Shown here: positions 1 to 50,237 of the stretch, piece by piece | How the letters are laid out: each line of letters begins with the position of its first letter | Numbering within the stretch: position 1 is the stretch's first letter | The notes under the pieces: generated by a model | Told to the model about the DNA's origin: nothing | What the model saw: only the letters and a program-made list of their open reading frames with translations | Database searches by the model: none | Position numbers and translations under genes: made by a program | IMG/VR virus record: IMGVR_UViG_3300045971_000013 | Span: 1-50,237 of that record | Source: a virus | DNA: 50,237 nucleotides | Reading direction: 5' to 3' (one strand)

Positions 1-127
1 CTTGTCTGGTGGGTACACAGTAGGCCAAGGTACAAACTCCTTCACAGCTAGTAGTGCTGGCACAGTGTTTGGTTCTGTGCTGTCTGGACAGAAGATTATG
101 TCTTTGCCATTCTCAACCTCTCTTGCA
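1..127. repeat. 127-bp exact duplicate of 50111..50237 (contig end overlap; circular closure)
   Basis: Base-by-base comparison of the first 127 nt with the last 127 nt shows identity; unique length about 50110 bp. Confidence 0.97.
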
Positions 128-409
128 ACAGGTGGGGACTATTACATGGCCTTTGCACAGTCGAGTGCCTCAGTTGGCAACACAGGTGCGATTCGCATGA
201 GTTGTGTTGTTCAAACGATTGCTACTAACGGTAGCTGGGGACAGCTTGATATTGGTGGAGCACGAGTCTCTAACTCTAGTTATTCTAATGAGCCTTATAT
301 GGTTAGTTACTCCGCGACATCTGGAGTATGGCCTGCTACATTAGCCAAGTCAGACATGAGGCTTAATGCCAACTCCATCAACCAAATGTACGCACTCCTA
401 GAGGCATAA
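2..409 (+). CDS. C-terminal end of the 878-aa fibre-like protein that starts at 47883 (wraps across the contig junction)
   Basis: Frame of 2..409 is continuous with the open frame 47883..50237 once 1..127 is overlaid on 50111..50237 (2228+409 nt = 879 codons); stop TAA 407..409. Confidence 0.8.
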   Translation: MSGGYTVGQGTNSFTASSAGTVFGSVLSGQKIMSLPFSTSLATGGDYYMAFAQSSASVGNTGAIRMSCVVQTIATNGSWGQLDIGGARVSNSSYSNEPYMVSYSATSGVWPATLAKSDMRLNANSINQMYALLEA

Positions 410-1146
410 TGGAACCACAAATCGTATCTAGCTACTCCGGTGGAATGCACAATGCAGACCTCACACAAACAGTAACCAGACTCAAGAAGGATGCTGGGTA
501 CAAGGACCTCTCTTGTATTCAGATAGTCCCTGCCTTCGGTACTATCCCGACTAAGGTTGTGGCTAACTGGCTACAGATATTCACTCCTCCTAATGGCAAG
601 TTCGTAAGACTCTTTGCCATTGGTATGGAAGTAGGAGAAGCCTTTAGTTCGTGTGTAGCTAGTGTGTTGGCTAACCCAGAGCTTGCTAAGTACAAGTACA
701 TCTTCACCCTAGAGCACGACAACACTTGTCCTCCTGATGTCATCGTAAAGCTCCTAGCTCAGATGGAAGCTCACCCAGAACTGTCTTGCATCTCAGGTTT
801 GTACTTCACTAAAGGGATGGGTGGAGCAGCACAAATCTGGGGCGACATCAATGATCCCGTACTTAACTTCAGACCACAGCTACCAGATGTGAATGGTGGG
901 CTTGTAGAATGCTGCGGTACAGGAATGGGCTGTGCTGTATGGCGTTTGGATATGTTCAAAGACGAACGTATCAAGCAGCCTTGGTTCAGAACCAAAGCAA
1001 GTGTTGATGAAGGTGTAGGTACTCAAGACCTATCCTTCTGGTCAGAAGCTAGGAAGTACGGTTATCGCTGCGCCGTTGATTGCAGCGTCAAGATAGGCCA
1101 TTACGACCATCTTGGAGTCTTTGGACCAGCAGAATTTACTTGGTAG
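409..1146 (+). CDS. GT-A fold (family 2-like) glycosyltransferase
   Basis: 245 aa; start overlaps fibre stop (TAATG); TLEHDN acidic motif in the DxD position; CGTGMGCAVWR and GTQDLSFW...IGHYD blocks resemble GT2-type enzymes. Confidence 0.6.
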   Translation: MEPQIVSSYSGGMHNADLTQTVTRLKKDAGYKDLSCIQIVPAFGTIPTKVVANWLQIFTPPNGKFVRLFAIGMEVGEAFSSCVASVLANPELAKYKYIFTLEHDNTCPPDVIVKLLAQMEAHPELSCISGLYFTKGMGGAAQIWGDINDPVLNFRPQLPDVNGGLVECCGTGMGCAVWRLDMFKDERIKQPWFRTKASVDEGVGTQDLSFWSEARKYGYRCAVDCSVKIGHYDHLGVFGPAEFTW

Positions 1147-1555
1147 TGGTATGACTCTCTTTAGCAAATCTTCCAGAGGAATCTCGCCCTTCAATATGGT
1201 GCTCAATAAAATGTTTGCCAACACTAGAACAACATACAAGATTTTCTATTCGGTTATCTCTGCGATTTCCGTTTATGTGGTGAACAGCCTCCGTTTTAAG
1301 CAGGCGTCTTCCCAGATGTTCTTCCATTGCCAATCTGTGTTGAAGTACGTACCCAAGTTTTATTGCATCAGGGTGACTCGGAAGGTAGGTGTAAAGATAG
1401 CCATCTTTTGCATGGAGTGTTCCTCCTTTCCAATTAGGATTACCCATGCCTTTTTTGGCTATGTTGTAGCATTTCATTCCGCAGTATTTAACTGCTCCGT
1501 TAGATGGGTAATACCTTCTTTCTTTTCCACAGATAGCGCAGTTTAGAGTTAGCAT
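1136..1555 (-). CDS. HNH homing endonuclease
   Basis: 139 aa; N-terminal CAICG...CGMKC zinc ribbon; HHINGNRRDNRIENL HNH core; opposite strand to both flanking genes. Confidence 0.8.
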   Translation of the reverse strand: MLTLNCAICGKERRYYPSNGAVKYCGMKCYNIAKKGMGNPNWKGGTLHAKDGYLYTYLPSHPDAIKLGYVLQHRLAMEEHLGRRLLKTEAVHHINGNRRDNRIENLVCCSSVGKHFIEHHIEGRDSSGRFAKESHTTTK

Positions 1556-1581
1556 AGTAGCCTTTCATATAGGAGTGTCCA

Positions 1582-2166
1582 ATGTCTACAACGAGTATAG
1601 CCAAACGCTTAACTAAAATCAAGGAGCCGATTAGACTTGATTTGGGCTGTGGTAAGAACAAAAAAGAAGGTTTTACTGGTGTAGACCAGTACAATATGGA
1701 AGGCGTGGATGTTGTCTTTGACATCCGTAAAGCTAAGTGGCCTTGGAAGGATGACTCTGTTGAGGAGGTGCATTGTGCCCACTTCATTGAACATCTAACC
1801 AATCTCAACGAATGTTGGGAACGGGTTCACTTCTTCAATGAACTCTACCGAGTTATGAAGAAGGGTGCCAAGTGTGCTCTTATCTTTCCCCACTGGGCTA
1901 GTAACCGTTTCTACGGTGACCCTACCCATAAGGAGCCTATGAGTGAGATGGCCTTCTATTACCTTGATCCTACGTGGAGAGAGACCCAAGCCCCGCACTC
2001 AGACATCAAGTGGAATCCTAACGGATACTCTTGCAACTTTGAGGCTACTTGGGGATACGGTATGCACCAATCTCTCCTCGCACGAAACCAAGAGTATCAG
2101 CAGTTCGCTTTGGCTAACTACAAAGAAGCTGCTACAGATATGTATGTAACACTCACCAAACGTTAA
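1582..2166 (+). CDS. Class I SAM-dependent methyltransferase
   Basis: 194 aa; LDLGCGKNKKEGFTGVD motif I; HCAHFIEHL and ALIFPH blocks typical of Methyltransf_11-like proteins. Confidence 0.7.
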   Translation: MSTTSIAKRLTKIKEPIRLDLGCGKNKKEGFTGVDQYNMEGVDVVFDIRKAKWPWKDDSVEEVHCAHFIEHLTNLNECWERVHFFNELYRVMKKGAKCALIFPHWASNRFYGDPTHKEPMSEMAFYYLDPTWRETQAPHSDIKWNPNGYSCNFEATWGYGMHQSLLARNQEYQQFALANYKEAATDMYVTLTKR

Positions 2167-2175
2167 GGAATCAAA

Positions 2176-2676
2176 ATGTCCCTCTCTCCTTCTGACCTGT
2201 ATGAAATCCGTAAGATCATCGTAGCTTCTAAGCTGCTTGACTCTGGTGCCTTTGATGCTGAACTTGATCGCATCACTATTGCTAACCAAGCTGCTGCTGA
2301 TGCCGCTGCTGCGGCTGTAGCTATCACTAATGATCGTTTCCTCAACCAAGCTGCTCAGATGCAGGATGAGTTGGATGCTAAGGAACTTGCATTGCAAGCT
2401 ACCCTTGCAGACATTGATGCTCGTGCTGCTGCACTCGACATCAAGCAGACTGACTACAACAACATCGCTGCTGATGTTGGTGCCAAGTTGGATGCCCTCA
2501 CTGCTCTAACTAAAGAGACTCAAGAGAAGACTGATGCTATGTATGCTGATGCAAACAAGCGTACTGCTAAGGTTGAGAAGCTTGAGAAGGCTCTTGCAGA
2601 ACGTGAAGCTGCTCTGGTTGCTGGTCAAGCTGAACTGGCTTCTAAGCTTGCTGCACTCAAAGCAATCTCTGCTTAA
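2176..2676 (+). CDS. Ala/Leu-rich coiled-coil protein (possible fibre stalk or tail-needle-like)
   Basis: 166 aa, heptad-like A/L/E/K composition throughout; sits directly upstream of the tailspike block. Confidence 0.4.
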   Translation: MSLSPSDLYEIRKIIVASKLLDSGAFDAELDRITIANQAAADAAAAAVAITNDRFLNQAAQMQDELDAKELALQATLADIDARAAALDIKQTDYNNIAADVGAKLDALTALTKETQEKTDAMYADANKRTAKVEKLEKALAEREAALVAGQAELASKLAALKAISA

Positions 2677-2677
2677 T

Positions 2678-2691
2678 TGTTCCTAGTAACA
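2678..2691. promoter_or_regulatory. CTAG quasi-palindrome TGTTCCTAGTAACA, intergenic
   Basis: Exact motif copy in the 38-nt gap between 2176..2676 and 2715..4355; 23 nt before the ATG. Confidence 0.6.
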
Positions 2692-2714
2692 ACTTCTCCT
2701 AGTAGGTTAACGAC

Positions 2715-4355
2715 ATGACTTCAACCACGTTTGTATCTGGAACAACCATTGAATCTCCGTGGTTGAATGATGTCAATGATCTCACTTACAACAAAACATT
2801 CCCGGATGGGTCAGTAGTTTTATCTGCTCTTCCGGGTAGTGTTGTTGACTCTACTTTAGTTGGGTACACACCTGCTGGTACTGGTACTGTTGGAACTACG
2901 GTTCAAGCCAAGCTGCGTGAGAGTGTGAGCGTAAAGGACTTTGGTGCTGATCCTACTGGGGTTGCTGATAGTACCACTGCTTTTACCAGTGCAATTGCGG
3001 CAGCTTCTGAGGTATTCATCCCAACAGGGACGTACCTGATTTCCTCCACACTAACGATTCAGAATAAATCGGGCTTCCGTTTGCGTGGTTCCAACATGGC
3101 AACGGAATTAAAGTGGGTAGGTGCAAATGATGGCGTGATGATGAAGCTCACGCAGTCCCGTTTCACAACGCTTGAGAATTTCTATCTGAACGGAAACTCA
3201 ATCGCTGGCACAAACCTGCTGATTGATGACCCTGTCGGTGGAACCTACTCGACCACCGTTGGCGACTATCGCAAGATTCGCATGGGCAATAACCGCCCAG
3301 CAGGCACGCTGCCTGCACTGGACATTGGAACCTCAACCAGTACACAGATCGACGTTCAGACGTTCTACGACTGCACGATTGAGAACTCCACCAAGCTGTT
3401 CAGAATGCAGTCGGCAGTCACCCTGAATATCAACTTTGTATCCTGTGAGTTTGAAGCGTATCTGGCAGCATGCACAACCACCATCGGCATGGACTTGATA
3501 TCAGGTGGCAACTTGTCATTCACAAACTGCCTATGGGTTGGTCAAGCAATTACTGCGATGATCCAGCGATCTGTGCAATTTGGATTACTGGGGTTTGTGA
3601 ACTGCGAGACTGAAATCATCGGGCCAGGTTCTCCATTCCTGTATGCAGTAGATGACACCGCAAGTGTCAACAACTCGCCAGTCACTATTCTTAATTCCAC
3701 CCTCGGCTATGCGGGAACTGGTGGCATTAACTGGATTGACTATCGCCAGCGCGGAACGCTGCACATTCAAGGCAGCACGATCAATTCATCAAATGCTGTG
3801 AACCTTAACCATGCGCCGCCTGCATCGGCTTTGTTTTTGGATAACGGAAACCAGTACATCAATATAACTTTGGTTCAGGGCGCAAATAGCAAACGAGGTG
3901 GGTTCGATCAGATCACAGGCATCTTCCGAGCACCCGCCCTGTCTGGAAATGTCTACGGTACTGGTTCTGCGATCAGTGGAGTAATGCAAACACTGAGGCA
4001 GGGAACAGCCGATGCTACTTTGTTTAGGGCAACTGGTCTGGCCTCTGGTGGTGGTACTGCAAACGCAACCCAATGCGTAGAGACAAACACCGCTATGACC
4101 ACGGTGGCGAAGAATGTCGCGCATATCGAGGACGCGAGTTTGATTTTGATTCGCGGCACTGATGGGGGTGGTAATGACTTCCTTGATTTGGTTATCTCTA
4201 CAAATAGTGGAACGCCTACGGTAATAACGTCGAAAACTCTATCCGGTGCTCCGGCAGCACGAACCTACACAACCGCATCGTTTGTATTGCAGCTTGCGAT
4301 GGCCTCCGGAACTTACACCACCAACGCAATGTGGTGGCAAATGACTGCTAGATAA
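2715..4355 (+). CDS. Tailspike / depolymerase with pectate-lyase-like beta-helix
   Basis: 546 aa; VSVKDFGADPTGVADSTTAFTSAI...IPTGTYLI N-cap motif of Pectate_lyase_3-type proteins; N-terminal SPWLNDVNDLTY anchor motif. Confidence 0.7.
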   Translation: MTSTTFVSGTTIESPWLNDVNDLTYNKTFPDGSVVLSALPGSVVDSTLVGYTPAGTGTVGTTVQAKLRESVSVKDFGADPTGVADSTTAFTSAIAAASEVFIPTGTYLISSTLTIQNKSGFRLRGSNMATELKWVGANDGVMMKLTQSRFTTLENFYLNGNSIAGTNLLIDDPVGGTYSTTVGDYRKIRMGNNRPAGTLPALDIGTSTSTQIDVQTFYDCTIENSTKLFRMQSAVTLNINFVSCEFEAYLAACTTTIGMDLISGGNLSFTNCLWVGQAITAMIQRSVQFGLLGFVNCETEIIGPGSPFLYAVDDTASVNNSPVTILNSTLGYAGTGGINWIDYRQRGTLHIQGSTINSSNAVNLNHAPPASALFLDNGNQYINITLVQGANSKRGGFDQITGIFRAPALSGNVYGTGSAISGVMQTLRQGTADATLFRATGLASGGGTANATQCVETNTAMTTVAKNVAHIEDASLILIRGTDGGGNDFLDLVISTNSGTPTVITSKTLSGAPAARTYTTASFVLQLAMASGTYTTNAMWWQMTAR

Positions 4356-4356
4356 A

Positions 4357-5160
4357 ATGGCTAATAGCAACATTACCAATTTAGGAAGTATCGCAGTTCC
4401 CTTAGCTGGGACTGAGGTGGTGCCTATCTGGGGCACCACGCCCACCAAGAAGGTGACAGTCGAGAACTTGACTGCTGGAAGGACTGTGTCGGTAGGTCGC
4501 TTGCTGGTTGGGACATTGACTGCCGTAGGTACGAATGCGGGTGAGGCTTACTTTGGCAACAGTTCAGCTATCCGTTGGCGTAATGCAGCCAACACAGGTT
4601 GGTTAAATGTCATATACGTTGATGCAAGTAATAACTTACAGCTAGGTGGAGGTGGTGCAACTGCTGACTTAGTGATGGCAGTCGGTGGGATCGGTGAAGT
4701 AGCTCGCGTAACAACAACAGGTATTAAACCAATTAGCGGCAAGGGTATGGACTTCTCCGCAGTAACCGCTGCTGCTGGAATGACCAGCAAGGTGCTGACC
4801 AACTATGAGGAGGGCACTTGGACTCCAGCCGTCACTTCCCAAACTGGGGCTTTAACTGCCTATACCTCTTCTGGTCGATATACAAGAGTCGGTAATCAAG
4901 TAACACTAATTGGAACTTTCAAAGTTACTACGCCGGGTACTGCTGGTGGTGTCGCACTTATTACTGGATTCCCTTTTACGTCTAGCTCTGCGATGCCATC
5001 ATATGTGGGTGTGGCTAGAGAAAGCTCACTTACTGGAATTATTTATCAAGCTTTGGCTTATAGTAGTTCAACAAGTGGTCAAGTAGCGTCTACTATAAAT
5101 GGTCCTATTGATTGGACATTGAATGCCAGCTACATACTTACTATTGTCTACTTCATATAA
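4357..5160 (+). CDS. Tail fibre protein
   Basis: 267 aa, 1-nt gap after the tailspike; Gly/Thr/Ser-rich; NYEEGTWTP motif common in phage fibre distal domains. Confidence 0.5.
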   Translation: MANSNITNLGSIAVPLAGTEVVPIWGTTPTKKVTVENLTAGRTVSVGRLLVGTLTAVGTNAGEAYFGNSSAIRWRNAANTGWLNVIYVDASNNLQLGGGGATADLVMAVGGIGEVARVTTTGIKPISGKGMDFSAVTAAAGMTSKVLTNYEEGTWTPAVTSQTGALTAYTSSGRYTRVGNQVTLIGTFKVTTPGTAGGVALITGFPFTSSSAMPSYVGVARESSLTGIIYQALAYSSSTSGQVASTINGPIDWTLNASYILTIVYFI

Positions 5161-5173
5161 ACAGGGGTTATAA

Positions 5174-6763
5174 ATGTCTTTAACTAAAGTAACTAATTCG
5201 ATGATAACTGGCGCTCCAGTTAATGTGCTGGACTATGGCGCAAAGGGCGATGGGGTTACTGATGATCGTGCAGCTATCCAATCCGCGATTGATTACGCCA
5301 CTTCATTGAATCGTGCCGTGTACTTACCCGGAGGTCGCTACCGTATAAATAGTGCTGGAGTTACTTTTAGTGGAAAGGTTTGTGGACTCTACTTCAATAA
5401 CTTTGTTGCTGGCCCACAGTTTGGTAAACACCTTGAGATGTTTGGGGATGGTTACTATGCTACGGAGATATTTTGCGACAGTTCATCCCCCGGCATTGAT
5501 TACCTCATTGCTTCGATTGGATCAGGTGCTGGTGAAGGGCATTCAAATTATGCAGTGACTTGCTCTGGTACAGCTTCAACAAGCGTAACAACCAACCTAT
5601 ATGTCTCTGGTGGACCACAGAACATACGGGATATTTGGGCTGGTGGAGCAAAACGAGGATTCATGGGTGGTGATAACTATGTTGGATGCTACAGTGAGTT
5701 CGCTTCTGAATATGGCTTTTACTTCTATAACCAAGATGTTGCGTACCTAGTTAATTGTGCTACTGACGGTGCCGGTCTTGCTGGTATCTATATACAGGAT
5801 GACGTAGCTATAGAATTAACCTCACCAGAAACACAGGCTTTCTTTGGTGTTTCAGCTATCAACTGTAATTTCTATTCTGCTCAATCTGAAACAGGGGTTG
5901 GGGTCAAGATAGTTTCGGATCGCTATTCGTACACACACCATCAGTTTACAAATTGCACTTTTGGAAATAATGGGTTCCCACTTGGGGTGGTTAATCCGCT
6001 TGCATGGATTACGGCCTATGGTGCTTATATAACGAGCGCAAGTTCTGTTTCATTCACGAATTGCAAATTTCCTCTGTTGAAGTATGGAAACATTGTCCAA
6101 GGATGTGAGTCTGTTAATTTTACAAATTGTGTATTCTCAAAAACAGGTTACCTAAGCACCATAGCAACCACATGGCAATGTGCCGACTTAAGTATTGGCT
6201 CTAGCGCAAACAGTGTAATTATTATGGGCTGCGTGTTTGACACAACAGCAGGCTATGCAATCAACTCAACTGACTGCAAGAATCTCACTGTAATAGGCAA
6301 CACATTTACTGATGTAGCAAGTGGGGGATTGAACAGTAGCGGTGTGCGTGTGAATTTGACTAACGCTACAGTGGGTAACACAGCTATAGCAATCACTCCA
6401 GCGACTACGGTACAAACACTTAAAATAATTGACAACCATTTTGACTGCCCTACGATATACAACACAGGGAAGTATGGTATTAAGATTAATTGTTCTGTTG
6501 CAGTTCCCGCTGGTGGCCGCATCAAGATTAGTCAGAATACTGATTCTGGAACTTCTTTTGCGACCAATTACTCTGTAACTACAGCGACAGCAATACAGAA
6601 AAATGCTTGGAATGTAATAAACGATTCACTTGTAACTGCAACCCCACAAGGAATGCCAGCAGTTGCAGATGCAGATGCCCCCACATCGACAATCTACTAC
6701 TCTAGTACCGCTAGTAAGTTAGTTTGGAAAGATGCTGGAGGAGTCGTTAACAACCTTTACTAA
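5174..6763 (+). CDS. Second tailspike / depolymerase (pectate-lyase-like beta-helix)
   Basis: 529 aa; [27 protein letters not shown]...[10 protein letters not shown] motif; repeated N-x-x-F/I beta-helix rungs (FTNCTF, FTNCKF, FTNCVF). Confidence 0.7.
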
Positions 6764-6772
6764 GGAGCCTCC

Positions 6773-6973
6773 ATGAACTTAATCCTTCAACGCCTCAAAT
6801 CCAAGACCTATTGGGTAGCCCTAGTAGGTGCTCTGTTGACTGTCATTGAGGCTAACAGTGGCTTCATTGGTCAGTACATTCCAATGCCTTACCGTACTTA
6901 CATCATCATGCTCTGGCCTGTTGTGATGCTAGTATTGCGAGAAGTTACCACTACTGCCTTGGCTGACAAATGA
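6773..6973 (+). CDS. Small two-TM membrane protein, holin-like
   Basis: 66 aa; basic N-terminus (LKSKTYW) followed by two hydrophobic segments. Confidence 0.4.
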   Translation: MNLILQRLKSKTYWVALVGALLTVIEANSGFIGQYIPMPYRTYIIMLWPVVMLVLREVTTTALADK

Positions 6974-7317
6974 TTTCCGAAGATCGTCGTAAAGACAACC
7001 CTATGCCAGCACTACTAGCCCTCGTTACCCAAGTCCATGAGACTCAGTTGGAGATGGATAGGAAGCTGACTACCCACATGACTAATGAGACACAAGAGCT
7101 TGCTAGAGCAATGACTGAGTTGATGTCAAAGGCATTCCCAGCAGGGGACCCTGAAGGGCATAGACATCACCACGAGCTTGTTATCAAGCAAGCAGAAGAG
7201 AAGGCTAGGTTCTGGCATGAGATGAGGGTAGCTGCTGCTAAGTGGGCAGGGTTGGGTGTCCTAAGCTTCTTAGCCCTAGCTGCATGGCAAGCATTCCTCA
7301 AGGGACCTACTCCCTAA
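6970..7317 (+). CDS. C-terminally membrane-anchored helical protein with a His-rich patch
   Basis: 115 aa; ATGA overlap with the upstream ORF; GHRHHHE patch; C-terminal hydrophobic segment WAGLGVLSFLALAAW. Confidence 0.35.
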   Translation: MISEDRRKDNPMPALLALVTQVHETQLEMDRKLTTHMTNETQELARAMTELMSKAFPAGDPEGHRHHHELVIKQAEEKARFWHEMRVAAAKWAGLGVLSFLALAAWQAFLKGPTP

Positions 7318-7318
7318 T

Positions 7319-7332
7319 TGTTACTAGGAACA
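7319..7332. promoter_or_regulatory. CTAG quasi-palindrome TGTTACTAGGAACA, intergenic
   Basis: Exact motif copy in the 19-nt gap before 7337..7636; ends 4 nt before the ATG. Confidence 0.6.
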
Positions 7333-7336
7333 CATT

Positions 7337-7636
7337 ATGTCCAGCACATACTTCATAGATGCGATCACTCCGATCACAGCAGCTTGGCTCAACGATGTCA
7401 ATGAGTCTGTCTACGGCACTGGTCCTGCTACTCGTAGCCGAGGGGCTGTTACTGCTATAGCTGGTCAAACGATCTTTACTGTACCGTTTGCCTTTACAGC
7501 AGGGTCTCTTGATCTTGTGGTCTACATCAATGGTATCTTTCAAGTACTTGGTACTAGCTACACAGAAAACCTGAACAACACCATCACCTTCTCTGAAGCT
7601 GTTCCTGTTAACTGCGTTGTAGAGTTCGTGGGGTAA
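7337..7636 (+). CDS. Small fibre-adaptor-like protein sharing the N-terminal WLNDVN module with 2715..4355
   Basis: 99 aa; MSSTYFIDAITPITAAWLNDVNESVY aligns with MTSTTFVSGTTIESPWLNDVNDLTY. Confidence 0.45.
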   Translation: MSSTYFIDAITPITAAWLNDVNESVYGTGPATRSRGAVTAIAGQTIFTVPFAFTAGSLDLVVYINGIFQVLGTSYTENLNNTITFSEAVPVNCVVEFVG

Positions 7637-7639
7637 CAC

Positions 7640-8044
7640 ATGTCCACTCCACAGTATTGGGACAATGGAACTTGGAACACTATCTGCGATGTATGCGGTA
7701 GACAGTTCCGTGCATTCCAACTCACTAAGAGGTGGGATGGTCTCATGGTGTGTGCAGGGGACTGGGAGACTCGTCAACCACAAGACTTCGTAAGAGGTGT
7801 TGCGGATACTCAGGCTCCCCCTTACACTAGACCAGAGCAGCAAGATACTTTTGTATTCTTCTGTACCCAACAAACTGCTCAAGGTGCTGCTGACTACGGT
7901 GTGGCTGATTGTGCCCAAGCAGACATAGATCATGGAGTTAGACCAGCTTGTACTTTGGAAGGCTCTATGTCCTTCGCAAGTATTGCCGTAGCTGGATGTG
8001 CGATAGCAGGTAAGACTGCTCCACAGCTAAACGACTTCTACTAG
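7640..8044 (+). CDS. Cys-rich virion-associated protein
   Basis: 134 aa; CDVCG...MVCAGDWETRQPQD zinc-ribbon-like spacing; embedded in tail genes. Confidence 0.35.
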   Translation: MSTPQYWDNGTWNTICDVCGRQFRAFQLTKRWDGLMVCAGDWETRQPQDFVRGVADTQAPPYTRPEQQDTFVFFCTQQTAQGAADYGVADCAQADIDHGVRPACTLEGSMSFASIAVAGCAIAGKTAPQLNDFY

Positions 8045-8054
8045 GATACCCAAC

Positions 8055-8801
8055 ATGAGTTCTACCTACACCGTAACCCGAGACCAGATCATTACCCTAG
8101 CTCTTCGTAAGCTATGTGTTCTTGAAATTGGTTCTACTCCTGATGCTGACACAGTGGCTAATGCTTCCATGTCTCTCAACCTCTTCGTCAAGCAGATGAG
8201 CACTGAAGGATTGAAGATGTGGAAGAACTCTGAGTTGATCATCCCTCTTACTTCAGGACAGACCTCATACGTGCTAGGAGGCTCTACAAGCACTTTAATG
8301 TATGACAGCCTAGCTCCTACCACAGCGATCACAGATAAGCCTCTGAAGGTCATCCAAGCATGGTACCGGACCACTACTGTTACGCCTGTTGTAGATACTC
8401 CGGTACTGCTGATCTCTAAGCAAGAGTACAACATCTTGGGTTCTAAGTTCTCTACTGGTACTGCTAACAGTTTGTACTACAGTGTTAAGGCTCTCAACGG
8501 TATCTTGTATGTCTACCTGACTCCTGATGCCTACTCTCAGGCTAACCTCTCTCTGCACTTGATTGCTCAGATGCCTCTGAATGACATCAGCTTGTCTACA
8601 GACATCCCTGACTTCCCTAACGAGTGGATGAATTGCTTGGTGTGGAACCTAGCTGACCAGATGGCCTTGGAGTACGGTGTTCCTATGAACCATAGGCAAG
8701 AGATCATGCAACGAGCTTTGCTCTACAAGTCAGAGTTGAACAACTGGGATGTTGAAGCTTCTAGTACCTTCTTCCAACCGCAAGCATTGGGGTATAGATA
8801 A
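8055..8801 (+). CDS. Head-to-tail adaptor, P22 gp4-like
   Basis: 248 aa; TRDQIITLALRKLCVLEIGSTPDADTVANASMSLNLFVKQM parallels the remembered P22 gp4 N-terminus ([38 protein letters not shown]). Confidence 0.6.
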   Translation: MSSTYTVTRDQIITLALRKLCVLEIGSTPDADTVANASMSLNLFVKQMSTEGLKMWKNSELIIPLTSGQTSYVLGGSTSTLMYDSLAPTTAITDKPLKVIQAWYRTTTVTPVVDTPVLLISKQEYNILGSKFSTGTANSLYYSVKALNGILYVYLTPDAYSQANLSLHLIAQMPLNDISLSTDIPDFPNEWMNCLVWNLADQMALEYGVPMNHRQEIMQRALLYKSELNNWDVEASSTFFQPQALGYR

Positions 8802-8893
8802 TGACTCGCCTTTGTAGTCTATGCCGGGTTGAGAAGCCTTTAGATTTGTTCTACAAAGAGGTTCTGCTTACCGGGGGTAAGGATGGCTACTGA
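8801..8893 (+). pseudogene. 30-codon relic resembling the zinc-ribbon N-terminus of a homing endonuclease
   Basis: MTRLCSLCRVEKPLDLFYKEVLLTGGKDGY*; CxxC...KP...FYK...KDGY pattern typical of phage HNH/AP2 endonuclease N-termini; truncated; overlaps the next gene start. Confidence 0.3.
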
Positions 8894-10346
8894 ACGCATC
8901 CCACTTACGCAACCTATTGAGAGTCGTAGTGGTAGCTTTGCTAAGGACTCTCGTTCTGTTAACTGTGTCTTTGAGACTCGGGATCAGAAGCGTGAGTTCT
9001 TAAAGCGTCCGGGACTTGTGTACGCTACTCAAGTAACTCCGATCACTCCACCTGCTTACACCCTAAGCCAAGGACTGACAGAGTTCAATGGGTACATGGT
9101 CTCCGTAGTAGCCAATGCTGTTAGAAAAACCACTACTGGATATGTTACTAGTAGCATAGGCACTACCTCTGTTTCTACTAGTCGTAGCTACTTTGCTAAG
9201 AACTTCTTGAGCACCTACTTGTTCTTTCACAACAAGGTCAACGGGTATCTCTACAGTAATGCTGGTGTCTTAACATCTCCTGCTGGTCTCCCCACTGGTC
9301 CTTACGTGTCTGGTACTGTCTTCTTGGACAACTACTTCTTTGTAGGAACTACCAACAACCGCATCTACAGTTGTGCTGTTGGTGATCCAACTACTTGGAA
9401 TGCTTTGGACTATGCAAGCTTTGAACAGTCTGCTGACACATTGGTTGGGATAGCCAAGCACTTGAACTACCTCGTAGCCTTTGGAGCTAGTAGTACCCAG
9501 TTCTTTTACGATGCTGCCAATGCCTCTGGTACGCCTCTGGCTATTGCTCAGAGCTATTCCAATGAAGTGGGTTGTGCTAGTGGAGACAGTATTGTTACTA
9601 CCGACAACACAGTGGTCTGGGTTGGTACTAGTAGCGCCTACGGTAGGGCTGTGTACCTCATGGATGGCACCACACCTGTCAAAGTGTCCACAGTTAACAT
9701 AGACAAACATCTTGAATCTGATGGTCTTGGAAAGGTCTCTGCTTACTCATACAAGTTTGGTGGGCACACTCTCTACATCCTGACTCTCCACAATAGCAAT
9801 GAAACTCTGGGCTATGACTTGAATGAGAAGATTTGGTATCAGTGGACCCAGTATGCAATGATGTCTAGTGACCAGCCTAATGCTGGTACTTACCAAGAGT
9901 CTTACTTCCGACCTACGTTCTATGCAGAGGTAGCAGGTGTTCCTTACCTGTTGGATGATGACACTGCAACCATCTATTACTTCAGCACTACGAACTACCA
10001 AGACAACGGGCAGGCAATCTACTGCCGTACCGTAACTGACATCGTAGACAACGGGACTACTAAACGTAAGTTCTATGGAAGGTTAGAAGTCATTGGAGAT
10101 AAGGTCTCTGGGACTATGCAAATACGGCATACAGGTGATGACTACAACACTTGGTCTAACTACAGGTCTGTTGACCTCAATGCTTCTAGAGCACAGACTT
10201 ATCTGGGTGGTTCTGATCGTCGTAGGGCTTGGGAGTTCCTCTGCACTAGCAACTGTGCTCTTCGCTTGGATGGTGCTGAGATTGACTTCCGTGTTGGAGA
10301 GATGGATCAAGAGCAGGGTGTTGGTGGTGGTAGGTATCGGAGATAA
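8883..10346 (+). CDS. Tail hub / nozzle protein, P22 gp10-like
   Basis: 487 aa; YLVAFGASSTQFFYDAANASGTPLAIAQSYSNEVGCASGDSIV parallels the remembered P22 gp10 block FIVCFGSSTIEYFSLTGATTAGAALYVAQPSLMVQKGIAG; follows the gp4-like gene. Confidence 0.6.
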   Translation: MATERIPLTQPIESRSGSFAKDSRSVNCVFETRDQKREFLKRPGLVYATQVTPITPPAYTLSQGLTEFNGYMVSVVANAVRKTTTGYVTSSIGTTSVSTSRSYFAKNFLSTYLFFHNKVNGYLYSNAGVLTSPAGLPTGPYVSGTVFLDNYFFVGTTNNRIYSCAVGDPTTWNALDYASFEQSADTLVGIAKHLNYLVAFGASSTQFFYDAANASGTPLAIAQSYSNEVGCASGDSIVTTDNTVVWVGTSSAYGRAVYLMDGTTPVKVSTVNIDKHLESDGLGKVSAYSYKFGGHTLYILTLHNSNETLGYDLNEKIWYQWTQYAMMSSDQPNAGTYQESYFRPTFYAEVAGVPYLLDDDTATIYYFSTTNYQDNGQAIYCRTVTDIVDNGTTKRKFYGRLEVIGDKVSGTMQIRHTGDDYNTWSNYRSVDLNASRAQTYLGGSDRRRAWEFLCTSNCALRLDGAEIDFRVGEMDQEQGVGGGRYRR

Positions 10347-10348
10347 GT

Positions 10349-11245
10349 ATGGACCTTGTTGTAGAAGCTATCAATTCTGTTTCAACTAAGGAAGGCTTTG
10401 ACCTTCGTAACCTAGACTCCAAAATGGAGTTAGCTGCTGTCTTGCTTGAGCAGAAGCAGCCAGTCAACTCTGTGTTCCACAGGTTTGGTGGTGGCTTGTA
10501 TATACGTGAGGCTCATTACCGTGCTGGGTTCTTGATCGTTGGACAGGAGCATGTCTCGGAGCACATGAACGTTCTTCTTAAGGGCAGTATCAATGTCATT
10601 GACAACGATGGTGCTGTGCAGAAGCTCACTGCTCCACACATGTTTGTTGCTAAGGCTGGTAGCAAAGTTGGCTTCACCTTAGAGGATGTTGTGTGGCAAA
10701 ATATCTATGTTACTAGTAGCACTGATGTTGCTCATTTGGAGTCTGTTCTGTTTAAGACTCCAGACCTCTTAAAAGAACATCAGGAACAAAAGCTACTGGC
10801 AGAGTACCCACTGCACGAAGAAGACCGACAAGACTTCTTGCAAGTCATCACTGAGTCCGGGTGGACTGTTGAAGACGTTGAGTTAGCATCTAAGCATAGG
10901 GCAGACTGTATCCCCTTCCCAGAAGGTAGCTATAGCATCTCAACTGGTGACTCCCCTATCCAAGGCAAAGGCATCTTCTCTACTGCTGAGATTAAACAAG
11001 GTTGCATCATTGCACCTATGCGCCTAGGAGGACATCGTACTCCTGCTGGGTACCTTACGAATCACTCTAAGACCCCTAACGCCATAGCTTGCATTGATCA
11101 TCTAGGAGATATGTTCCTAGTAGCAGCCGTGGATATAACTGGGATGGTTGGTGGTGATCTTGGTGAAGAGATCACTCTCGACTATCGACAAGTAATGAAA
11201 TTAAATGGACTCTGGAAAGGGAACCAATCATGTCTTCAGCATTAA
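10349..11245 (+). CDS. Cupin-like N-domain fused to a SET-domain methyltransferase
   Basis: 298 aa; C-terminal GKGIFSTAEIKQGCII, NHSKTPN (NHSCxPN-type) and GEEITLDY (ELxxDY-type) SET signatures; N-terminal beta-rich HRFGGGLYIRE...LLKGSINV...FVAKAGSKVGF cupin-like region. Confidence 0.7.
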   Translation: MDLVVEAINSVSTKEGFDLRNLDSKMELAAVLLEQKQPVNSVFHRFGGGLYIREAHYRAGFLIVGQEHVSEHMNVLLKGSINVIDNDGAVQKLTAPHMFVAKAGSKVGFTLEDVVWQNIYVTSSTDVAHLESVLFKTPDLLKEHQEQKLLAEYPLHEEDRQDFLQVITESGWTVEDVELASKHRADCIPFPEGSYSISTGDSPIQGKGIFSTAEIKQGCIIAPMRLGGHRTPAGYLTNHSKTPNAIACIDHLGDMFLVAAVDITGMVGGDLGEEITLDYRQVMKLNGLWKGNQSCLQH

Positions 11246-11892
11246 CCATTGGTGAGATTGCTGCCGTTGTTGGCATAGCAGGTGGTGTTAACTCACTCAC
11301 AGGTGGTGGCGTTACCAATGCTCTAGGCATGGGTCCCAAGAGTGCCTCTGGTGGTAGTGTCCAACAAGCTGCTGATCCTTTTGCTCCATACCGAGGAGAT
11401 ATGGCAAAGCAGTACTCTGATGCTATGAAACCGGGTGCCCAGACAGACATCACTCAGATGCCGGGTTACTCTCAGTTCCAGTCTGGTGTCATGGACCCTG
11501 CACTAGAAGCATCCAAGCGTAGTGGTGCTGCTAGTGGAATGATGCAGAGTGGTAATGAGAAGCTTGCTCTTCAGAAGACTGCTCAACAAGGCTACTACGG
11601 CTTTATGACTGACTACATGAATCGTCTAGCTCAAGGTAGTGGTGCTACTCAGAACCCTGCTACTGCTGCTGGTATGGGCAACAACCAGAACAACCAGAAC
11701 CTTTCCAATAGCATGGCTGGTCTAGGTGCTATTAGCCAAGGGCTTGCTGGCTTATACGGTGGTAGTCAGTCGTACACAGGCGGGGGCAACTCTTATGGTG
11801 CTGTTTCTAATGGGTGGGTACAAGATGCCTCTACCATGATGCCCAGCTTAGATGCTGGGAACATTGATCCCTCTCTTGGATGGAGCATCTAA
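11230..11892 (+). CDS. Gly/Gln/Met-rich internal virion (ejection) protein
   Basis: 220 aa; hydrophobic N-terminus, low-complexity G/Q/M/N-rich body; position after the hub as for P22 ejection proteins. Confidence 0.45.
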   Translation: MSSALTIGEIAAVVGIAGGVNSLTGGGVTNALGMGPKSASGGSVQQAADPFAPYRGDMAKQYSDAMKPGAQTDITQMPGYSQFQSGVMDPALEASKRSGAASGMMQSGNEKLALQKTAQQGYYGFMTDYMNRLAQGSGATQNPATAAGMGNNQNNQNLSNSMAGLGAISQGLAGLYGGSQSYTGGGNSYGAVSNGWVQDASTMMPSLDAGNIDPSLGWSI

Positions 11893-11895
11893 CCT

Positions 11896-13152
11896 ATGGC
11901 TAATCTAATGCAAGACATGGCCTCTGGGAGTGATGCAGCACTCCAGATGCAAAAGAACATGGTTGCTGCTCCTGATGTGCAACAGGCGCAAGCCAATGTC
12001 ATGCAGGAACAAGCTCTCAAGCTTGAACAAGAACGTGCTACGGTTGAGAAGACTAAGCTAGGTAACATCGTTACCGAGTCTGGTATCCAACTGGATAAAC
12101 AGAAGCAAGCTGCCATAGCTGCTCTTGAGAAGTCTGCTGGTTACGAACAACTCTCTGGCTCTGAGAAGGCTATGAAGCAGGCTATGACCATCATGTCATT
12201 TGATCCTGCTGCTGGTGGTAAGTTGCTTGATGCTGTTGCCGTTGCTGATCTTAAAGAAGCTCAAGCACAAGCTAAGACCTTGGACAATGCTCGTGAGCAG
12301 ATCAACATGGCTGCGTCTGTCATTGGTCAGTGGCCTGATGACAAGGTTGGTGAGAACTTTAAGAAGCTACCTGAAGCATCTCAGAAGGCAGTCATTGACA
12401 AGGTTGGTCAACAAGCTTGGGATGAGATGGATGGCAAGGCGAAAAAGAAGGTTGTGGATAACCTGTTCCTAAGTACGAACCAGAAGGTCCAAGAGCAACG
12501 TATGGCTCTGGATTTGGAGAAGACCAAGTTGCATAACGCTATGGAGCTTGAGAAGGTTCGTCTTCACAATCTCAGTACCATTGCTGCTAGAGAAGCTCGT
12601 GCAGGTAAAGCATCTAACATGTGGACCACTGCCAACAAAGAACTAGACTCATTGCGTAAGGACCCTGATCGGGTTAAGGCTCGTGAGAAGCTAGATGCTG
12701 ATGTAGAAGATGCCGAAGTTGCTGCTAAGAAGTCTACTTGGATTGGTGGCTATGAGTCTACTGATCCTAAGACCCAAGAGAAACAGACCTTCAATAGCAA
12801 GGCTGCTTATGACAAATGGCAATCTGCTGTTCAGAAGAGAGACAAGTACATTGCTAGTACTCTTGATGATGAACAAGCTATCATTGAGACTCTCCCGGAA
12901 GAAGCCAAGGAGATCAAAAACAACATGCTTGAGCGTGTTAAGAAGCAACGTCTAACGTTGTCTCCTGAAGATGCTCCTAAGCCTGCTCCCAAACCTGACG
13001 CTGGTACTCCTGCTCCTGCTGCCGATGTTCCTAGTAACAAGGGTGGTGATGGTACCCAAGGTAAGCCACTGGCTATGCCTGCTGACAAGTCTAAACTCGT
13101 GCATGGTAAGTACTATGATATTCCCGGCAAGGGACCCACTCTCTACAAATAA
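11896..13152 (+). CDS. Lys/Glu-rich coiled-coil internal virion protein with a Pro-rich C-terminus
   Basis: 418 aa; long helical K/E/Q/A composition; PKPAPKPDAGTPAPAADVP tail. Confidence 0.4.
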   Translation: MANLMQDMASGSDAALQMQKNMVAAPDVQQAQANVMQEQALKLEQERATVEKTKLGNIVTESGIQLDKQKQAAIAALEKSAGYEQLSGSEKAMKQAMTIMSFDPAAGGKLLDAVAVADLKEAQAQAKTLDNAREQINMAASVIGQWPDDKVGENFKKLPEASQKAVIDKVGQQAWDEMDGKAKKKVVDNLFLSTNQKVQEQRMALDLEKTKLHNAMELEKVRLHNLSTIAAREARAGKASNMWTTANKELDSLRKDPDRVKAREKLDADVEDAEVAAKKSTWIGGYESTDPKTQEKQTFNSKAAYDKWQSAVQKRDKYIASTLDDEQAIIETLPEEAKEIKNNMLERVKKQRLTLSPEDAPKPAPKPDAGTPAPAADVPSNKGGDGTQGKPLAMPADKSKLVHGKYYDIPGKGPTLYK

Positions 13153-13167
13153 CACGAGAGGCAAGCA

Positions 13168-16100
13168 ATGGCTGCTGATCCCTTCACAGAGTACTACTCC
13201 AAAGGTAGTGCTACTCCTGCCCCTGAAAAGTCTGTAGAGGCTGATCCGTTTGCTGAGTTTTATTCCAAAGACTCATCTGGTGAGCCTGTCCGTCCTACGG
13301 ACTCTGCACCTGACTCTGGAATCAAAGGAGACATCCACAACATAGCTCGGACATCTGCTGAGACAGTCCCCAGTGCTGCTGCGGGTATTGTTGGCTTTGG
13401 TGCTGGTATGTCTGCTGCTGCTCCTGTTGCTGCTGTTGCTGCTCCTTTGACTGGTCCCTTTGCTCCTATCACTGCTGGTGTGATTGAGTTGGCTGGGGGA
13501 CTAGGTGGTGCTTGGGCTGCTTCTGGTGCTGCTCAGAAGGTAACTAACTGGATGCACGAAGCCTTTGCTCCTGATGACTTTGCTGCTCGTCAGAAGGAAA
13601 AGGAAGCGCATCCATACGGAACCTTTGCTGCTGAGTTGGGTACCAACTTACTTGGCATGTCTCCTAAGACTGGTGTTGAAGTTGCAGGAAAGATTCTTAC
13701 AAAGCCTATCGTTCAACGTGGTGCTTCTGCTGGATTGATGGGTGCTATCGAAGCTGGTAGTGAGTACGCTGACAAGGGTGAGATTGATCCCTTGAAGGTT
13801 GGAGCTAGTATGGCTGCTGGTGCAACTATGCCCGGTTTTAACCCTGCTGGTAAGAAGCTGTTCAATGCTGGTGAGAAGGCTGTAGACGCTCTTAAAGGCA
13901 AGAAGCCTACCTCTACCCCTACCGGAGTCCCTCCGAAGCCTCCTGAAGGGGCTACGCCAGAGGAGAAGGCTAACTACATCTCTGAGCTAAAGCGCCGTAA
14001 GGCTGCTTTGGATGAGAAGGCTACTCTCAAACAAACTGCTATTAGGAACAAAGAGACTGGTGAGATTGAACTCATGGGTCCTAAGCACGATGAAGCACGT
14101 AAACAGGAGACCACCGATACACATGAACAAGGGTTCGTTGATGAGCGTGGTAACTTCCTCACTCGTAAAGAGGCTTGGGACAGAGCTACGAAGACTGGAC
14201 AGATTCCTAAAGACCAAGTACCAGAGAATGTGAAAGAGGGTTTGCATAGTGGTGACTTGCGTAAAGCTGGTGTAAAAGACTTTGAGATCACCAAGGACAA
14301 ACCTGCTGGTGAACCTGTTGCTCCTGAAGAGCCTAAAGCTCCTGTGTCTCGTGAAGACTTCAAGAAGGCTATAGGCGAGTTCGATGATCAGATGCACAGC
14401 AAGATGATCGAAAGCATGGAAGCTGACATGGCTGGGGATCATGCTGGTAAGGCTAAGGCTGATGCTGAGTTCGATGCTATGCAAAAGCAGAAGGACAAGA
14501 TGCATCAAGACATGCCAGAGGTGCAGTTTGAAGACAAGGCTAAACCTAGCTGGGAAGAGTTGCACGACCACCTGTGGGGTGCCAAGACTGTTGGTGAAGC
14601 TTTTGATCGTATTGCTAAGGCTGGTATTGGTTCCAAGACTCAGAGAACACTTCTTAGTGCTCTCAATCGTTCTGGCTACATTCGTGAAGCCACATTGTCA
14701 CTACACAATGAGTTGATCTCATACACAAACCAAGCTGGTGAGTTTAAGAAGGATGCTTCTGGTCTCTACACTGGTGGAGATCAGCATCATGTTGATCTTG
14801 GACAGCATGGTAGTGTTGCTGTGTTGGCGCATGAAGCTGTTCATGCTGGCACTCAGAAGCTCATTGACTCTGGCAAGTCTAAAGCTGCCATTGAGTTGAA
14901 ACGTCTGTATGAGTTGCACAAGTCTGGTGTAGAAGGACAGTACGAAGCTGCATTAGAGAAGTACAAAGCTGCTAATCCCAAGGCAACTATGGGAGAGCTT
15001 TCTGCATTCAAACAAGCCAGTACTTATGGCTTGACTAATGCACATGAGTTCATTGCTGAAGCCTTTTCTAACAAGCGTTTCCGTAAGCTCTTGTCTGAGT
15101 TACCTGCTGACCCCAACAAGCAACCTTCCAAGCTGAACAACATGTGGACAGCATTCAAGGATGCTGTTGCTGAAGGATTGGGCTTAGAAGCTAATCGCAG
15201 TGCTCTCGATGATGTCTTGGATCAAGGCATCAAGATGATTGAGAAGTCTCAGAAGTTTGAATCCAAACCTGCTGTTGATAGTCTTTACCCATCGGTCAGT
15301 CCTGAAGAAGCATCCAAGCTGGGTGAAGCTACAACTGCTGAAGTTGGTAAAGCTGCTGAGAAGGTGGATGTACGAACCATTCCTAACAAGGAAGCTTTCT
15401 TAGATCACGCTACTGACATCTATCACAAGTACGGGGAAGCTGAAGCTATAAAGTTCTTTGAGGACTATCGTATTGACCAGAACAAACGCTCTATTCCTGT
15501 ACCGGATACCCAGCAAGGATTGGATGATGCTCTGCACAAGATTGATACTTGGCAGACTGCTGACAAGTCAGAGCATGTCATTGGGTACAAAGAAACATCC
15601 TTGGATGGTATGGGTGAGCGTCCATCTCTCTTGCATCCTATTGAACGTAAGGCATGGGACAAGAAGGCTAAGGCTCAACTTGCAACCATGAATGAGCTTC
15701 GTGAAGCTGCATTCTTTGTTCGTGAGAACGGTGGCAAGGTTACTGGCAAGCTAGGTGAAGTCCTAGATGCTATTGACTCTGAGAACCTTTCCTTGGTTCG
15801 TAAGATCAAGGCTCTTGGTGGTGATGTCGGAGATGAGTTCGCTACTGGTCAATCACGTATCCGTGTCCAAGGTGGTGTTACTAGTAACTGGAAGAAGATG
15901 ATTACGGAGTTGTTTGCTAACCGTATGCCATTCTCCGAGAAGGTTGCTGACACTGCTAACGCTGCACACGAACGTAAGGTGTTCCAGTTGGATGATGGTC
16001 GTGTCATTGAGATACACCGTCAACCTGAAGATCGTCAGATGAAGTACCTTGATGAGAAGGGTAAGGAACAGACCAAGGAAGTCTTCAAGGGCACTGAGAT

Positions 16101-17724
16101 TTGGGAATGGAAGAACGGTATCAAGTCTAAGATCGGGCACTCTCCTGATCTAGAGTTCAAGATGGGTGATGAAGTTACTCTCAAAGACCATACCTCTGGT
16201 GAAGAGAAGAAGTTCAAGATGGTTGATGGTAAGGTGGATGCTATTGAAGCAGACTCTCCTTATCGCTATCTGCATGATGCAGAAGCTTCTGCTCGTCTAG
16301 CTAACATGGGCCTTCGTAAGATGGCTCGTGACTTGGAACTGATTGAGAACCTCAAGAAGTCTGAACTGTTCAAGAAGGTTGCTCATGCTCCTACGGATGA
16401 CTTGAAGAGTCTCCCTCCGGGTTGGAAGACCCCGGACAGTATTGACAAGATTCCACAGCTACGTGGGTACCACTTTGATCCTAAGACTGCTGCAATCATT
16501 GAAGACTTTGCTAAGGTTTGGGACAGCACAATGTGGACCAAGCTGAGTAATCAGATCGTCAAGAACATGATGTTGAACCCACTGCCGCACATGATGAATG
16601 AGGTCATGCACTTGTGGAATGCTCGTGGCTTTACTGGTTGGGTTAACCCCAAGAGCTTTGCTAGGTTTGGTACTACAGGCAAGGCTGCTTTCAATGATGT
16701 GATGACTCAATCCCAGTTCTATCGGGATGTCATGCGTGAGGGTGGTTCTATCCTAGGTGCTGAACCTCGGAACAACTACTTCGATAAGATGATCATTGAG
16801 CACGGCAAGTCTCTTGTTGCTGACAAAGAGATGGGACATGTTGTGTCCCAGCTTGCTAAGAGGTTGGGTACGTCTGTTGGTGATCTCTATAACGGTATCT
16901 CTCGTGCCTCACAGAAGGCTATGTGGGTTACTCGTGATGTGATGTACGTCCAGTACATCCGTGAGATTATGAAGATTCATCCGGGTATGGACTTGAAGGG
17001 TGCTATTGCTAAGGCAGAGACCCACATGCCTAACTACCGTATGCCTTCAGAGGTGCTTGGTAGTCGTGGTATTGCCAAGGTGTTGAAAAACCCGAACATC
17101 TCTATGTTCTCTCGTTACCACTACGGTATGGTGAAGTCTCTTGTCAACACTCTCAAGGACATCAACCCAGCTAACCTAAAGTCTCCTGAAGGTAGAGCAC
17201 ACTTCAGAGAAGGTGTGGACTCTATGATGGCTATTGGTGTGGCTATGGCTGTGCTCTATCCGTTGGCTGATGAGTTGGCTCAAGCCATGTTTGGGGAAGG
17301 TGCTGAACAACGTAGGGCTGGTCCTTACCACTTGATCCATGCAGGGGAACAGGTTGCTAAGGGTGAGAAGGACATGAGTGCTCTCATCTGGCCTATCTTC
17401 ACTTTCAACCCAATGCTGTTGATGCTTGGACAACTAGCCTTCAACAAGAAGATATTCTCTGGCAAAGAGATATATCATCCACAAGACAAGCTTGCTGACC
17501 AAGTAGGTGACGTAGCCAGCTATGCTGTTAAGCAGATACCACAAGCTCCGGGCATCATGGGTGCTGGTGAAGAGGGTGGTACCGAACAACTGATTGCTAA
17601 GAACCTAGACATCAAGGTTAAGACTGCTGCTCAACGAGCCAAGGAGAGAACTGCTAGGAAGCGTGAAGCTGCTACTACCAAGTCTCGGGATACCAAACGT
17701 AAGAAGGGTACATACAATCCATGA
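13168..17724 (+). CDS. 1518-aa internal virion / DNA-ejection protein with a zincin-like HExxH domain
   Basis: Largest ORF; N-terminal tandem ADPF(T/A)E(Y/F)YSK(G/D)S repeat; Gly/Ala-rich hydrophobic segments; HEAVH at 14830..14844 and HEFIAEAF at 15042..15065. Confidence 0.55.
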   Translation: MAADPFTEYYSKGSATPAPEKSVEADPFAEFYSKDSSGEPVRPTDSAPDSGIKGDIHNIARTSAETVPSAAAGIVGFGAGMSAAAPVAAVAAPLTGPFAPITAGVIELAGGLGGAWAASGAAQKVTNWMHEAFAPDDFAARQKEKEAHPYGTFAAELGTNLLGMSPKTGVEVAGKILTKPIVQRGASAGLMGAIEAGSEYADKGEIDPLKVGASMAAGATMPGFNPAGKKLFNAGEKAVDALKGKKPTSTPTGVPPKPPEGATPEEKANYISELKRRKAALDEKATLKQTAIRNKETGEIELMGPKHDEARKQETTDTHEQGFVDERGNFLTRKEAWDRATKTGQIPKDQVPENVKEGLHSGDLRKAGVKDFEITKDKPAGEPVAPEEPKAPVSREDFKKAIGEFDDQMHSKMIESMEADMAGDHAGKAKADAEFDAMQKQKDKMHQDMPEVQFEDKAKPSWEELHDHLWGAKTVGEAFDRIAKAGIGSKTQRTLLSALNRSGYIREATLSLHNELISYTNQAGEFKKDASGLYTGGDQHHVDLGQHGSVAVLAHEAVHAGTQKLIDSGKSKAAIELKRLYELHKSGVEGQYEAALEKYKAANPKATMGELSAFKQASTYGLTNAHEFIAEAFSNKRFRKLLSELPADPNKQPSKLNNMWTAFKDAVAEGLGLEANRSALDDVLDQGIKMIEKSQKFESKPAVDSLYPSVSPEEASKLGEATTAEVGKAAEKVDVRTIPNKEAFLDHATDIYHKYGEAEAIKFFEDYRIDQNKRSIPVPDTQQGLDDALHKIDTWQTADKSEHVIGYKETSLDGMGERPSLLHPIERKAWDKKAKAQLATMNELREAAFFVRENGGKVTGKLGEVLDAIDSENLSLVRKIKALGGDVGDEFATGQSRIRVQGGVTSNWKKMITELFANRMPFSEKVADTANAAHERKVFQLDDGRVIEIHRQPEDRQMKYLDEKGKEQTKEVFKGTEIWEWKNGIKSKIGHSPDLEFKMGDEVTLKDHTSGEEKKFKMVDGKVDAIEADSPYRYLHDAEASARLANMGLRKMARDLELIENLKKSELFKKVAHAPTDDLKSLPPGWKTPDSIDKIPQLRGYHFDPKTAAIIEDFAKVWDSTMWTKLSNQIVKNMMLNPLPHMMNEVMHLWNARGFTGWVNPKSFARFGTTGKAAFNDVMTQSQFYRDVMREGGSILGAEPRNNYFDKMIIEHGKSLVADKEMGHVVSQLAKRLGTSVGDLYNGISRASQKAMWVTRDVMYVQYIREIMKIHPGMDLKGAIAKAETHMPNYRMPSEVLGSRGIAKVLKNPNISMFSRYHYGMVKSLVNTLKDINPANLKSPEGRAHFREGVDSMMAIGVAMAVLYPLADELAQAMFGEGAEQRRAGPYHLIHAGEQVAKGEKDMSALIWPIFTFNPMLLMLGQLAFNKKIFSGKEIYHPQDKLADQVGDVASYAVKQIPQAPGIMGAGEEGGTEQLIAKNLDIKVKTAAQRAKERTARKREAATTKSRDTKRKKGTYNP

Positions 17725-17843
17725 CTACCACAGACAAGAAAAAAGAGTACATGAAAGAGTACAACCGTATGAGAATGAAGGCTGAAGCTACTAAAGAGCA
17801 GTTGCTTGCTTTTGCAAAAAGCATACTCAGGAGTTACGAATGA
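17721..17843 (+). CDS. 40-aa basic ORF translationally coupled on both sides
   Basis: MTTTDKKKEYMKEYNRMRMKAEATKEQLLAFAKSILRSYE; ATGA overlaps with the stop of 13168..17724 and the start of 17840..19168; below the ORF-track size cutoff. Confidence 0.4.
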   Translation: MTTTDKKKEYMKEYNRMRMKAEATKEQLLAFAKSILRSYE

Positions 17844-19168
17844 ATTTATTACTTATAGATTGTTCAGGAGTATCACTGGATTTCGCGTTGAGATGCAAAG
17901 CCTATGGTCATTCTGTTCGTGTCTACATCCGTAACAACAAGGACGGTTCTCGTTCCCAGATTGGTGATGGTGGATTGATTGAGCGTGTTCCTCATTGGGA
18001 AGCCCACATGCGTTGGGCTGACCTGATCTTCTGTACTGACAACGTGTTCTACATTCATCAGCTAGAACGTTATCGTGATGAGGGGTTTCCTATCATTGGT
18101 CCTAGCATTGATACGAATAGGTGGGAACAGGACAGACAGCATGGTGCTAACGTGTTTGAGAAGGCTGGGATACCAGTCATCCCTTCTACCGAGTTCAAGA
18201 GTTACGACGAAGCTATCTCGTTTGTTATTAAGAACAACAAGCGGTATGTCTCCAAGCCTCTAGGTGATGGAGACAAGGCTCTTAGCTACGTGTCCAAGTC
18301 TCCAGCAGACATGGTGTTCATGCTTCAGAAGTGGAAGAAGAGTAATGCTTACAAAGGTTCTTTCATCCTTCAGGAATTTCATGGGGGACTTGAGATTGCT
18401 GTTGGCGGTTGGTTTGGTCGTGGTGGCTTTTCTCGTCACTTCTGTATTAACCATGAGTTCAAGAAGCTCCTCGCAGGTGATCTCGGTGTCTCTACAGGTG
18501 AAGAAGGCACTATCCTCTATTACGAGCAAGACTCCTTGCTGGCTGACAAGGTTCTTAAACCGCTTGAAGGGATGTTACATGGGCTTGGCTACACTGGTTA
18601 TATTGATGTTAATTGCATCGTTGATGATAAGGGACATCCTTGGCCTTTAGAGTTCACCATGCGTCCGGGATGGCCCTTGTTTATGATCCAACAGGCTCTA
18701 CACAAAGGCGATCCTTGTCAGTTCATGTTGGACCTCATTGACGGTAAAGACACTCTCAAGGTCTCTGATGAGATTGCTTGTGGTGTAGTGATCACCATGC
18801 CTCCTTACCCACATGACAAGGGTACTCCTCAGAGTGAACACTGTGGCTATCCCATGTTTGATCTCACTGATGAGGATGTTATTAAGAACGTTCACCTCGC
18901 TGCTGTGATGAGGGGCACTGCTCCTGCAATGGTAGATGGCAAGGTAAAGCTCAAGCATGAACAGTTCGTTACTGCTGGAAACTACGTCTGCATCGTCACT
19001 GGTACAGGAGACACTGTGCAGGATGCTAGTGATAACTGCTACTCACGAATCAAGAAGAAGATCAACATACCCAATAGCTTGGGCTACCGTATTGACATTG
19101 GTTGTAGGCTAGAGAACCAATTACCTGAGTTGAAGAAACTTGGGTATAGCAATCGGAAGTACTGCTGA
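17840..19168 (+). CDS. ATP-grasp ligase, PurD (glycinamide ribonucleotide synthetase)-like
   Basis: 442 aa; collinear with the remembered PurD layout: IIGPS...E.DR, VSKPLGDG (ATP-grasp K), ILQEFHGGLEIAV, HEFKKLLAGDLGVSTGEEG (cf. QDHKRVGDKDTGPNTGGMG), YTGYIDVNCIV...PLEFTMRPGWP (cf. IEFNCRFGDPE). Confidence 0.7.
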   Translation: MNLLLIDCSGVSLDFALRCKAYGHSVRVYIRNNKDGSRSQIGDGGLIERVPHWEAHMRWADLIFCTDNVFYIHQLERYRDEGFPIIGPSIDTNRWEQDRQHGANVFEKAGIPVIPSTEFKSYDEAISFVIKNNKRYVSKPLGDGDKALSYVSKSPADMVFMLQKWKKSNAYKGSFILQEFHGGLEIAVGGWFGRGGFSRHFCINHEFKKLLAGDLGVSTGEEGTILYYEQDSLLADKVLKPLEGMLHGLGYTGYIDVNCIVDDKGHPWPLEFTMRPGWPLFMIQQALHKGDPCQFMLDLIDGKDTLKVSDEIACGVVITMPPYPHDKGTPQSEHCGYPMFDLTDEDVIKNVHLAAVMRGTAPAMVDGKVKLKHEQFVTAGNYVCIVTGTGDTVQDASDNCYSRIKKKINIPNSLGYRIDIGCRLENQLPELKKLGYSNRKYC

Positions 19169-19650
19169 TGGCTACTCTAAACGTTCCTATTCCCCAAGAT
19201 AAGATTGGGGAATGTTTTGTCTGGAGAGACTGGTTCCAACGTCTTAGCAACAAGGTGTATGGGACTATGGCATCTCAGAATGCCAACTCTGTTGCTATCA
19301 CTGGTGGGTCTATCTCTGGCACTACTATCGTGTGGGCACCACCTAGTACCAAGACTGCCAACTTCACTGTTGCTGATACGGACAGCTACCTCATAAATAA
19401 CAAACCTGCTGCTACTTGTGTGGTGACATTCCCTGCTGCTTCTCTGTGGTCTGGTAGAGCTATCACCATCAAGAACCTGCAAGCTCAGTTAGTAAACTCT
19501 GCTACTAGTAACGTTGTGCCTTTAGATGGCACTGTTGCTGGTACAGCTATCCTATTGGGTGTGGTTGGTAACTGGGCTACCCTAGTCTCTGATGGGACCA
19601 ACTGGGTCATCATGCAAGCTGCACCTAACAACATCCTTCTTTTGGAGTAA
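19168..19650 (+). CDS. Tail fibre-like protein
   Basis: 160 aa; WRDWFQRLSNKVYG and QNANSVAITGGSISGTTI motifs common at phage fibre N-termini. Confidence 0.45.
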   Translation: MATLNVPIPQDKIGECFVWRDWFQRLSNKVYGTMASQNANSVAITGGSISGTTIVWAPPSTKTANFTVADTDSYLINNKPAATCVVTFPAASLWSGRAITIKNLQAQLVNSATSNVVPLDGTVAGTAILLGVVGNWATLVSDGTNWVIMQAAPNNILLLE

Positions 19651-19653
19651 CAC

Positions 19654-20118
19654 ATGGAATTTTCTGACAATGGTTTAGCACTGGTTAAGAAGCTTGAGGG
19701 CTTCCGTGCTCGTGCATACCCTGACTCTGGTGGGAAGATGACCATTGGTTATGGGCACCTGATTGTTCCCGGAGATGGTGTGCCTCGTGGAGACATCCTT
19801 GAGGAAGTACAAGCCACTGGTCTCTTGAAGAGAGACATCCAGAAGGCTGTTGATTGTGTCAATGGCTGTGTTACTAGTACCATCAACCAGAATCAGTTTG
19901 ATGCCTTGGTGATCTTCGCATTCAATGTGGGCAACCATGCTCTTCAGAACTCTACGCTACTCAAGTGTGTGAACAAAGAAGACTTCGATGGAGCATCCAA
20001 GCAGTTCATGCTATGGTGCAAGGTACACAATGCACAAGGTATGTTCGTTGAGGTAGTTGGGTTGAAGAACAGACGTAAGGCAGAAGTAGCTCTGTTCAAC
20101 ACGCCATGCACTCCTTAG
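19654..20118 (+). CDS. Endolysin, GH24 lysozyme (P22 gp19-like)
   Basis: 154 aa; LVKKLEGFRARAYPDSGGKMTIGYGH catalytic E/D/T block; INQNQFDALVIFAFNVG; RRKAEVALF. Confidence 0.85.
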   Translation: MEFSDNGLALVKKLEGFRARAYPDSGGKMTIGYGHLIVPGDGVPRGDILEEVQATGLLKRDIQKAVDCVNGCVTSTINQNQFDALVIFAFNVGNHALQNSTLLKCVNKEDFDGASKQFMLWCKVHNAQGMFVEVVGLKNRRKAEVALFNTPCTP

Positions 20119-20312
20119 ATCATGTTGATCCCTTTGCTCCGCAGTTGTCTCGTGGAGAGACTATTGCGTTGTGTATGTGTATGGATAAGATTGAACGCTA
20201 TATTGCCAAGGGCAGAGTGCAAGAGGCACAAGGAGCTAGAAGCATGGTCTTGATCATGTGGCAAGTATTTAACCAACAACCTTCTATTGATACAGGATGG
20301 GGTGAACTATGA
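20106..20312 (+). CDS. Hypothetical protein in the lysis cassette
   Basis: 68 aa; overlaps endolysin end and holin start (ATGA); no TM segment seen. Confidence 0.4.
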   Translation: MHSLDHVDPFAPQLSRGETIALCMCMDKIERYIAKGRVQEAQGARSMVLIMWQVFNQQPSIDTGWGEL

Positions 20313-20803
20313 ACTGGCTTGAACAAATTGCACCTACTATTGCCACTGCTCTAGGTGGTCCCTTAGCGGGACTTGCTGTGTCTGCTGTTAGTAAAGCTAT
20401 AGGAGTCTCTCAAGATGATGCTCAACAAATGTTATCGACTGGCAAGATGGATGCTGACCAGCTTGTCCAACTTAAACTTGCTGAACTGGAGCTTCAGAAG
20501 CAGGCCCAAGGTCTCGGACTCGACTTTGCAAAGCTTGCAACCGAAGATCGAAAGTCTGCCAGAGACATGCAATCAAGCACAAAGTCTTGGGTGCCTTCCA
20601 TGTTGGCAATCGCAATCACACTTGGATTCTTTGGCATTCTGCTGGCCCTCATGTATGGTCAAGTATCGAAAACTGATGAAGTGATGATCATGCTGGGCAG
20701 CTTAGGTACTGCTTGGACTGGAGTGGTGGGCTTTTACTTTGGTAGCTCTGCTTCTAGTCAGAACAAAGATGTCTTGCTTCATCAATCAACTCCTATACAA
20801 TAG
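20309..20803 (+). CDS. Holin, 3-TM (gene-transfer-agent holin-like)
   Basis: 164 aa; three hydrophobic segments separated by a charged coiled region (LKLAELELQKQAQ); immediately downstream of the endolysin. Confidence 0.55.
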   Translation: MNWLEQIAPTIATALGGPLAGLAVSAVSKAIGVSQDDAQQMLSTGKMDADQLVQLKLAELELQKQAQGLGLDFAKLATEDRKSARDMQSSTKSWVPSMLAIAITLGFFGILLALMYGQVSKTDEVMIMLGSLGTAWTGVVGFYFGSSASSQNKDVLLHQSTPIQ

Positions 20804-20865
20804 CTGTTGAAGTTGTCTGTCCTCTGCGATCCTTCTCCCTGAGTGTGGTTCCTCCCTCCACACAT

Positions 20866-20906
20866 TAAAAAGCCCCCAGTATCAATGTGCCGGGGGCTTC
20901 TTTTTT
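20866..20906. terminator. Bidirectional rho-independent terminator at the convergence of the two arms
   Basis: AGCCCCC (20871..20877) pairs with GGGGGCT (20892..20898); A5 upstream and T-run downstream give a U-tract on either strand. Confidence 0.8.
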
Positions 20907-21135
20907 ATGTGACTATTCTGTTGTCTGGAACAATGATTGCAAGCTTCTCTTGTGGTGCTACTAGTAACAAGTCAGCTTTGTGCCCTTTGATTACTGGGGC
21001 TATGATTCCTTTAGTCAGTCCCAAAGAGTAGTAGGCAAGCTCATGGATAAGCTCTTGGAGGTACACAGAAGCATCCAGAGGGGATAGGGTACCAACCTCT
21101 TGATTAACGAGTTCTAGGACTTCTTTAGCGGTCAT
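20905..21135 (-). CDS. Hypothetical protein (last gene of minus arm)
   Basis: 76 aa ORF; ATGA coupling to the upstream ORF. Confidence 0.5.
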   Translation of the reverse strand: MTAKEVLELVNQEVGTLSPLDASVYLQELIHELAYYSLGLTKGIIAPVIKGHKADLLLVAPQEKLAIIVPDNRIVT

Positions 21136-21365
21136 TTCATTCCTTTGGAAGTTACCCAGAGGCAGACGTTCTTGCCATCAATGAGTGTTTCAATCTTGGT
21201 GTACTTCTCAGTAAGATACACACGCTCATAAGGCTCACTGGTTGAGCTACCTACATACGAGCTACTCCACATGCTATCACTTGCCCATACCCGATACACA
21301 CTCCGGGCAGCTTGAGCTATAGCTCTCTTGGTCATCAACCACTTGACCTTGACATTGGGTTTCAT
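21132..21365 (-). CDS. Hypothetical protein
   Basis: Start moved to MKPNVKV (ATG 21363..21365), which forms an ATGA overlap with the stop of the upstream ORF. Confidence 0.5.
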   Translation of the reverse strand: MKPNVKVKWLMTKRAIAQAARSVYRVWASDSMWSSSYVGSSTSEPYERVYLTEKYTKIETLIDGKNVCLWVTSKGMK

Positions 21366-21649
21366 CGTGCAAGTCCCTTCAAACGATCTGCTACCAACTG
21401 GGCATACCCAGCAATGTCTACCCAACTATCATCGTAGTTGTGATCTCCGTTAATGATCCGTCCGATCTTGTGGCAGATCATGTCCAAGGCTTCTTGCATG
21501 TCAGCAGGAAGAGTCTTCTCACGAGTCCGTAGATGCTCATTGATCAGCATCTTCAGGTCTTGGGTAACTGCTGCATGTCCTACGAATAGGCCGTAGCGTT
21601 TACCACGCTGTTCTAAGATTTCAGTGGTGGTCTGTTGTTCTTCGCTCAT
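21362..21649 (-). CDS. Hypothetical all-alpha protein
   Basis: Start moved to MSEEQQ (ATG 21647..21649), preceded by GGAG 6 nt upstream; RGKRYG...CHKIGRIINGDHNYDDSWVDIAGYA pattern. Confidence 0.5.
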   Translation of the reverse strand: MSEEQQTTTEILEQRGKRYGLFVGHAAVTQDLKMLINEHLRTREKTLPADMQEALDMICHKIGRIINGDHNYDDSWVDIAGYAQLVADRLKGLAR

Positions 21650-21815
21650 AAGGTTCTCCAATAGGGTTACGACAAAAATCTAGAAGGAAAGCAACATCTT
21701 GCATTAAGATGTTGATTCGATCCAAGTAGGAATCTCTCAACTGGTCACAGTACAACTCCAGTGCTCTGGTGTAAGCAACGTGGCTGGTGTACTCGTGTTC
21801 AACGGGTCTTTTCAT
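21621..21815 (-). CDS. Hypothetical protein
   Basis: Start moved to MKRPVEHE (ATG 21813..21815), ATGA overlap with the stop of 21812..22021. Confidence 0.45.
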   Translation of the reverse strand: MKRPVEHEYTSHVAYTRALELYCDQLRDSYLDRINILMQDVAFLLDFCRNPIGEPYERRTTDHH

Positions 21816-22021
21816 TTCATGTACTCCGGTATCTTGGGCATTGGTGCCCATGCTCTCCAGAACTTGTTCTTACCGTCATAGATGCCATAGGCAGCTACTC
21901 CTCCTATGCCTAGGAGTTGTATCTTCACCCCTCTCGGGGTGTCCATGTTGATAGGTAGCCAGTAGTAGTCAATAGCTACTGCTACGGTCTGGTCCTTGTT
22001 GATAGTATGGGTCATCCACAA
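21812..22021 (-). CDS. Hypothetical protein
   Basis: 69 aa ORF in a tightly packed same-strand series. Confidence 0.5.
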   Translation of the reverse strand: MWMTHTINKDQTVAVAIDYYWLPINMDTPRGVKIQLLGIGGVAAYGIYDGKNKFWRAWAPMPKIPEYMK

Positions 22022-22221
22022 TCCCTTTCAAACATGTTCCTAATAACAGCAGGATCAGTAATAGCCTGTGTGACTGCACTGTTGATAGCGTGTTTATCAC
22101 CATCAATAAAACCGTCTTCGTATGCTCGGCGTATCCGGGTGTTGATGAACTCCATCTCCATTTTGGTCCACACGTAGAAACGTTCCGGGTGGTCGTGCTC
22201 AGTCAGGTCTTTGGGTTTCAT
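22012..22221 (-). CDS. Hypothetical protein
   Basis: 69 aa ORF; overlaps neighbours by a few nt. Confidence 0.5.
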   Translation of the reverse strand: MKPKDLTEHDHPERFYVWTKMEMEFINTRIRRAYEDGFIDGDKHAINSAVTQAITDPAVIRNMFERDCG

Positions 22222-22517
22222 TGGCCTAGCTCCTTGCGTAGTGCATCACGCTGTTCTTCCAATGCTTTTCCAAGCTGTATAGCTACGTCACGCTCTGCTT
22301 TCATTACGCTCCACAGGTCAGACAACTTCGCGTTCTCGGCAAGCAGTGCATCCCTCTCCCTGATAACTGCGCGGGTGTAGTCTTGTCCCTGCTTCAGACG
22401 CTCCACTTCTGCGCGGAGCAGTTCAAGTTCTTCATCCTGCCAATGCGTTATTTGTTGGCTGGTAACTATTTCGCTCTCCATTACATCAGCGTACTTGTCT
22501 TCCCACTTTTCAATCAT
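22218..22517 (-). CDS. Hypothetical coiled-coil protein
   Basis: 99 aa, E/L/R/A-rich heptads; ATGA coupling. Confidence 0.5.
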   Translation of the reverse strand: MIEKWEDKYADVMESEIVTSQQITHWQDEELELLRAEVERLKQGQDYTRAVIRERDALLAENAKLSDLWSVMKAERDVAIQLGKALEEQRDALRKELGQ

Positions 22518-22738
22518 GTCTTTTCTCCTGCAAGTGCGCGAAGGTAAGCCAAGATTACTGATGGTGCTATGCCGTAGTTGTGTCTCTCAACAATATCAAT
22601 AGCCTCAGACAAAGCTCTCTCGTACTCTGCGCGTCCGTAGTCACGCATTTGTGATTCGGTGTACATCGTCTGAGTAATACGTTCAGTCGCGCTTACGTAT
22701 TCAGATACTAAATATGGGCTATAGGGTAGTTCACTCAT
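22514..22738 (-). CDS. Hypothetical protein
   Basis: 74 aa ORF; GGAG upstream of the ATG. Confidence 0.5.
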   Translation of the reverse strand: MSELPYSPYLVSEYVSATERITQTMYTESQMRDYGRAEYERALSEAIDIVERHNYGIAPSVILAYLRALAGEKT

Positions 22739-22824
22739 GGTGACTCCTTCATTATTTTCATTTTCAGTTCTGGATCGCTTGCAGCAACATACATTCCAAT
22801 AAGCACAAGTATTACGGTAGTCAT
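22735..22824 (-). CDS. 29-aa hydrophobic micro-ORF
   Basis: MTTVILVLIGMYVAASDPELKMKIMKESP; ATGA overlaps at both ends; hand-translated, below the ORF-track cutoff. Confidence 0.4.
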   Translation of the reverse strand: MTTVILVLIGMYVAASDPELKMKIMKESP

Positions 22825-22919
22825 TCTTTACTCTCCAGCCATAGTCTGAATGCGATTACCGCCAAGAATGCCACCCATGCAATGGTTCCGCAGATGATTC
22901 CTACTTGGTTGTCAGTCAT
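22821..22919 (-). CDS. 32-aa hydrophobic micro-ORF
   Basis: MTDNQVGIICGTIAWVAFLAVIAFRLWLESKE; overlaps the stop of 22912..23307 and the start of the next micro-ORF. Confidence 0.4.
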   Translation of the reverse strand: MTDNQVGIICGTIAWVAFLAVIAFRLWLESKE

Positions 22920-23307
22920 AGCCTTCCCCCAATGCTGCACGGGCAGCGTCACGGTTTCTTACATTGACGCATTCGTTGAAGTCGTGACCGCAATCTACCC
23001 AAATTTCAACCATAGGCATTACGCCGGTTAAAGCAGAGCGCAACGCAGCGTTCTCTCTGTCCGTGTGTTCAGCGTGGTTGCGGTTCTCAGCAAGCAGTCG
23101 TGCGTTCTCTTCTTGCAGTTCATGGCAACGCTTGGCAGCTTCCATAAAGCGTTCGTACCATGTGTCTACGTTGTACTTCAATGTCTCAATCTCCCGGTCA
23201 GCGGCATCGAGTGCGGCGCACAGGGCGGCTCGGGCTTCTTCACTGCCAACAAATAGCGTTGACGCATACCTATCAGCCAGCGGCAGGATGGTTTCTTTGA
23301 TACTCAT
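22912..23307 (-). CDS. Hypothetical protein
   Basis: 131 aa; central coiled-coil; visibly CpG-rich codon usage. Confidence 0.5.
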   Translation of the reverse strand: MSIKETILPLADRYASTLFVGSEEARAALCAALDAADREIETLKYNVDTWYERFMEAAKRCHELQEENARLLAENRNHAEHTDRENAALRSALTGVMPMVEIWVDCGHDFNECVNVRNRDAARAALGEGYD

Positions 23308-23597
23308 TTCTTCATCTCCGCAATGATCCTTTGGTACTTAGCTGTATATTCATACAGTTCATTAACCCGCTTCCTATTGAAAGCTAGGCTTCGTTCCAAG
23401 TTAGCAACCTGCTTGCTCTTGACTTTGTAGACAGCTACTCGTTCCTCTAAGCGAGGAACTAGCTTTACATTAGCCATGTTCTGCTTACGCAGTTCTTGGA
23501 TTTCCCCAAGCATTGCTGCTTGGATCATCTTGTTACTAGTACCATTTGTGTGGTCCATAGCAGCTAGTCTGTGCTTCCACGAAGCCACTTCTGTCAC
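23304..23597 (-). CDS. Hypothetical protein
   Basis: 97 aa; ATGA coupling. Confidence 0.5.
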   Translation of the reverse strand: MTEVASWKHRLAAMDHTNGTSNKMIQAAMLGEIQELRKQNMANVKLVPRLEERVAVYKVKSKQVANLERSLAFNRKRVNELYEYTAKYQRIIAEMKK

Positions 23598-23941
23598 TGA
23601 TGTCCCCTTGGGTAGGTGATTGTTCCTCCGGTAGTAAGGCTCTTGTACTTCTTGTGGTCATCTGCTCTCGGTCTACAAGCTGTTTGGAAATCTCCATCTC
23701 CCGTTCTGTATGGACCCGGACGAGTAATGGCTGTCTTGTTTACAGCCAATGCTTCGTTAGCTTCCCTTTGACGCTTGTAGTACTCACCTCGGACGTACTT
23801 GTAGGAAATCTTGTCACTAGCCAAAGGACTAGGCGGTGTACCTAGGGTAGAGGTAGGGTTTACCCTTAGTAGGTGAGTCCTTCGTAGTTCATCACTCTTC
23901 TTACTCAATCCGTGCAGTTGTGCTTGTGGTGGCTTGGTCAT
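23594..23941 (-). CDS. Hypothetical basic protein
   Basis: 115 aa; ATGA coupling to endonuclease I. Confidence 0.5.
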   Translation of the reverse strand: MTKPPQAQLHGLSKKSDELRRTHLLRVNPTSTLGTPPSPLASDKISYKYVRGEYYKRQREANEALAVNKTAITRPGPYRTGDGDFQTACRPRADDHKKYKSLTTGGTITYPRGHQ

Positions 23942-24393
23942 ATATGCTTCTCTATGTAGCTAATCCATGTGGGTTTATCAGCAAAGGTACAGGCTTCTAA
24001 GCCATTCTTTTGTGCCCATGCTAGGTAGGTAGTCGAACTCTTCTTTGAGAGCTTCTGATCCCTATAAAAGACGTACAGGATGTGGATGTGTGGGTGCTGC
24101 TCTTTAATAAGGATAGCCTTCTTACGATCTGCTCCAGTCCACAACCCTTTGGTCTCTATGTAAATGTTCTCAGTAACAGTGAAGTCTGGTGTGTAGGTAT
24201 GCTTGCTTGCTGGGATGACGTACTTGATACGATCCATCTCATAGGGCAAGTTGTACCCAAGGTCCTTAGTCTGCTGTTGGAACTTAGCCTCAAGACCACT
24301 CTTGTAAGCTGCTTCTAGGTGACGTTTAGGACGCATGACGTTGTGATTCTTTCCAACCATCGTGAATCTTGTTGTAGACATCGGGGTCCACAA
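23938..24393 (-). CDS. Holliday-junction resolvase, T7 endonuclease I (gp3)-like
   Basis: YVIPASKHTYTPDF...IETKGLWTGADRKKAILIKEQHP closely matches the remembered T7 gp3 YVIPASNHTYTPDF...VETKGLWESDDRKKHLLIREQHP; true start uncertain (24360 or 24336 likely). Confidence 0.85.
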   Translation of the reverse strand: MWTPMSTTRFTMVGKNHNVMRPKRHLEAAYKSGLEAKFQQQTKDLGYNLPYEMDRIKYVIPASKHTYTPDFTVTENIYIETKGLWTGADRKKAILIKEQHPHIHILYVFYRDQKLSKKSSTTYLAWAQKNGLEACTFADKPTWISYIEKHI

Positions 24394-24511
24394 TAACGTG
24401 ATGCAAGAGGCTGTTAACCGTATTGCGTTCGTGTTTATGTTTCAGGGCATAGCCCGTAGCGATGATGGCCCATGCAAAGAGGACTATCTCTGTAAAGCTT
24501 ATTTCGATCAT
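24326..24511 (-). CDS. 61-aa protein with an N-terminal TM segment
   Basis: Start moved to MIEISFTEIVLFAWAIIATGYAL (ATG 24509..24511), 3 nt after the CTAG motif; the longer ORF would run through the GC hairpin cluster. Confidence 0.45.
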   Translation of the reverse strand: MIEISFTEIVLFAWAIIATGYALKHKHERNTVNSLLHHVIVDPDVYNKIHDGWKESQRHAS

Positions 24512-24514
24512 TGT

Positions 24515-24527
24515 TGTTCCTAGTAAC
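24515..24527. promoter_or_regulatory. CTAG quasi-palindrome (13 of 14 positions), reads GTTACTAGGAACA on the minus strand
   Basis: Lies between the GC hairpin cluster / exonuclease stop and the MIEISF start. Confidence 0.55.
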
Positions 24528-24539
24528 TGCTGCTGTGTG

Positions 24540-24650
24540 GCCCCTCGCCTTCGGGCCAATGGTGGCCCTAAGCCAGGGGATGTTCGGCTACGCCGCTGTT
24601 CGGGCTGCGCCCGGTGCTCCCCGCTTCGCGGGACGCTGCTGGTGGTTGCC
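24540..24650. repeat. GC-rich triloop/tetraloop hairpin cluster 3
   Basis: GGGCCA-ATGG-TGGCCC (24553..24568), CGGGC-TGC-GCCCG (24601..24613), CCCGC-TTC-GCGGG (24620..24632). Confidence 0.7.
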
Positions 24651-25293
24651 AGATGTCGTTGGGTTTCTGCCAGATGTAGAGCAACTGCATGTTGAGGTGG
24701 AACCTCTCATCATCGTTGTAAAGCTCTCTGCACCTGTCGTAGTACTCCTCTGGGAGTAAGCCTTCTAAAGCTCTTGCAGCCTTCACAGGACCTAACCCAG
24801 CAACACCAAAGATGTTGTCACTACGATCTCCAATGAGGCTTTGCATGTAGAGGAACTTGAATCCCTCTTCATACGTTACTTCTTGGTGGACCTTCTTAAC
24901 GAAGTTGTAGTGCCTTCCGGGTATCTGAAGCAAGTCCTTATCAATCGAACAGATGACTGTTGTCTTGTGAGTTTTGTCTTGTTGGATACCCATCTCATCA
25001 TCAGCTTCATAACCTTCACACACAATAGCTTTGTGCTGTGTTATTAGGAACTCTCGTATAGCTGACCAATGCTTAGGACGCTCTGTGGGACGTTGGGCTT
25101 TGTAGCTTGGAGCAATCTCTCTACGGAAGTTCTTGGAACCTGTCAGGAACACACCATACTCGGTAGCTCCTACGTCTTCTAGGATGTCCTGCATGAGCTT
25201 ATCGGCTCTAGCTAGGGCAACCCATTGCTCCTCTTCCTCTGCGCTTGCTGCACTTCGATACACAACGATGTCACCATCAATTAGTGCTTTCAT
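24568..25293 (-). CDS. 5'-3' exonuclease / flap endonuclease, T7 gp6-like
   Basis: 241 aa; IDGDIVVY, NFRREIAPSYKAQR, EGYEADDEMG, ICSIDKDLLQIP, IGDRSDNIFGVAGLG collinear with remembered T7 gp6 motifs. Confidence 0.85.
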   Translation of the reverse strand: MKALIDGDIVVYRSAASAEEEEQWVALARADKLMQDILEDVGATEYGVFLTGSKNFRREIAPSYKAQRPTERPKHWSAIREFLITQHKAIVCEGYEADDEMGIQQDKTHKTTVICSIDKDLLQIPGRHYNFVKKVHQEVTYEEGFKFLYMQSLIGDRSDNIFGVAGLGPVKAARALEGLLPEEYYDRCRELYNDDERFHLNMQLLYIWQKPNDIWQPPAASREAGSTGRSPNSGVAEHPLA

Positions 25294-25486
25294 TCTTCCT
25301 CGCTTTCTTTACTAAGTAGCCTTGAGTTGGGTCCTTACCCCACCCATACCTCAAAATGTTACTAGGAGCATGTTGCCTAGTAGTTCTGTCCATTCGGAAT
25401 GCTTGTATCTCTGTTAAGCCTTCCCAAATGATGTCTTCTCCTTCATTAGTAGTGATGTAAAACACGTAATTGTTTTCTCTTGCCAT
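25277..25486 (-). CDS. Hypothetical protein
   Basis: Start moved to MARENNY (ATG 25484..25486) with AAGGAG 6 nt upstream; contains a variant CTAG motif at 25357..25370. Confidence 0.5.
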   Translation of the reverse strand: MARENNYVFYITTNEGEDIIWEGLTEIQAFRMDRTTRQHAPSNILRYGWGKDPTQGYLVKKARKNESTN

Positions 25487-25507
25487 AGGTACTCCTTGTT
25501 GGCAGTC

Positions 25508-25536
25508 AAAAAGGGCCACTGATTGCTCAGTGACCC
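25508..25536 (-). terminator. Rho-independent terminator after the SSB-like gene
   Basis: Minus strand GGGTCACTGA-GCAA-TCAGTGGCCC (10-bp stem with one G.U, GNRA loop) followed by TTTTT. Confidence 0.75.
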
Positions 25537-25563
25537 TAGTTAGAACTTTAACTCAAGTTGGAT

Positions 25564-26109
25564 TTAAAACGGGTTTGCTGCTTCATCAGCAGTGTCTTCT
25601 TTCAAGGCTTCTGCCATGTCCAAGTCACCTGCTGTGTAAGCTTCAAACTTACGAGCAAACCCAATCACCAAGTCCAAGGTAGTAGCTTCCAGTTCAAAGG
25701 GCTTCCCACCACGAGCAGCAATATAAAGGTCGGTAGCCCTAGCCAAAGCGTTCTGACGAACGATAGCCCGATCACCATGCAGAGCAGGGATAGGAAACAC
25801 CTTGGAGTAGCCACCTCCACCTCCGTAGGACTTCGTAGGAACAGCTACAGAGCCAACACCAGTTGCCTTGTCTACTGCCATAGTAATAGGAGCACTGCGA
25901 GAGATGATATTGACTGCCTTGGTCTCAAGACCATACGTGCCAGTGACTCCATCAAAATCCACCGTGTAGCCTGCTTCTACTCCGGGGTTCTTAAAGCCAC
26001 ATTTAACCCAAGCTCCATTAATCTTCATGGAGTAAGTGGGTTTCACACCAAACTTGGTGGTTACGTCTTTAGTGGATACGGCTTCCACAACGCCCGACAT
26101 CATGCTCAT
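25564..26109 (-). CDS. Putative ssDNA-binding protein
   Basis: 181 aa; beta-rich OB-like N-terminus, GGGGG linker, acidic C-terminal tail DLDMAEALKEDTADEAANPF ending in PF as in bacterial SSB tails; located in the replication module. Confidence 0.45.
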   Translation of the reverse strand: MSMMSGVVEAVSTKDVTTKFGVKPTYSMKINGAWVKCGFKNPGVEAGYTVDFDGVTGTYGLETKAVNIISRSAPITMAVDKATGVGSVAVPTKSYGGGGGYSKVFPIPALHGDRAIVRQNALARATDLYIAARGGKPFELEATTLDLVIGFARKFEAYTAGDLDMAEALKEDTADEAANPF

Positions 26110-26537
26110 AGTAAACTTTCTTTTTTCAGTTGATAGCGATTTCTTTGATACTCAGCTATACGTGCTTTGTTTTTTAGAGCGTATGCAACCATGTACGCTT
26201 TTGAGTGCGGCTTTCTGCCTCCAGTATAATTGGGGTGTGTAGTTCCGTGTATGTGTCTACCTTTATGAACCATGTCATATACGTTATCAGACTGTGTTCC
26301 TAGGAACAAATGGTCTGGATTGACGCAACTGGGGTTATCACATTTATGTAGAACCTGCATATTTGATGGAAGAGGTCCTACATGCGCCACATAAGAGGCA
26401 CGGTGTGCTCCAACTCTTAGACCATCTACACGTATGGAGCCATATCCATAGTTGTTAAAAGCGCCATACCACTCCCAACAACCTGTGTCAGGAATAGGTG
26501 CGTACCTAACCCTTAACTTTTCAATCAAAGTAGTCAT
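26106..26537 (-). CDS. HNH homing endonuclease (free-standing)
   Basis: 143 aa; GCWEW...NNYGYG...AHRASY...[22 protein letters not shown]. Confidence 0.8.
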   Translation of the reverse strand: MTTLIEKLRVRYAPIPDTGCWEWYGAFNNYGYGSIRVDGLRVGAHRASYVAHVGPLPSNMQVLHKCDNPSCVNPDHLFLGTQSDNVYDMVHKGRHIHGTTHPNYTGGRKPHSKAYMVAYALKNKARIAEYQRNRYQLKKESLL

Positions 26538-27125
26538 TATTCAACTTCCTTCATTTCATGCCAATTGATTCCGTAAGATGCTCCTGCATTGAGCTTCAGA
26601 GCTAACGGATGCTTAAATGTCTCTTCAAAGTACTTGTGTGTATTCTGTAACACCTCCTGTATGTCTAAGATAAATTCAACCAACTCTTCCTTAGTCACAT
26701 CGAACATCAACGAGTCGTGGATTGTGTTCAACATCTTCACACCTTCACGATGCCTAAACATCCTGAAGATCACACCTAACATCATCGGGACAATATCCCC
26801 CGTAGCCAACCCTTGTATCGGGTAGTTTTTCAATTCAGTCGGAGAGAAGTTGTAGTCGCTAGAAGACCAGCTACTATCGTTGTGATACTCCGTAAATACA
26901 AACTTACGACCAGTGAGAGTATTGTGTACGCAAGTACGAAATCTTTCCAATGATCCTTCGCTATCACGCAGATGCTTCGATTGTGTTTCTACTATCAAGG
27001 CAAAACTTTTGTGCCATTCACCCACTTGTGGGTAACGACCATAGAACACATCAACGAACTTCTTACCTTCATCCAAAGAGCATCCAGCTTGCTTGCTAAT
27101 AGCCTTGGCACCTGCACCATAAATA
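26537..27125 (-). CDS. Family A DNA polymerase, exon 2 (rest of motif B, motif C)
   Basis: Frame upstream of the annotated Met reads (L)IYGAGAKAISKQAGCSLDEGKK with an in-frame TAG only 4 codons further up; IHDSLMFDV = motif C. Confidence 0.8.
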
Positions 27126-27822
27126 CCTATTGTTCGCTAGGAGTCGTTAGTTCCTAACCGTCCTTACGGACTGCTGCATGTCCCCATGCAGAGCAGACTA
27201 TCTCATCATCCACTAGGGATGTTGTGCGCTTCCGGCTACTTAGCCGTACTCCCTTTCGGGATAGTCGTTACACCTTCAAAGGCTTTCCAACACTCATGTT
27301 CTACTTGGTGGCACCGTTTACAGACTGTCTCTAAGTTACTAAGAACATTGTTTGATCTATCTTCATCCTTGTGGTGAACGCACAAAAACTTAGTTGATCC
27401 ACAACGCTCACAAGCATCTTTACGCTGTTTACGATATATCCCAATACCTGTTTTGTATCCGGGATGTTCCTTACCAAAGTAAGGGTTGCCTCCTTTACCA
27501 CTACCTACTTTACAACCGCGTTTAATACGTTGGGTATAAGCATTTTTGCGACCGGCTTCTAATGTTGCTTGCTTAGAGCAAGACACACAATATTTAGCAG
27601 CAGGACCAGTAGGCACATACACTGTAGAACACTTTTTGCATTGAGAGGGTTGGAAGGTTCGCATCTTTACTCCATTGATTATGTTGTAAAGTGTATTGCT
27701 TAACCTTTGTTCCGGCAATGCTATTGAAAAATACTTCGCTTGGCTCGGTGTTGTCTGTTCTAGAGTTCCACCGAATTCACACAATTCTAATTACCCATTA
27801 CTGAGTAACCGGCCTATCGTTA
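27126..27822 (-). mobile_element. 697-nt group-I-like intron interrupting DNA polymerase motif B, carrying an HNH ORF
   Basis: Exon 1 ...KARTFQ(CT) + exon 2 (T)ATTTATGGT restores KARTFQLIYGAGA; exon 1 ends in U, intron ends in G; 1352+589 nt = 647 codons; GNRA-capped hairpins 27160..27171 and 27174..27191. Confidence 0.6.
27236..27664 (-). CDS. Intron-encoded HNH endonuclease
   Basis: Start taken at MRTFQPSQCKKC (GGAG 7 nt upstream); CERCGS...CVHHKDEDRSNNVLSNLETVCKRCH HNH core. Confidence 0.75.
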   Translation of the reverse strand: MRTFQPSQCKKCSTVYVPTGPAAKYCVSCSKQATLEAGRKNAYTQRIKRGCKVGSGKGGNPYFGKEHPGYKTGIGIYRKQRKDACERCGSTKFLCVHHKDEDRSNNVLSNLETVCKRCHQVEHECWKAFEGVTTIPKGSTAK

Positions 27823-29174
27823 AGCTGGAATGTACGAGCCTTGAAGGGCTTACGTTCTGCTTTGGTGGGGTACCTACCGAACATATCTTTGTATAGCTCT
27901 GAGTGGATGTCAGCACCCCCAGAGATGTCAGCAATCAGTTGCTTGTCTCCGGTAACGTGAGCAAGAGCCACAACTTCCAGTTGGTTGAAGTCAACCTCAA
28001 CAATGTAGCCACCATCGTAGCGAGATGTGAATATCTGCTTGATAGGGTTGTTGCTGATGTTCTGAAGGTTAGGACTAGTAGAAGACAAACGACCAGTAAC
28101 GGTTGCTGTGTGATTCAACTTGCCATGTATGTAGTCCCCAATCAGATGCTTGGAGAGTCCTTGCACGTAGGTAGATAGCTGTTTAGACAGTTCACGGTAC
28201 TTGAGCAAGGAGTTGATGATGATCTTCACCTTGGCATCGAACGTGTGATCAAGCATGTCATTGAGAACAGAATCATCAACGGACACTTGCTTAGTCTTGG
28301 CACTTACCTTGTCTGGATCAGGTGTGTACATCACTGCTGGTTTGAGCTTGATCTCACGATCCATTAGCTTGTACTTGGTGTTGCCATTCTTGTATGTGCC
28401 AACCTCTTCCTTCACCTTGACCTTCTTGGTACCTCCGAAGAAGTATTGAGACCATTGCTTAGGACTGTTGATGTCATCAATCAAGCCTGTGGATAACTCT
28501 TCCAAGTTGAGCTTGCACTCAACGTATTCGTTAACCACCTCTACTGTGTATTTGTCCAGTGCTTCTCTATCTATGTGGAGACCATTGAACATCATCTCAG
28601 TAGTTGCTTGAAGAGCTTCCATCTGTGTTTCTAGTAACACCAGTTGACCAGCTTCCTTTGCAGCAGCCCATTGGCAACGAGCAATCTTCCAAGTGACTTC
28701 TACGTCCTGTTTGAGATACGGGAGTAGCTCATCCATTGGAATCTTCTCGCTACCAAGTCCTGCTTGGAAGTAAGCTTTGATCTTGTCTTCCTTGAGAGGA
28801 AAACCGTACTTCTTAGCCAACTCATCAAGAGAAGAGAACTTGCTACGTTGTCCTGTAAGAATGTATTCAGCTATCTGGGTGTCCCACACTTTAGAAGACT
28901 GAATAATCTCTTTCATTTCTGGGTCAGTCCTAAAGAGATACAACATATCAAAAGAGAAGTTGTGCCCACAAAACACTGAGAAGGGCGTATAGCTCTTCAG
29001 TGCGGCTTTGTAGAAGGCAGGGTTCTCATAATAAGTCACACCTTCTCCGGTGCTTATAGTGATGCCAAATGCAACTACCCTGTTGTCAGGGTGCATAGGA
29101 TGGGCTAATCCTACGTCTTCGTTTCCGTTGAGTGTAGTCTCAACATCCACCGCTATAAAGGTGGGGAGGGTCAT
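27823..29174 (-). CDS. Family A DNA polymerase, exon 1 (3'-5' exonuclease, motif A, first half of motif B)
   Basis: FIAVDVETT (Exo I), HNFSFDMLYL (Exo II), YLKQDVEV (Exo III), VEVDFNQLEVVALAH (motif A), ERKPFKARTFQ (motif B start); the unspliced frame stops 8 codons after the junction. Confidence 0.85.
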
Positions 29175-29704
29175 GGTTTTCCTTCCTTTTTGTTGCCATA
29201 GAGAATTGCTTGGAAAACCATTACACGGTTAACCTTCTCCATGACATTGAGAGTCTTGCATACGTGAGTAGCAAGTAAGAACTTGTCATAGAAACCCTTG
29301 TCCTCGGTTACTATGAGATTGATGTCTCCTTTCCTGATTGATACGAACTCACTATCTTTCTTACCGGGTCTACCGAAGTAGAACTCTCCTCCAACAAACC
29401 CTTGTGCCTTGCAGTCCTCAACAAGCCTGTATGCCTTGTCAGTGAGGATCAAAATGTCTTCATCAGTTCCCTCTGGGGGAGGGTTGCACGATACACGGCT
29501 ACCAACGTATTCCATCTCTAGAACCTTGTCCGTGAATGGATTAGCTGTCCAAGACACAAGATCAGCACCCGACACAGGGTAAGTGACGTACTCATACTCT
29601 GCTGGACCAGCAGCAGCCCAGTCAAAACGTGCTGGGTCTCTTACCAGAGCAGTCTTGTGCTTGGGATCGTAAGTGCTCCCGTACTTGTTCTTTGCTTTAG
29701 CCAT
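29171..29704 (-). CDS. Hypothetical protein upstream of the DNA polymerase
   Basis: 177 aa; ATGA coupling to the polymerase start. Confidence 0.55.
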   Translation of the reverse strand: MAKAKNKYGSTYDPKHKTALVRDPARFDWAAAGPAEYEYVTYPVSGADLVSWTANPFTDKVLEMEYVGSRVSCNPPPEGTDEDILILTDKAYRLVEDCKAQGFVGGEFYFGRPGKKDSEFVSIRKGDINLIVTEDKGFYDKFLLATHVCKTLNVMEKVNRVMVFQAILYGNKKEGKP

Positions 29705-29729
29705 CTATCTCTCCTATAAAGCTCACTGT

Positions 29730-29753
29730 ATAGCCACACCTTCATGTGGCTAT
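29730..29753 (-). other. Intercistronic 9-bp hairpin
   Basis: ATAGCCACA / TGTGGCTAT with a 6-nt loop between the helicase stop and the next RBS; no U-tract. Confidence 0.4.
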
Positions 29754-29767
29754 CCGGTTAGTTTTAA

Positions 29768-31030
29768 CTATTCAAATCGTGCATGAACTGGATCAATGAC
29801 CACAAGGTACTGACCATGACGTTCTGCTTCAACACTCTTGGGTCCATTGCCTGACAATTTGTTCTTAGGAACATTTATTGTTCGGAGCATTTCTTCTTCG
29901 GGACTCTTCGGTTCTTTGTACTTCCCAATGGTAACGACAGCATCTGCTTCGCCCGGTTTATCCGTCTTACTTCCACGGAGAGCATCCATTCCGATATACG
30001 GAGGGTCCTTAAGATCGACAGCCGTAGCACTAAGCTGACTAGCCGCAATGACCGGGCCATAAGTACGAGCCAACTCTCTAGCCCACTTGTAAATCTTACC
30101 GAGGACGATGTGTTCGGGGTCTGCATGGTTGAATCCTTGTACCTTGTCCAGTTGATCAAATATGATCAAACCGGGATTGACTTCTTTGAAGAGAACTTCC
30201 AAGTCACGGATAGTGTTGGTATCCTTGGTAACTCGTATCTTGTTCTTGTCACCGCCCATCATGGTGGTGTACTTGGACATGGAGCCATTGGAATCAGCAA
30301 TCATGTCTTTGGATGTGATACCTAAAGCAGCTTGAACAATTCTGAAGAACACTACGGAAGACTCTTCTTCGTTGTTAACCCATACCACAGGACGATCCTT
30401 GGGAAGCTGTTGTGCGATGTAGCTTACTTCAGATGCTAGGAAAGTTGTTTTTCCAACTTCCACTCTAGCAGCCACAATAACAAAATTCCCATTTCGTAGA
30501 GGACCGAGTGAACGATTGAGAACTTCCAACCTCCATTCATATCCACTGCTACTAATACGATCTGCAATACTAGACAGATCAGCAGATACGAACAGATCAT
30601 CTTTTTCCACATAGCGTTCTACGTCCTTGAGTGCATTGGTTGTCAAGAGGTGAACATCTTCCAAGTCTGCTGTTCCCTCTTTGACACGCTCACATTCTTC
30701 CATGATCTTGGCAAGGTAGTCCAGTTCGATGAGAGACTTGACCACTTCCTCATGTGCATGGTGTGGAGTAAACACAGTAGCCTTAGTGAGAGTCATTCTC
30801 AACTTGACTAGGGAGTCTTCTGTAAGCCTCTTACTCTGGTCTGCAATGAGATATGCAGAGAAGGGTGCCCACTCAAGCGTCTTGATGCTTGGAAAGCTCT
30901 TGTAGTACTTCTCCATGCCATCCAAGATGGTCATGGTTTCTTTGGCTACTACGTGTGGTTTAACGTACCTCTTGTAGCGAAGCAAATTCTCTTTGCTCTC
31001 ACTACAGAGATGAAGGATGGAATAGTCCAT
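29768..31030 (-). CDS. Replicative DNA helicase (DnaB / T7 gp4 helicase-domain-like)
   Basis: 420 aa; Walker A ARVEVGKTTF, Walker B LIIFDQLDKV, RecA-like C-terminal half. Confidence 0.8.
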   Translation of the reverse strand: MDYSILHLCSESKENLLRYKRYVKPHVVAKETMTILDGMEKYYKSFPSIKTLEWAPFSAYLIADQSKRLTEDSLVKLRMTLTKATVFTPHHAHEEVVKSLIELDYLAKIMEECERVKEGTADLEDVHLLTTNALKDVERYVEKDDLFVSADLSSIADRISSSGYEWRLEVLNRSLGPLRNGNFVIVAARVEVGKTTFLASEVSYIAQQLPKDRPVVWVNNEEESSVVFFRIVQAALGITSKDMIADSNGSMSKYTTMMGGDKNKIRVTKDTNTIRDLEVLFKEVNPGLIIFDQLDKVQGFNHADPEHIVLGKIYKWARELARTYGPVIAASQLSATAVDLKDPPYIGMDALRGSKTDKPGEADAVVTIGKYKEPKSPEEEMLRTINVPKNKLSGNGPKSVEAERHGQYLVVIDPVHARFE

Positions 31031-31769
31031 GAAGTTCCTCGTGAGTGTGTTGTTTGGGTTCCCGGTCTTTGCACCAGCAAGAGACTAGGGTTGTTGTGGG
31101 TAGGTAGTGGTCCAGTTTCTTTTCTACTTTACGTGCTCCTTCTATGCCTGCTTGATCGGGGTCTAACCAGATGATGATGTGCTCAAACTCAAGCTCATAT
31201 ATCTGACGTAGGGTTGTGTCTGAGAGAGATGTTCTTAGTAGCGCCACACTAGATACCTGAGCATCCAGATGTACTCTATAGGCCGAAAGGTAGTCTTCAG
31301 TGATCACAAGAGTCTTGCTACCATAGTGAAACCAAGCAGCTTCACCCTTACGGGTTTCATTGAAGTAGCTTGTAATGTACTTGGGAGCAGCTAGTGGGAA
31401 GGTATTGCGTACTTGGATGCCTATGTGGTTATGTGCTGCATCTATGAGAGTCATGGCTACTAGCCTTGGTCCACCTTTGACACCACTAAAGACTTTGCAA
31501 CCACTGTCACAATAGTATTTAGCTAACCACATCTTGCCTTCGATAGAGATGTCACACAAAGATGGGATCACAGTTATGCGTGGGTCTACAGGCTTCTTAT
31601 CCTGCAACCAAGTACCTACCCTGCCATCCATATCAAACGCAAAGCCTGACTCGTTGCAATGGTGGCAATAAGCCACAATGCCCTTGTCAGTCCTCTTGAT
31701 GTAGAGCCTCTTCTTCTTGTCTTCACCAGAAGGACAGCCCACATGGTTGATGTGTACTTGCTCTCCCAT
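31002..31769 (-). CDS. DNA primase (zinc-binding N-terminus + TOPRIM)
   Basis: Start taken at MGEQVHINHVGC (ATG 31767..31769) because the longer GTG-initiated frame runs through the upstream terminator; LVITEDYLSAYRV and IIWLDPDQAG TOPRIM motifs. Confidence 0.7.
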   Translation of the reverse strand: MGEQVHINHVGCPSGEDKKKRLYIKRTDKGIVAYCHHCNESGFAFDMDGRVGTWLQDKKPVDPRITVIPSLCDISIEGKMWLAKYYCDSGCKVFSGVKGGPRLVAMTLIDAAHNHIGIQVRNTFPLAAPKYITSYFNETRKGEAAWFHYGSKTLVITEDYLSAYRVHLDAQVSSVALLRTSLSDTTLRQIYELEFEHIIIWLDPDQAGIEGARKVEKKLDHYLPTTTLVSCWCKDREPKQHTHEELHGLFHPSSL

Positions 31770-31782
31770 GTTACTAGGAGCA
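31769..31782. promoter_or_regulatory. Variant CTAG motif (minus strand TGCTCCTAGTAACA) abutting the primase start
   Basis: The last A of the motif is the A of the primase ATG; about 20 of 24 nt shared with the 25355..25380 copy. Confidence 0.5.
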
Positions 31783-31822
31783 TTTGCTAGGATCAGCTTC
31801 CTGTTTATCACTGTGTTCTTTC

Positions 31823-31858
31823 TCAAAATACAAAAGGCAATGGCCCCCGAAGGAGCCA
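31823..31858 (-). terminator. Rho-independent terminator / attenuator between the AAA+ gene and the primase
   Basis: Minus strand TGGCTCC-TTCG-GGGGCCA (UUCG tetraloop, one G.U) followed by TTGCCTTTTGTATTTTG. Confidence 0.6.
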
Positions 31859-31873
31859 CTGAGTTTCTAGACT

Positions 31874-33016
31874 TTAGGAGATAGTGCCATAGATTTTCAC
31901 GAACAACTCATCGGCAACCTTACGCTGTGTATCGTTGAGCTTGTTCAAGTAAACCGTGCTGTATGCCTTCTTGAGTGAGACACCCATAGAGAGCTTCTTG
32001 CAGATTGAGAACAAGGTACGAGGAGACATTGTGAGATTGAACTGACCAGCCTTGTATCCTTGACGAATCAGGTTAGCCAGCTTCACAAGCTCTTTGGTAG
32101 CTTTGGGAGAAAGGGTTCCACCCCACTTGTTACCAAGCATCTTCTCTTCGATGTCGCTACTCAGGTAGTCAACATAGACAGCAGTACCAAAGCGATCTAA
32201 CGTAGCTGAATTCTGTACGTTAGTACCAGCATGTGCTCCAGTATCATCACCTTGGCCTTGTGTATTGCCAATAGCAACAAGCTTGAAGTTGTCGTGTGGG
32301 ATGATCATCTTGTCTTTAGAAGCACCGGGCATGTCTTTGAGAAAGAGCTTGCCATTGTCCTCCAAAAGCCACTGTAAGCCCATAGAGATTTCCGGTGGTG
32401 TAACGTCCCATTCATCCCAAGCAAACACAGCACCATAACGAACTGCTTCAGTTACCGCACCATCTACCCAATGAGTAGAACCATCCTTGGCAGTCAACTG
32501 TCCAAAGATCATGGAGCTATCCATGTCCCCTGTGCAGTTAACACGAATGAAAGGTCGATAAGTAAGAGCGCAAAGCTGCTCAATAAGAGAAGACTTACCA
32601 GCACCCGTTGGACCATAGCAAAGCACCTTCTCATTCAGTTCCCAAGCCATCAGGATGGACGTAGCCAAGTCAACAGGCAACACGTAGCTCGGATCGGGTT
32701 CAGGGATGAAGGAAGCAATGCGCTCATCCCATTCGTAATCATGGAAGCAAGTGACAGGGAAGTCATTCTTGGTATCCGTGGTACCCAACACATCAGACAG
32801 GAACTTCTGAGTGGGTTTTAAGAGCAAAGAAGAGTGCTTAGGAATGGCTTTAACAGCCGCAGGAACCAGTTCTATGCCTTCGTCATAAGACTCGGCTAGG
32901 GTAGCTCCCATAGCACCCATACGGCGCTTCTCCATAGCTTCTTTCAAAGCAACTTTCACAAGGTCTTCAACCTTCTCTTTACCCACCGCTTTGGTGGTCA
33001 CAACGGGATCGCTCAT
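31874..33016 (-). CDS. AAA+ ATPase, CobS / MoxR-like
   Basis: 380 aa; Walker A CYGPTGAGKSS, Walker B VFAWDEWD; ATGA-type overlap with the vWA gene. Confidence 0.75.
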   Translation of the reverse strand: MSDPVVTTKAVGKEKVEDLVKVALKEAMEKRRMGAMGATLAESYDEGIELVPAAVKAIPKHSSLLLKPTQKFLSDVLGTTDTKNDFPVTCFHDYEWDERIASFIPEPDPSYVLPVDLATSILMAWELNEKVLCYGPTGAGKSSLIEQLCALTYRPFIRVNCTGDMDSSMIFGQLTAKDGSTHWVDGAVTEAVRYGAVFAWDEWDVTPPEISMGLQWLLEDNGKLFLKDMPGASKDKMIIPHDNFKLVAIGNTQGQGDDTGAHAGTNVQNSATLDRFGTAVYVDYLSSDIEEKMLGNKWGGTLSPKATKELVKLANLIRQGYKAGQFNLTMSPRTLFSICKKLSMGVSLKKAYSTVYLNKLNDTQRKVADELFVKIYGTIS

Positions 33017-34800
33017 GTCAATATCCTCTTTTCTATCAATGTAAGTAACTTGCTCGGTATCTCTTGCGGTTTATAAACCACATCGTTTCTCTTGTAGTAG
33101 TGCGTCACAGAGTCACTGCAAAGCCCTAATCCATAGATGTCAACTTGCTTGGATTTCTCTATCTCATCTATCACTTGATGTGTGAACTCTTCTAAACCTA
33201 CACTACTCTTGGATGCAGCAGGAGAGCCATCAGACATCACAACCAACAACCGCTTCTTCTCTTTCCTCTTGATCAAACGGTTATGCGCCCACAGAATGTT
33301 TTCCCCATCGGGATTGCCATTCATAAAGCAACTGCTTTTAGCAAAATCTCGTTCCATCTGATCGTTAGTGATCTTCAAGTCGTTGAATGACTTGTAGACA
33401 AACATCAACGGGACAGCCGTGTAAGCAGCACCATAGTCATCACTGAACCCAATGACCTCAAGAGGGATACCCAAGGTAGAACAGACCTCATTCAGCAAGA
33501 GCGTAGAAGCCAATGCGTAGTAAGCTTTCTGACCCATCATGGACCCAGACATATCCACTAGCACTGTGATTGCAGCATCCAGAGTCTTGTTCTCGATCCT
33601 AGTCTTGAATACCTTCTCGTTGAATCCGGGTGCATCAAAGCAGATACGAGAGAGTCTGGACTGATCTAGCTTACCCTTGCGAGTGCCATACTGAGTCTGT
33701 ACTCGTGCTCTGATCTGAATGAGCCTACGAACCTGTTGAGCAAAGTTCTCTTGTGTTACTAGTAACGGTTTAACGTCATGGTTGTAACCAGCCAAGAACC
33801 TAGTGGCACCCATTGGTTTGAAGTACTTGTCTTGACCCAAGCTACGTGGGTAGTCAGCAACTAGGAACTTGTCGTAGTCAGTCATGTCCCAATGACCATC
33901 GGACTTAACCGGATCAAAGTTGATACCAACCTTACCCATCTCTCCCCCCTCTTCAGGCATTGTGAGAGAGAACTTGCTCAAGTCATCTGCTGTGAGTACC
34001 ACCTTGATAACCTTGTACTCGTCATCCTCCGCATCCGAAGCATCTTTATCACCTCCTTCGGCAAGATCACCTGAAGCAGGTGCAACGGCCTTTTCATCTC
34101 CTTTTCCTTTTCCTTTACCCTTAGCTGCTGCCTTTGCTTTAGAGAGAGCCTCTTCAACTTCCTCTTTGCAATCGTGTCCAATGGACTTTAGGATGTCCAA
34201 AGCAAGCTTGTGTGTAGCTCTGGTTCCTTCTTCCTTGTCTAGAATGCTATGGCAACGAACAAGATCACGAGAATAGCTATTAAGAACATCTGTGATCTTC
34301 TTATCAGGGGTATGTTTACTAGAAGCCAACTCAATCAATGGAAAGTTGGATGCAGACACTTTGGATTCCCAACAAATTAACGCAGACACCATCTTTGCTA
34401 TCAGAGTGGTCTCTTTAATTGATTTCTTGAGAATGGTCTTCACTAACTCTGAAGAGCAATCATCCCAGTTGTCTTTGAAGCCCTTGTACTCCTGTGCTTC
34501 GATAACATTCACACGAGAATCTTCTAAGAAGTTCCATGTGAACATCAACAAGCCTTTGGGGTCTAGCTTTATCTCTTTGAGCACCTCAAACGACGAGAAA
34601 CGATCATGGGCTACTTCGTGGTCAATAGAGGCCATAAGCTGCTGCAATTCACGTTCCGTGGTCTTGTAGGTGATCATAGGCAAGTAGATAGTCTTGCCAT
34701 CATGCCGAGGCTGATTGATGTCCTCAAACACAACCGAGATGCCAGCCCTGCCAGCACTAGCTCGGATGTACTTCATCACCTGAATGGCTTGAGTCAGCAC
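33013..34800 (-). CDS. von Willebrand factor A domain protein, CobT-like
   Basis: 595 aa; MIDAS VLVDMSGSM in the C-terminal half; acidic/lysine-rich linker (KGKGKGKGDE...DASDAEDDE). Confidence 0.75.
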   Translation of the reverse strand: MLTQAIQVMKYIRASAGRAGISVVFEDINQPRHDGKTIYLPMITYKTTERELQQLMASIDHEVAHDRFSSFEVLKEIKLDPKGLLMFTWNFLEDSRVNVIEAQEYKGFKDNWDDCSSELVKTILKKSIKETTLIAKMVSALICWESKVSASNFPLIELASSKHTPDKKITDVLNSYSRDLVRCHSILDKEEGTRATHKLALDILKSIGHDCKEEVEEALSKAKAAAKGKGKGKGDEKAVAPASGDLAEGGDKDASDAEDDEYKVIKVVLTADDLSKFSLTMPEEGGEMGKVGINFDPVKSDGHWDMTDYDKFLVADYPRSLGQDKYFKPMGATRFLAGYNHDVKPLLVTQENFAQQVRRLIQIRARVQTQYGTRKGKLDQSRLSRICFDAPGFNEKVFKTRIENKTLDAAITVLVDMSGSMMGQKAYYALASTLLLNEVCSTLGIPLEVIGFSDDYGAAYTAVPLMFVYKSFNDLKITNDQMERDFAKSSCFMNGNPDGENILWAHNRLIKRKEKKRLLVVMSDGSPAASKSSVGLEEFTHQVIDEIEKSKQVDIYGLGLCSDSVTHYYKRNDVVYKPQEIPSKLLTLIEKRILT

Positions 34801-35259
34801 TTAGACACCCATCAAGTACTTGTGGACTTCTTCGCTAACCACCTTAGCATCCAGATGGTCAGGAACGTTCCCAATCAATGCACATACCTTGCTGATGTAC
34901 TCATCCAAAGTAACCAGTTCCTTGCTGTCGGTCTTGGAGTCTTTGATCTTGTTCTGCAAGTAGGTCTTGCCATAGAACGTACCGTTGCTATCACACAAGC
35001 CGATACCGAGCTTCATTGCTGAAGTGATAACAGACTTGCTAGAACGCCAAGGTCCGGGCATAGAACCCACTTCAAACTCTTTCTTGATGAGCTTCTCAGT
35101 GTCCTTGAGTTCCTTGATAAATGTCTCCACAGTGCTATGCGAATAGCCCACAGTGATCATCTTCTCAAACGTGCTGACTGCACTAGCGTCAGACACCAGA
35201 GACTCCGTAGCTGCTTCATAGAGCTTTGGAGACACATCTATCTTCTTTGCTTCGGTCAT
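34801..35259 (-). CDS. Hypothetical early protein
   Basis: Start taken at MTEAKKID with GAAGGAGG RBS; 152 aa. Confidence 0.5.
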   Translation of the reverse strand: MTEAKKIDVSPKLYEAATESLVSDASAVSTFEKMITVGYSHSTVETFIKELKDTEKLIKKEFEVGSMPGPWRSSKSVITSAMKLGIGLCDSNGTFYGKTYLQNKIKDSKTDSKELVTLDEYISKVCALIGNVPDHLDAKVVSEEVHKYLMGV

Positions 35260-35345
35260 TAGACCTCCTTCGGTTGTGGCACTGTTACAACAACATTGCC
35301 TCACTATCCCACTCATAATAGGATAGTAAAGTATGCTATTTGATC

Positions 35346-35540
35346 CTATTTGTCGAACTCCGACATCTCTCCATCGTAGAACCAATCAAGGTAGGCATAG
35401 ATGCCAGCGGCAAATACGCTGTCTGTTGGATTCCATTCTTCTAACCCAGCTTCTTCAAGAGTGAGGACCTCAACTTTACCGCAGTCCTCAACATCTAAGT
35501 AGTCCAAAGCACCATCTGTTCCATTGCATTTTTTCATCAC
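35346..35540 (-). CDS. Small strongly acidic early protein
   Basis: 64 aa; 16 D/E versus 4 K/R by hand count. Confidence 0.5.
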   Translation of the reverse strand: MMKKCNGTDGALDYLDVEDCGKVEVLTLEEAGLEEWNPTDSVFAAGIYAYLDWFYDGEMSEFDK

Positions 35541-35995
35541 TAACTCCTGTTTGATATAAGTTTTTGTTTACGACGATGTTCTTGCGCCCATAGTCGTGCT
35601 CGTTCTCTAACTGTCTCTTTATTTTTCTCTCTCCAAGCTCTTTGGTAAGCTAGATTGTCATCACACAACCCACCTTTCCAATTCCCACTGCCCTCTCGTT
35701 TTGCATTTCTACCTTTGAGAACCATGTCAGCCATGTTCTCTTGATGTGTTCCTAAGAACAAGTGATCTGGATTCACACAGGCTCGGTTATCGCAAGTGTG
35801 TAGTACACACATTCCATTTGGAATAGGGCCTTTGAACATTTCATAGGCTGCTCTATGCGCCCTAATGTTTTTCTTTGTTTTTATAGAAAATAGACCATAA
35901 CCGTTTGTATTTTTACAACCAGTAAATGTCCAACAACTGTCTATTTCTTGTTTGATACGGCGCTCAAACCGAAATTGATCTGTTTCGTTATACAT
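35540..35995 (-). CDS. HNH homing endonuclease
   Basis: 151 aa; [14 protein letters not shown]...AHRAAY...[22 protein letters not shown]; paralogous in pattern to 26106..26537. Confidence 0.8.
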
Positions 35996-36053
35996 GGTAA
36001 ATCCTTAAAGTGTAGACAAATTATACATGGTAATTTCATCTACACACAAAAGA

Positions 36054-36341
36054 TCAGTGCTCTTCTCCAGACTCATTCCAGATTGAATCTTGGCATTGCT
36101 GACACATCCCACTAATCTCAAATTCACGAGCAGAGAGCAAATCCTTAAACCCAACAACAGGCTTGCTACACAGAGGACAGTTGCCCATCTTGATAGCTGC
36201 TTGAGTACCGGGGAACAGAGACTCAATAGCAGCAATCATCTCCGGAGACTTTGTGCTCAAAGTCGAGGACTTTTGCGCTGGGGATTTAGCAGACATGGGA
36301 GAGCCGTTCTCGGCTCGATGAGCCTGCGAAGGTGTTTTCAT
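36054..36341 (-). CDS. Small zinc-ribbon protein
   Basis: Start taken at MKTPSQAH with AAGGAG 7 nt upstream; C-terminal CPLC...CQQC. Confidence 0.5.
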   Translation of the reverse strand: MKTPSQAHRAENGSPMSAKSPAQKSSTLSTKSPEMIAAIESLFPGTQAAIKMGNCPLCSKPVVGFKDLLSAREFEISGMCQQCQDSIWNESGEEH

Positions 36342-36351
36342 TTGATGCTCC

Positions 36352-36687
36352 TTAATAGATTTCACGAATTGGGGTCCACTTATCAGCCTTGGTTGGATAC
36401 TTGAAACGATCAACCGTATCAGTATCATCACCATTTACCAAGATGCTCCATTCAGTGTCATCAAGCACCTCGTAGTACTGATCATTCAACTGATTCTTCA
36501 ACAGAACCATAGAAGGCATGTCGTACTGGATAGTCCGAGCACCCTTTTTGAACTCCACATCATTGATACCACGATCAGCAGGACGAATATGAGCAAATCC
36601 AAACATGAACCTGCCATCTGCATCTAAATGCTTCTCGCTATAACCAACTGCATTAAATCTATTAGCCATCAAATACTCCTTAATCAA
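36352..36687 (-). CDS. Hypothetical early protein
   Basis: 111 aa; TAAGGAG RBS; preceded by a roughly 200-nt GC-rich structured leader. Confidence 0.55.
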   Translation of the reverse strand: MIKEYLMANRFNAVGYSEKHLDADGRFMFGFAHIRPADRGINDVEFKKGARTIQYDMPSMVLLKNQLNDQYYEVLDDTEWSILVNGDDTDTVDRFKYPTKADKWTPIREIY

Positions 36688-36699
36688 ATAAACAAATGA

Positions 36700-36880
36700 A
36701 CCGGAGGGCGCTGCCTCACGGCCCCCGCAGGGAAAGGGCCGGGAGCAAGCCCGACCCTATTGTTGTAAAGACGCCGAGGGCGTCGCAGCCCGTATGCCAA
36801 ACGGCTTGGCCGTTGGCATCTCGGGGTGTCAGCCCGAGGCCGATAGGACGAGGGGTAGCATCCAGAGTGTTGATACCGTA
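36700..36880. repeat. GC-rich hairpin cluster 1
   Basis: GGGCCGGG/CCCGACCC (36736..36757), GACGCC-GAG-GGCGTC (36770..36784), ATGCCAAACGGC-TTG-GCCGTTGGCAT (36794..36819), CTCGGG-7nt-CCCGAG (36820..36838). Confidence 0.7.
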
Positions 36881-36891
36881 GAGGTACCGCA

Positions 36892-36905
36892 TGTTCCTAG
36901 TAACA
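36892..36905. promoter_or_regulatory. CTAG quasi-palindrome TGTTCCTAGTAACA, intergenic
   Basis: Exact copy between the early-cassette terminator and hairpin cluster 1; preceded by TACCGCATGTT, which recurs at 38170. Confidence 0.55.
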
Positions 36906-37030
36906 TTTGAGGAGGGGTAAGAAGAAGATTGGAGAGATATAGGCATAGCAATAGCCAATGAAGAAGAAGAAAGTGTTAGCGACTAGCGCAACAGCGCCAA
37001 CGGTGCTGTGAGCACCTAAAAGCGAACACG

Positions 37031-37049
37031 AAAAAGGGGCCGAAGCCCC
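37031..37049 (-). terminator. Rho-independent terminator of the first early gene
   Basis: Minus strand GGGGC-TTCG-GCCCC followed by TTTTT, 14 nt after the stop of 37063..37308. Confidence 0.75.
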
Positions 37050-37062
37050 TAGGTGGTCGTAA

Positions 37063-37308
37063 TCAATCTGCTTTGCGTGCCAACCAAGCCGCTGCTTGAG
37101 CATCCTTACGAGCCGCAACGAGGAGCTTGAGAGAGTTAGCCACCTCGCGGAAGTCTGCCTCGCAGGACTCGCCACGCTCTTCCATCTCGAAGATGGCTCC
37201 ACGCAGCAAGGTAGCTGCGAAGTTGAGCTTGGTGCCGACAGGCTGGTTGCCAGTCAAGCTCTTGAACTGGTCGTTCAGTGCGAAGTAAGCGTTTTTGTCT
37301 TGGGCCAT
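37063..37308 (-). CDS. First early protein (81 aa), function unknown
   Basis: AGGAGAG RBS; own terminator; GC/CpG-rich codon usage unlike most of the genome. Confidence 0.55.
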   Translation of the reverse strand: MAQDKNAYFALNDQFKSLTGNQPVGTKLNFAATLLRGAIFEMEERGESCEADFREVANSLKLLVAARKDAQAAAWLARKAD

Positions 37309-37324
37309 GTTTCTCTCCTAGGTA

Positions 37325-37555
37325 GGTTATGAGGGGGATAAGCCCCCCTCACAAACGCCCCTGCCGGGGGCTTGGGTCGTTCGAACCGCTTGGCGGTCGG
37401 ACGAGCTTGTGAATGCAGTAAGGGCTTTAGCCCCAAGGTCGTGACAGGTTCTTCGTGACCGCTTGGCGGCACGGAGGTTCTGGCGCGATTACTGCGGAAG
37501 CGCCAACCGCTTGGCGGTGGCGGTGGTCACAACCCCCCAACGGGGCTGGGGGGCT
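37325..37555. repeat. GC-rich hairpin cluster 2
   Basis: GAGGGGG/CCCCCTC (37331..37350), GCCCC/GGGGC (37357..37371), three C-TTG-G triloop hairpins (37385..37397, 37455..37472, 37502..37521), CCCCCCA/TGGGGGG (37533..37553). Confidence 0.7.
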
Positions 37556-38000
37556 TAACACACCATAACCAACCAAGGAATAAGAGAAACCTACAATGGC
37601 CCTGACACAAACCTTACCTTCATATGCACTCAATGATCTTGTTCAAACTAGAGCTATGACAGGCGAGCAGTCCTTCGATCAGTACCAACTCAACTCGACA
37701 GCTACCTCGTGCGTATGAGATGCAATCCGAATGGTAGAGCTATTGCGTGAGACCTGAACGAGGTAGTACTCCGACGAGATGGCTCTACTCACCAAGCCCT
37801 CTATGCGAGCTACGGATAGGTGCCAAGCAATAGGTTGAGAGAGCTACTGCAACGTTAGAAGACTAGGGACTGACAGACCCTAATGGTGAGCAGAAGAAGC
37901 AGAGGAGATAGATGAGAATGCGTATCAACTAGCAACTGATTGAACATACAGTGGGGGGAGATAGGTTGTTAGCAGATAAAGCTGCTCAATAGAACACAAG

Positions 38001-38022
38001 CTGTGGATAACCTGTGGATAAC
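38001..38022. promoter_or_regulatory. Two tandem perfect DnaA boxes (11-bp direct repeat CTGTGGATAAC x2)
   Basis: TGTGGATAA at 38002..38010 and 38013..38021 is the exact complement of the TTATCCACA consensus; 11-bp spacing. Confidence 0.7.
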
Positions 38023-38203
38023 ATCGACGCTGCTAATAGACAGACGTTAGGCGTAGAAGAGAGGAGATAGGGGGAGTTGTAGCCTAGCCGTACCTCTAAG
38101 TAGTAGTAGAGAGGGTAGGGGGGAGCAAATGTAGTTCTGTGTTAATTTACTTAACAAGGTTTACAACGCTACCGCATGTTTCTAAACAAGAGGGGGTTGT
38201 TGA

Positions 38204-38217
38204 TGTTACTAAGAACA
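38204..38217. promoter_or_regulatory. Degenerate CTAG motif TGTTACTAAGAACA in the control region
   Basis: 13 of 14 match; a second, shortened copy TGTTTCTAAACA lies at 38177..38188. Confidence 0.4.
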
Positions 38218-38544
38218 GTACTTAGTAAGTAGGCTCGTCCCTACGCTTCGACAGAAGCTACGGTGCTACGCACCTTGGGACTCGCTACAAGGATTCTGTT
38301 CACCTCTGTAAGAGGGTAGCTACTAATAAGAAGGGTCCCCTGTGGGACCCTATTAATACTGCTATGTTATATACCTGACCAGAAAAATAGAAAAACAGTA
38401 AAAAGAAAAAAGAATGGTTGCATTGTAGAAAAGTACAAAAACCTGTCAAGTCTTATTTTTCAACTAAAAACCCTAATGGGTTTCCATACAGTACTCCTGT
38501 AAAGGATAACATAGTACACTCCGCTTCATTGTAAGGAGATAGAC

Positions 38545-39063
38545 ATGCGTAGAGACAAAGCTAGAGACAAGCGTTACACCAAGGCTGTATGGAACCAGAG
38601 CCAGAAGCTTCAGGCTGTAAGTACTTGGTTGATGTTGGGCAACATGGCAGAGGTTGCTGTGGTTACGGGTATCCCTCTACCTACTCTTAAAGCTTGGAAG
38701 ACAGCAGACTGGTACAAAGATGCTTGTCTTCAACTTCAACAAGAAGACCTTCAGCAGACTAGTGCAAAGCTCAAGAGGATTGTTGAGAAGTCTCTTAAGG
38801 CTGTAGAAGACAGACTTGACTTGGGAGATGCTCAGTACGATCAACGTACTGGTGCAATCATTCGTATCCCTGTTAAGGCTCAAGTAGCCTTGAAGATCAG
38901 TACCGAACTGATGGCTAAGAGGGAACACATTGAAGGCAATCCCCAGAAGGAAGAAGTAGAGAAGACCATTGATGATCGTCTGTTACGACTATCGGAGGAG
39001 TTCTCTAAGTTCGCTATGTTGAAGGCTAAGGTTATTGACGTAGAGACTGTTGAGGTCAAGTGA
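38545..39063 (+). CDS. Small terminase subunit candidate
   Basis: 172 aa; first gene of the plus arm, immediately upstream of terL; N-terminal HTH-like MAEVAVVTGIPLPTLKAWK, coiled C-terminal half. Confidence 0.5.
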   Translation: MRRDKARDKRYTKAVWNQSQKLQAVSTWLMLGNMAEVAVVTGIPLPTLKAWKTADWYKDACLQLQQEDLQQTSAKLKRIVEKSLKAVEDRLDLGDAQYDQRTGAIIRIPVKAQVALKISTELMAKREHIEGNPQKEEVEKTIDDRLLRLSEEFSKFAMLKAKVIDVETVEVK

Positions 39064-39078
39064 CCGGATAGAAGTTAA

Positions 39079-40599
39079 ATGACCAAGTTGAACGCAGCAG
39101 TCATGGAGGGCTTCATCAACTCGGTGTTGAGAAGCAACTTCGATAAGCCTGCTGATACCCCCAGTTTTCACCGAGAGGTGTGGGAACTTGTTACTAGTAA
39201 CAATAAGCAGGTAGCCATAGCAGCACCTCGTTACCATGCCAAGAGCACAGCAGTAACCCATGCCTATACCCTAGCTTCAGTTCTATTCCGGGAGTCTCGC
39301 TATGTCCTTATTGTGTCGGATACAGTTACACAGGCTGTTCAATTCCTTGGAGACATCAAGAAGGAACTCTTGGACAATGAGGACCTTAGATCGTTGTTCT
39401 CAGTATCTAGCTTCCCGAAAGACACGGAAGATGATCTCATCGTCGAGATGGAAGATGGACACACTTTTCGCATACAGGCGAAGGGCAGCGAACAAAAACT
39501 TCGCGGTCTTAAATGGGCTAACCTCCGACCAGACCTAGTGATAGGTGATGACATGGAGAACGACGAGATTGTGATGAACAAGGATCGTCGTATGAAGTTC
39601 AAGAGGTGGTTCTATGGTGCTCTCATTCCTTGTATCTCTTCTAGTGGCAAGATTCGCATTGTCGGTACGATCCTACATTTGGACTCCCTTCTTGAGAACC
39701 TTATGCCCAGTTCTCAACTTAGCACTCTACGAGGTAATGGTAAACCCTTACTAATCCAAGAGGACTTGAAGGAGTACACGGACCATAAGCTACCTTGGAA
39801 GTCTGTGAAGTACAGGGCACATACGGATGACATGAAGAAGCTCTTGTGGCCCGAGATGAAGTCTGCGGAGCAGTTCAGGCTTCAGAGAGAGGACTACATA
39901 CGTCAGGGTCTAGCTGATGTGTACTCTCAGGAGATGTTGAACATCCCCTTGGACATCACGGACACCTTCTTTAAGAAGACTGACTTCGTACCCATGAAGC
40001 CAGAGGATGATAAGAAGCGTTTGGTCTACTATGCCACTTGTGACTTGGCTGTATCTCAATCCCAGAGGGCTGACTACTCTGCTTTTGTAGTGGGTGGTAT
40101 GGATGAGGAAGGCAGGTTGTACTGCAAGCATGTCATTAAAGAACGTATGGACGCTTTGGAGATTGTCGATACAATCCTGATGATCCAAAAGATTTATAAG
40201 CCCGTACTCTTTGGTCTTGAACAGGGTACTATCCAGAAAGCTATTGGTCCGGTTCTCAATGGTGAGATGCTAAAGCGAGGTGAGTTTATTTCTACTGTGC
40301 TGCTCAAGCCTAGCGGAGATAAGCTGACTAGAGCACGTAGTATCCAAGCCCGTATGAGAAGTGGAGCATGTAAGTTCGACAAGAACGCAGACTGGTACCA
40401 AGGATTTGAAGACGAGCTTCTTCGGTTCCCACGGGACAAACATGACGATCAGGTTGATGCTTGGGCTTATCTTGGTCTCATGCTCGACAGGATGTGGGAA
40501 GCTCCAACCGACAAAGAAGTAGAGGCCGAAGAGTACGATGCTTATGTACGAGATAACCAAGGGGCCAATGATGGGCGCTCCGTAACCTGTGGGTACTGA
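39079..40599 (+). CDS. terL: Large terminase subunit
   Basis: 506 aa; AIAAPRYHAKST (Walker A-like), LVIGDDMENDE (Walker B), nuclease half with YATCDLAVS and KHDDQVDAWAY. Confidence 0.85.
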   Translation: MTKLNAAVMEGFINSVLRSNFDKPADTPSFHREVWELVTSNNKQVAIAAPRYHAKSTAVTHAYTLASVLFRESRYVLIVSDTVTQAVQFLGDIKKELLDNEDLRSLFSVSSFPKDTEDDLIVEMEDGHTFRIQAKGSEQKLRGLKWANLRPDLVIGDDMENDEIVMNKDRRMKFKRWFYGALIPCISSSGKIRIVGTILHLDSLLENLMPSSQLSTLRGNGKPLLIQEDLKEYTDHKLPWKSVKYRAHTDDMKKLLWPEMKSAEQFRLQREDYIRQGLADVYSQEMLNIPLDITDTFFKKTDFVPMKPEDDKKRLVYYATCDLAVSQSQRADYSAFVVGGMDEEGRLYCKHVIKERMDALEIVDTILMIQKIYKPVLFGLEQGTIQKAIGPVLNGEMLKRGEFISTVLLKPSGDKLTRARSIQARMRSGACKFDKNADWYQGFEDELLRFPRDKHDDQVDAWAYLGLMLDRMWEAPTDKEVEAEEYDAYVRDNQGANDGRSVTCGY

Positions 40600-40601
40600 C
40601 A

Positions 40602-42683
40602 ATGAAACTCAAAGACTCCTTTAAGCTGAGTGATCTGGTCTATGAGACCAATATCGCTAACCTCCTTTGCAAAGCTGACTTGGAGGCTATTGGGTCTCAG
40701 GTTGTCAAAGACTATGACGTAGATTTGATCTCACGATCATCTTGGGAGAAGCGAACAGAGGCAAGCTTGAAGCTTGCTCTTCAGGTTGCTGAAGCTAAGA
40801 ACTTCCCTTGGCCCAATGCTTCTAACGTCAAGTTCCCCCTCATCACCATTGCTGCTCTTCAGTACCATGCTCGTAGCTATCCTGTACTTATAGACAGTGA
40901 TCTGCCTGTGAAGTGTCGGGTGATTGGTCAAGACCCTGGTGGTGTTCGTAAGATGAGAGCAGAGCGTGTTGAACAGCACATGAGCTATCAACTGCTTGAA
41001 GAGGACGAAGACTGGGAATCTGAGATGGATAAGGTTCTGATCACACAGCCTATTGTTGGTTGTGCTTTCAAGAAGTCTTACCGTGATCCAGTTAAGAAGC
41101 ACAACATCTCTGAGAATGTTCTAGCCAAAGACTTGGTTGTGAACTACTGGACTAAGAGCCTAGAGAGTGCTCCCCGTATCACCCACGTACTCCAGATGTC
41201 TCGCAATGAGATTTATGAACGTACTGCTCGTGGTACTTGGTTGGAAGGTATCTCTGAAGGACACCAACAGTCTGATGCTTCTATGCTCACAACTAGTGGC
41301 TTGCAGAATGCTCAAGACAAAGCCCAAGGTTTAACTCCTCCTGATCGTTTGGACTCTAGTACTCCTATCGAAATCCTAGAGCAACATTGCTTCATTGACT
41401 TCGATGATGATGGCTATGCAGAACCTTACATTGTGTACGTCCGTAAGGACAACAAGAAGGTAGCCCGTATCGTTGCTCGGTACTCTAGTGATGACATTGA
41501 GACTGACAAAGAAGGAACTGTTCTCTCAATCAAAGCAGAACAGTACTTCACCAAATATCCTTTCGTACCTTCTCCTGATGGTGGCTTCTATGATCTTGGC
41601 TTTGGCGTGTTGCTTGGCCCTCTTAACGAGTCTATCAATACGATCATTAACCAACTGGTTGATGCGGGAACAATGGCTAACACGGCAGGAGGGTTCCTTT
41701 CTCGTGGTATCAAACTACGTGGGGGTAACTATTCTTTCAATCCTATGGAGTGGAAGCATGTTGATACCACAGGTGATGACCTACGCAAAGGCATCGTTCC
41801 ACTTCCTGTGCGAGAACCTAGTGCAGTACTATTCACTCTCCTTAACCTTCTGATCAACTACGGTGAACGTGTTGGTGGTTCGGTAGACATCCTCACTGGT
41901 CAAAACCCCGGACAGAACACTCCTGCTGAGACTACCCGCACTATGGCAGAGCAGGGTATGAAGGTGTTCAATGGCATCTTCAAACGTACCTACCGTTCCC
42001 TCAAGCAAGAGTTCCGTAAGCTGTACCGCTTGAATCAAATCTACATCAACGAAGATCAAGAGTACGTTTCCAATGCTGATGGTGAAGGTGTGGTCTTGAT
42101 GAAAGACTACGAAGGTCCTGTTACGGATGTCATGCCTACGGCTGATCCAAGCATTACCTCTGACTCTCAACGTCATGCCCAAGCAGCAGCCATTGCTATG
42201 CGGGTTAAAGAAACTCCCGGCTTGTATGACCGCTACCAAGTGGAACGTACATTCCTCAAGGCTATGAAGTTCCCTGACATTGAACGAGTACTGCCTGATC
42301 CGAAGGGTCCTCATGCCGTTGCTCCTCCTGTCAATCCGAAGGTACAGATTGAACAGATGAAGATGCAAGCCAAGCAAGCTTCTGATCAACTCGACATGAA
42401 GATGGGATTGATGAAGCTTATGGCTGATGCAGAACTTAATCAAGCCAAGATTCAGAAGCTAGAAGCAGAGGCAGAAGCCATCAAGATTGGTATTGCTACC
42501 GAAGGTGAGCAGATGCGTCTTAACCAGATCAACACGGAAATCGCTATGCAGCGTGAACGCCGTGATGGTGTCTTGAGTTCCATACAGACCATGAACAGTG
42601 TGTATGAAACCATGATGAAGGGGCAACAGATTGCCCATGACATGAGAGGTGATTCGGAGGCACCCACATCCCCCGCTAAGTAA
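40602..42683 (+). CDS. Portal protein
   Basis: 693 aa directly after terL; size, position and coiled-coil C-terminal barrel-like tail. Confidence 0.7.
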   Translation: MKLKDSFKLSDLVYETNIANLLCKADLEAIGSQVVKDYDVDLISRSSWEKRTEASLKLALQVAEAKNFPWPNASNVKFPLITIAALQYHARSYPVLIDSDLPVKCRVIGQDPGGVRKMRAERVEQHMSYQLLEEDEDWESEMDKVLITQPIVGCAFKKSYRDPVKKHNISENVLAKDLVVNYWTKSLESAPRITHVLQMSRNEIYERTARGTWLEGISEGHQQSDASMLTTSGLQNAQDKAQGLTPPDRLDSSTPIEILEQHCFIDFDDDGYAEPYIVYVRKDNKKVARIVARYSSDDIETDKEGTVLSIKAEQYFTKYPFVPSPDGGFYDLGFGVLLGPLNESINTIINQLVDAGTMANTAGGFLSRGIKLRGGNYSFNPMEWKHVDTTGDDLRKGIVPLPVREPSAVLFTLLNLLINYGERVGGSVDILTGQNPGQNTPAETTRTMAEQGMKVFNGIFKRTYRSLKQEFRKLYRLNQIYINEDQEYVSNADGEGVVLMKDYEGPVTDVMPTADPSITSDSQRHAQAAAIAMRVKETPGLYDRYQVERTFLKAMKFPDIERVLPDPKGPHAVAPPVNPKVQIEQMKMQAKQASDQLDMKMGLMKLMADAELNQAKIQKLEAEAEAIKIGIATEGEQMRLNQINTEIAMQRERRDGVLSSIQTMNSVYETMMKGQQIAHDMRGDSEAPTSPAK

Positions 42684-42692
42684 GGAGAGTCT

Positions 42693-42908
42693 ATGAGTGA
42701 GCCATTGACGTTGGAGACCTTTGAAGAATGGAAGCATCACCCTGTAACTAAGCGGCTTATGAAGCAGCTTCGTTCAGACCGTGAGACCATGAAAGAGGGG
42801 TTGATCAACAACGCATTTGAAGAAGAGCAAGAGGTCAAAGGTCGTTGCCGTGCTATCGCGGTGATCCTTGACATTGATTACTATGATCTAGTGGAGCAAG
42901 TTAAATGA
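42693..42908 (+). CDS. Hypothetical head-module protein
   Basis: 71 aa; ATGA coupling to the next gene. Confidence 0.5.
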   Translation: MSEPLTLETFEEWKHHPVTKRLMKQLRSDRETMKEGLINNAFEEEQEVKGRCRAIAVILDIDYYDLVEQVK

Positions 42909-43252
42909 GCAATGTTTCTGGAATTAACCCAGTAGGGTGGCGTGTATTGATCAAGCCACAAGAGGTTCGGAAGGTTTCTAAAGGCGGGATTCTCCTGACC
43001 ACTGAAGCTTCTGAAGCTCGTGAACAGATGGGCAACACAACTGGCATCGTCGTAGCAATGGGAGACCAATGCTTTGTAGATGAGATCAGTCCGTGGTGTG
43101 CCGTAGGCGATAAGGTTATCTTTGCCAAGTATGCAGGCTTGCTATACACAGGTAAGGATGGCGTTAACTACCGCCTCATCAACGACAAAGATGTGACTGG
43201 CACCTTAGATGCTGATGTTGATCTGGTCGATCCGTACCTTTCCAAACACTAG
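42905..43252 (+). CDS. GroES / Cpn10-like co-chaperonin
   Basis: 115 aa; GWRVLIKPQEVRKVSKGGILLTTEASEAREQMGNTTGIVVAMG...VGDKVIFAKYAG collinear with GroES (RVIVKR..ETKSAGGIVLTGSAAAK...GEVLAVG...VGDIVIF). Confidence 0.65.
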   Translation: MSNVSGINPVGWRVLIKPQEVRKVSKGGILLTTEASEAREQMGNTTGIVVAMGDQCFVDEISPWCAVGDKVIFAKYAGLLYTGKDGVNYRLINDKDVTGTLDADVDLVDPYLSKH

Positions 43253-43261
43253 GAGTTAGAC

Positions 43262-44092
43262 ATGAGCGAAGCACAAGCTGAAGTACACAATGGTCCTGCA
43301 CCTGAAGTCCTACATGAAGCAGAGTCCCAAGGCTGGGTTCCCAAAGAACGTTTCCGTGGTAACGAATCTGATTGGGTAGATGCTGATACCTTTGTCAAAC
43401 GTGGTCGTGAGATTCTCCCTATCCTGCGGAAGAACAACGAGAACTTGATGAAGGACTTGAACCACACCAAGGAACAACTCAAGGAGTTCCGTGAGGCTGC
43501 TGATGAGTTCAAGAAGTTCCAAAAGGATGCTTACGAGCGTAAAGCTGCTGACTTTGAGAAGCAGATTCAAGCTATCAAGGATAGCCGTGCTCAAGCTATT
43601 TCTGATGGTGACGGTCAGAAGGTCAATGCCTTGGATGATCAACTTGATCAGGCTAAGGATGATCTCAAGGAAGCAAAGCAAGCTGTCAAGGATGCTGAGA
43701 AGCCTACCCCTGAAGTTGTTGCTCCTGCCACAGTAGAGCCTGCTCTTCAAACATGGCTGGATAAAAACACATGGTTTGGTCAAGACAAGCGTTGGACTGG
43801 TATTGCCAATGGTGTTGGTGAGAGCCTTCGGTTTGAGTTCCCTGATCTCAAGGGTGAGAAGTTCCTTCAGAAGCTTGATGAGGTTCTTGCTGAAGAGTTC
43901 CCCAACAAGTTTGGTAAGAAGCAAACTCCCGGTGGTCGTGTTGAGTCTGGTTCTGGTCGGCAAGGTCGTGGTAGTAGCAATGCTCAGAGCTACGACAACC
44001 TTCCTCAAGATGCCAAAGCTGCTTGTGACAAGTTCGTCAAACAGAAGTTGATGACTCGTGAGGAGTACATAAGCTCCTACGACTGGTCTTAA
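43262..44092 (+). CDS. Scaffolding protein candidate
   Basis: 276 aa; highly charged K/E/D/A coiled-coil; between the portal and capsid genes. Confidence 0.55.
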   Translation: MSEAQAEVHNGPAPEVLHEAESQGWVPKERFRGNESDWVDADTFVKRGREILPILRKNNENLMKDLNHTKEQLKEFREAADEFKKFQKDAYERKAADFEKQIQAIKDSRAQAISDGDGQKVNALDDQLDQAKDDLKEAKQAVKDAEKPTPEVVAPATVEPALQTWLDKNTWFGQDKRWTGIANGVGESLRFEFPDLKGEKFLQKLDEVLAEEFPNKFGKKQTPGGRVESGSGRQGRGSSNAQSYDNLPQDAKAACDKFVKQKLMTREEYISSYDWS

Positions 44093-44094
44093 AC

Positions 44095-44108
44095 TGTTCC
44101 TAGTAACA
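44095..44108. promoter_or_regulatory. CTAG quasi-palindrome TGTTCCTAGTAACA, intergenic
   Basis: Exact copy in the 32-nt gap after the scaffold gene; 16 nt before the ATG of 44125. Confidence 0.6.
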
Positions 44109-44124
44109 AATTGGAGAATGTAAT

Positions 44125-44646
44125 ATGCCCCGCGCACTGAATGAATTTGAGAAACGTGATCGTCTGATGGCTAAGATGGAAGAACGTAAGGCTGCTGCTA
44201 CCGATGGAACCCCCTCTGCTGATGGTGGTCCTACCCGTAAGCGCCGTAACGTTTTCAATGGCACTGAAGCGAAACTTGGTGTACGCCAACAGATTGAAGG
44301 TTATCATTTGCACATCTTTACGGATTCTGGTAGTAGAATCCAAGAAGCTTTAGATAATGGATACGAGTTCGTCCAACCGGACGAGATCGGTGGAGTCAGC
44401 GAAAACGTAGTGTCCCGTAATGGAGACCTCGGAGATAGGATTCGGTATCTGGTCAACCCTCGTGCTGAAGGCACAGAGCAGTTTGGATACCTGATGAAGC
44501 AGCGACAGGAATGGTATGAGGAAGACCAGCGCGCACTTCAGACAAAGAACAGTCAAGTTGATGCAGCTATTAAGCGTGGCAAGATTACTGGGGATAACCC
44601 TAGCTTCTATGTCCCTCAAGGCGGTATCACCATGAAACAATCGTAA
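44125..44646 (+). CDS. Hypothetical head-module protein
   Basis: 173 aa; GGAG RBS. Confidence 0.5.
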   Translation: MPRALNEFEKRDRLMAKMEERKAAATDGTPSADGGPTRKRRNVFNGTEAKLGVRQQIEGYHLHIFTDSGSRIQEALDNGYEFVQPDEIGGVSENVVSRNGDLGDRIRYLVNPRAEGTEQFGYLMKQRQEWYEEDQRALQTKNSQVDAAIKRGKITGDNPSFYVPQGGITMKQS

Positions 44647-44664
44647 TCTTCTTAGGAGTCTTTT

Positions 44665-45333
44665 ATGGCACTTATCAATAAGCCCTCGGGGTTCAGCCCC
44701 GTTCGCAGTCTACTGACTGGTGGCTTCAATGAACAGGGTACGCTATACGCTATCCCTACCGCTGACACTACCAATAGCTATGCTATCGGTGATGTCGTTA
44801 TGTCTCGCTCTTCGACTGATGCTAACGGTGTTCGTTACATCCAGAAGTGGGGTGGAGCAACTACTACCTCGGCTCTTCCGCTTGGTATCATCGTAGGCAT
44901 TCGTGTTGCTGATCCGGGCGTTAGCTTGGTTGGTACTCCGTTGTCTCTGGAAGCATCCTACATTGCCGCTGGTACTCGTACCAATGTTCGCTATGTGTAT
45001 GTGATTGATGATCCGATGGTTGTGTTTGAAGCTCAGTTCGATGCTACGGGTTGCACCCAAGCTCAACTGTCTATGAACGCTGCTGTGACCATCTCTGCTG
45101 CAAATCAGACTTCCCTTGCTCCGAGTGCTCCGTTCTCTGACATGGTTCTGACTGGTCCTGCTGTGACTGCTACTCTGCCTATCCGTATGCTCGGTGCTGT
45201 GCAGCGTCCTGAGAACGTGCTGAATGGTGCTTCCGCACAACCCTATATTCGTGTTCTGTGCAAATGGAACTACCACGAATACGGTGTTATCGGTTCTGCC
45301 TCTGGCACTGTTGTCAATTACCTCGCTGTTTAA
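44665..45333 (+). CDS. Structural protein, beta-rich (possible capsid accessory)
   Basis: 222 aa immediately upstream of the capsid candidate. Confidence 0.4.
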   Translation: MALINKPSGFSPVRSLLTGGFNEQGTLYAIPTADTTNSYAIGDVVMSRSSTDANGVRYIQKWGGATTTSALPLGIIVGIRVADPGVSLVGTPLSLEASYIAAGTRTNVRYVYVIDDPMVVFEAQFDATGCTQAQLSMNAAVTISAANQTSLAPSAPFSDMVLTGPAVTATLPIRMLGAVQRPENVLNGASAQPYIRVLCKWNYHEYGVIGSASGTVVNYLAV

Positions 45334-45345
45334 GGAGTACACATC

Positions 45346-46266
45346 ATGGCTGGAGTTATTACCACCGCATCGCATCCCAAGGCTCTATGGCCCGGTATCA
45401 AAGCTTGGTGGGGTCAAACCTACAACGAGCATCCTGAAGAGTACTGCGATCTGTTCGACAAGGACACCTCTTCGCAGAACTACGAAGAAGATGTTCAGTT
45501 GTCGGGCTTTGGTCTCGCACCAATCAAGTCTGAAGGTGCTGGCGTAGCATACGATTCGGAAATCCAAGGCTTCACTACTCGTTACACACACATTGCTTAC
45601 GCAATGGGTTACATCGTGACGAAGGAAGAAATGGATGACAATCTGTACGAGACTGTCTCTAAGAAACGTGCTGCTGCATTGGCTATGTCTTTCCGTCAAA
45701 CGAAAGAGAACGTTGCTGCTAACGTTTACAACCGTGCCTTCTCTACCACCTATCTGGGTGGTGACGGTATTGCACTGTGTGCGACTAACCACCCCAACAC
45801 CTCTGGTGGCACTTGGGCTAACAAGCCTTCAGTGGATGTGGACTTGTCTGAAGCTGCTTTGGAAGATGCAGTGATCGCAATCATGGGTCTGCAAAATGAC
45901 CGTGGCTTGCTGGTTGCTATTCAACCCAATAGCTTGCACATCGCTCGTCAAGAGTTGTTCAATGCTCAACGCATTCTGCACTCTAGCTACCAAACAGGTA
46001 ACGCCAACAATGACATCAACGTCATCAAGTCTGGTAACTACCTGCCCGGTGGTTTCAAGGTGAACCACTACTTCACAAGCCCACACGCTTGGTTTATCCG
46101 TAACACCATCCCCGGTGGTACTGGTATGAAGTACTACGAGCGTCATGCCATTGCCTTCGACCAAGACAATGACTTCGACACCATGAATGCCAAGGCTAAG
46201 GGCTATGAGCGTTATTCGTTCGGCTGGTCTGATCCTCGTGCAATCTGGGGCGTTAACGGTCCTTAA
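45346..46266 (+). CDS. Major capsid protein candidate (HK97-fold, Mu gpT-like pattern)
   Basis: 306 aa; position after the scaffold; followed by the strongest terminator in the genome. Confidence 0.6.
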   Translation: MAGVITTASHPKALWPGIKAWWGQTYNEHPEEYCDLFDKDTSSQNYEEDVQLSGFGLAPIKSEGAGVAYDSEIQGFTTRYTHIAYAMGYIVTKEEMDDNLYETVSKKRAAALAMSFRQTKENVAANVYNRAFSTTYLGGDGIALCATNHPNTSGGTWANKPSVDVDLSEAALEDAVIAIMGLQNDRGLLVAIQPNSLHIARQELFNAQRILHSSYQTGNANNDINVIKSGNYLPGGFKVNHYFTSPHAWFIRNTIPGGTGMKYYERHAIAFDQDNDFDTMNAKAKGYERYSFGWSDPRAIWGVNGP

Positions 46267-46288
46267 ACCTAGCTTAGGCTAGACACGC

Positions 46289-46325
46289 AACCCCTTAGAT
46301 CAAAAGTCTAGGGGGTTTCTTTTTT
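46289..46325 (+). terminator. Strong rho-independent terminator after the capsid gene
   Basis: AACCCCTTAGA (46289..46299) pairs with TCTAGGGGGTT (46307..46317), 11 bp with one G.U, then TCTTTTTT. Confidence 0.85.
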
Positions 46326-46327
46326 AA

Positions 46328-46341
46328 TGTTACTAGGAACA
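46328..46341. promoter_or_regulatory. CTAG quasi-palindrome TGTTACTAGGAACA abutting the terminator T-tract
   Basis: Exact copy 2 nt after the terminator U-tract. Confidence 0.6.
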
Positions 46342-46347
46342 ATCATC

Positions 46348-46416
46348 ATGTCTCATCCACGCGAACAAGAAAAAGGTAAACGTCCTGATCCGGGTCGTAT
46401 CCCTAACAAGATGTAA
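46348..46416 (+). CDS. Possible 22-codon leader ORF
   Basis: MSHPREQEKGKRPDPGRIPNKM; begins 6 nt after the CTAG motif; followed by two mutually exclusive hairpins; weak RBS. Confidence 0.25.
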   Translation: MSHPREQEKGKRPDPGRIPNKM

Positions 46417-46493
46417 TAGGCGTATACTTCGCTTGTCCAATGACGTACCCCGCTAAAGGGTACGTTGATTTCATCAACGTCAAAGGAACTTAA

Positions 46494-47222
46494 ATGTCCA
46501 ATCCCACCCGCTTCCTCTCCGGTGTAGCTACTACGCCTGCTAATACTCCTCTCGGTAACTATCCCTTTCCTGATCCTTTCCACACTGGCGGTGTTGCTGG
46601 GTTGGATGTAGTCACGTACTTCAACGACTACTTTGATACAGGCACCACTACCAACTACACCATCGCTGGTGCAGGTGCTGCTCTAGCCCTTGGTGTTGGT
46701 TCTGCTGGCGTTGGTGGTACCCTTGTGTTCACTCCCGGTGCTGCTACTGCTTCTGCTTTAACTCGTGCAGCTACAGCATTCCAGTTCATCCGTGGTAACA
46801 AGTTCTGGTTCGTACAACGCATCTCTGCTTCAGCAGTTGCAGGTGTCATGTCCATGTTCTTTGGTTTGAACACTGCCAATGCTGCTATCACTGCTGACGG
46901 TATCTACTTCCGTAAGGCTGCTTCCCAGTTGAACTTGGACCTGATCTCCGTGATCAACGGTACGACTACTGTGTTGGCTGCTGCTATCACGACTACCGTA
47001 GCTGCTACCTACTTGGATGTGGGCTTCTACTACGATGGCACTGATCTGATTGTGTTCGTCAATGACAGCACTGTTGCTCGTATCTCCAATGTCACTGTTG
47101 GTGCTACGAATGCTTTCACCTTGACCAATGCGTACATCAGCCCTGTCATTCAGATTACCCCTGTTGGCACAGAGAACTTGAACACTGATTACGTGCTTGT
47201 TGCTCAAGAGATCACTCGCTAA
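46494..47222 (+). CDS. Beta-rich structural protein (possible capsid decoration / cement)
   Basis: 242 aa; Ala/Thr/Gly/Val-rich; own upstream regulatory region after the capsid terminator. Confidence 0.4.
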   Translation: MSNPTRFLSGVATTPANTPLGNYPFPDPFHTGGVAGLDVVTYFNDYFDTGTTTNYTIAGAGAALALGVGSAGVGGTLVFTPGAATASALTRAATAFQFIRGNKFWFVQRISASAVAGVMSMFFGLNTANAAITADGIYFRKAASQLNLDLISVINGTTTVLAAAITTTVAATYLDVGFYYDGTDLIVFVNDSTVARISNVTVGATNAFTLTNAYISPVIQITPVGTENLNTDYVLVAQEITR

Positions 47223-47232
47223 GGAGTAGCAC

Positions 47233-47640
47233 ATGGCTAATTCCTACGCCGTTCAGATACTCTCTGATGGTCCTCGCAATGCGATTGTGAAGCTTACGGG
47301 TGTCCTAGACACTTCTAATCTTGCTCAATCGCTTGCTGTGGACTTGACTACGCTATCCCCCATTGTTCCCGGAACAAGCGTAACCAAACCTGCTGCTGTT
47401 GCTATTCACCACATTGATTACTCTATTGCTGATCAGTTGGAGATTCAGTTGACTTGGGATGCTACTGCACAAGTAGCTATCCTGCCGTTAGCAGGTCGTG
47501 GTCGTGTGTCCTTCAAGGACTTTGGTGGACTTCAAAATAATGCTGGTGCAGGTAAGACTGGCAACATTAACATCACCACTACTGGGTGGGCATCTGGTAC
47601 TCAGGTGTTCTCTATCGTGCTAGAGATGGTGAAACAATGA
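47233..47640 (+). CDS. Structural protein, function unknown
   Basis: 135 aa; AAGGAG RBS. Confidence 0.4.
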   Translation: MANSYAVQILSDGPRNAIVKLTGVLDTSNLAQSLAVDLTTLSPIVPGTSVTKPAAVAIHHIDYSIADQLEIQLTWDATAQVAILPLAGRGRVSFKDFGGLQNNAGAGKTGNINITTTGWASGTQVFSIVLEMVKQ

Positions 47641-47655
47641 TAGGGCCATTCCACA

Positions 47656-47886
47656 ATGGCCTACGCTCACTATAACGTAGACGAGACTCCCCTTACCACC
47701 ATAGTTGACACCTCTGGTGGTACGGTGATCTACATAGGGCAAGCATTGCCCGGTACTCTTACGACTGATCCGTTGTGGAGAATCCAACAGATCAATACCT
47801 CTGGTGGAGTGCAGATAGCCTACGCCAATGGCTCTCCTACATTCCAAGTTGCTTGGGCTGACAGACTAACCTACTCCTACACATGA
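47656..47886 (+). CDS. Hypothetical structural-module protein
   Basis: 76 aa; ATGA overlap with the fibre start. Confidence 0.45.
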   Translation: MAYAHYNVDETPLTTIVDTSGGTVIYIGQALPGTLTTDPLWRIQQINTSGGVQIAYANGSPTFQVAWADRLTYSYT

Positions 47887-50237
47887 GCGACTTCAAAATA
47901 GTTTCCCTTTTGAATCCCTCGGTAGTAGTACTGTCGGGGGCTACAGGTCCCGCTATTGCAGCGGGTGGGTCTACACAGACCTCTGGGACCATCTTCTTCT
48001 CTAATGCCAACAACGTAAGCTTTGGCTTAGTTGGTGGAACCATGACTGCTTCTATTGTTCCCGGTGGGGGACTCGGGGATGGCTACAACATCCTAGCAGC
48101 AGGTTCACAGACAGCTAACACTACTGGTTCGGTTAAGTTCAATGATGGTGGTGGTGTGTCGTTTGGTATGTCCAACAACAGTGTCATCACTGCTACTGTT
48201 GCTACCAACTACATGGCTAGTAACCAGTCTAGTAACTTCGTAGCAGCAAGCAATAGCTCTCTGTTCCAACAGACATCTGCTACTAGTAACATCACGAGCA
48301 ATGCCTTTGCTGCTAGTGCTACTACCAAGTTCGCTGGGACAGGTACAACCTTTGCAGGTACGAATGCTTCTGGGTCTATGACCGTAGATAGCAATGGTGT
48401 TAACTTTGCTATTAGCGTAGCTGCTGGAGGAGGAGCAGGAGATGGATATAACTCTGCTCAATTCACAAACAGCACCGCTAATAGTACTATGCCTCTTGTT
48501 TGGGCTGGTAATTCTAACGGTAGTGGTAACGTTACTATTGGTCTTACTGGAAGCACCATTACGATGTCTGCTCCTAGTGGAGGTGGGGCTGGCGATGGTT
48601 GGAATATCATTGCTGCTGGAGGTTCTACTAATGCTTCTACGGGTACTGTAGTCTTTGGTAATGCCAATGGCATCTCCTTTGGATTGAATCTAGGAACTGT
48701 CACTGCTTCGTACACGGTACCCAATGTTCCTGCTCAGACTGTAGATACCAACAAAGCTGGTACTGGTTATACATCCAGTACTCAAGCTGGTGTCACAGTT
48801 GGTGTTACTAATAACACCAATGGCTTAAGCATGGCTTGGCCTCTGTTCATTACGACCTATGTCAATGACTTGACTAGTGGTAGGGCCGGAGTAGGGTTCA
48901 CCTCTGCTTCTACTGCTGGGGTAGTACCAACTGCTACGTTGAGTACGAATGGTCTTAGCATGGGCATCCCTGCTTGGATCACTACTTATGTAGCCCAGAC
49001 CAATCAAACTGCTGCTAGTGGAAACATAGCTGGTGTTGGCACCACGTTTGCTGGTACCAATGTCTCTGGTTCGATGACGCTCAACAGTGCTGGGTTGAAC
49101 CTAGCTCTATCTGCTGGAGCAGGTGGTGGTGCGGGAGATGGAGTCAACATTGTTCAGATCGGTACCACTGGTACTACTGGCACATCCTTCTCTGCATCTA
49201 CTGGCACAGTGTTCTTCAATGGTTCCAACAACATCACTGTTAGCCAGAACGGTAGCAACCAGATTGTTATCGTAGGTCCTAATGTCAGTCAGTACCTAAC
49301 CACTGCTAGGGCTAGTAATGATGCTGTAGGTTTGAATACAGCCTTGACTGCTAATGGTGTGTCTTGGACTGTCAATAGCTCTGGCATCAGTTTGAATGTC
49401 CCTGCATTCCTGACTACTGCTGCCCAGTCTAATCACTCTCACAACTTCGCTACAACAACCACTAATGGTTCTGTAGCTGTAGTGGCTACTGCCAATAGTG
49501 TTGGTGCTACTGTGGCTATGCCACCTTGGATTACTACTTACGTTGCACAGACCAACCAGACAGTAGCCTCTGGCAATATCGCAGGGGTAGGAACTACCTT
49601 TGCAGGAACTAACGCTACTGCCACTCTTGGTTTGAATAGTGCTGGACTAGCTATGAGTTTGTCTGTGGCTGCTGGTGGTGCCATCAATCAAACAGGCCCT
49701 AACTTCGCTGTAGCAGGTTCTACGGTTACTTCGGGTACGGTATTGTTTAGCAATGCCAACGGAGTGTCTTGGGGCATTGCAGGTCAGACGCTAACGGCAT
49801 CAGTTAACGCTGGTGGAGGTGCGGGGGCAACAATCAATGATTATGAAATCTACCCCCTAGGTAACAACACTTCATTCTCTAGCTATTCGCAGAATGCTTT
49901 GTACTTCCAACGCATCATGCCCATGAACAACGTGAGCATGACAGCGATTGAGATGCTGATCTCTATGTCTAGTGTCACCTCATCTATCAGCCACTCTGTT
50001 GGTCATACGATGAGCTACGGTGTCTATACCAAGGGTACGGGTGCAAGCACAAGTCAGATGCAGTTGATGGCTACTAGCTCCTTCTACATTCAAGCAAGCT
50101 ATTCATCTAACTTGTCTGGTGGGTACACAGTAGGCCAAGGTACAAACTCCTTCACAGCTAGTAGTGCTGGCACAGTGTTTGGTTCTGTGCTGTCTGGACA
50201 GAAGATTATGTCTTTGCCATTCTCAACCTCTCTTGCA
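47883..50237 (+). CDS. Repeat-rich Ser/Thr/Asn/Gly fibre-like protein, 5' part (continues into 128..409; 878 aa in total)
   Basis: Not in the ORF track because it has no stop inside the window; hand translation from ATG 47883 is open to 50237 and in frame with 2..409; internal repeat modules. Confidence 0.8.
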   Translation, partial: MSDFKIVSLLNPSVVVLSGATGPAIAAGGSTQTSGTIFFSNANNVSFGLVGGTMTASIVPGGGLGDGYNILAAGSQTANTTGSVKFNDGGGVSFGMSNNSVITATVATNYMASNQSSNFVAASNSSLFQQTSATSNITSNAFAASATTKFAGTGTTFAGTNASGSMTVDSNGVNFAISVAAGGGAGDGYNSAQFTNSTANSTMPLVWAGNSNGSGNVTIGLTGSTITMSAPSGGGAGDGWNIIAAGGSTNASTGTVVFGNANGISFGLNLGTVTASYTVPNVPAQTVDTNKAGTGYTSSTQAGVTVGVTNNTNGLSMAWPLFITTYVNDLTSGRAGVGFTSASTAGVVPTATLSTNGLSMGIPAWITTYVAQTNQTAASGNIAGVGTTFAGTNVSGSMTLNSAGLNLALSAGAGGGAGDGVNIVQIGTTGTTGTSFSASTGTVFFNGSNNITVSQNGSNQIVIVGPNVSQYLTTARASNDAVGLNTALTANGVSWTVNSSGISLNVPAFLTTAAQSNHSHNFATTTTNGSVAVVATANSVGATVAMPPWITTYVAQTNQTVASGNIAGVGTTFAGTNATATLGLNSAGLAMSLSVAAGGAINQTGPNFAVAGSTVTSGTVLFSNANGVSWGIAGQTLTASVNAGGGAGATINDYEIYPLGNNTSFSSYSQNALYFQRIMPMNNVSMTAIEMLISMSSVTSSISHSVGHTMSYGVYTKGTGASTSQMQLMATSSFYIQASYSSNLSGGYTVGQGTNSFTASSAGTVFGSVLSGQKIMSLPFSTSLA
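50111..50237. repeat. Second copy of the 127-bp end overlap
   Basis: Identical to 1..127. Confidence 0.97.

Follow-up and report, generated by a model that had tools for sequence, protein, structure and literature searches.

The window, meaning the whole stretch of 50,237 nt that was analysed, stems from a lytic freshwater phage. On its minus strand, a gene for a member of an uncharacterised protein family, which we named RSAKS after a near-invariant helix, resides directly upstream of CobT-like and CobS-like genes (Table 1). A 14-bp dyad of the form (T)GTT[A/C][C/T]TA[G/A][T/G]AAC(A) recurs throughout. At up to two mismatches to TGTTMCTAGKAACA, 33 copies are present versus 0.64 expected, and the core GTTNYTARNAAC is matched exactly 21 times versus 0.21 expected; the copy at 18877 features this exact core and three mismatches to the narrow pattern. 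In total, about 34 copies are spread over both arms of the phage genome. A previous sequence-only reading had listed seven occurrences of the 12-mer GTTCCTAGTAAC, counting both strands, and exactly these seven were recovered at the same starts, with 0.00 expected from 100 dinucleotide shuffles. The copies at 25357 and 31769 indeed read TGTTACTAGGAGCA on the plus strand, and that at 38204 is genuine, with one mismatch; positions 38177..38188 were not recognisable as a copy upon direct reading of the sequence. The observation is thus partly confirmed: the recurrence is real and larger than stated, the seven to eleven copies originally claimed being too few. Information is limited to exactly 14 bp, the flanks carrying none at the 33 window sites or at 378 sites from relatives, such that a preceding TAA or AAA, once ascribed to all copies, is not a property of the motif.

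Table 1. Motif copies and associated features in the window (positions are those of the window)
Feature	Position	Strand	Context
RSAKS gene, 152-aa early protein	34801..35259	-	gene call P0001
Early promoter, strong sigma-70-type, TTGACA-16-TACAAT	38449-38422	-	
Terminator- or attenuator-like hairpin	38332..38351	-	downstream of early promoter; copy 38204 next
Intrinsic terminator after major capsid gene	46289..46317	+	adjoins copy 46328
Intrinsic terminator after CobS-like gene	31838..31861	-	copy 31769 next
Intrinsic terminator after SSB-like gene	25512..25537	-	copy 25357 next
Intrinsic terminator after ORF 37063-37308	37035..37050	-	copy 36892 next
Perfect copy TGTTCCTAGTAACA	2678..2691		fills 38-nt gap between ORFs 2176-2676 and 2715-4355
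Weak hairpin	7301-7315		just upstream of 7319 copy
Perfect copy TGTTACTAGGAACA	7319..7332		fills 19-nt gap 7318-7336; ATG at 7337 4 nt on
Degenerate copy, 2 mismatches	8678..8691		within ORF 8055-8801
Copy, 1 mismatch	9143..9156		within ORF 8883-10346
Copy, 1 mismatch	10708..10721		within ORF 10349-11245
Copy, 1 mismatch	11112..11125		within ORF 10349-11245, other open frame than 10708 copy
Perfect copy	13026..13039		within ORF 11896-13152
Copy, 2 mismatches	14037..14050		within 1518-aa ORF 13168-17724
Copy, 1 mismatch, exact core	15876..15889		within ORF 13168-17724
Copy TGTTATTAAGAACA, exact core	18223..18236		within ATP-grasp-like ORF 17840-19168
Copy TGTTATTAAGAACG, exact core	18877..18890		within ORF 17840-19168
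Copy, 2 mismatches	19500..19513		within ORF 19168-19650
Copy, 1 mismatch	19869..19882		within lysozyme ORF 19654-20118
Copy, 1 mismatch	20956..20969		within minus-strand ORF 20905-21135
Copy, 1 mismatch, exact core	22035..22048		within minus-strand ORF 22012-22221
Copy, 1 mismatch	23531..23544		within minus-strand ORF 23304-23558
Copy, 2 mismatches	24165..24178		within minus-strand endonuclease I gene 23938-24393
Copy, 1 mismatch, exact core	24515..24528		non-coding, 3 nt upstream of minus-strand ATG at 24511
Copy, 2 mismatches, exact core	25039..25052		within minus-strand exonuclease gene 24568-25293
Copy, 1 mismatch	25357..25370		~140 nt downstream of minus-strand terminator 25537-25512
Perfect copy TGTTCCTAGGAACA	26295..26308		within HNH gene 26106-26537; paralogous position present in HNH gene 35540-35995
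Copy, 2 mismatches, exact core	27334..27347		within HNH gene 27236-27784
Copy, 1 mismatch, exact core	28626..28639		within PolA N-terminal fragment 27798-29174
Copy TGTTCTTAGGAACA	29860..29873		close to 3' end of DnaB-like helicase gene
Copy, 1 mismatch	31769..31782		within primase N-terminus; terminator 31861-31838 lies ~56 nt upstream
Copy, 1 mismatch, exact core	33754..33767		within CobT-like gene
Copy, 1 mismatch, exact core	35747..35760		within HNH gene 35540-35995
Perfect copy	36892..36905		last base is A of minus-strand ATG (36892-36890); terminator 37050-37035 lies ~130 nt upstream
Copy, 1 mismatch, exact core	38204..38217		1.2-kb control region; ~115 nt downstream of hairpin 38351-38332
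Perfect copy TGTTACTAGTAACA	39189..39202		within TerL codons L-V-T-S-N-N
Perfect copy	44095..44108		in 32-nt gap 44093-44124
Perfect copy	46328..46341		11 nt past capsid-gene terminator
Copy, 1 mismatch	48278..48291		within long ORF from 47883 running off window end
Copy, 1 mismatch, exact core	48803..48816		within long ORF from 47883 running off window end

About three quarters of the copies (~25-26 of 33) reside within ORFs, their relative position ranging between 0.06 and 0.92. Either strand and both open frames harbour them, and they are uniformly distributed along long genes. The assignment of the motif to gene-module boundaries therefore does not hold; this emphasis arose because only the exact 12-mer had been considered, which is biased to non-coding DNA where perfection costs nothing. 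Five of the eight perfect copies are intergenic, and six of the eight lie in the late (structural) arm. Non-coding DNA is enriched about 3.5-fold (this 6.9% of the sequence contains 8 of 33 sites; p=0.0014), a count that takes in the copy at 31769, later found to be intragenic. This copy had been taken to abut the primase start; in relatives, the ORF begins upstream (MI[N/D]RKLILANAPSN...) and the motif thus encodes A-P-S-N.

Selection maintains the motif as DNA, even within genes. In codon-preserving shuffles, 3.2 +/- 1.55 intragenic copies (maximum 7) are found compared with 26 observed, and at up to one mismatch the numbers are 0.55 and 19. Third-codon positions of the copy in the TerL gene are 92-96% conserved among 71 relatives, those of the flanks about 40-80%. 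Related genomes carry 0.29-0.82 sites per kb at positions that are partly syntenic, with turnover. The TerL copy at 39189 is retained in 69 of 76 relatives, the copy in the gene for the DnaB-like helicase (29860) in all 12 alignable ones and the primase copy in 12 of 21. In 53 of 64 relatives, a copy follows the capsid stop codon at a distance of at most 20 nt; in those read, it is situated 1-3 nt past the stop and is followed by the terminator hairpin. A counterpart of the copy at 25357 is present in 16 of 36 relatives, no further than 250 nt behind the same gene; in 15 of these, the distance is 140-200 nt. The copy at 44095 is lineage-specific, with one of 36 relatives carrying it.

Isolated half-sites occur at chance level (18 versus 18.3 expected) and only the full dyad is enriched. 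The combinations at positions 5 and 10 (A..T 11, C..G 4, mixed 17) equal the prediction of independence; compensatory pairing between the arms was not found, C5/T10 and A5/G10 being as common as independence predicts, and T3-to-C changes are uncompensated. Enrichment of the full dyad only, combined with independent half-sites, argues for a symmetric dimer on double-stranded DNA and not for a hairpin, promoter or peptide. The copies would form a dispersed array of sites to which a sequence-specific protein binds, one that is symmetric and presumably a homodimer, the closest precedents being the unexplained palindromes of Cluster O mycobacteriophages and stoperators. The interpretation offered by the sequence-only reading is partly supported: an operator for a dimeric phage regulator is supported by the full-dyad-only excess, by the independence of positions 5 and 10 and by the co-occurrence of a phage protein family.

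This family is RSAKS. The protein is all-alpha (AF2 model, pLDDT 87) and is characterized by the near-invariant helix [LM]Px[AS][WY]RSAK[ST] and a GKTxLEKxIK motif; the family comprises 282 clusters in a 50% identity library. Pfam and PDB sequence searches did not return a match, and a Foldseek comparison of the model with the PDB did not match a known DNA-binding fold (best E=2.2). All RSAKS-positive contigs examined, from several divergent lineages of 38-56% G+C, are motif-rich, with 0.36-0.56 sites per kb in family A, 0.26 in family B (where the protein was detected by the family HMM with E=9e-8 to 6e-3) and 0.46 in 14 diverse IMG/VR loci of 39-56% G+C. Three contigs from other datasets contain 6, 16 and 15 sites versus 0.06, 0.05 and 0.03 expected. 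In five related phages without the gene, the count is 0-1: Vibrio phage ICP2 and cobavirus T5S1, both of which retain CobT and CobS, ICP2 also the SSB-like gene, as well as MEP401, Alcaligenes phage QDWS535 and MW202796, which lack the motif. As the motif is found only in phages encoding RSAKS, this protein is the likely binder, judging from co-occurrence. All RSAKS-positive contigs have the same replication module (CobT-CobS-primase-DnaB-PolA), and common descent thus inflates the apparent number of independent co-occurrences. The central hexamers of the motif are lineage-specific (ACTAGT, CTTAAG, CCTAGG), yet the helix is near-invariant, which we count against RSAKS as binder.

Every one of the five strong intrinsic terminators in the window has a copy 11-140 nt downstream. 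Since copies adjoin intrinsic terminators, we infer that the motif probably serves global control or insulation of transcription; intergenic DNA is scarce, and the co-location may therefore partly reflect the places at which unconstrained DNA is to be had. In the mechanism that we propose, RSAKS would be made early from promoter 38449-38422, would then occupy the ~34 sites over both genome arms and would regulate or insulate transcription by host RNA polymerase genome-wide. Dimers beside terminators, within genes or in intergenic DNA would diminish read-through and determine how much each transcription unit yields relative to the others. We consider the chances of this complete scheme to be evenly balanced. 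In one sister lineage, two sites over the promoter of the RSAKS gene itself would provide autoregulation. In family B, six of six loci have a copy ahead of the RSAKS gene at a distance of ~50 nt, and four of them have a second copy ~35 nt further upstream; in one (L418), an extended -10 element, TGcTATAAC, shares bases with the proximal copy. This arrangement looks like autoregulation. Among 70 family A loci, only 10 feature a copy at a distance of 25-75 nt upstream, and such a copy was not found in the window. A simple model of shutting off early transcription fails to explain the perfect copies in the late arm and the mid-gene copies in long late genes.

It is conceivable, though rather unlikely, that the same sites, probably with the same binder, serve a non-transcriptional role in marking or organising the phage chromosome, by bridging/compaction, by recruitment to a replication/packaging compartment, by providing many points of replication initiation or by protecting 'self' DNA, and such an array might act together with the neighbouring CobS-like AAA+ and CobT-like VWA proteins. 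The host chromosome-organising proteins ParB, Noc, SlmA and MatP also use palindromes of 12-16 bp that are often intragenic. Consistent with such a role, sites occur genome-wide, including mid-gene in late structural genes, the late arm holds most of the perfect ones, density is kept rather than exact position, and in each lineage, the RSAKS gene is found at the front of the CobT-CobS-replication module. The sites are spaced a little more regularly than at random (CV 0.74 versus 0.96, p about 0.04), which is weak evidence. However, the absence of the motif from CobS/CobT-positive ICP2 and T5S1 implies that the AAA+/VWA pair has no need of it, and some lineages have sites only in the early arm (L439: six of six, with none in 8 kb of structural arm). 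A tight iteron-type origin cluster was not seen, apart from the family B pair and a quartet over ~1.2 kb in the control region of L441; that of the window contains a single copy.

Less probable still is binding by a host protein, a global regulator or nucleoid-associated factor that the phage hijacks or titrates, the link to RSAKS being phylogenetic only. A recognisable DNA-binding domain was not found in any window protein, and lineages with unrelated structural genes have the same motif, both of which would fit. Against this, the core is conserved in phage contigs of 38-56% G+C from different datasets, indicating diverse hosts, and related phages of known host that lack the RSAKS gene also lack the motif. 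When the exact 14-mer was searched in 185,579 species genomes, recurrent matches among the at least 120 stretches listed were chance occurrences in coding sequence (ribosomal protein S17 'VVTSNKM', HAD 'GIVTSN'), and none of the matches listed gave a multi-copy host signal.

That the sites are sequence-specific single-strand interruptions as in T5 or LUZ24/tf-type phages, or serve as substrate for an endonuclease of the phage, is highly improbable: the window does encode three HNH endonucleases plus endonuclease I, and the LUZ24/tf nick consensus TACT/RTGMC resembles TACT/AG of the motif, but relatives that keep the motif lack the HNH genes and have an intact PolA, a dyad nicked on both strands amounts to a double-strand break, and the nick consensuses described are asymmetric and on one strand only.

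We attach similarly little credence to a function in RNA, as hairpin, RNase processing site or translational operator based on UGUU/AACA pairing, or as part of a promoter recognised by a modified host polymerase. Arms without covariation, symmetry that favours double-stranded DNA and the distance of most copies (~75%) from ribosome-binding sites and start codons, deep within ORFs, argue against the former, and the order of copy and hairpin behind the capsid gene of relatives does not fit a site following the terminator. A promoter is at odds with a directionless palindrome, with flanks devoid of -10 or -35 information and with uniform occurrence along long genes; sigma-70-like matches are rarer than in shuffles and none coincides with a motif site. 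What speaks for these options is that copies come after terminators, that the intergenic copies at 7319, 24515 and 36892 adjoin start codons and that the G-variant of the motif provides a Shine-Dalgarno-like AGGA, which in the copy at 24515 can be used as a Shine-Dalgarno sequence.

The 12-mer GTTCCTAGTAAC or its reverse complement, which the sequence-only reading had listed at seven start positions, occurs at exactly these coordinates (seven copies in the window, 0.00 expected), but the size of the family to which it belongs had been well underestimated. When up to two mismatches to TGTTMCTAGKAACA are allowed, the window contains 33 copies versus 0.64 expected, and the 12-bp core GTTNYTARNAAC is present in 21 exact copies (0.21 expected). 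A frequency matrix built from the 33 window sites and 378 distinct sites of relatives describes an element of exactly 14 bp with uninformative flanking bases, a half-site T-G-T-T-[A/C]-[C/t]-T and near-invariant G2, T4, T7, A8, A11 and C13. The exact 14-mer was not found in the literature searched, where the 12-mer appears in two unrelated papers only.

Shuffles in which synonymous codons were permuted within each gene, so that protein sequence and codon usage were kept, yielded 3.2 ± 1.55 intragenic copies with up to two mismatches (maximum 7) versus 26 observed, and 0.55 versus 19 with up to one mismatch. The excess therefore stands when coding constraints are preserved. In an alignment of the 5' region of TerL from 71 relatives, five third-codon positions within the copy at 39189-39202 are 92-96% conserved; neighbouring third-codon positions are mostly 40-80% conserved. 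The motif is thus under selection as DNA, including purifying selection at synonymous sites, and may be held even at such sites of capsid, terminase and replication genes. It recurs in relatives, namely 80 IMG/VR loci with 69-90% identical TerL and 75 loci found via the exonuclease, at densities of 0.29-0.82 per kb. Of the individual copies, 39189 persists in 69 of 76 relatives, 29860 in all 12, 31769 in 12 of 21 and 44095 in one of 36, while some recurrent sites of relatives are lost or degraded in the window. Site positions are therefore partly syntenic, a pattern of maintenance with turnover. The motif is a genuine cis-element, under strong selection and conserved widely.

About 25-26 of the 33 copies are intragenic; they occur in both stop-free frames, on both arms and at relative ORF positions from 0.06 to 0.92. 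Only 6.9% of the window is non-coding, yet this fraction carries eight of the 33 sites (p=0.0014; the eight include copy 31769, later shown to be intragenic) and five of the eight perfect copies, i.e. those without mismatch to the pattern. The gaps 2677-2714, 7318-7336 and 44093-44124 contain hardly anything besides one copy each. The earlier description of the motif as a mark of gene-module boundaries consequently fits the perfect copies only, and copy 31769, which had been placed directly at the primase ATG, lies inside the primase N-terminus when judged by relatives. The early arm is the denser one, with 0.91 copies per kb as opposed to 0.52 in the late arm; regular spacing has marginal support (p about 0.04). 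Each of the five strong intrinsic terminators in the window (see table) is followed by a copy 11-140 nt downstream. Among relatives, 53 of 64 have a copy no more than 20 nt past the capsid stop codon, and in the examples read it lies 1-3 nt past the stop and is directly followed by the terminator hairpin. The pairing of copy and terminator is thus conserved while the order of the two is variable, which counts against a promoter placed after a terminator. The pairing could reflect the modulation of termination or read-through by a bound protein, but also the simple use of scarce unconstrained DNA.

Judged from the sequences, the copies most probably represent the operator array of a previously undescribed family of DNA-binding phage proteins. 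We favour the inference that this array would exert genome-wide control or insulation of transcription by the host polymerase. A serious rival is that the array marks or organises the phage chromosome, because most perfect copies belong to the late arm and mid-gene positions are frequent. As regards lifestyle, a TerL scan of 185,579 species genomes revealed no prophage relatives, and integrase or repressor domains were not found among the window proteins scanned. The exact 14-mer was also sought in these 185,579 genomes, and the matches listed and read in context comprise recurrent coding coincidences. Among them, the 14-mer lies in Flavobacteriaceae genes for ribosomal protein S17 (encoding VVTSNKM) and in HAD-hydrolase genes (GIVTSN; both within loci L294-L413), and these bacterial copies are not regulatory sites.

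How the motif is recognized can be deduced to some extent from its variation. Enrichment is confined to the full dyad, as exact half-sites outside dyads number 18 versus 18.3 expected. The combinations at positions 5 and 10 (A..T in 11, C..G in 4 and mixed in 17 of 33) take the value for independent half-sites, T3-to-C and A12-to-G changes occur without compensation, and tolerated substitutions are perfectly symmetric between the half-sites. This indicates that the motif is probably read as a duplex-DNA site by a symmetric dimer. The operator for a dimeric regulator, one of the options put forward from sequence, thereby gains support, as it does from the co-occurrence of the motif with a candidate binder described below. 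The second option, a promoter element, fares worse, whether of sigma-70 type or specific for the phage: dyad symmetry speaks against a directional element, flanks are uninformative, about 75% of copies lie within genes at no preferred relative position, and promoter-like matches in the window do not coincide with motif sites. The third option, action in RNA through pairing of UGUU with AACA, is disfavoured together with a DNA hairpin, given that the arms lack covariation, T3-to-C changes are uncompensated and positions 5 and 10 behave independently. Recognition of half-sites by a monomer, for example by primase on single-stranded DNA, is rejected because isolated half-sites are as frequent as chance predicts. 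The localised nick sites of T5 and of the LUZ24/tf phages are single-strand interruptions confined to one strand, and their consensus is asymmetric; membership in this family would be unlikely, as the motif is a dyad and is retained by relatives that have no HNH genes. The (TA)n tracts of some relatives are confined to control regions and unrelated to the motif.

Scans of about 70 window proteins against Pfam and PHROG revealed no HTH, RHH, ParB or sigma domain. The HNH endonucleases were discarded as partner because relatives without their genes keep the motif, and among such relatives the small ORFs of the very early region (36-37.6 kb) lack conservation. Apart from the lineage of the window, the same motif is carried at 0.3-0.65 per kb by a second, divergent podophage lineage, family B (L238, L282-L292, L414-L422), the structural genes of which are unrelated and which shares with the window only a CobT-CobS-primase-DnaB-PolA-SSB module at about 40% identity. 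An early 171-aa protein of family B and the 152-aa product of 34801-35259 (minus strand) have a helix (W/L)RSAK(S/C)V in common (hhalign P=0.0017). A profile search of 1.84 billion representatives places the latter in a family of 282 clusters at 50% identity, here termed RSAKS, with the near-invariant signature [LM]Px[AS][WY]RSAK[ST]...GKTxLEKxIK. An HMM built from distant RSAKS members finds all six family B proteins (E=9e-8 to 6e-3). A search for distant members led to 14 IMG/VR loci (39-56% G+C) and three contigs of other assemblies, all of them motif-dense (0.46 per kb overall); L439, L440 and L441 contain 6, 16 and 15 exact cores versus 0.06, 0.05 and 0.03 expected. In five related phages without RSAKS homologue by HMM and tblastn, namely Vibrio phage ICP2, cobavirus T5S1, MEP401, Alcaligenes phage QDWS535 and MW202796, there are zero to one core matches. 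CobS, CobT and the SSB-like protein are thereby eliminated as correlates of the motif, as CobT and CobS are present in motif-free ICP2 and T5S1, accompanied in ICP2 by the SSB-like gene. The RSAKS gene is the sole motif-tracking gene among all genes examined, with TGTTACTAGTAACA as the putative target of the window protein. This link is correlative, and the RSAKS-positive contigs share a replication module, so that the observations are not fully independent.

In family B, a motif copy precedes the RSAKS gene by about 50 nt in six of six loci, four of the six have another copy some 35 nt farther from the gene, and in L418 the copy nearer the gene overlaps with an extended -10 element. As far as sequence can tell, such an arrangement resembles autoregulation; in the window, no copy was found near the promoter of its own RSAKS gene. 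The AF2 model of the window protein (pLDDT 87) is all-alpha except for a beta-hairpin that follows the conserved helix. Foldseek matched it to no solved fold in the PDB (best E=2.2) and in BFVD to uncharacterised phage proteins only. PDB sequence and profile searches gave no hit for the RSAKS protein, and 36 diverse members matched no Pfam family. Three RSAKS proteins used as tblastn queries had no counterpart in 50,697 GenBank phage records; a cultured representative is therefore not known. One lineage of high G+C content (56%), L427, contains two paralogous RSAKS genes at 8275 and 9869, about 1.6 kb apart, and its motif has C/G as outermost bases (CGTTCTTAGGAACG). Family B also encodes a sigma-factor-like protein (L238 12077-12592; L283-L291) of 171 aa that belongs to PHROG 1740 and is read as ECF-like; the window lacks a homologue, and the motif is thus independent of that protein.

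The nearest described phenomenon is the 17-bp palindrome 5'-TGTTCGGNNNCCGAACA of the Cluster O mycobacteriophage Corndog and its relatives, with 34 inter- and intragenic copies that are commoner in one arm and mostly occupy positions common to relatives, with occasional loss by single substitutions (PMC4351075). Its describers took the repeats to be bound by a dimeric DNA-binding protein and considered the regulatory role unclear (PMC4351075). Here, too, at least 30 copies of one dyad motif occur far above chance (33 versus 0.64), reside in short intergenic gaps as well as in coding regions and are common to related genomes. The outer bases of the Cluster O repeat (TGTTC...GAACA) are similar, which may be coincidental. 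The Cluster O palindrome has a 7-3-7 architecture (17 bp; TGTTCGG/CCGAACA) with invariant arms, whereas the motif is built 7-0-7 (14 bp; half-site TGTT[A/C][C/T]T) with degenerate arms. Cluster O comprises siphoviruses of Actinobacteria, while the window stems from a Zobellviridae-like podophage, and no binder has been linked to the Cluster O motif by co-occurrence, in contrast to the RSAKS candidate. On sequence grounds, the motif would seem to work like the Cluster O repeat without being the same element.

By mechanism, the closest analogues would be the L5 stoperators and the phiC31 conserved inverted repeats (CIRs). Stoperators of Cluster A mycobacteriophages number about 25-35 sites of 13-14 bp in early and late operons of genomes of about 50 kb, and a single phage protein bound to them (gp71 in L5), the immunity repressor of a temperate phage, blocks elongating RNA polymerase. 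They are asymmetric, bound by a monomer and oriented relative to transcription. Site density is comparable at about one per 1.5 kb; unlike stoperators, the motif is a dyad with independent half-sites and without orientation pattern on either arm, and the array could be seen as a symmetric, lytic-phage analogue. The CIRs are bound by the c repressor of phiC31, and P1 possesses C1 operators. As there, many dispersed copies of one operator would serve a single phage regulator, for which a candidate exists here. The phiC31 and P1 sites are essentially intergenic, beside promoters and found in temperate phages, whereas most copies of the motif are intragenic and held by selection on synonymous sites. 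ParB-parS, KorB-OB, Noc-NBS and SlmA-SBS rely on replicon-dispersed, often intragenic palindromes of 12-16 bp that are bound by dimers. The parS half-site TGTT(T/C)C resembles TGTT(A/C)C, but parS has 16 bp and the KorB operator 13 bp, half-site spacing differs, and the density of the motif is 10 to 100 times that of such sites. A ParB/parS centromere or KorB operator is dismissed on account of the site length of 14 bp and because no ParBc domain was detected among the window proteins scanned against Pfam; these proteins showed no TetR-family domain, either. The motif has some likeness to TrpR, Zur, DeoR, LexA, SlmA and parS operators, with differences in spacing or key bases.

To our knowledge, dispersed operator-like phage repeats such as stoperators and the Cluster O palindromes are understood only for repressors of temperate phages. 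What is new is that the repeat is strictly dyad-symmetric and belongs to a phage group that is apparently lytic and abundant in the environment, that purifying selection at synonymous sites is directly evident, that the motif is conserved between lineages with only about 30-40% protein identity and 38 to 56% G+C, and that there is a specific candidate binder from a protein family without known function. Tentatively, and with more doubt than confidence, we propose that RSAKS proteins are a new class of sequence-specific DNA-binding proteins from a widespread group of uncultured lytic Zobellviridae-like podophages. Together with their cognate palindromes (0.3-1.3 per kb), the central hexamer of which differs between lineages of RSAKS-positive contigs (CTTAAG, CCTAGG or ACTAGT) and might co-diversify with them, they would form a whole-genome cis/trans system controlling or organising the entire chromosome, possibly with the adjacent CobS-like AAA+ and CobT-like VWA pair. 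If true, a function would be assigned to a widespread "hypothetical" phage family, a protein/14-bp-site pair with naturally varying specificity would be defined, and coding sequences of lytic phages could hold a dense second regulatory or architectural layer. The motif also offers a cheap marker for recognizing this phage group in metagenomes.

Alcaligenes phage vB_Af_QDWS535 (OK172329.1; TerL 52% identical) has a 14-bp palindrome of its own, TCCTAAYRTTAGGA, in 19 copies versus 0.47 expected (22902-48105), all but one in the early arm and several just upstream of genes when checked against the annotation. It looks like an analogous system with a different binder. In an unrelated phage (IMGVR_UViG_2814123409_000001), TGTTAC-NN-GTAACA repeats including the exact 14-mer lie at 1202-1407 in a 496-aa ORF, read from its sequence as a replication-initiator gene, and encode a repeated GNTxET peptide. 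These repeats are read as probable lambda-type origin iterons, and the occurrence of the 14-mer is judged coincidental.

With its length of about 50 kb and two divergent arms (see table), the window resembles a complete podophage genome. A long ORF from 47883, rich in serine, glycine and threonine and at least 785 aa long, extends beyond the window end; when the end is joined to the start (regions 47883-50237 and 1-409), it closes after about 23 further codons, which points to a complete genome that is circularly permuted.

Genes and intrinsic terminators of the window
Feature	Position	Strand	Location
TerS	38545		late arm
TerL	39079		late arm
Portal	40602		late arm
GroES-like	42905		late arm
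Capsid	45346		late arm
Lysozyme	19654		late arm
Tail and tailspike genes			late arm
CobT-like	33013-34776	minus	early arm
CobS-like	31874-33016	minus	early arm
Primase, DnaB-like helicase, PolA split by HNH insertions		minus	early arm
SSB-like gene, exonuclease, endonuclease I		minus	early arm
Intrinsic terminator	38351-38332	minus	
Intrinsic terminator	37050-37035	minus	
Intrinsic terminator	31861-31838	minus	
Intrinsic terminator	25537-25512	minus	
Intrinsic terminator	46289-46317	plus	3' of capsid gene

The control region of 1.2 kb features a different palindrome, (A/G)ACCGCTTGGCGG(T/C), in three copies at 37384, 37457 and 37505, two tandem DnaA-box-like TGTGGATAA repeats at about 38000-38022 (region 37995-38022) and several G+C-rich hairpins; 37384-37518 together with 37995-38022 may be an origin or early-operator region. 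Three HNH_3/HNH endonuclease genes are situated in the stretch 26106-27784 and at 35540-35995. One of them (27236-27784) interrupts the family A DNA polymerase gene, the product of which is intact in relatives (646 aa), and an HNH gene is annotated within the polymerase gene of Vibrio phage ICP2, too. In the paralogues 26106-26537 and 35540-35995, a motif copy occupies the corresponding position within the gene. The conserved 181-aa protein encoded at 25564-26109 (minus strand) has a linker rich in glycine and an acidic C-terminal tail that ends in ...ANPF; it is read, from linker and tail features alone, as a putative SSB or gp2.5-like protein. Its homologue in ICP2 is gp55, and the PHROG to which it belongs carries no functional annotation. 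The late genes include an ATP-grasp (GARS-like) gene as well as weak matches to a glycosyltransferase and a SAM-methyltransferase (17840-19168, 409-1146 and 1582-2166), and we speculate that their products modify the virion or a receptor.

What the first reader, a model, noticed from the sequence alone, without database searches (positions are those of the whole stretch)
37640..38544. About 0.9 kb ORF-free stretch at the divergence point with two tandem perfect DnaA boxes and an A-tract-rich segment
No ORF of 60 aa or more exists on either strand between 37633 and 38545, which is unusual for a phage packed this tightly. The stretch contains the 11-bp direct repeat CTGTGGATAAC twice. This gives two perfect DnaA boxes (TGTGGATAA at 38002..38010 and 38013..38021) one helical turn apart. 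My scan found only mismatched versions elsewhere in the genome. Downstream, at 38380..38470, lies an A/T-rich segment with six A5-6 tracts and one T5 tract, a candidate unwinding or bending element. A GGGTCCC/GGGACCC hairpin sits at 38333..38350. The location between the replication arm and the packaging arm fits a DnaA-dependent origin. Alternatively it could be a site that titrates or recruits host DnaA for transcriptional control.
Basis: partly seen in the sequence, partly recalled or inferred. Interest (0 to 1): 0.65.

Follow-up and report, generated by a model that had tools for sequence, protein, structure and literature searches.

The report
Host DnaA docking site in phage
A lake phage carries two perfect, adjacent binding sites for the host replication initiator DnaA in a long non-coding stretch ahead of its replication genes. 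The same 20 bases are kept unchanged in many diverged relatives, so they are functional, most likely as an accessory part of the phage's replication origin and early control region.

Summary
CTGTGGATAAC occurs twice in tandem at 38001-38022, giving two perfect DnaA boxes with a 2-bp gap. This is the 'double DnaA box' geometry that E. coli DnaA needs in vivo, and the 11-mer is identical to oriC R1 and R4.

The true non-coding stretch is 37309-38544 (1236 bp). In 86 related freshwater phage loci, 19 of 51 distinct homologous regions have a perfect double box and 5 more have 1-2 mismatches. The double boxes occur in 8 flank contexts that are almost randomised. None of 255 control windows comes close.

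The boxes lie in a swap-zone where other lineages carry other protein-site cassettes. On one side is an IHF-consensus site, degenerate in this window. On the other is a newly defined 88-bp core (38112-38198): an AT-rich centre between G-runs, found in 66 loci, with no RNA structure. A conserved leftward sigma-70 promoter (38449-38422) transcribes through all of it towards the replication genes. No phage initiator was recognised.

Best reading: an accessory host-DnaA site in an origin and early-control region (about 0.5). Main rival: a DnaA roadblock on early transcription. Function was not tested.

The parts
37309..38544 (.). Full non-coding stretch (1236 bp) between the first leftward early gene and the terS-like gene. 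It is probably the transcribed leader of the leftward early operon and the origin/early-control region.
   Evidence: ORFs. (first-gene family). (only one sigma-70-like promoter in 36800-39000). (no Rfam match).
38001..38022 (+). Tandem 11-mer CTGTGGATAAC x2, a 'double DnaA box' with a 2-bp gap. The 11-mer is identical to E. coli oriC R1 and to the reverse complement of R4.
   Evidence: E. coli oriC read. Conserved in 22 related loci.
38002..38010 (+). DnaA box 1. TGTGGATAA on the + strand, which is the canonical TTATCCACA on the - strand.
38013..38021 (+). DnaA box 2. TGTGGATAA on the + strand, which is TTATCCACA on the - strand.
37953..37975 (+). G-run plus a degenerate copy of 'module A'. 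In relatives module A is GGGGG..TAAGTTRTTGATW, a perfect IHF consensus WATCAANNNNTTR on the - strand. In the window the IHF consensus is lost.
   Evidence: 36 of 51 regions have it. (no IHF consensus in the window's stretch).
38112..38198 (+). 88-bp family-wide core element: GGGTAGGGGGG-AAAT, T/A-rich spacer, TTAC..TTACAACGCT.., TTTCTAAACAAGAGGGGGTT. It is an AT-rich interior between two same-strand G-runs and a candidate unwinding or protein-assembly element.
   Evidence: nhmmer finds one copy, always in + orientation, in 66 loci. No consensus RNA structure on either strand. It is the AT maximum of the family-average profile.
38204..38217 (.). TGTTACTAAGAACA, a one-mismatch copy of the genome-wide 14-bp palindrome TGTTMCTAGKAACA. 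The same palindrome appears in the cassette zone of several relatives.
38332..38351 (-). GC hairpin (GGGTCCC/GGGACCC) with a weak T tail on the - strand. It is a leftward terminator-like or attenuator hairpin between the promoter and the core.
   Evidence: Clear leftward terminators sit at the same place in L003 and L005 and in about 18 of 61 loci.
38370..38415 (+). Conserved TATACCTGA plus a homopurine A-tract block. The family consensus is the mirror repeat AAGAAAGAAAA-CAGT-AAAAGAAAGAAG. It lies immediately downstream of the leftward promoter, so it is the initial transcribed region.
   Evidence: (50 loci).
38422..38449 (-). Leftward sigma-70 promoter P_L. The -35 TTGACA is at 38449-38444 and the -10 TACAAT at 38427-38422 (11 of 12 matches). 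The inferred start is near 38415.
   Evidence: The -35 (CTTGTCAAG on +) and the A2/T6 of the -10 are conserved in about 50 loci, with the promoter block 55-224 nt right of the core end.
37063..37308 (-). First leftward gene (81 aa). It is a diverged member of a conserved 72-77 aa family (MSQQSNFDFNAFN..KPAGLQIFLAQQLLSNALW). Function unknown.
   Evidence: No PHROG or Pfam hit.
37331..37354 (.). GAGGGGG..CCCCCCTC hairpin just upstream of the RBS of the first gene. It is conserved in relatives.
   Evidence: I11. (CCCCCTCA 8-mer in 14 of 36 non-redundant regions).
37384..37518 (.). Three copies of the small palindrome AACCGCTTGGCGGT in the GC-rich part of the leader. Relatives have other small GC hairpins here.
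   Evidence: D1..
37035..37050 (-). Intrinsic terminator after the first leftward gene (AGGGGCTTCGGCCCCT followed by TTTTTCG).
38545..39063 (+). terS-like first rightward gene, followed by TerL (39079-40599) and portal (40602-42683).

Best explanation
The pair at 38002-38021 is a genuine high-affinity 'double DnaA box' maintained by selection.

It lies about 395-410 nt downstream of the only conserved sigma-70 early promoter (P_L, 38449-38422, leftward) and about 700 nt upstream of the first early gene. That places it in a zone where related phages carry interchangeable protein-binding cassettes. The zone is flanked by an IHF site (degenerate in this window) and by a family-wide 88-bp core with an AT-rich interior between G-runs (38112-38198).

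The most likely role is that the stretch is the phage's origin and early-control region, and that the boxes recruit host DnaA as an accessory factor. This is how DnaA boxes work in P1, F, pSC101 and RK2 origins. There, DnaA helps to shape or open the neighbouring AT-rich element and to bring a DnaB-type helicase to it. DnaA might also stall P_L transcription next to the core so that a transcript can activate or prime the origin, as in T4, T7 and lambda.

Shown here: the sequence, its geometry, its conservation and enrichment, the module order, the promoter consensus, and the absence of a recognisable phage initiator.

Inferred: DnaA binding, origin activity, and every mechanistic step after binding.
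For: - Geometry. There are two perfect boxes with a 2-bp gap. E. coli DnaA occupies almost only such double boxes with 2-3 bp spacing in vivo (PMC11317965). The 11-mer equals oriC R1 and R4.
- Selection. A perfect double box is present in 19 of 51 distinct homologous regions, and 5 more have 1-2 mismatches. None of 255 control windows has 3 or fewer mismatches. Box density is 320-fold higher inside than outside.
- Flanks. There are 8 flank groups with flank identity of 0.59-0.61, against 0.55 for shuffled sequence, yet all 18 box positions are invariant. DnaA-box 8-mers occur in 14 of 36 non-redundant lineages.
- Origin-like context. The stretch is at the divergent junction next to the DnaB-like helicase, Toprim primase, split PolA and 5'-3' exonuclease genes. 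No initiator, loader or integrase was recognised.
- IHF site. The IHF consensus occurs once, in a fixed orientation, in 36 of 51 regions. The boxes lie 45-60 nt to its right.
- Core. The 88-bp core is in 66 loci, always in the same orientation, with no RNA structure. Its interior is the AT maximum of the region (mean 74%, up to 85%) between G-rich dips.
- Distant relatives. The Alcaligenes phage vB_Af_QDWS535 and a Manatee Spring phage have about 100 bp of (TA)n-like DNA plus short iterons and a similar G-block at the same junction.
- Promoter. A conserved promoter points into the core, with its block 55-224 nt from the core end.
- Precedents. Plasmid origins combine DnaA boxes, IHF and a DUE, and DnaB is first placed at the DnaA boxes (PMC4980987). 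DnaA also stimulates transcriptional activation of ori-lambda, and DnaA sites lie downstream of pO (PMC3985674).
Against: - About half of the homologous regions have no DnaA box and carry other cassettes: CGTGAAACA x2, an ATGAGAATnATTCTCAT palindrome, TGCYTA..TAAGCA palindromes, or the phage's own TGTTMCTAGKAACA palindrome. DnaA is therefore dispensable for the family. Operator-like palindromes fit regulation at least as well as replication.
- Three lineages carry the pair inverted (L134, L145, L179).
- There are only two boxes and no array of weaker sites.
- By the oriC rule the DUE lies 5' of TGTGGATAA. In the window that side is not AT-rich, and no convincing DnaA-trios are present. The core lies on the other side, at a variable distance of 12-137 nt.
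- The window's core interior is the least AT-rich of the family at 65%. Its lowest-GC segment is the promoter and A-tract, not the core.
- GC skew follows gene orientation only, with no independent replication signal.
- No coverage, read-end or RNA data could be obtained. Runs were available only as contigs and no RNA runs were found.
Confidence: 0.5

Rival explanations
1. Transcriptional control. The double box is a DnaA roadblock or attenuator inside the long leader of the early leftward operon. DnaA bound about 400 nt downstream of P_L would stop or slow RNA polymerase before it reaches the replication genes. Early expression would then be tied to the host's DnaA status. In other lineages other DNA-binding proteins would do the same job at the same slot. 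A weaker variant is that DnaA binds the UUAUCCACA repeats in the RNA.
For: - P_L is the only sigma-70-like promoter in 36800-39000. It is conserved in about 50 loci and points through the core and boxes to the first gene.
- The boxes lie between the promoter and the first gene in every lineage.
- The cassettes that replace them look like operators, being palindromes or direct repeats.
- The orientation is the same in 8 of the 11 lineages that carry a pair.
- DnaA roadblocks to elongating RNA polymerase are documented (Schaefer and Messer 1988/1989, cited in PMC11317965 and PMC10950094).
- Double boxes are the normal form of DnaA regulatory sites (PMC11317965).
- A DnaA-dependent RNA 'rDnaA box' attenuator has been reported (PMC10989985).
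Against: - This reading does not explain the universally conserved 88-bp AT-rich core, the IHF site, or the (TA)n and iteron architecture of distant relatives.
- No other promoter was excluded experimentally, so the leader may not be transcribed in full. About a third of loci have a terminator between P_L and the core.
- Three lineages have the pair inverted, which would be awkward if the block is polar.
- This reading is not exclusive of an origin role. A stalled transcript next to a DUE is how several phage origins are primed.
Confidence: 0.27
2. Host takeover by DnaA sequestration or modulation. The amplified phage genomes would act as a datA- or DARS-like sink or catalyst for host DnaA, using a double box plus an IHF site. 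This would shut down or deregulate host chromosome initiation.
For: - High-affinity double boxes lie next to an IHF site in relatives. E. coli datA and DARS2 also combine DnaA boxes with an IHF site (PMC10950094; own knowledge for DARS2).
- Perfect double boxes, often in clusters of 3-13 boxes, occur in at least 119 IMG/VR contigs. Phages that target DnaA may therefore be common.
Against: - There are only two boxes per genome, and the window itself has lost the IHF consensus.
- Half of the relatives lack the boxes.
- The fixed position inside a structured control region suggests a local (cis) role rather than simple titration.
- The box arrangement that defines datA and DARS was not compared in detail.
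Confidence: 0.08
3. The conserved non-coding elements (the core and the A-tract block) are the packaging signal (pac or cos) upstream of terS, and the DnaA boxes are an unrelated neighbour.
For: - The elements lie 130-430 nt upstream of the terS-like gene, in a fixed orientation.
- From my own knowledge, G-rich ends and intrinsically bent A-tract DNA are features of some cos and pac sites, for example P2 cos and SPP1 pac.
- Many metagenomic contigs end in this region.
Against: - TerL is of the Mu-like headful type. The cultivated relative was deposited as a circular record that starts inside TerL. Both argue against fixed cos ends.
- Contig ends are scattered over about 400 nt of the hypervariable cassette zone rather than piled at one base. 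This pattern fits assembly breaks at strain variation.
- The A-tract block is explained by the promoter it adjoins.
- This reading says nothing about why the DnaA boxes are conserved.
Confidence: 0.1
4. Chance or neutral repeat. A recent 11-bp tandem duplication happens to match the DnaA consensus.
For: Two other perfect boxes occur in coding DNA of the same genome, so single perfect boxes can arise without an obvious role.
Against: - Exact conservation of the 20-mer in 8 flank-divergent lineages, a 320-fold local enrichment, and none of 255 control windows with 3 or fewer mismatches.
- It is the only exact tandem 11-mer in the genome.
Confidence: 0.02

Closest known systems
DnaA boxes of theta-type plasmid and plasmid-prophage origins (P1 oriR, F ori2, pSC101, RK2 oriV)
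   Same: One to four consensus DnaA boxes, two in tandem in P1, sit beside an AT-rich unwinding element and often an IHF site. Host DnaA acts as an accessory factor and as the first landing place for the DnaB helicase (PMC4980987). The position and orientation of the boxes matter.
   Different: Those origins have iterons for a Rep initiator encoded next to them. No Rep-like gene was recognised here, and the window has no clear iteron array beyond four GGAGATAG copies. This phage is apparently lytic, with no integrase or partition genes, and has its own helicase, primase and PolA.
E. coli 'double DnaA box' sites (oriC low-affinity arrays, mioC, purH, polA, DARS2; Stringer, Fitzgerald and Wade 2024, PMC11317965)
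   Same: Head-to-tail 9-mers are separated by 2 bp, or by 3 bp in relative L179. Both boxes are needed for occupancy in vivo. The repeat unit equals the R1 and R4 11-mer.
   Different: Both boxes are perfect here, whereas most chromosomal double boxes have one weak half. The site is on a phage, in a transcribed leader rather than at a promoter.
Bacterial basal unwinding system (BUS: tandem DnaA boxes, GC spacer, DnaA-trios, AT-rich region; PMC8287927, PMC10721633)
   Same: Tandem boxes with a gap of 3 bp or less. Several relatives have a short GC cluster (CCCC or GGGC) abutting the box and AT-rich DNA beyond it.
   Different: In the window no run of three or more good trios starts within 16 bp, and the DNA on the oriC-defined side is not AT-rich. 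The conserved AT-rich core is on the other side at a variable distance. TAG repeats (GTAGTAGTAG, 38100-38109) are on the wrong side.
Transcription-activated or transcription-primed phage origins (lambda pR/pO with DnaA, PMC3985674; T4 oriF/oriG, T7 primary origin and lactococcal phage c2 ori, from my own knowledge)
   Same: A strong promoter points into an AT-rich element a short distance downstream, in a non-coding early region. The phage has a T7-like replisome (PolA, helicase, primase) and no classical initiator. In lambda, DnaA binds near pO and stimulates transcriptional activation of the origin.
   Different: No R-loop or primer evidence exists here. The leftward transcript would be pyrimidine-rich (C-runs, CU tract), which does not favour stable RNA-DNA hybrids. 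Lambda has the O-protein iterons, which are absent here.
Predicted phage origins with DnaA boxes from Ori-Finder-type annotation (for example Pseudomonas phage vB_PseuGesM_254, PMC11512268)
   Same: An AT-rich non-coding region with DnaA-box matches next to replication genes.
   Different: Those are single-genome predictions with degenerate boxes. Here the boxes are perfect, paired, and supported by a phylogenetic footprint across dozens of relatives.

Membership tests
Double DnaA box (DnaA dimer site) | Two 9-mers matching TTATCCACA, head-to-tail | tested here: met
   Both are 9 of 9 matches and lie on the same strand.
Double DnaA box (DnaA dimer site) | Gap of 2 or 3 bp between the boxes (PMC11317965) | tested here: met
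   The gap is 2 bp (CC) in the window and in 22 related loci, and 3 bp in L179.
Double DnaA box (DnaA dimer site) | Actual occupancy by DnaA | not testable with these tools
   This needs EMSA, footprinting or ChIP. The host is unknown; the genome-contig scan found nothing.
oriC-type basal unwinding system (BUS) | Three or more DnaA-trios (NAN, consensus 3'-GAT-5') starting within 16 bp of the box on the correct side | tested here: not met
   In the window, 5' of the boxes, only CAA-TAG-AAC can be phased after a 6-nt spacer, and nothing convincing follows (rule from PMC8287927; side). Some relatives, such as the L113 group (TAG TAC TAA), are better, but the pattern is not consistent.
oriC-type basal unwinding system (BUS) | AT-rich unwinding region beyond the trios | tested here: not met
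   37940-38000 has a GC content of about 43-45%. The AT-rich core lies on the opposite side.
Iteron-plasmid-type origin with accessory DnaA boxes | DnaA box or boxes adjacent to an AT-rich DUE | tested here: inconclusive
   The core interior is 65% AT in the window and 74% on average in the family. It lies 12-137 nt from the boxes, about 90 nt in the window.
Iteron-plasmid-type origin with accessory DnaA boxes | Iterons plus a cognate Rep initiator gene | tested here: not met
   No Rep-like protein appears in Pfam or PHROG scans of the early genes. The only repeat is GGAGATAG x4. Some relatives have CGTGAAACA direct repeats.
Iteron-plasmid-type origin with accessory DnaA boxes | IHF site in the origin | tested here: inconclusive
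   It is present in 36 of 51 related regions but lost in the window.
Transcription-primed phage origin (T4/T7/c2-like) | Promoter directed into a DUE a short distance downstream | tested here: met
   P_L is at 38449-38422, with its inferred start about 215 nt from the core end in the window. In about 50 loci the promoter block lies 55-224 nt from the core end.
Transcription-primed phage origin (T4/T7/c2-like) | Persistent RNA-DNA hybrid, or an RNA 3' end used as a primer | not testable with these tools
   No RNA or raw-read data were available. The predicted RNA is pyrimidine-rich, which argues weakly against this feature.
Replication origin (any kind) | Initiation of DNA synthesis maps here, or the fragment replicates autonomously | not testable with these tools
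   Only assembled contigs were available for the sample. GC skew is confounded by gene orientation.
DnaA transcriptional roadblock | Box or boxes inside a transcribed region downstream of a promoter | tested here: met
   This is met by sequence inference only. The boxes lie 393-412 nt downstream of the inferred P_L start and upstream of the first gene.
DnaA transcriptional roadblock | Active orientation of the box relative to transcription (Schaefer and Messer 1989) | not tested
   The paper (PMC400993) is not held. In the window the non-template strand reads TTATCCACA. Three lineages are inverted.
cos/pac packaging site | Defined or preferred genome ends at the site | not testable with these tools
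   No raw reads were available. The Mu-like TerL and the circular record of the cultivated relative argue against cos.
Structured non-coding RNA | Conserved secondary structure with covariation, or an Rfam match | tested here: not met
   There is no Rfam match at E of 1 or less. RNAalifold predicts 0 pairs for the core on either strand across 49 sequences.

The most novel reading that the evidence does not exclude
The stretch between the IHF site and the 88-bp core may be a plug-in slot. In this abundant family of lake phages, the same origin and early-leader scaffold would accept interchangeable docking cassettes for different DNA-binding proteins. These include the host DnaA double box, CGTGAAACA repeats, a Fur-box-like palindrome, and the phage's own TGTTMCTAGKAACA site. 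Any tightly bound protein there would serve as the anchor or roadblock that couples early transcription from P_L to opening or priming at the core. Lineages with the DnaA cassette would then license their replication by the host's initiation status. The at least 119 unrelated viral contigs with perfect double DnaA boxes suggest that exploiting DnaA in this way is a widespread and largely undescribed phage strategy.
Probability: 0.25. Interest if true: 0.75.

Novelty: new variant of a known kind. Interest (0 to 1): 0.55.

Why it matters
How lytic phages with T7-like replisomes but no recognisable initiator start replication is mostly unknown outside a few model phages. Uncultivated freshwater phages have not been studied in this respect at all.

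This work gives a precisely delimited and testable control region. It contains a perfect host-DnaA dimer site with unusually strong comparative support, an IHF site, a new 88-bp core present in 66 related loci, and a conserved early promoter.

If the boxes act in initiation, replication of these phages is wired to the host's initiator. That would affect host range, dependence on host growth state, and possibly host replication shut-off. If they act as a roadblock, this is a new example of a phage reading DnaA as a physiological signal.

Cassette swapping at a fixed slot offers a natural experiment on how origins or leaders change their protein partners. Perfect double DnaA boxes in more than 100 other viral contigs show that the question reaches beyond this family.

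Tried and rejected
- **DNA similarity.** The region has no match in 50,697 deposited phage genomes.
- **RNA families.** Rfam gave nothing at E of 1 or less, and there are no tRNAs.
- **Structured RNA.** RNAalifold on 49 core sequences gave 0 pairs on both strands. A structured-RNA reading of the core is rejected.
- **Hidden or decayed genes.** Only ORFs of 49 aa or less lie inside the stretch. The 65-aa and 68-aa ORFs at its left edge have no PHROG match.
- **BUS and DnaA-trios.** Checked by hand against the published rule. The window does not meet it.
- **IHF site.** Absent from the window although common in relatives.
- **Rightward promoters.** I looked for one using the IHF site's TTGAT as a -35 element. 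It is not consistent across lineages.
- **Cassette type against neighbouring leftward genes.** No correlation was found. The first gene (the p76 family) is nearly identical in lineages with and without boxes. Only 4 kb per locus was available.
- **Phage initiator, loader or integrase.** None appeared in PHROG or Pfam scans of about 30 proteins.
- **Host identification.** The TerL scan of 185,579 genomes gave no relative.
- **Reads.** The three runs holding the sequence exist only as contigs, so no coverage slope or read ends could be obtained. No RNA runs were found.
- **cos reading of G-block 1.** Contig ends do not pile up at one position.
- **GC skew as an origin signal.** It follows gene strand only.
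- **Orientation rule for DnaA roadblocks.** The paper is not held.
Full report
**What the window is.** The 50,237-nt window is a circular assembly whose first 127 nt equal its last 127 nt, so the genome is 50,110 bp. It is a tailed phage from a pond metagenome. Rightward structural and packaging genes (terS-like 38545-39063, TerL 39079-40599, portal 40602-42683) run round to about 20.8 kb. A leftward early arm occupies 21.1-37.3 kb. It encodes a CobT-like/AAA pair, a Toprim primase, a DnaB-like helicase, a family-A polymerase split by an HNH ORF, a 5'-3' exonuclease and a resolvase-like nuclease. No integrase, Rep/O-type initiator or helicase loader was recognised. The region has no DNA match among deposited phages. 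The nearest cultivated relative by TerL is Alcaligenes phage vB_Af_QDWS535 at 52% amino-acid identity.

**Check of the observation.**
- The ORF-free stretch, the tandem CTGTGGATAAC repeat (38001-38022), the two perfect boxes (38002-38010 and 38013-38021), the A-tracts (38380-38470) and the hairpin (38333-38351) are all present.
Perfect boxes also lie at 12453 and 28488, inside coding ORFs.
- Four perfect boxes against 0.44 expected gives P of about 0.001. The pair is the only exact tandem 11-mer in the genome.
- The two ORFs at the left edge (37275..37472 and 37427..37633) look spurious. The first real leftward gene starts at 37308 with a good RBS and belongs to a family conserved in relatives.
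- The non-coding stretch is therefore 37309-38544, 1236 bp.

**Relatives.** A terS search of IMG/VR gave 4 loci. A TerL scan of metagenome contigs gave 80 loci from freshwater lakes, with TerL identity of 70-90% and many contigs of 43-50 kb. Only three islands of the window's non-coding stretch are alignable to them:
- 37951-38022, a G-run/'module A' plus the boxes.
- 38099-38210.
- 38357-38415.

**The boxes are under selection.**
- The 20-mer TGTGGATAACCTGTGGATAA (GC linker in L168) is exact in 22 loci, in the same orientation, 1.3-2.3 kb upstream of TerL.
- Among 51 distinct 260-nt regions upstream of the core, the best head-to-tail double box has 0 mismatches in 19, one in 4 and two in 1. 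None of 255 control windows from the same loci has 3 or fewer mismatches.
- Perfect boxes occur at 3.47 per kb inside these regions and 0.011 per kb outside.
- The bearers fall into 8 flank groups. Their 60-nt flanks align at 0.59-0.61 identity against 0.55 for shuffled sequence, yet all 18 box positions are invariant.
- In 36 non-redundant regions, DnaA-box 8-mers are present in 14.
- Three lineages carry the pair inverted. L134 and L145 have TTATACACA-nn-TTATCCACA, where the first box is the oriC R2 variant. L179 has a 3-bp gap.

**Geometry.** A 2-3 bp gap between head-to-tail boxes is what E. coli DnaA requires for detectable occupancy in vivo; these are the 'double DnaA boxes' of PMC11317965. 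The repeated 11-mer is identical to oriC R1 (cCTGTGGATAACa) and to the reverse complement of R4. I verified this by reading E. coli oriC between mnmG and mioC.

**Anatomy of the region, + strand from left to right.**
1. The first gene (37308 leftwards) is preceded by a conserved GC hairpin and a GC-rich leader with small hairpins.
2. Module A follows. In relatives it is GGGGG..TAAGTTRTTGATW, a perfect IHF consensus on the minus strand. It is present once, always in the same orientation, in 36 of 51 regions, at 2.35 per kb against 0.05-0.15 per kb elsewhere. The window's copy (37953-37975) is degenerate, and the stretch has no IHF consensus.
3. A variable cassette zone comes next. In box-bearing lineages the pair lies 45-60 nt right of the IHF site. 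Other lineages have CGTGAAACA direct repeats, whose reverse complement recurs as iterons in the Alcaligenes phage. Others have an ATGAGAATnATTCTCAT palindrome (also in the Manatee Spring phage, with a half-site at 37912-37919 in the window), TGCYTA..TAAGCA palindromes, GCTATA/TATAGC repeats, or the phage's own 14-bp palindrome.
4. An 88-bp core (38112-38198) lies 12-137 nt right of the boxes. It is present once, in a fixed orientation, in 66 loci. It has two same-strand G-runs around an AT-rich interior, which averages 74% AT, reaches 85%, and is 65% in the window. It is the AT maximum of the family-average profile. RNAalifold finds no pairs on either strand and Rfam finds nothing, so it acts as DNA.
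5. A leftward terminator-like hairpin (38351-38332) is present in only about 18 of 61 loci.
6. A conserved TATACCTGA plus homopurine block (38370-38415) abuts a leftward sigma-70 promoter. The promoter has -35 TTGACA at 38449-38444 and -10 TACAAT at 38427-38422. It is the only sigma-70-like site in 36800-39000 and is conserved in about 50 loci, with the block 55-224 nt from the core end. The A-tract segment is thus the initial transcribed region of this promoter.

The whole 1.1 kb is probably the leader of the early operon.

**Interpretation.** I rate at about 0.9 that the pair is a real DnaA-binding site kept by selection. This rests on sequence geometry and comparative data, not on a binding assay. 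What DnaA does there is inferred.

The origin and early-control reading (0.5) is favoured by these points:
- The position next to the replication genes.
- The lack of a recognisable phage initiator.
- The IHF site.
- The universal AT-rich core between GC clamps.
- The (TA)n plus iteron architecture at the same junction in distant relatives.
- A promoter aimed at the core.
- Plasmid precedents in which DnaA boxes, IHF and a DUE cooperate and DnaB is first placed at the boxes (PMC4980987).
- The lambda precedent of DnaA-stimulated transcriptional activation of the origin (PMC3985674).

Against a simple 'DnaA-dependent origin' are these points:
- The boxes are absent from about half of the family.
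- They are replaced by operator-like cassettes.
- Three lineages have them inverted.
- There are only two boxes.
- By the oriC rule the unwinding element should lie 5' of TGTGGATAA. In the window that side is neither AT-rich nor equipped with DnaA-trios, so it is not a BUS (PMC8287927).

The main rival (0.27) is a DnaA roadblock or attenuator on the early leader. DnaA roadblocks are documented (Schaefer and Messer, cited in PMC11317965 and PMC10950094), and the cassettes would then be interchangeable blocks. The two readings are compatible if a stalled transcript next to the core is what activates or primes the origin.

The other readings rate lower:
- A datA/DARS-like DnaA sink: 0.08.
- A pac/cos role for the core and A-tract: 0.1. 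The Mu-like TerL and the circular record of the cultivated relative argue against it.
- Chance: 0.02.

**Wider context.** By my own rough estimate of the collection's size, only a few would be expected by chance. The linkers are CC (75), CT (32) and GC (12). In 72 of 104 evaluable loci, three or more boxes lie within 150 nt on either side. Some of these may be prophage-adjacent or plasmid-like DNA. Even so, paired DnaA boxes appear to be common in viral sequence. Published phage cases are either model systems (lambda, P1) or single-genome Ori-Finder predictions (PMC11512268).

**Limits.** There are no binding, replication, transcription or read-end data. The host is unknown. Only about 4 kb per related locus was examined, so co-variation of cassette type with distant genes could not be tested.

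Noticed in passing
window 2679, 7320, 13027, 15877, 24516, 26296, 33755, 36893, 39190, 44096, 46329 and others; near-copy at 38204-38217: A 14-bp palindrome, TGTT[A/C]CTAG[T/G]AACA, occurs about 25 times in the genome. The 9-mer CTAGTAACA alone occurs 19 times. Copies lie in both coding and intergenic DNA, several of them 10-30 nt upstream of start codons. It is conserved in relatives: one copy lies about 110 nt into TerL in nearly all loci, and it often sits in the cassette zone beside the DnaA boxes. It is probably the site of a phage-encoded dimeric DNA- or RNA-binding regulator.
   Followed up: partly
window 38112-38198; 66 related loci: A previously undescribed 88-bp conserved non-coding element (G-run, AAAT, T-rich spacer, TTATAACGCTGC, TTTTAAACAAAGGGGGG). 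It has a fixed orientation and no RNA structure. It is the most widely conserved non-coding feature of this phage family.
   Followed up: yes
window 38370-38415; family consensus in 50 loci: There is a homopurine mirror repeat (consensus AAGAAAGAAAA-CAGT-AAAAGAAAGAAG) immediately downstream of the early promoter. Mirror repeats of this kind can form triplex (H-DNA) under supercoiling. The window copy is imperfect. The leftward RNA would begin with a conserved CU-rich tract.
   Followed up: partly
window 37331-37560: The GC-rich part of the leader is made of small GC hairpins. They include GAGGGGG..CCCCCCTC just before the RBS of the first gene (conserved in relatives), three copies of AACCGCTTGGCGGT (37384, 37457, 37505), and CCCCCCAACGGGGCTGGGGGG (37535-37555). 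Relatives have different small GC hairpins at the same place.
   Followed up: partly
window 26106-29174 and 35540-35995: The family-A DNA polymerase is split into two ORFs (27798-29174 and 26537-27076) by an HNH endonuclease ORF (27236-27784). Further HNH endonuclease ORFs lie at 26106-26537 and 35540-35995.
   Followed up: no
window 37063-37308 (-) and homologues in about 47 loci: The first early gene encodes a small, highly conserved protein family of 72-77 aa (MSQQSNFDFNAFN..KPAGLQIFLAQQLLSNALWSMEKYDNPR..). It has no Pfam or PHROG match. The window's 81-aa copy is unusually diverged. It is followed by a strong intrinsic terminator (37050-37035).
   Followed up: partly
IMG/VR loci L182-L300: Perfect double DnaA boxes (TGTGGATAA-NN-TGTGGATAA) occur in at least 119 unrelated viral contigs. 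They are often part of arrays of 3-13 boxes at an 11-bp period. The linker is strongly biased to CC or CT.
   Followed up: partly
L001 (Alcaligenes phage vB_Af_QDWS535) 8500-8700; L002 (Manatee Spring phage) 6560-6760: Distant relatives have about 100 bp of almost pure (TA)n-like DNA at the homologous junction. It is flanked by short direct repeats (TCGTGTT(T/C) x5 and CCTCGG x3), which is a classical iteron-plus-DUE look.
   Followed up: partly
window 37904, 37957, 38063, 38535: GGAGATAG occurs four times within 640 nt, all on the + strand. There are 6 copies in the whole window against 1.3 expected. The last copy is the terS ribosome-binding site.
   Followed up: no
relatives L003, L005, L109 and about 21 of 36 non-redundant loci, just upstream of terS: Most relatives have one to three small lysine-rich genes (for example MATGKKSPAWQRKEGKS..KKWKC) between the promoter region and terS. 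The window lacks them and goes straight to terS.
   Followed up: no
cassette zone about 130-400 nt upstream of the core in many metagenome contigs: Contig ends are about five times denser here than in the neighbouring 2 kb, by my rough count. This is most simply explained by assembly breaks at a strain-hypervariable zone.
   Followed up: partly
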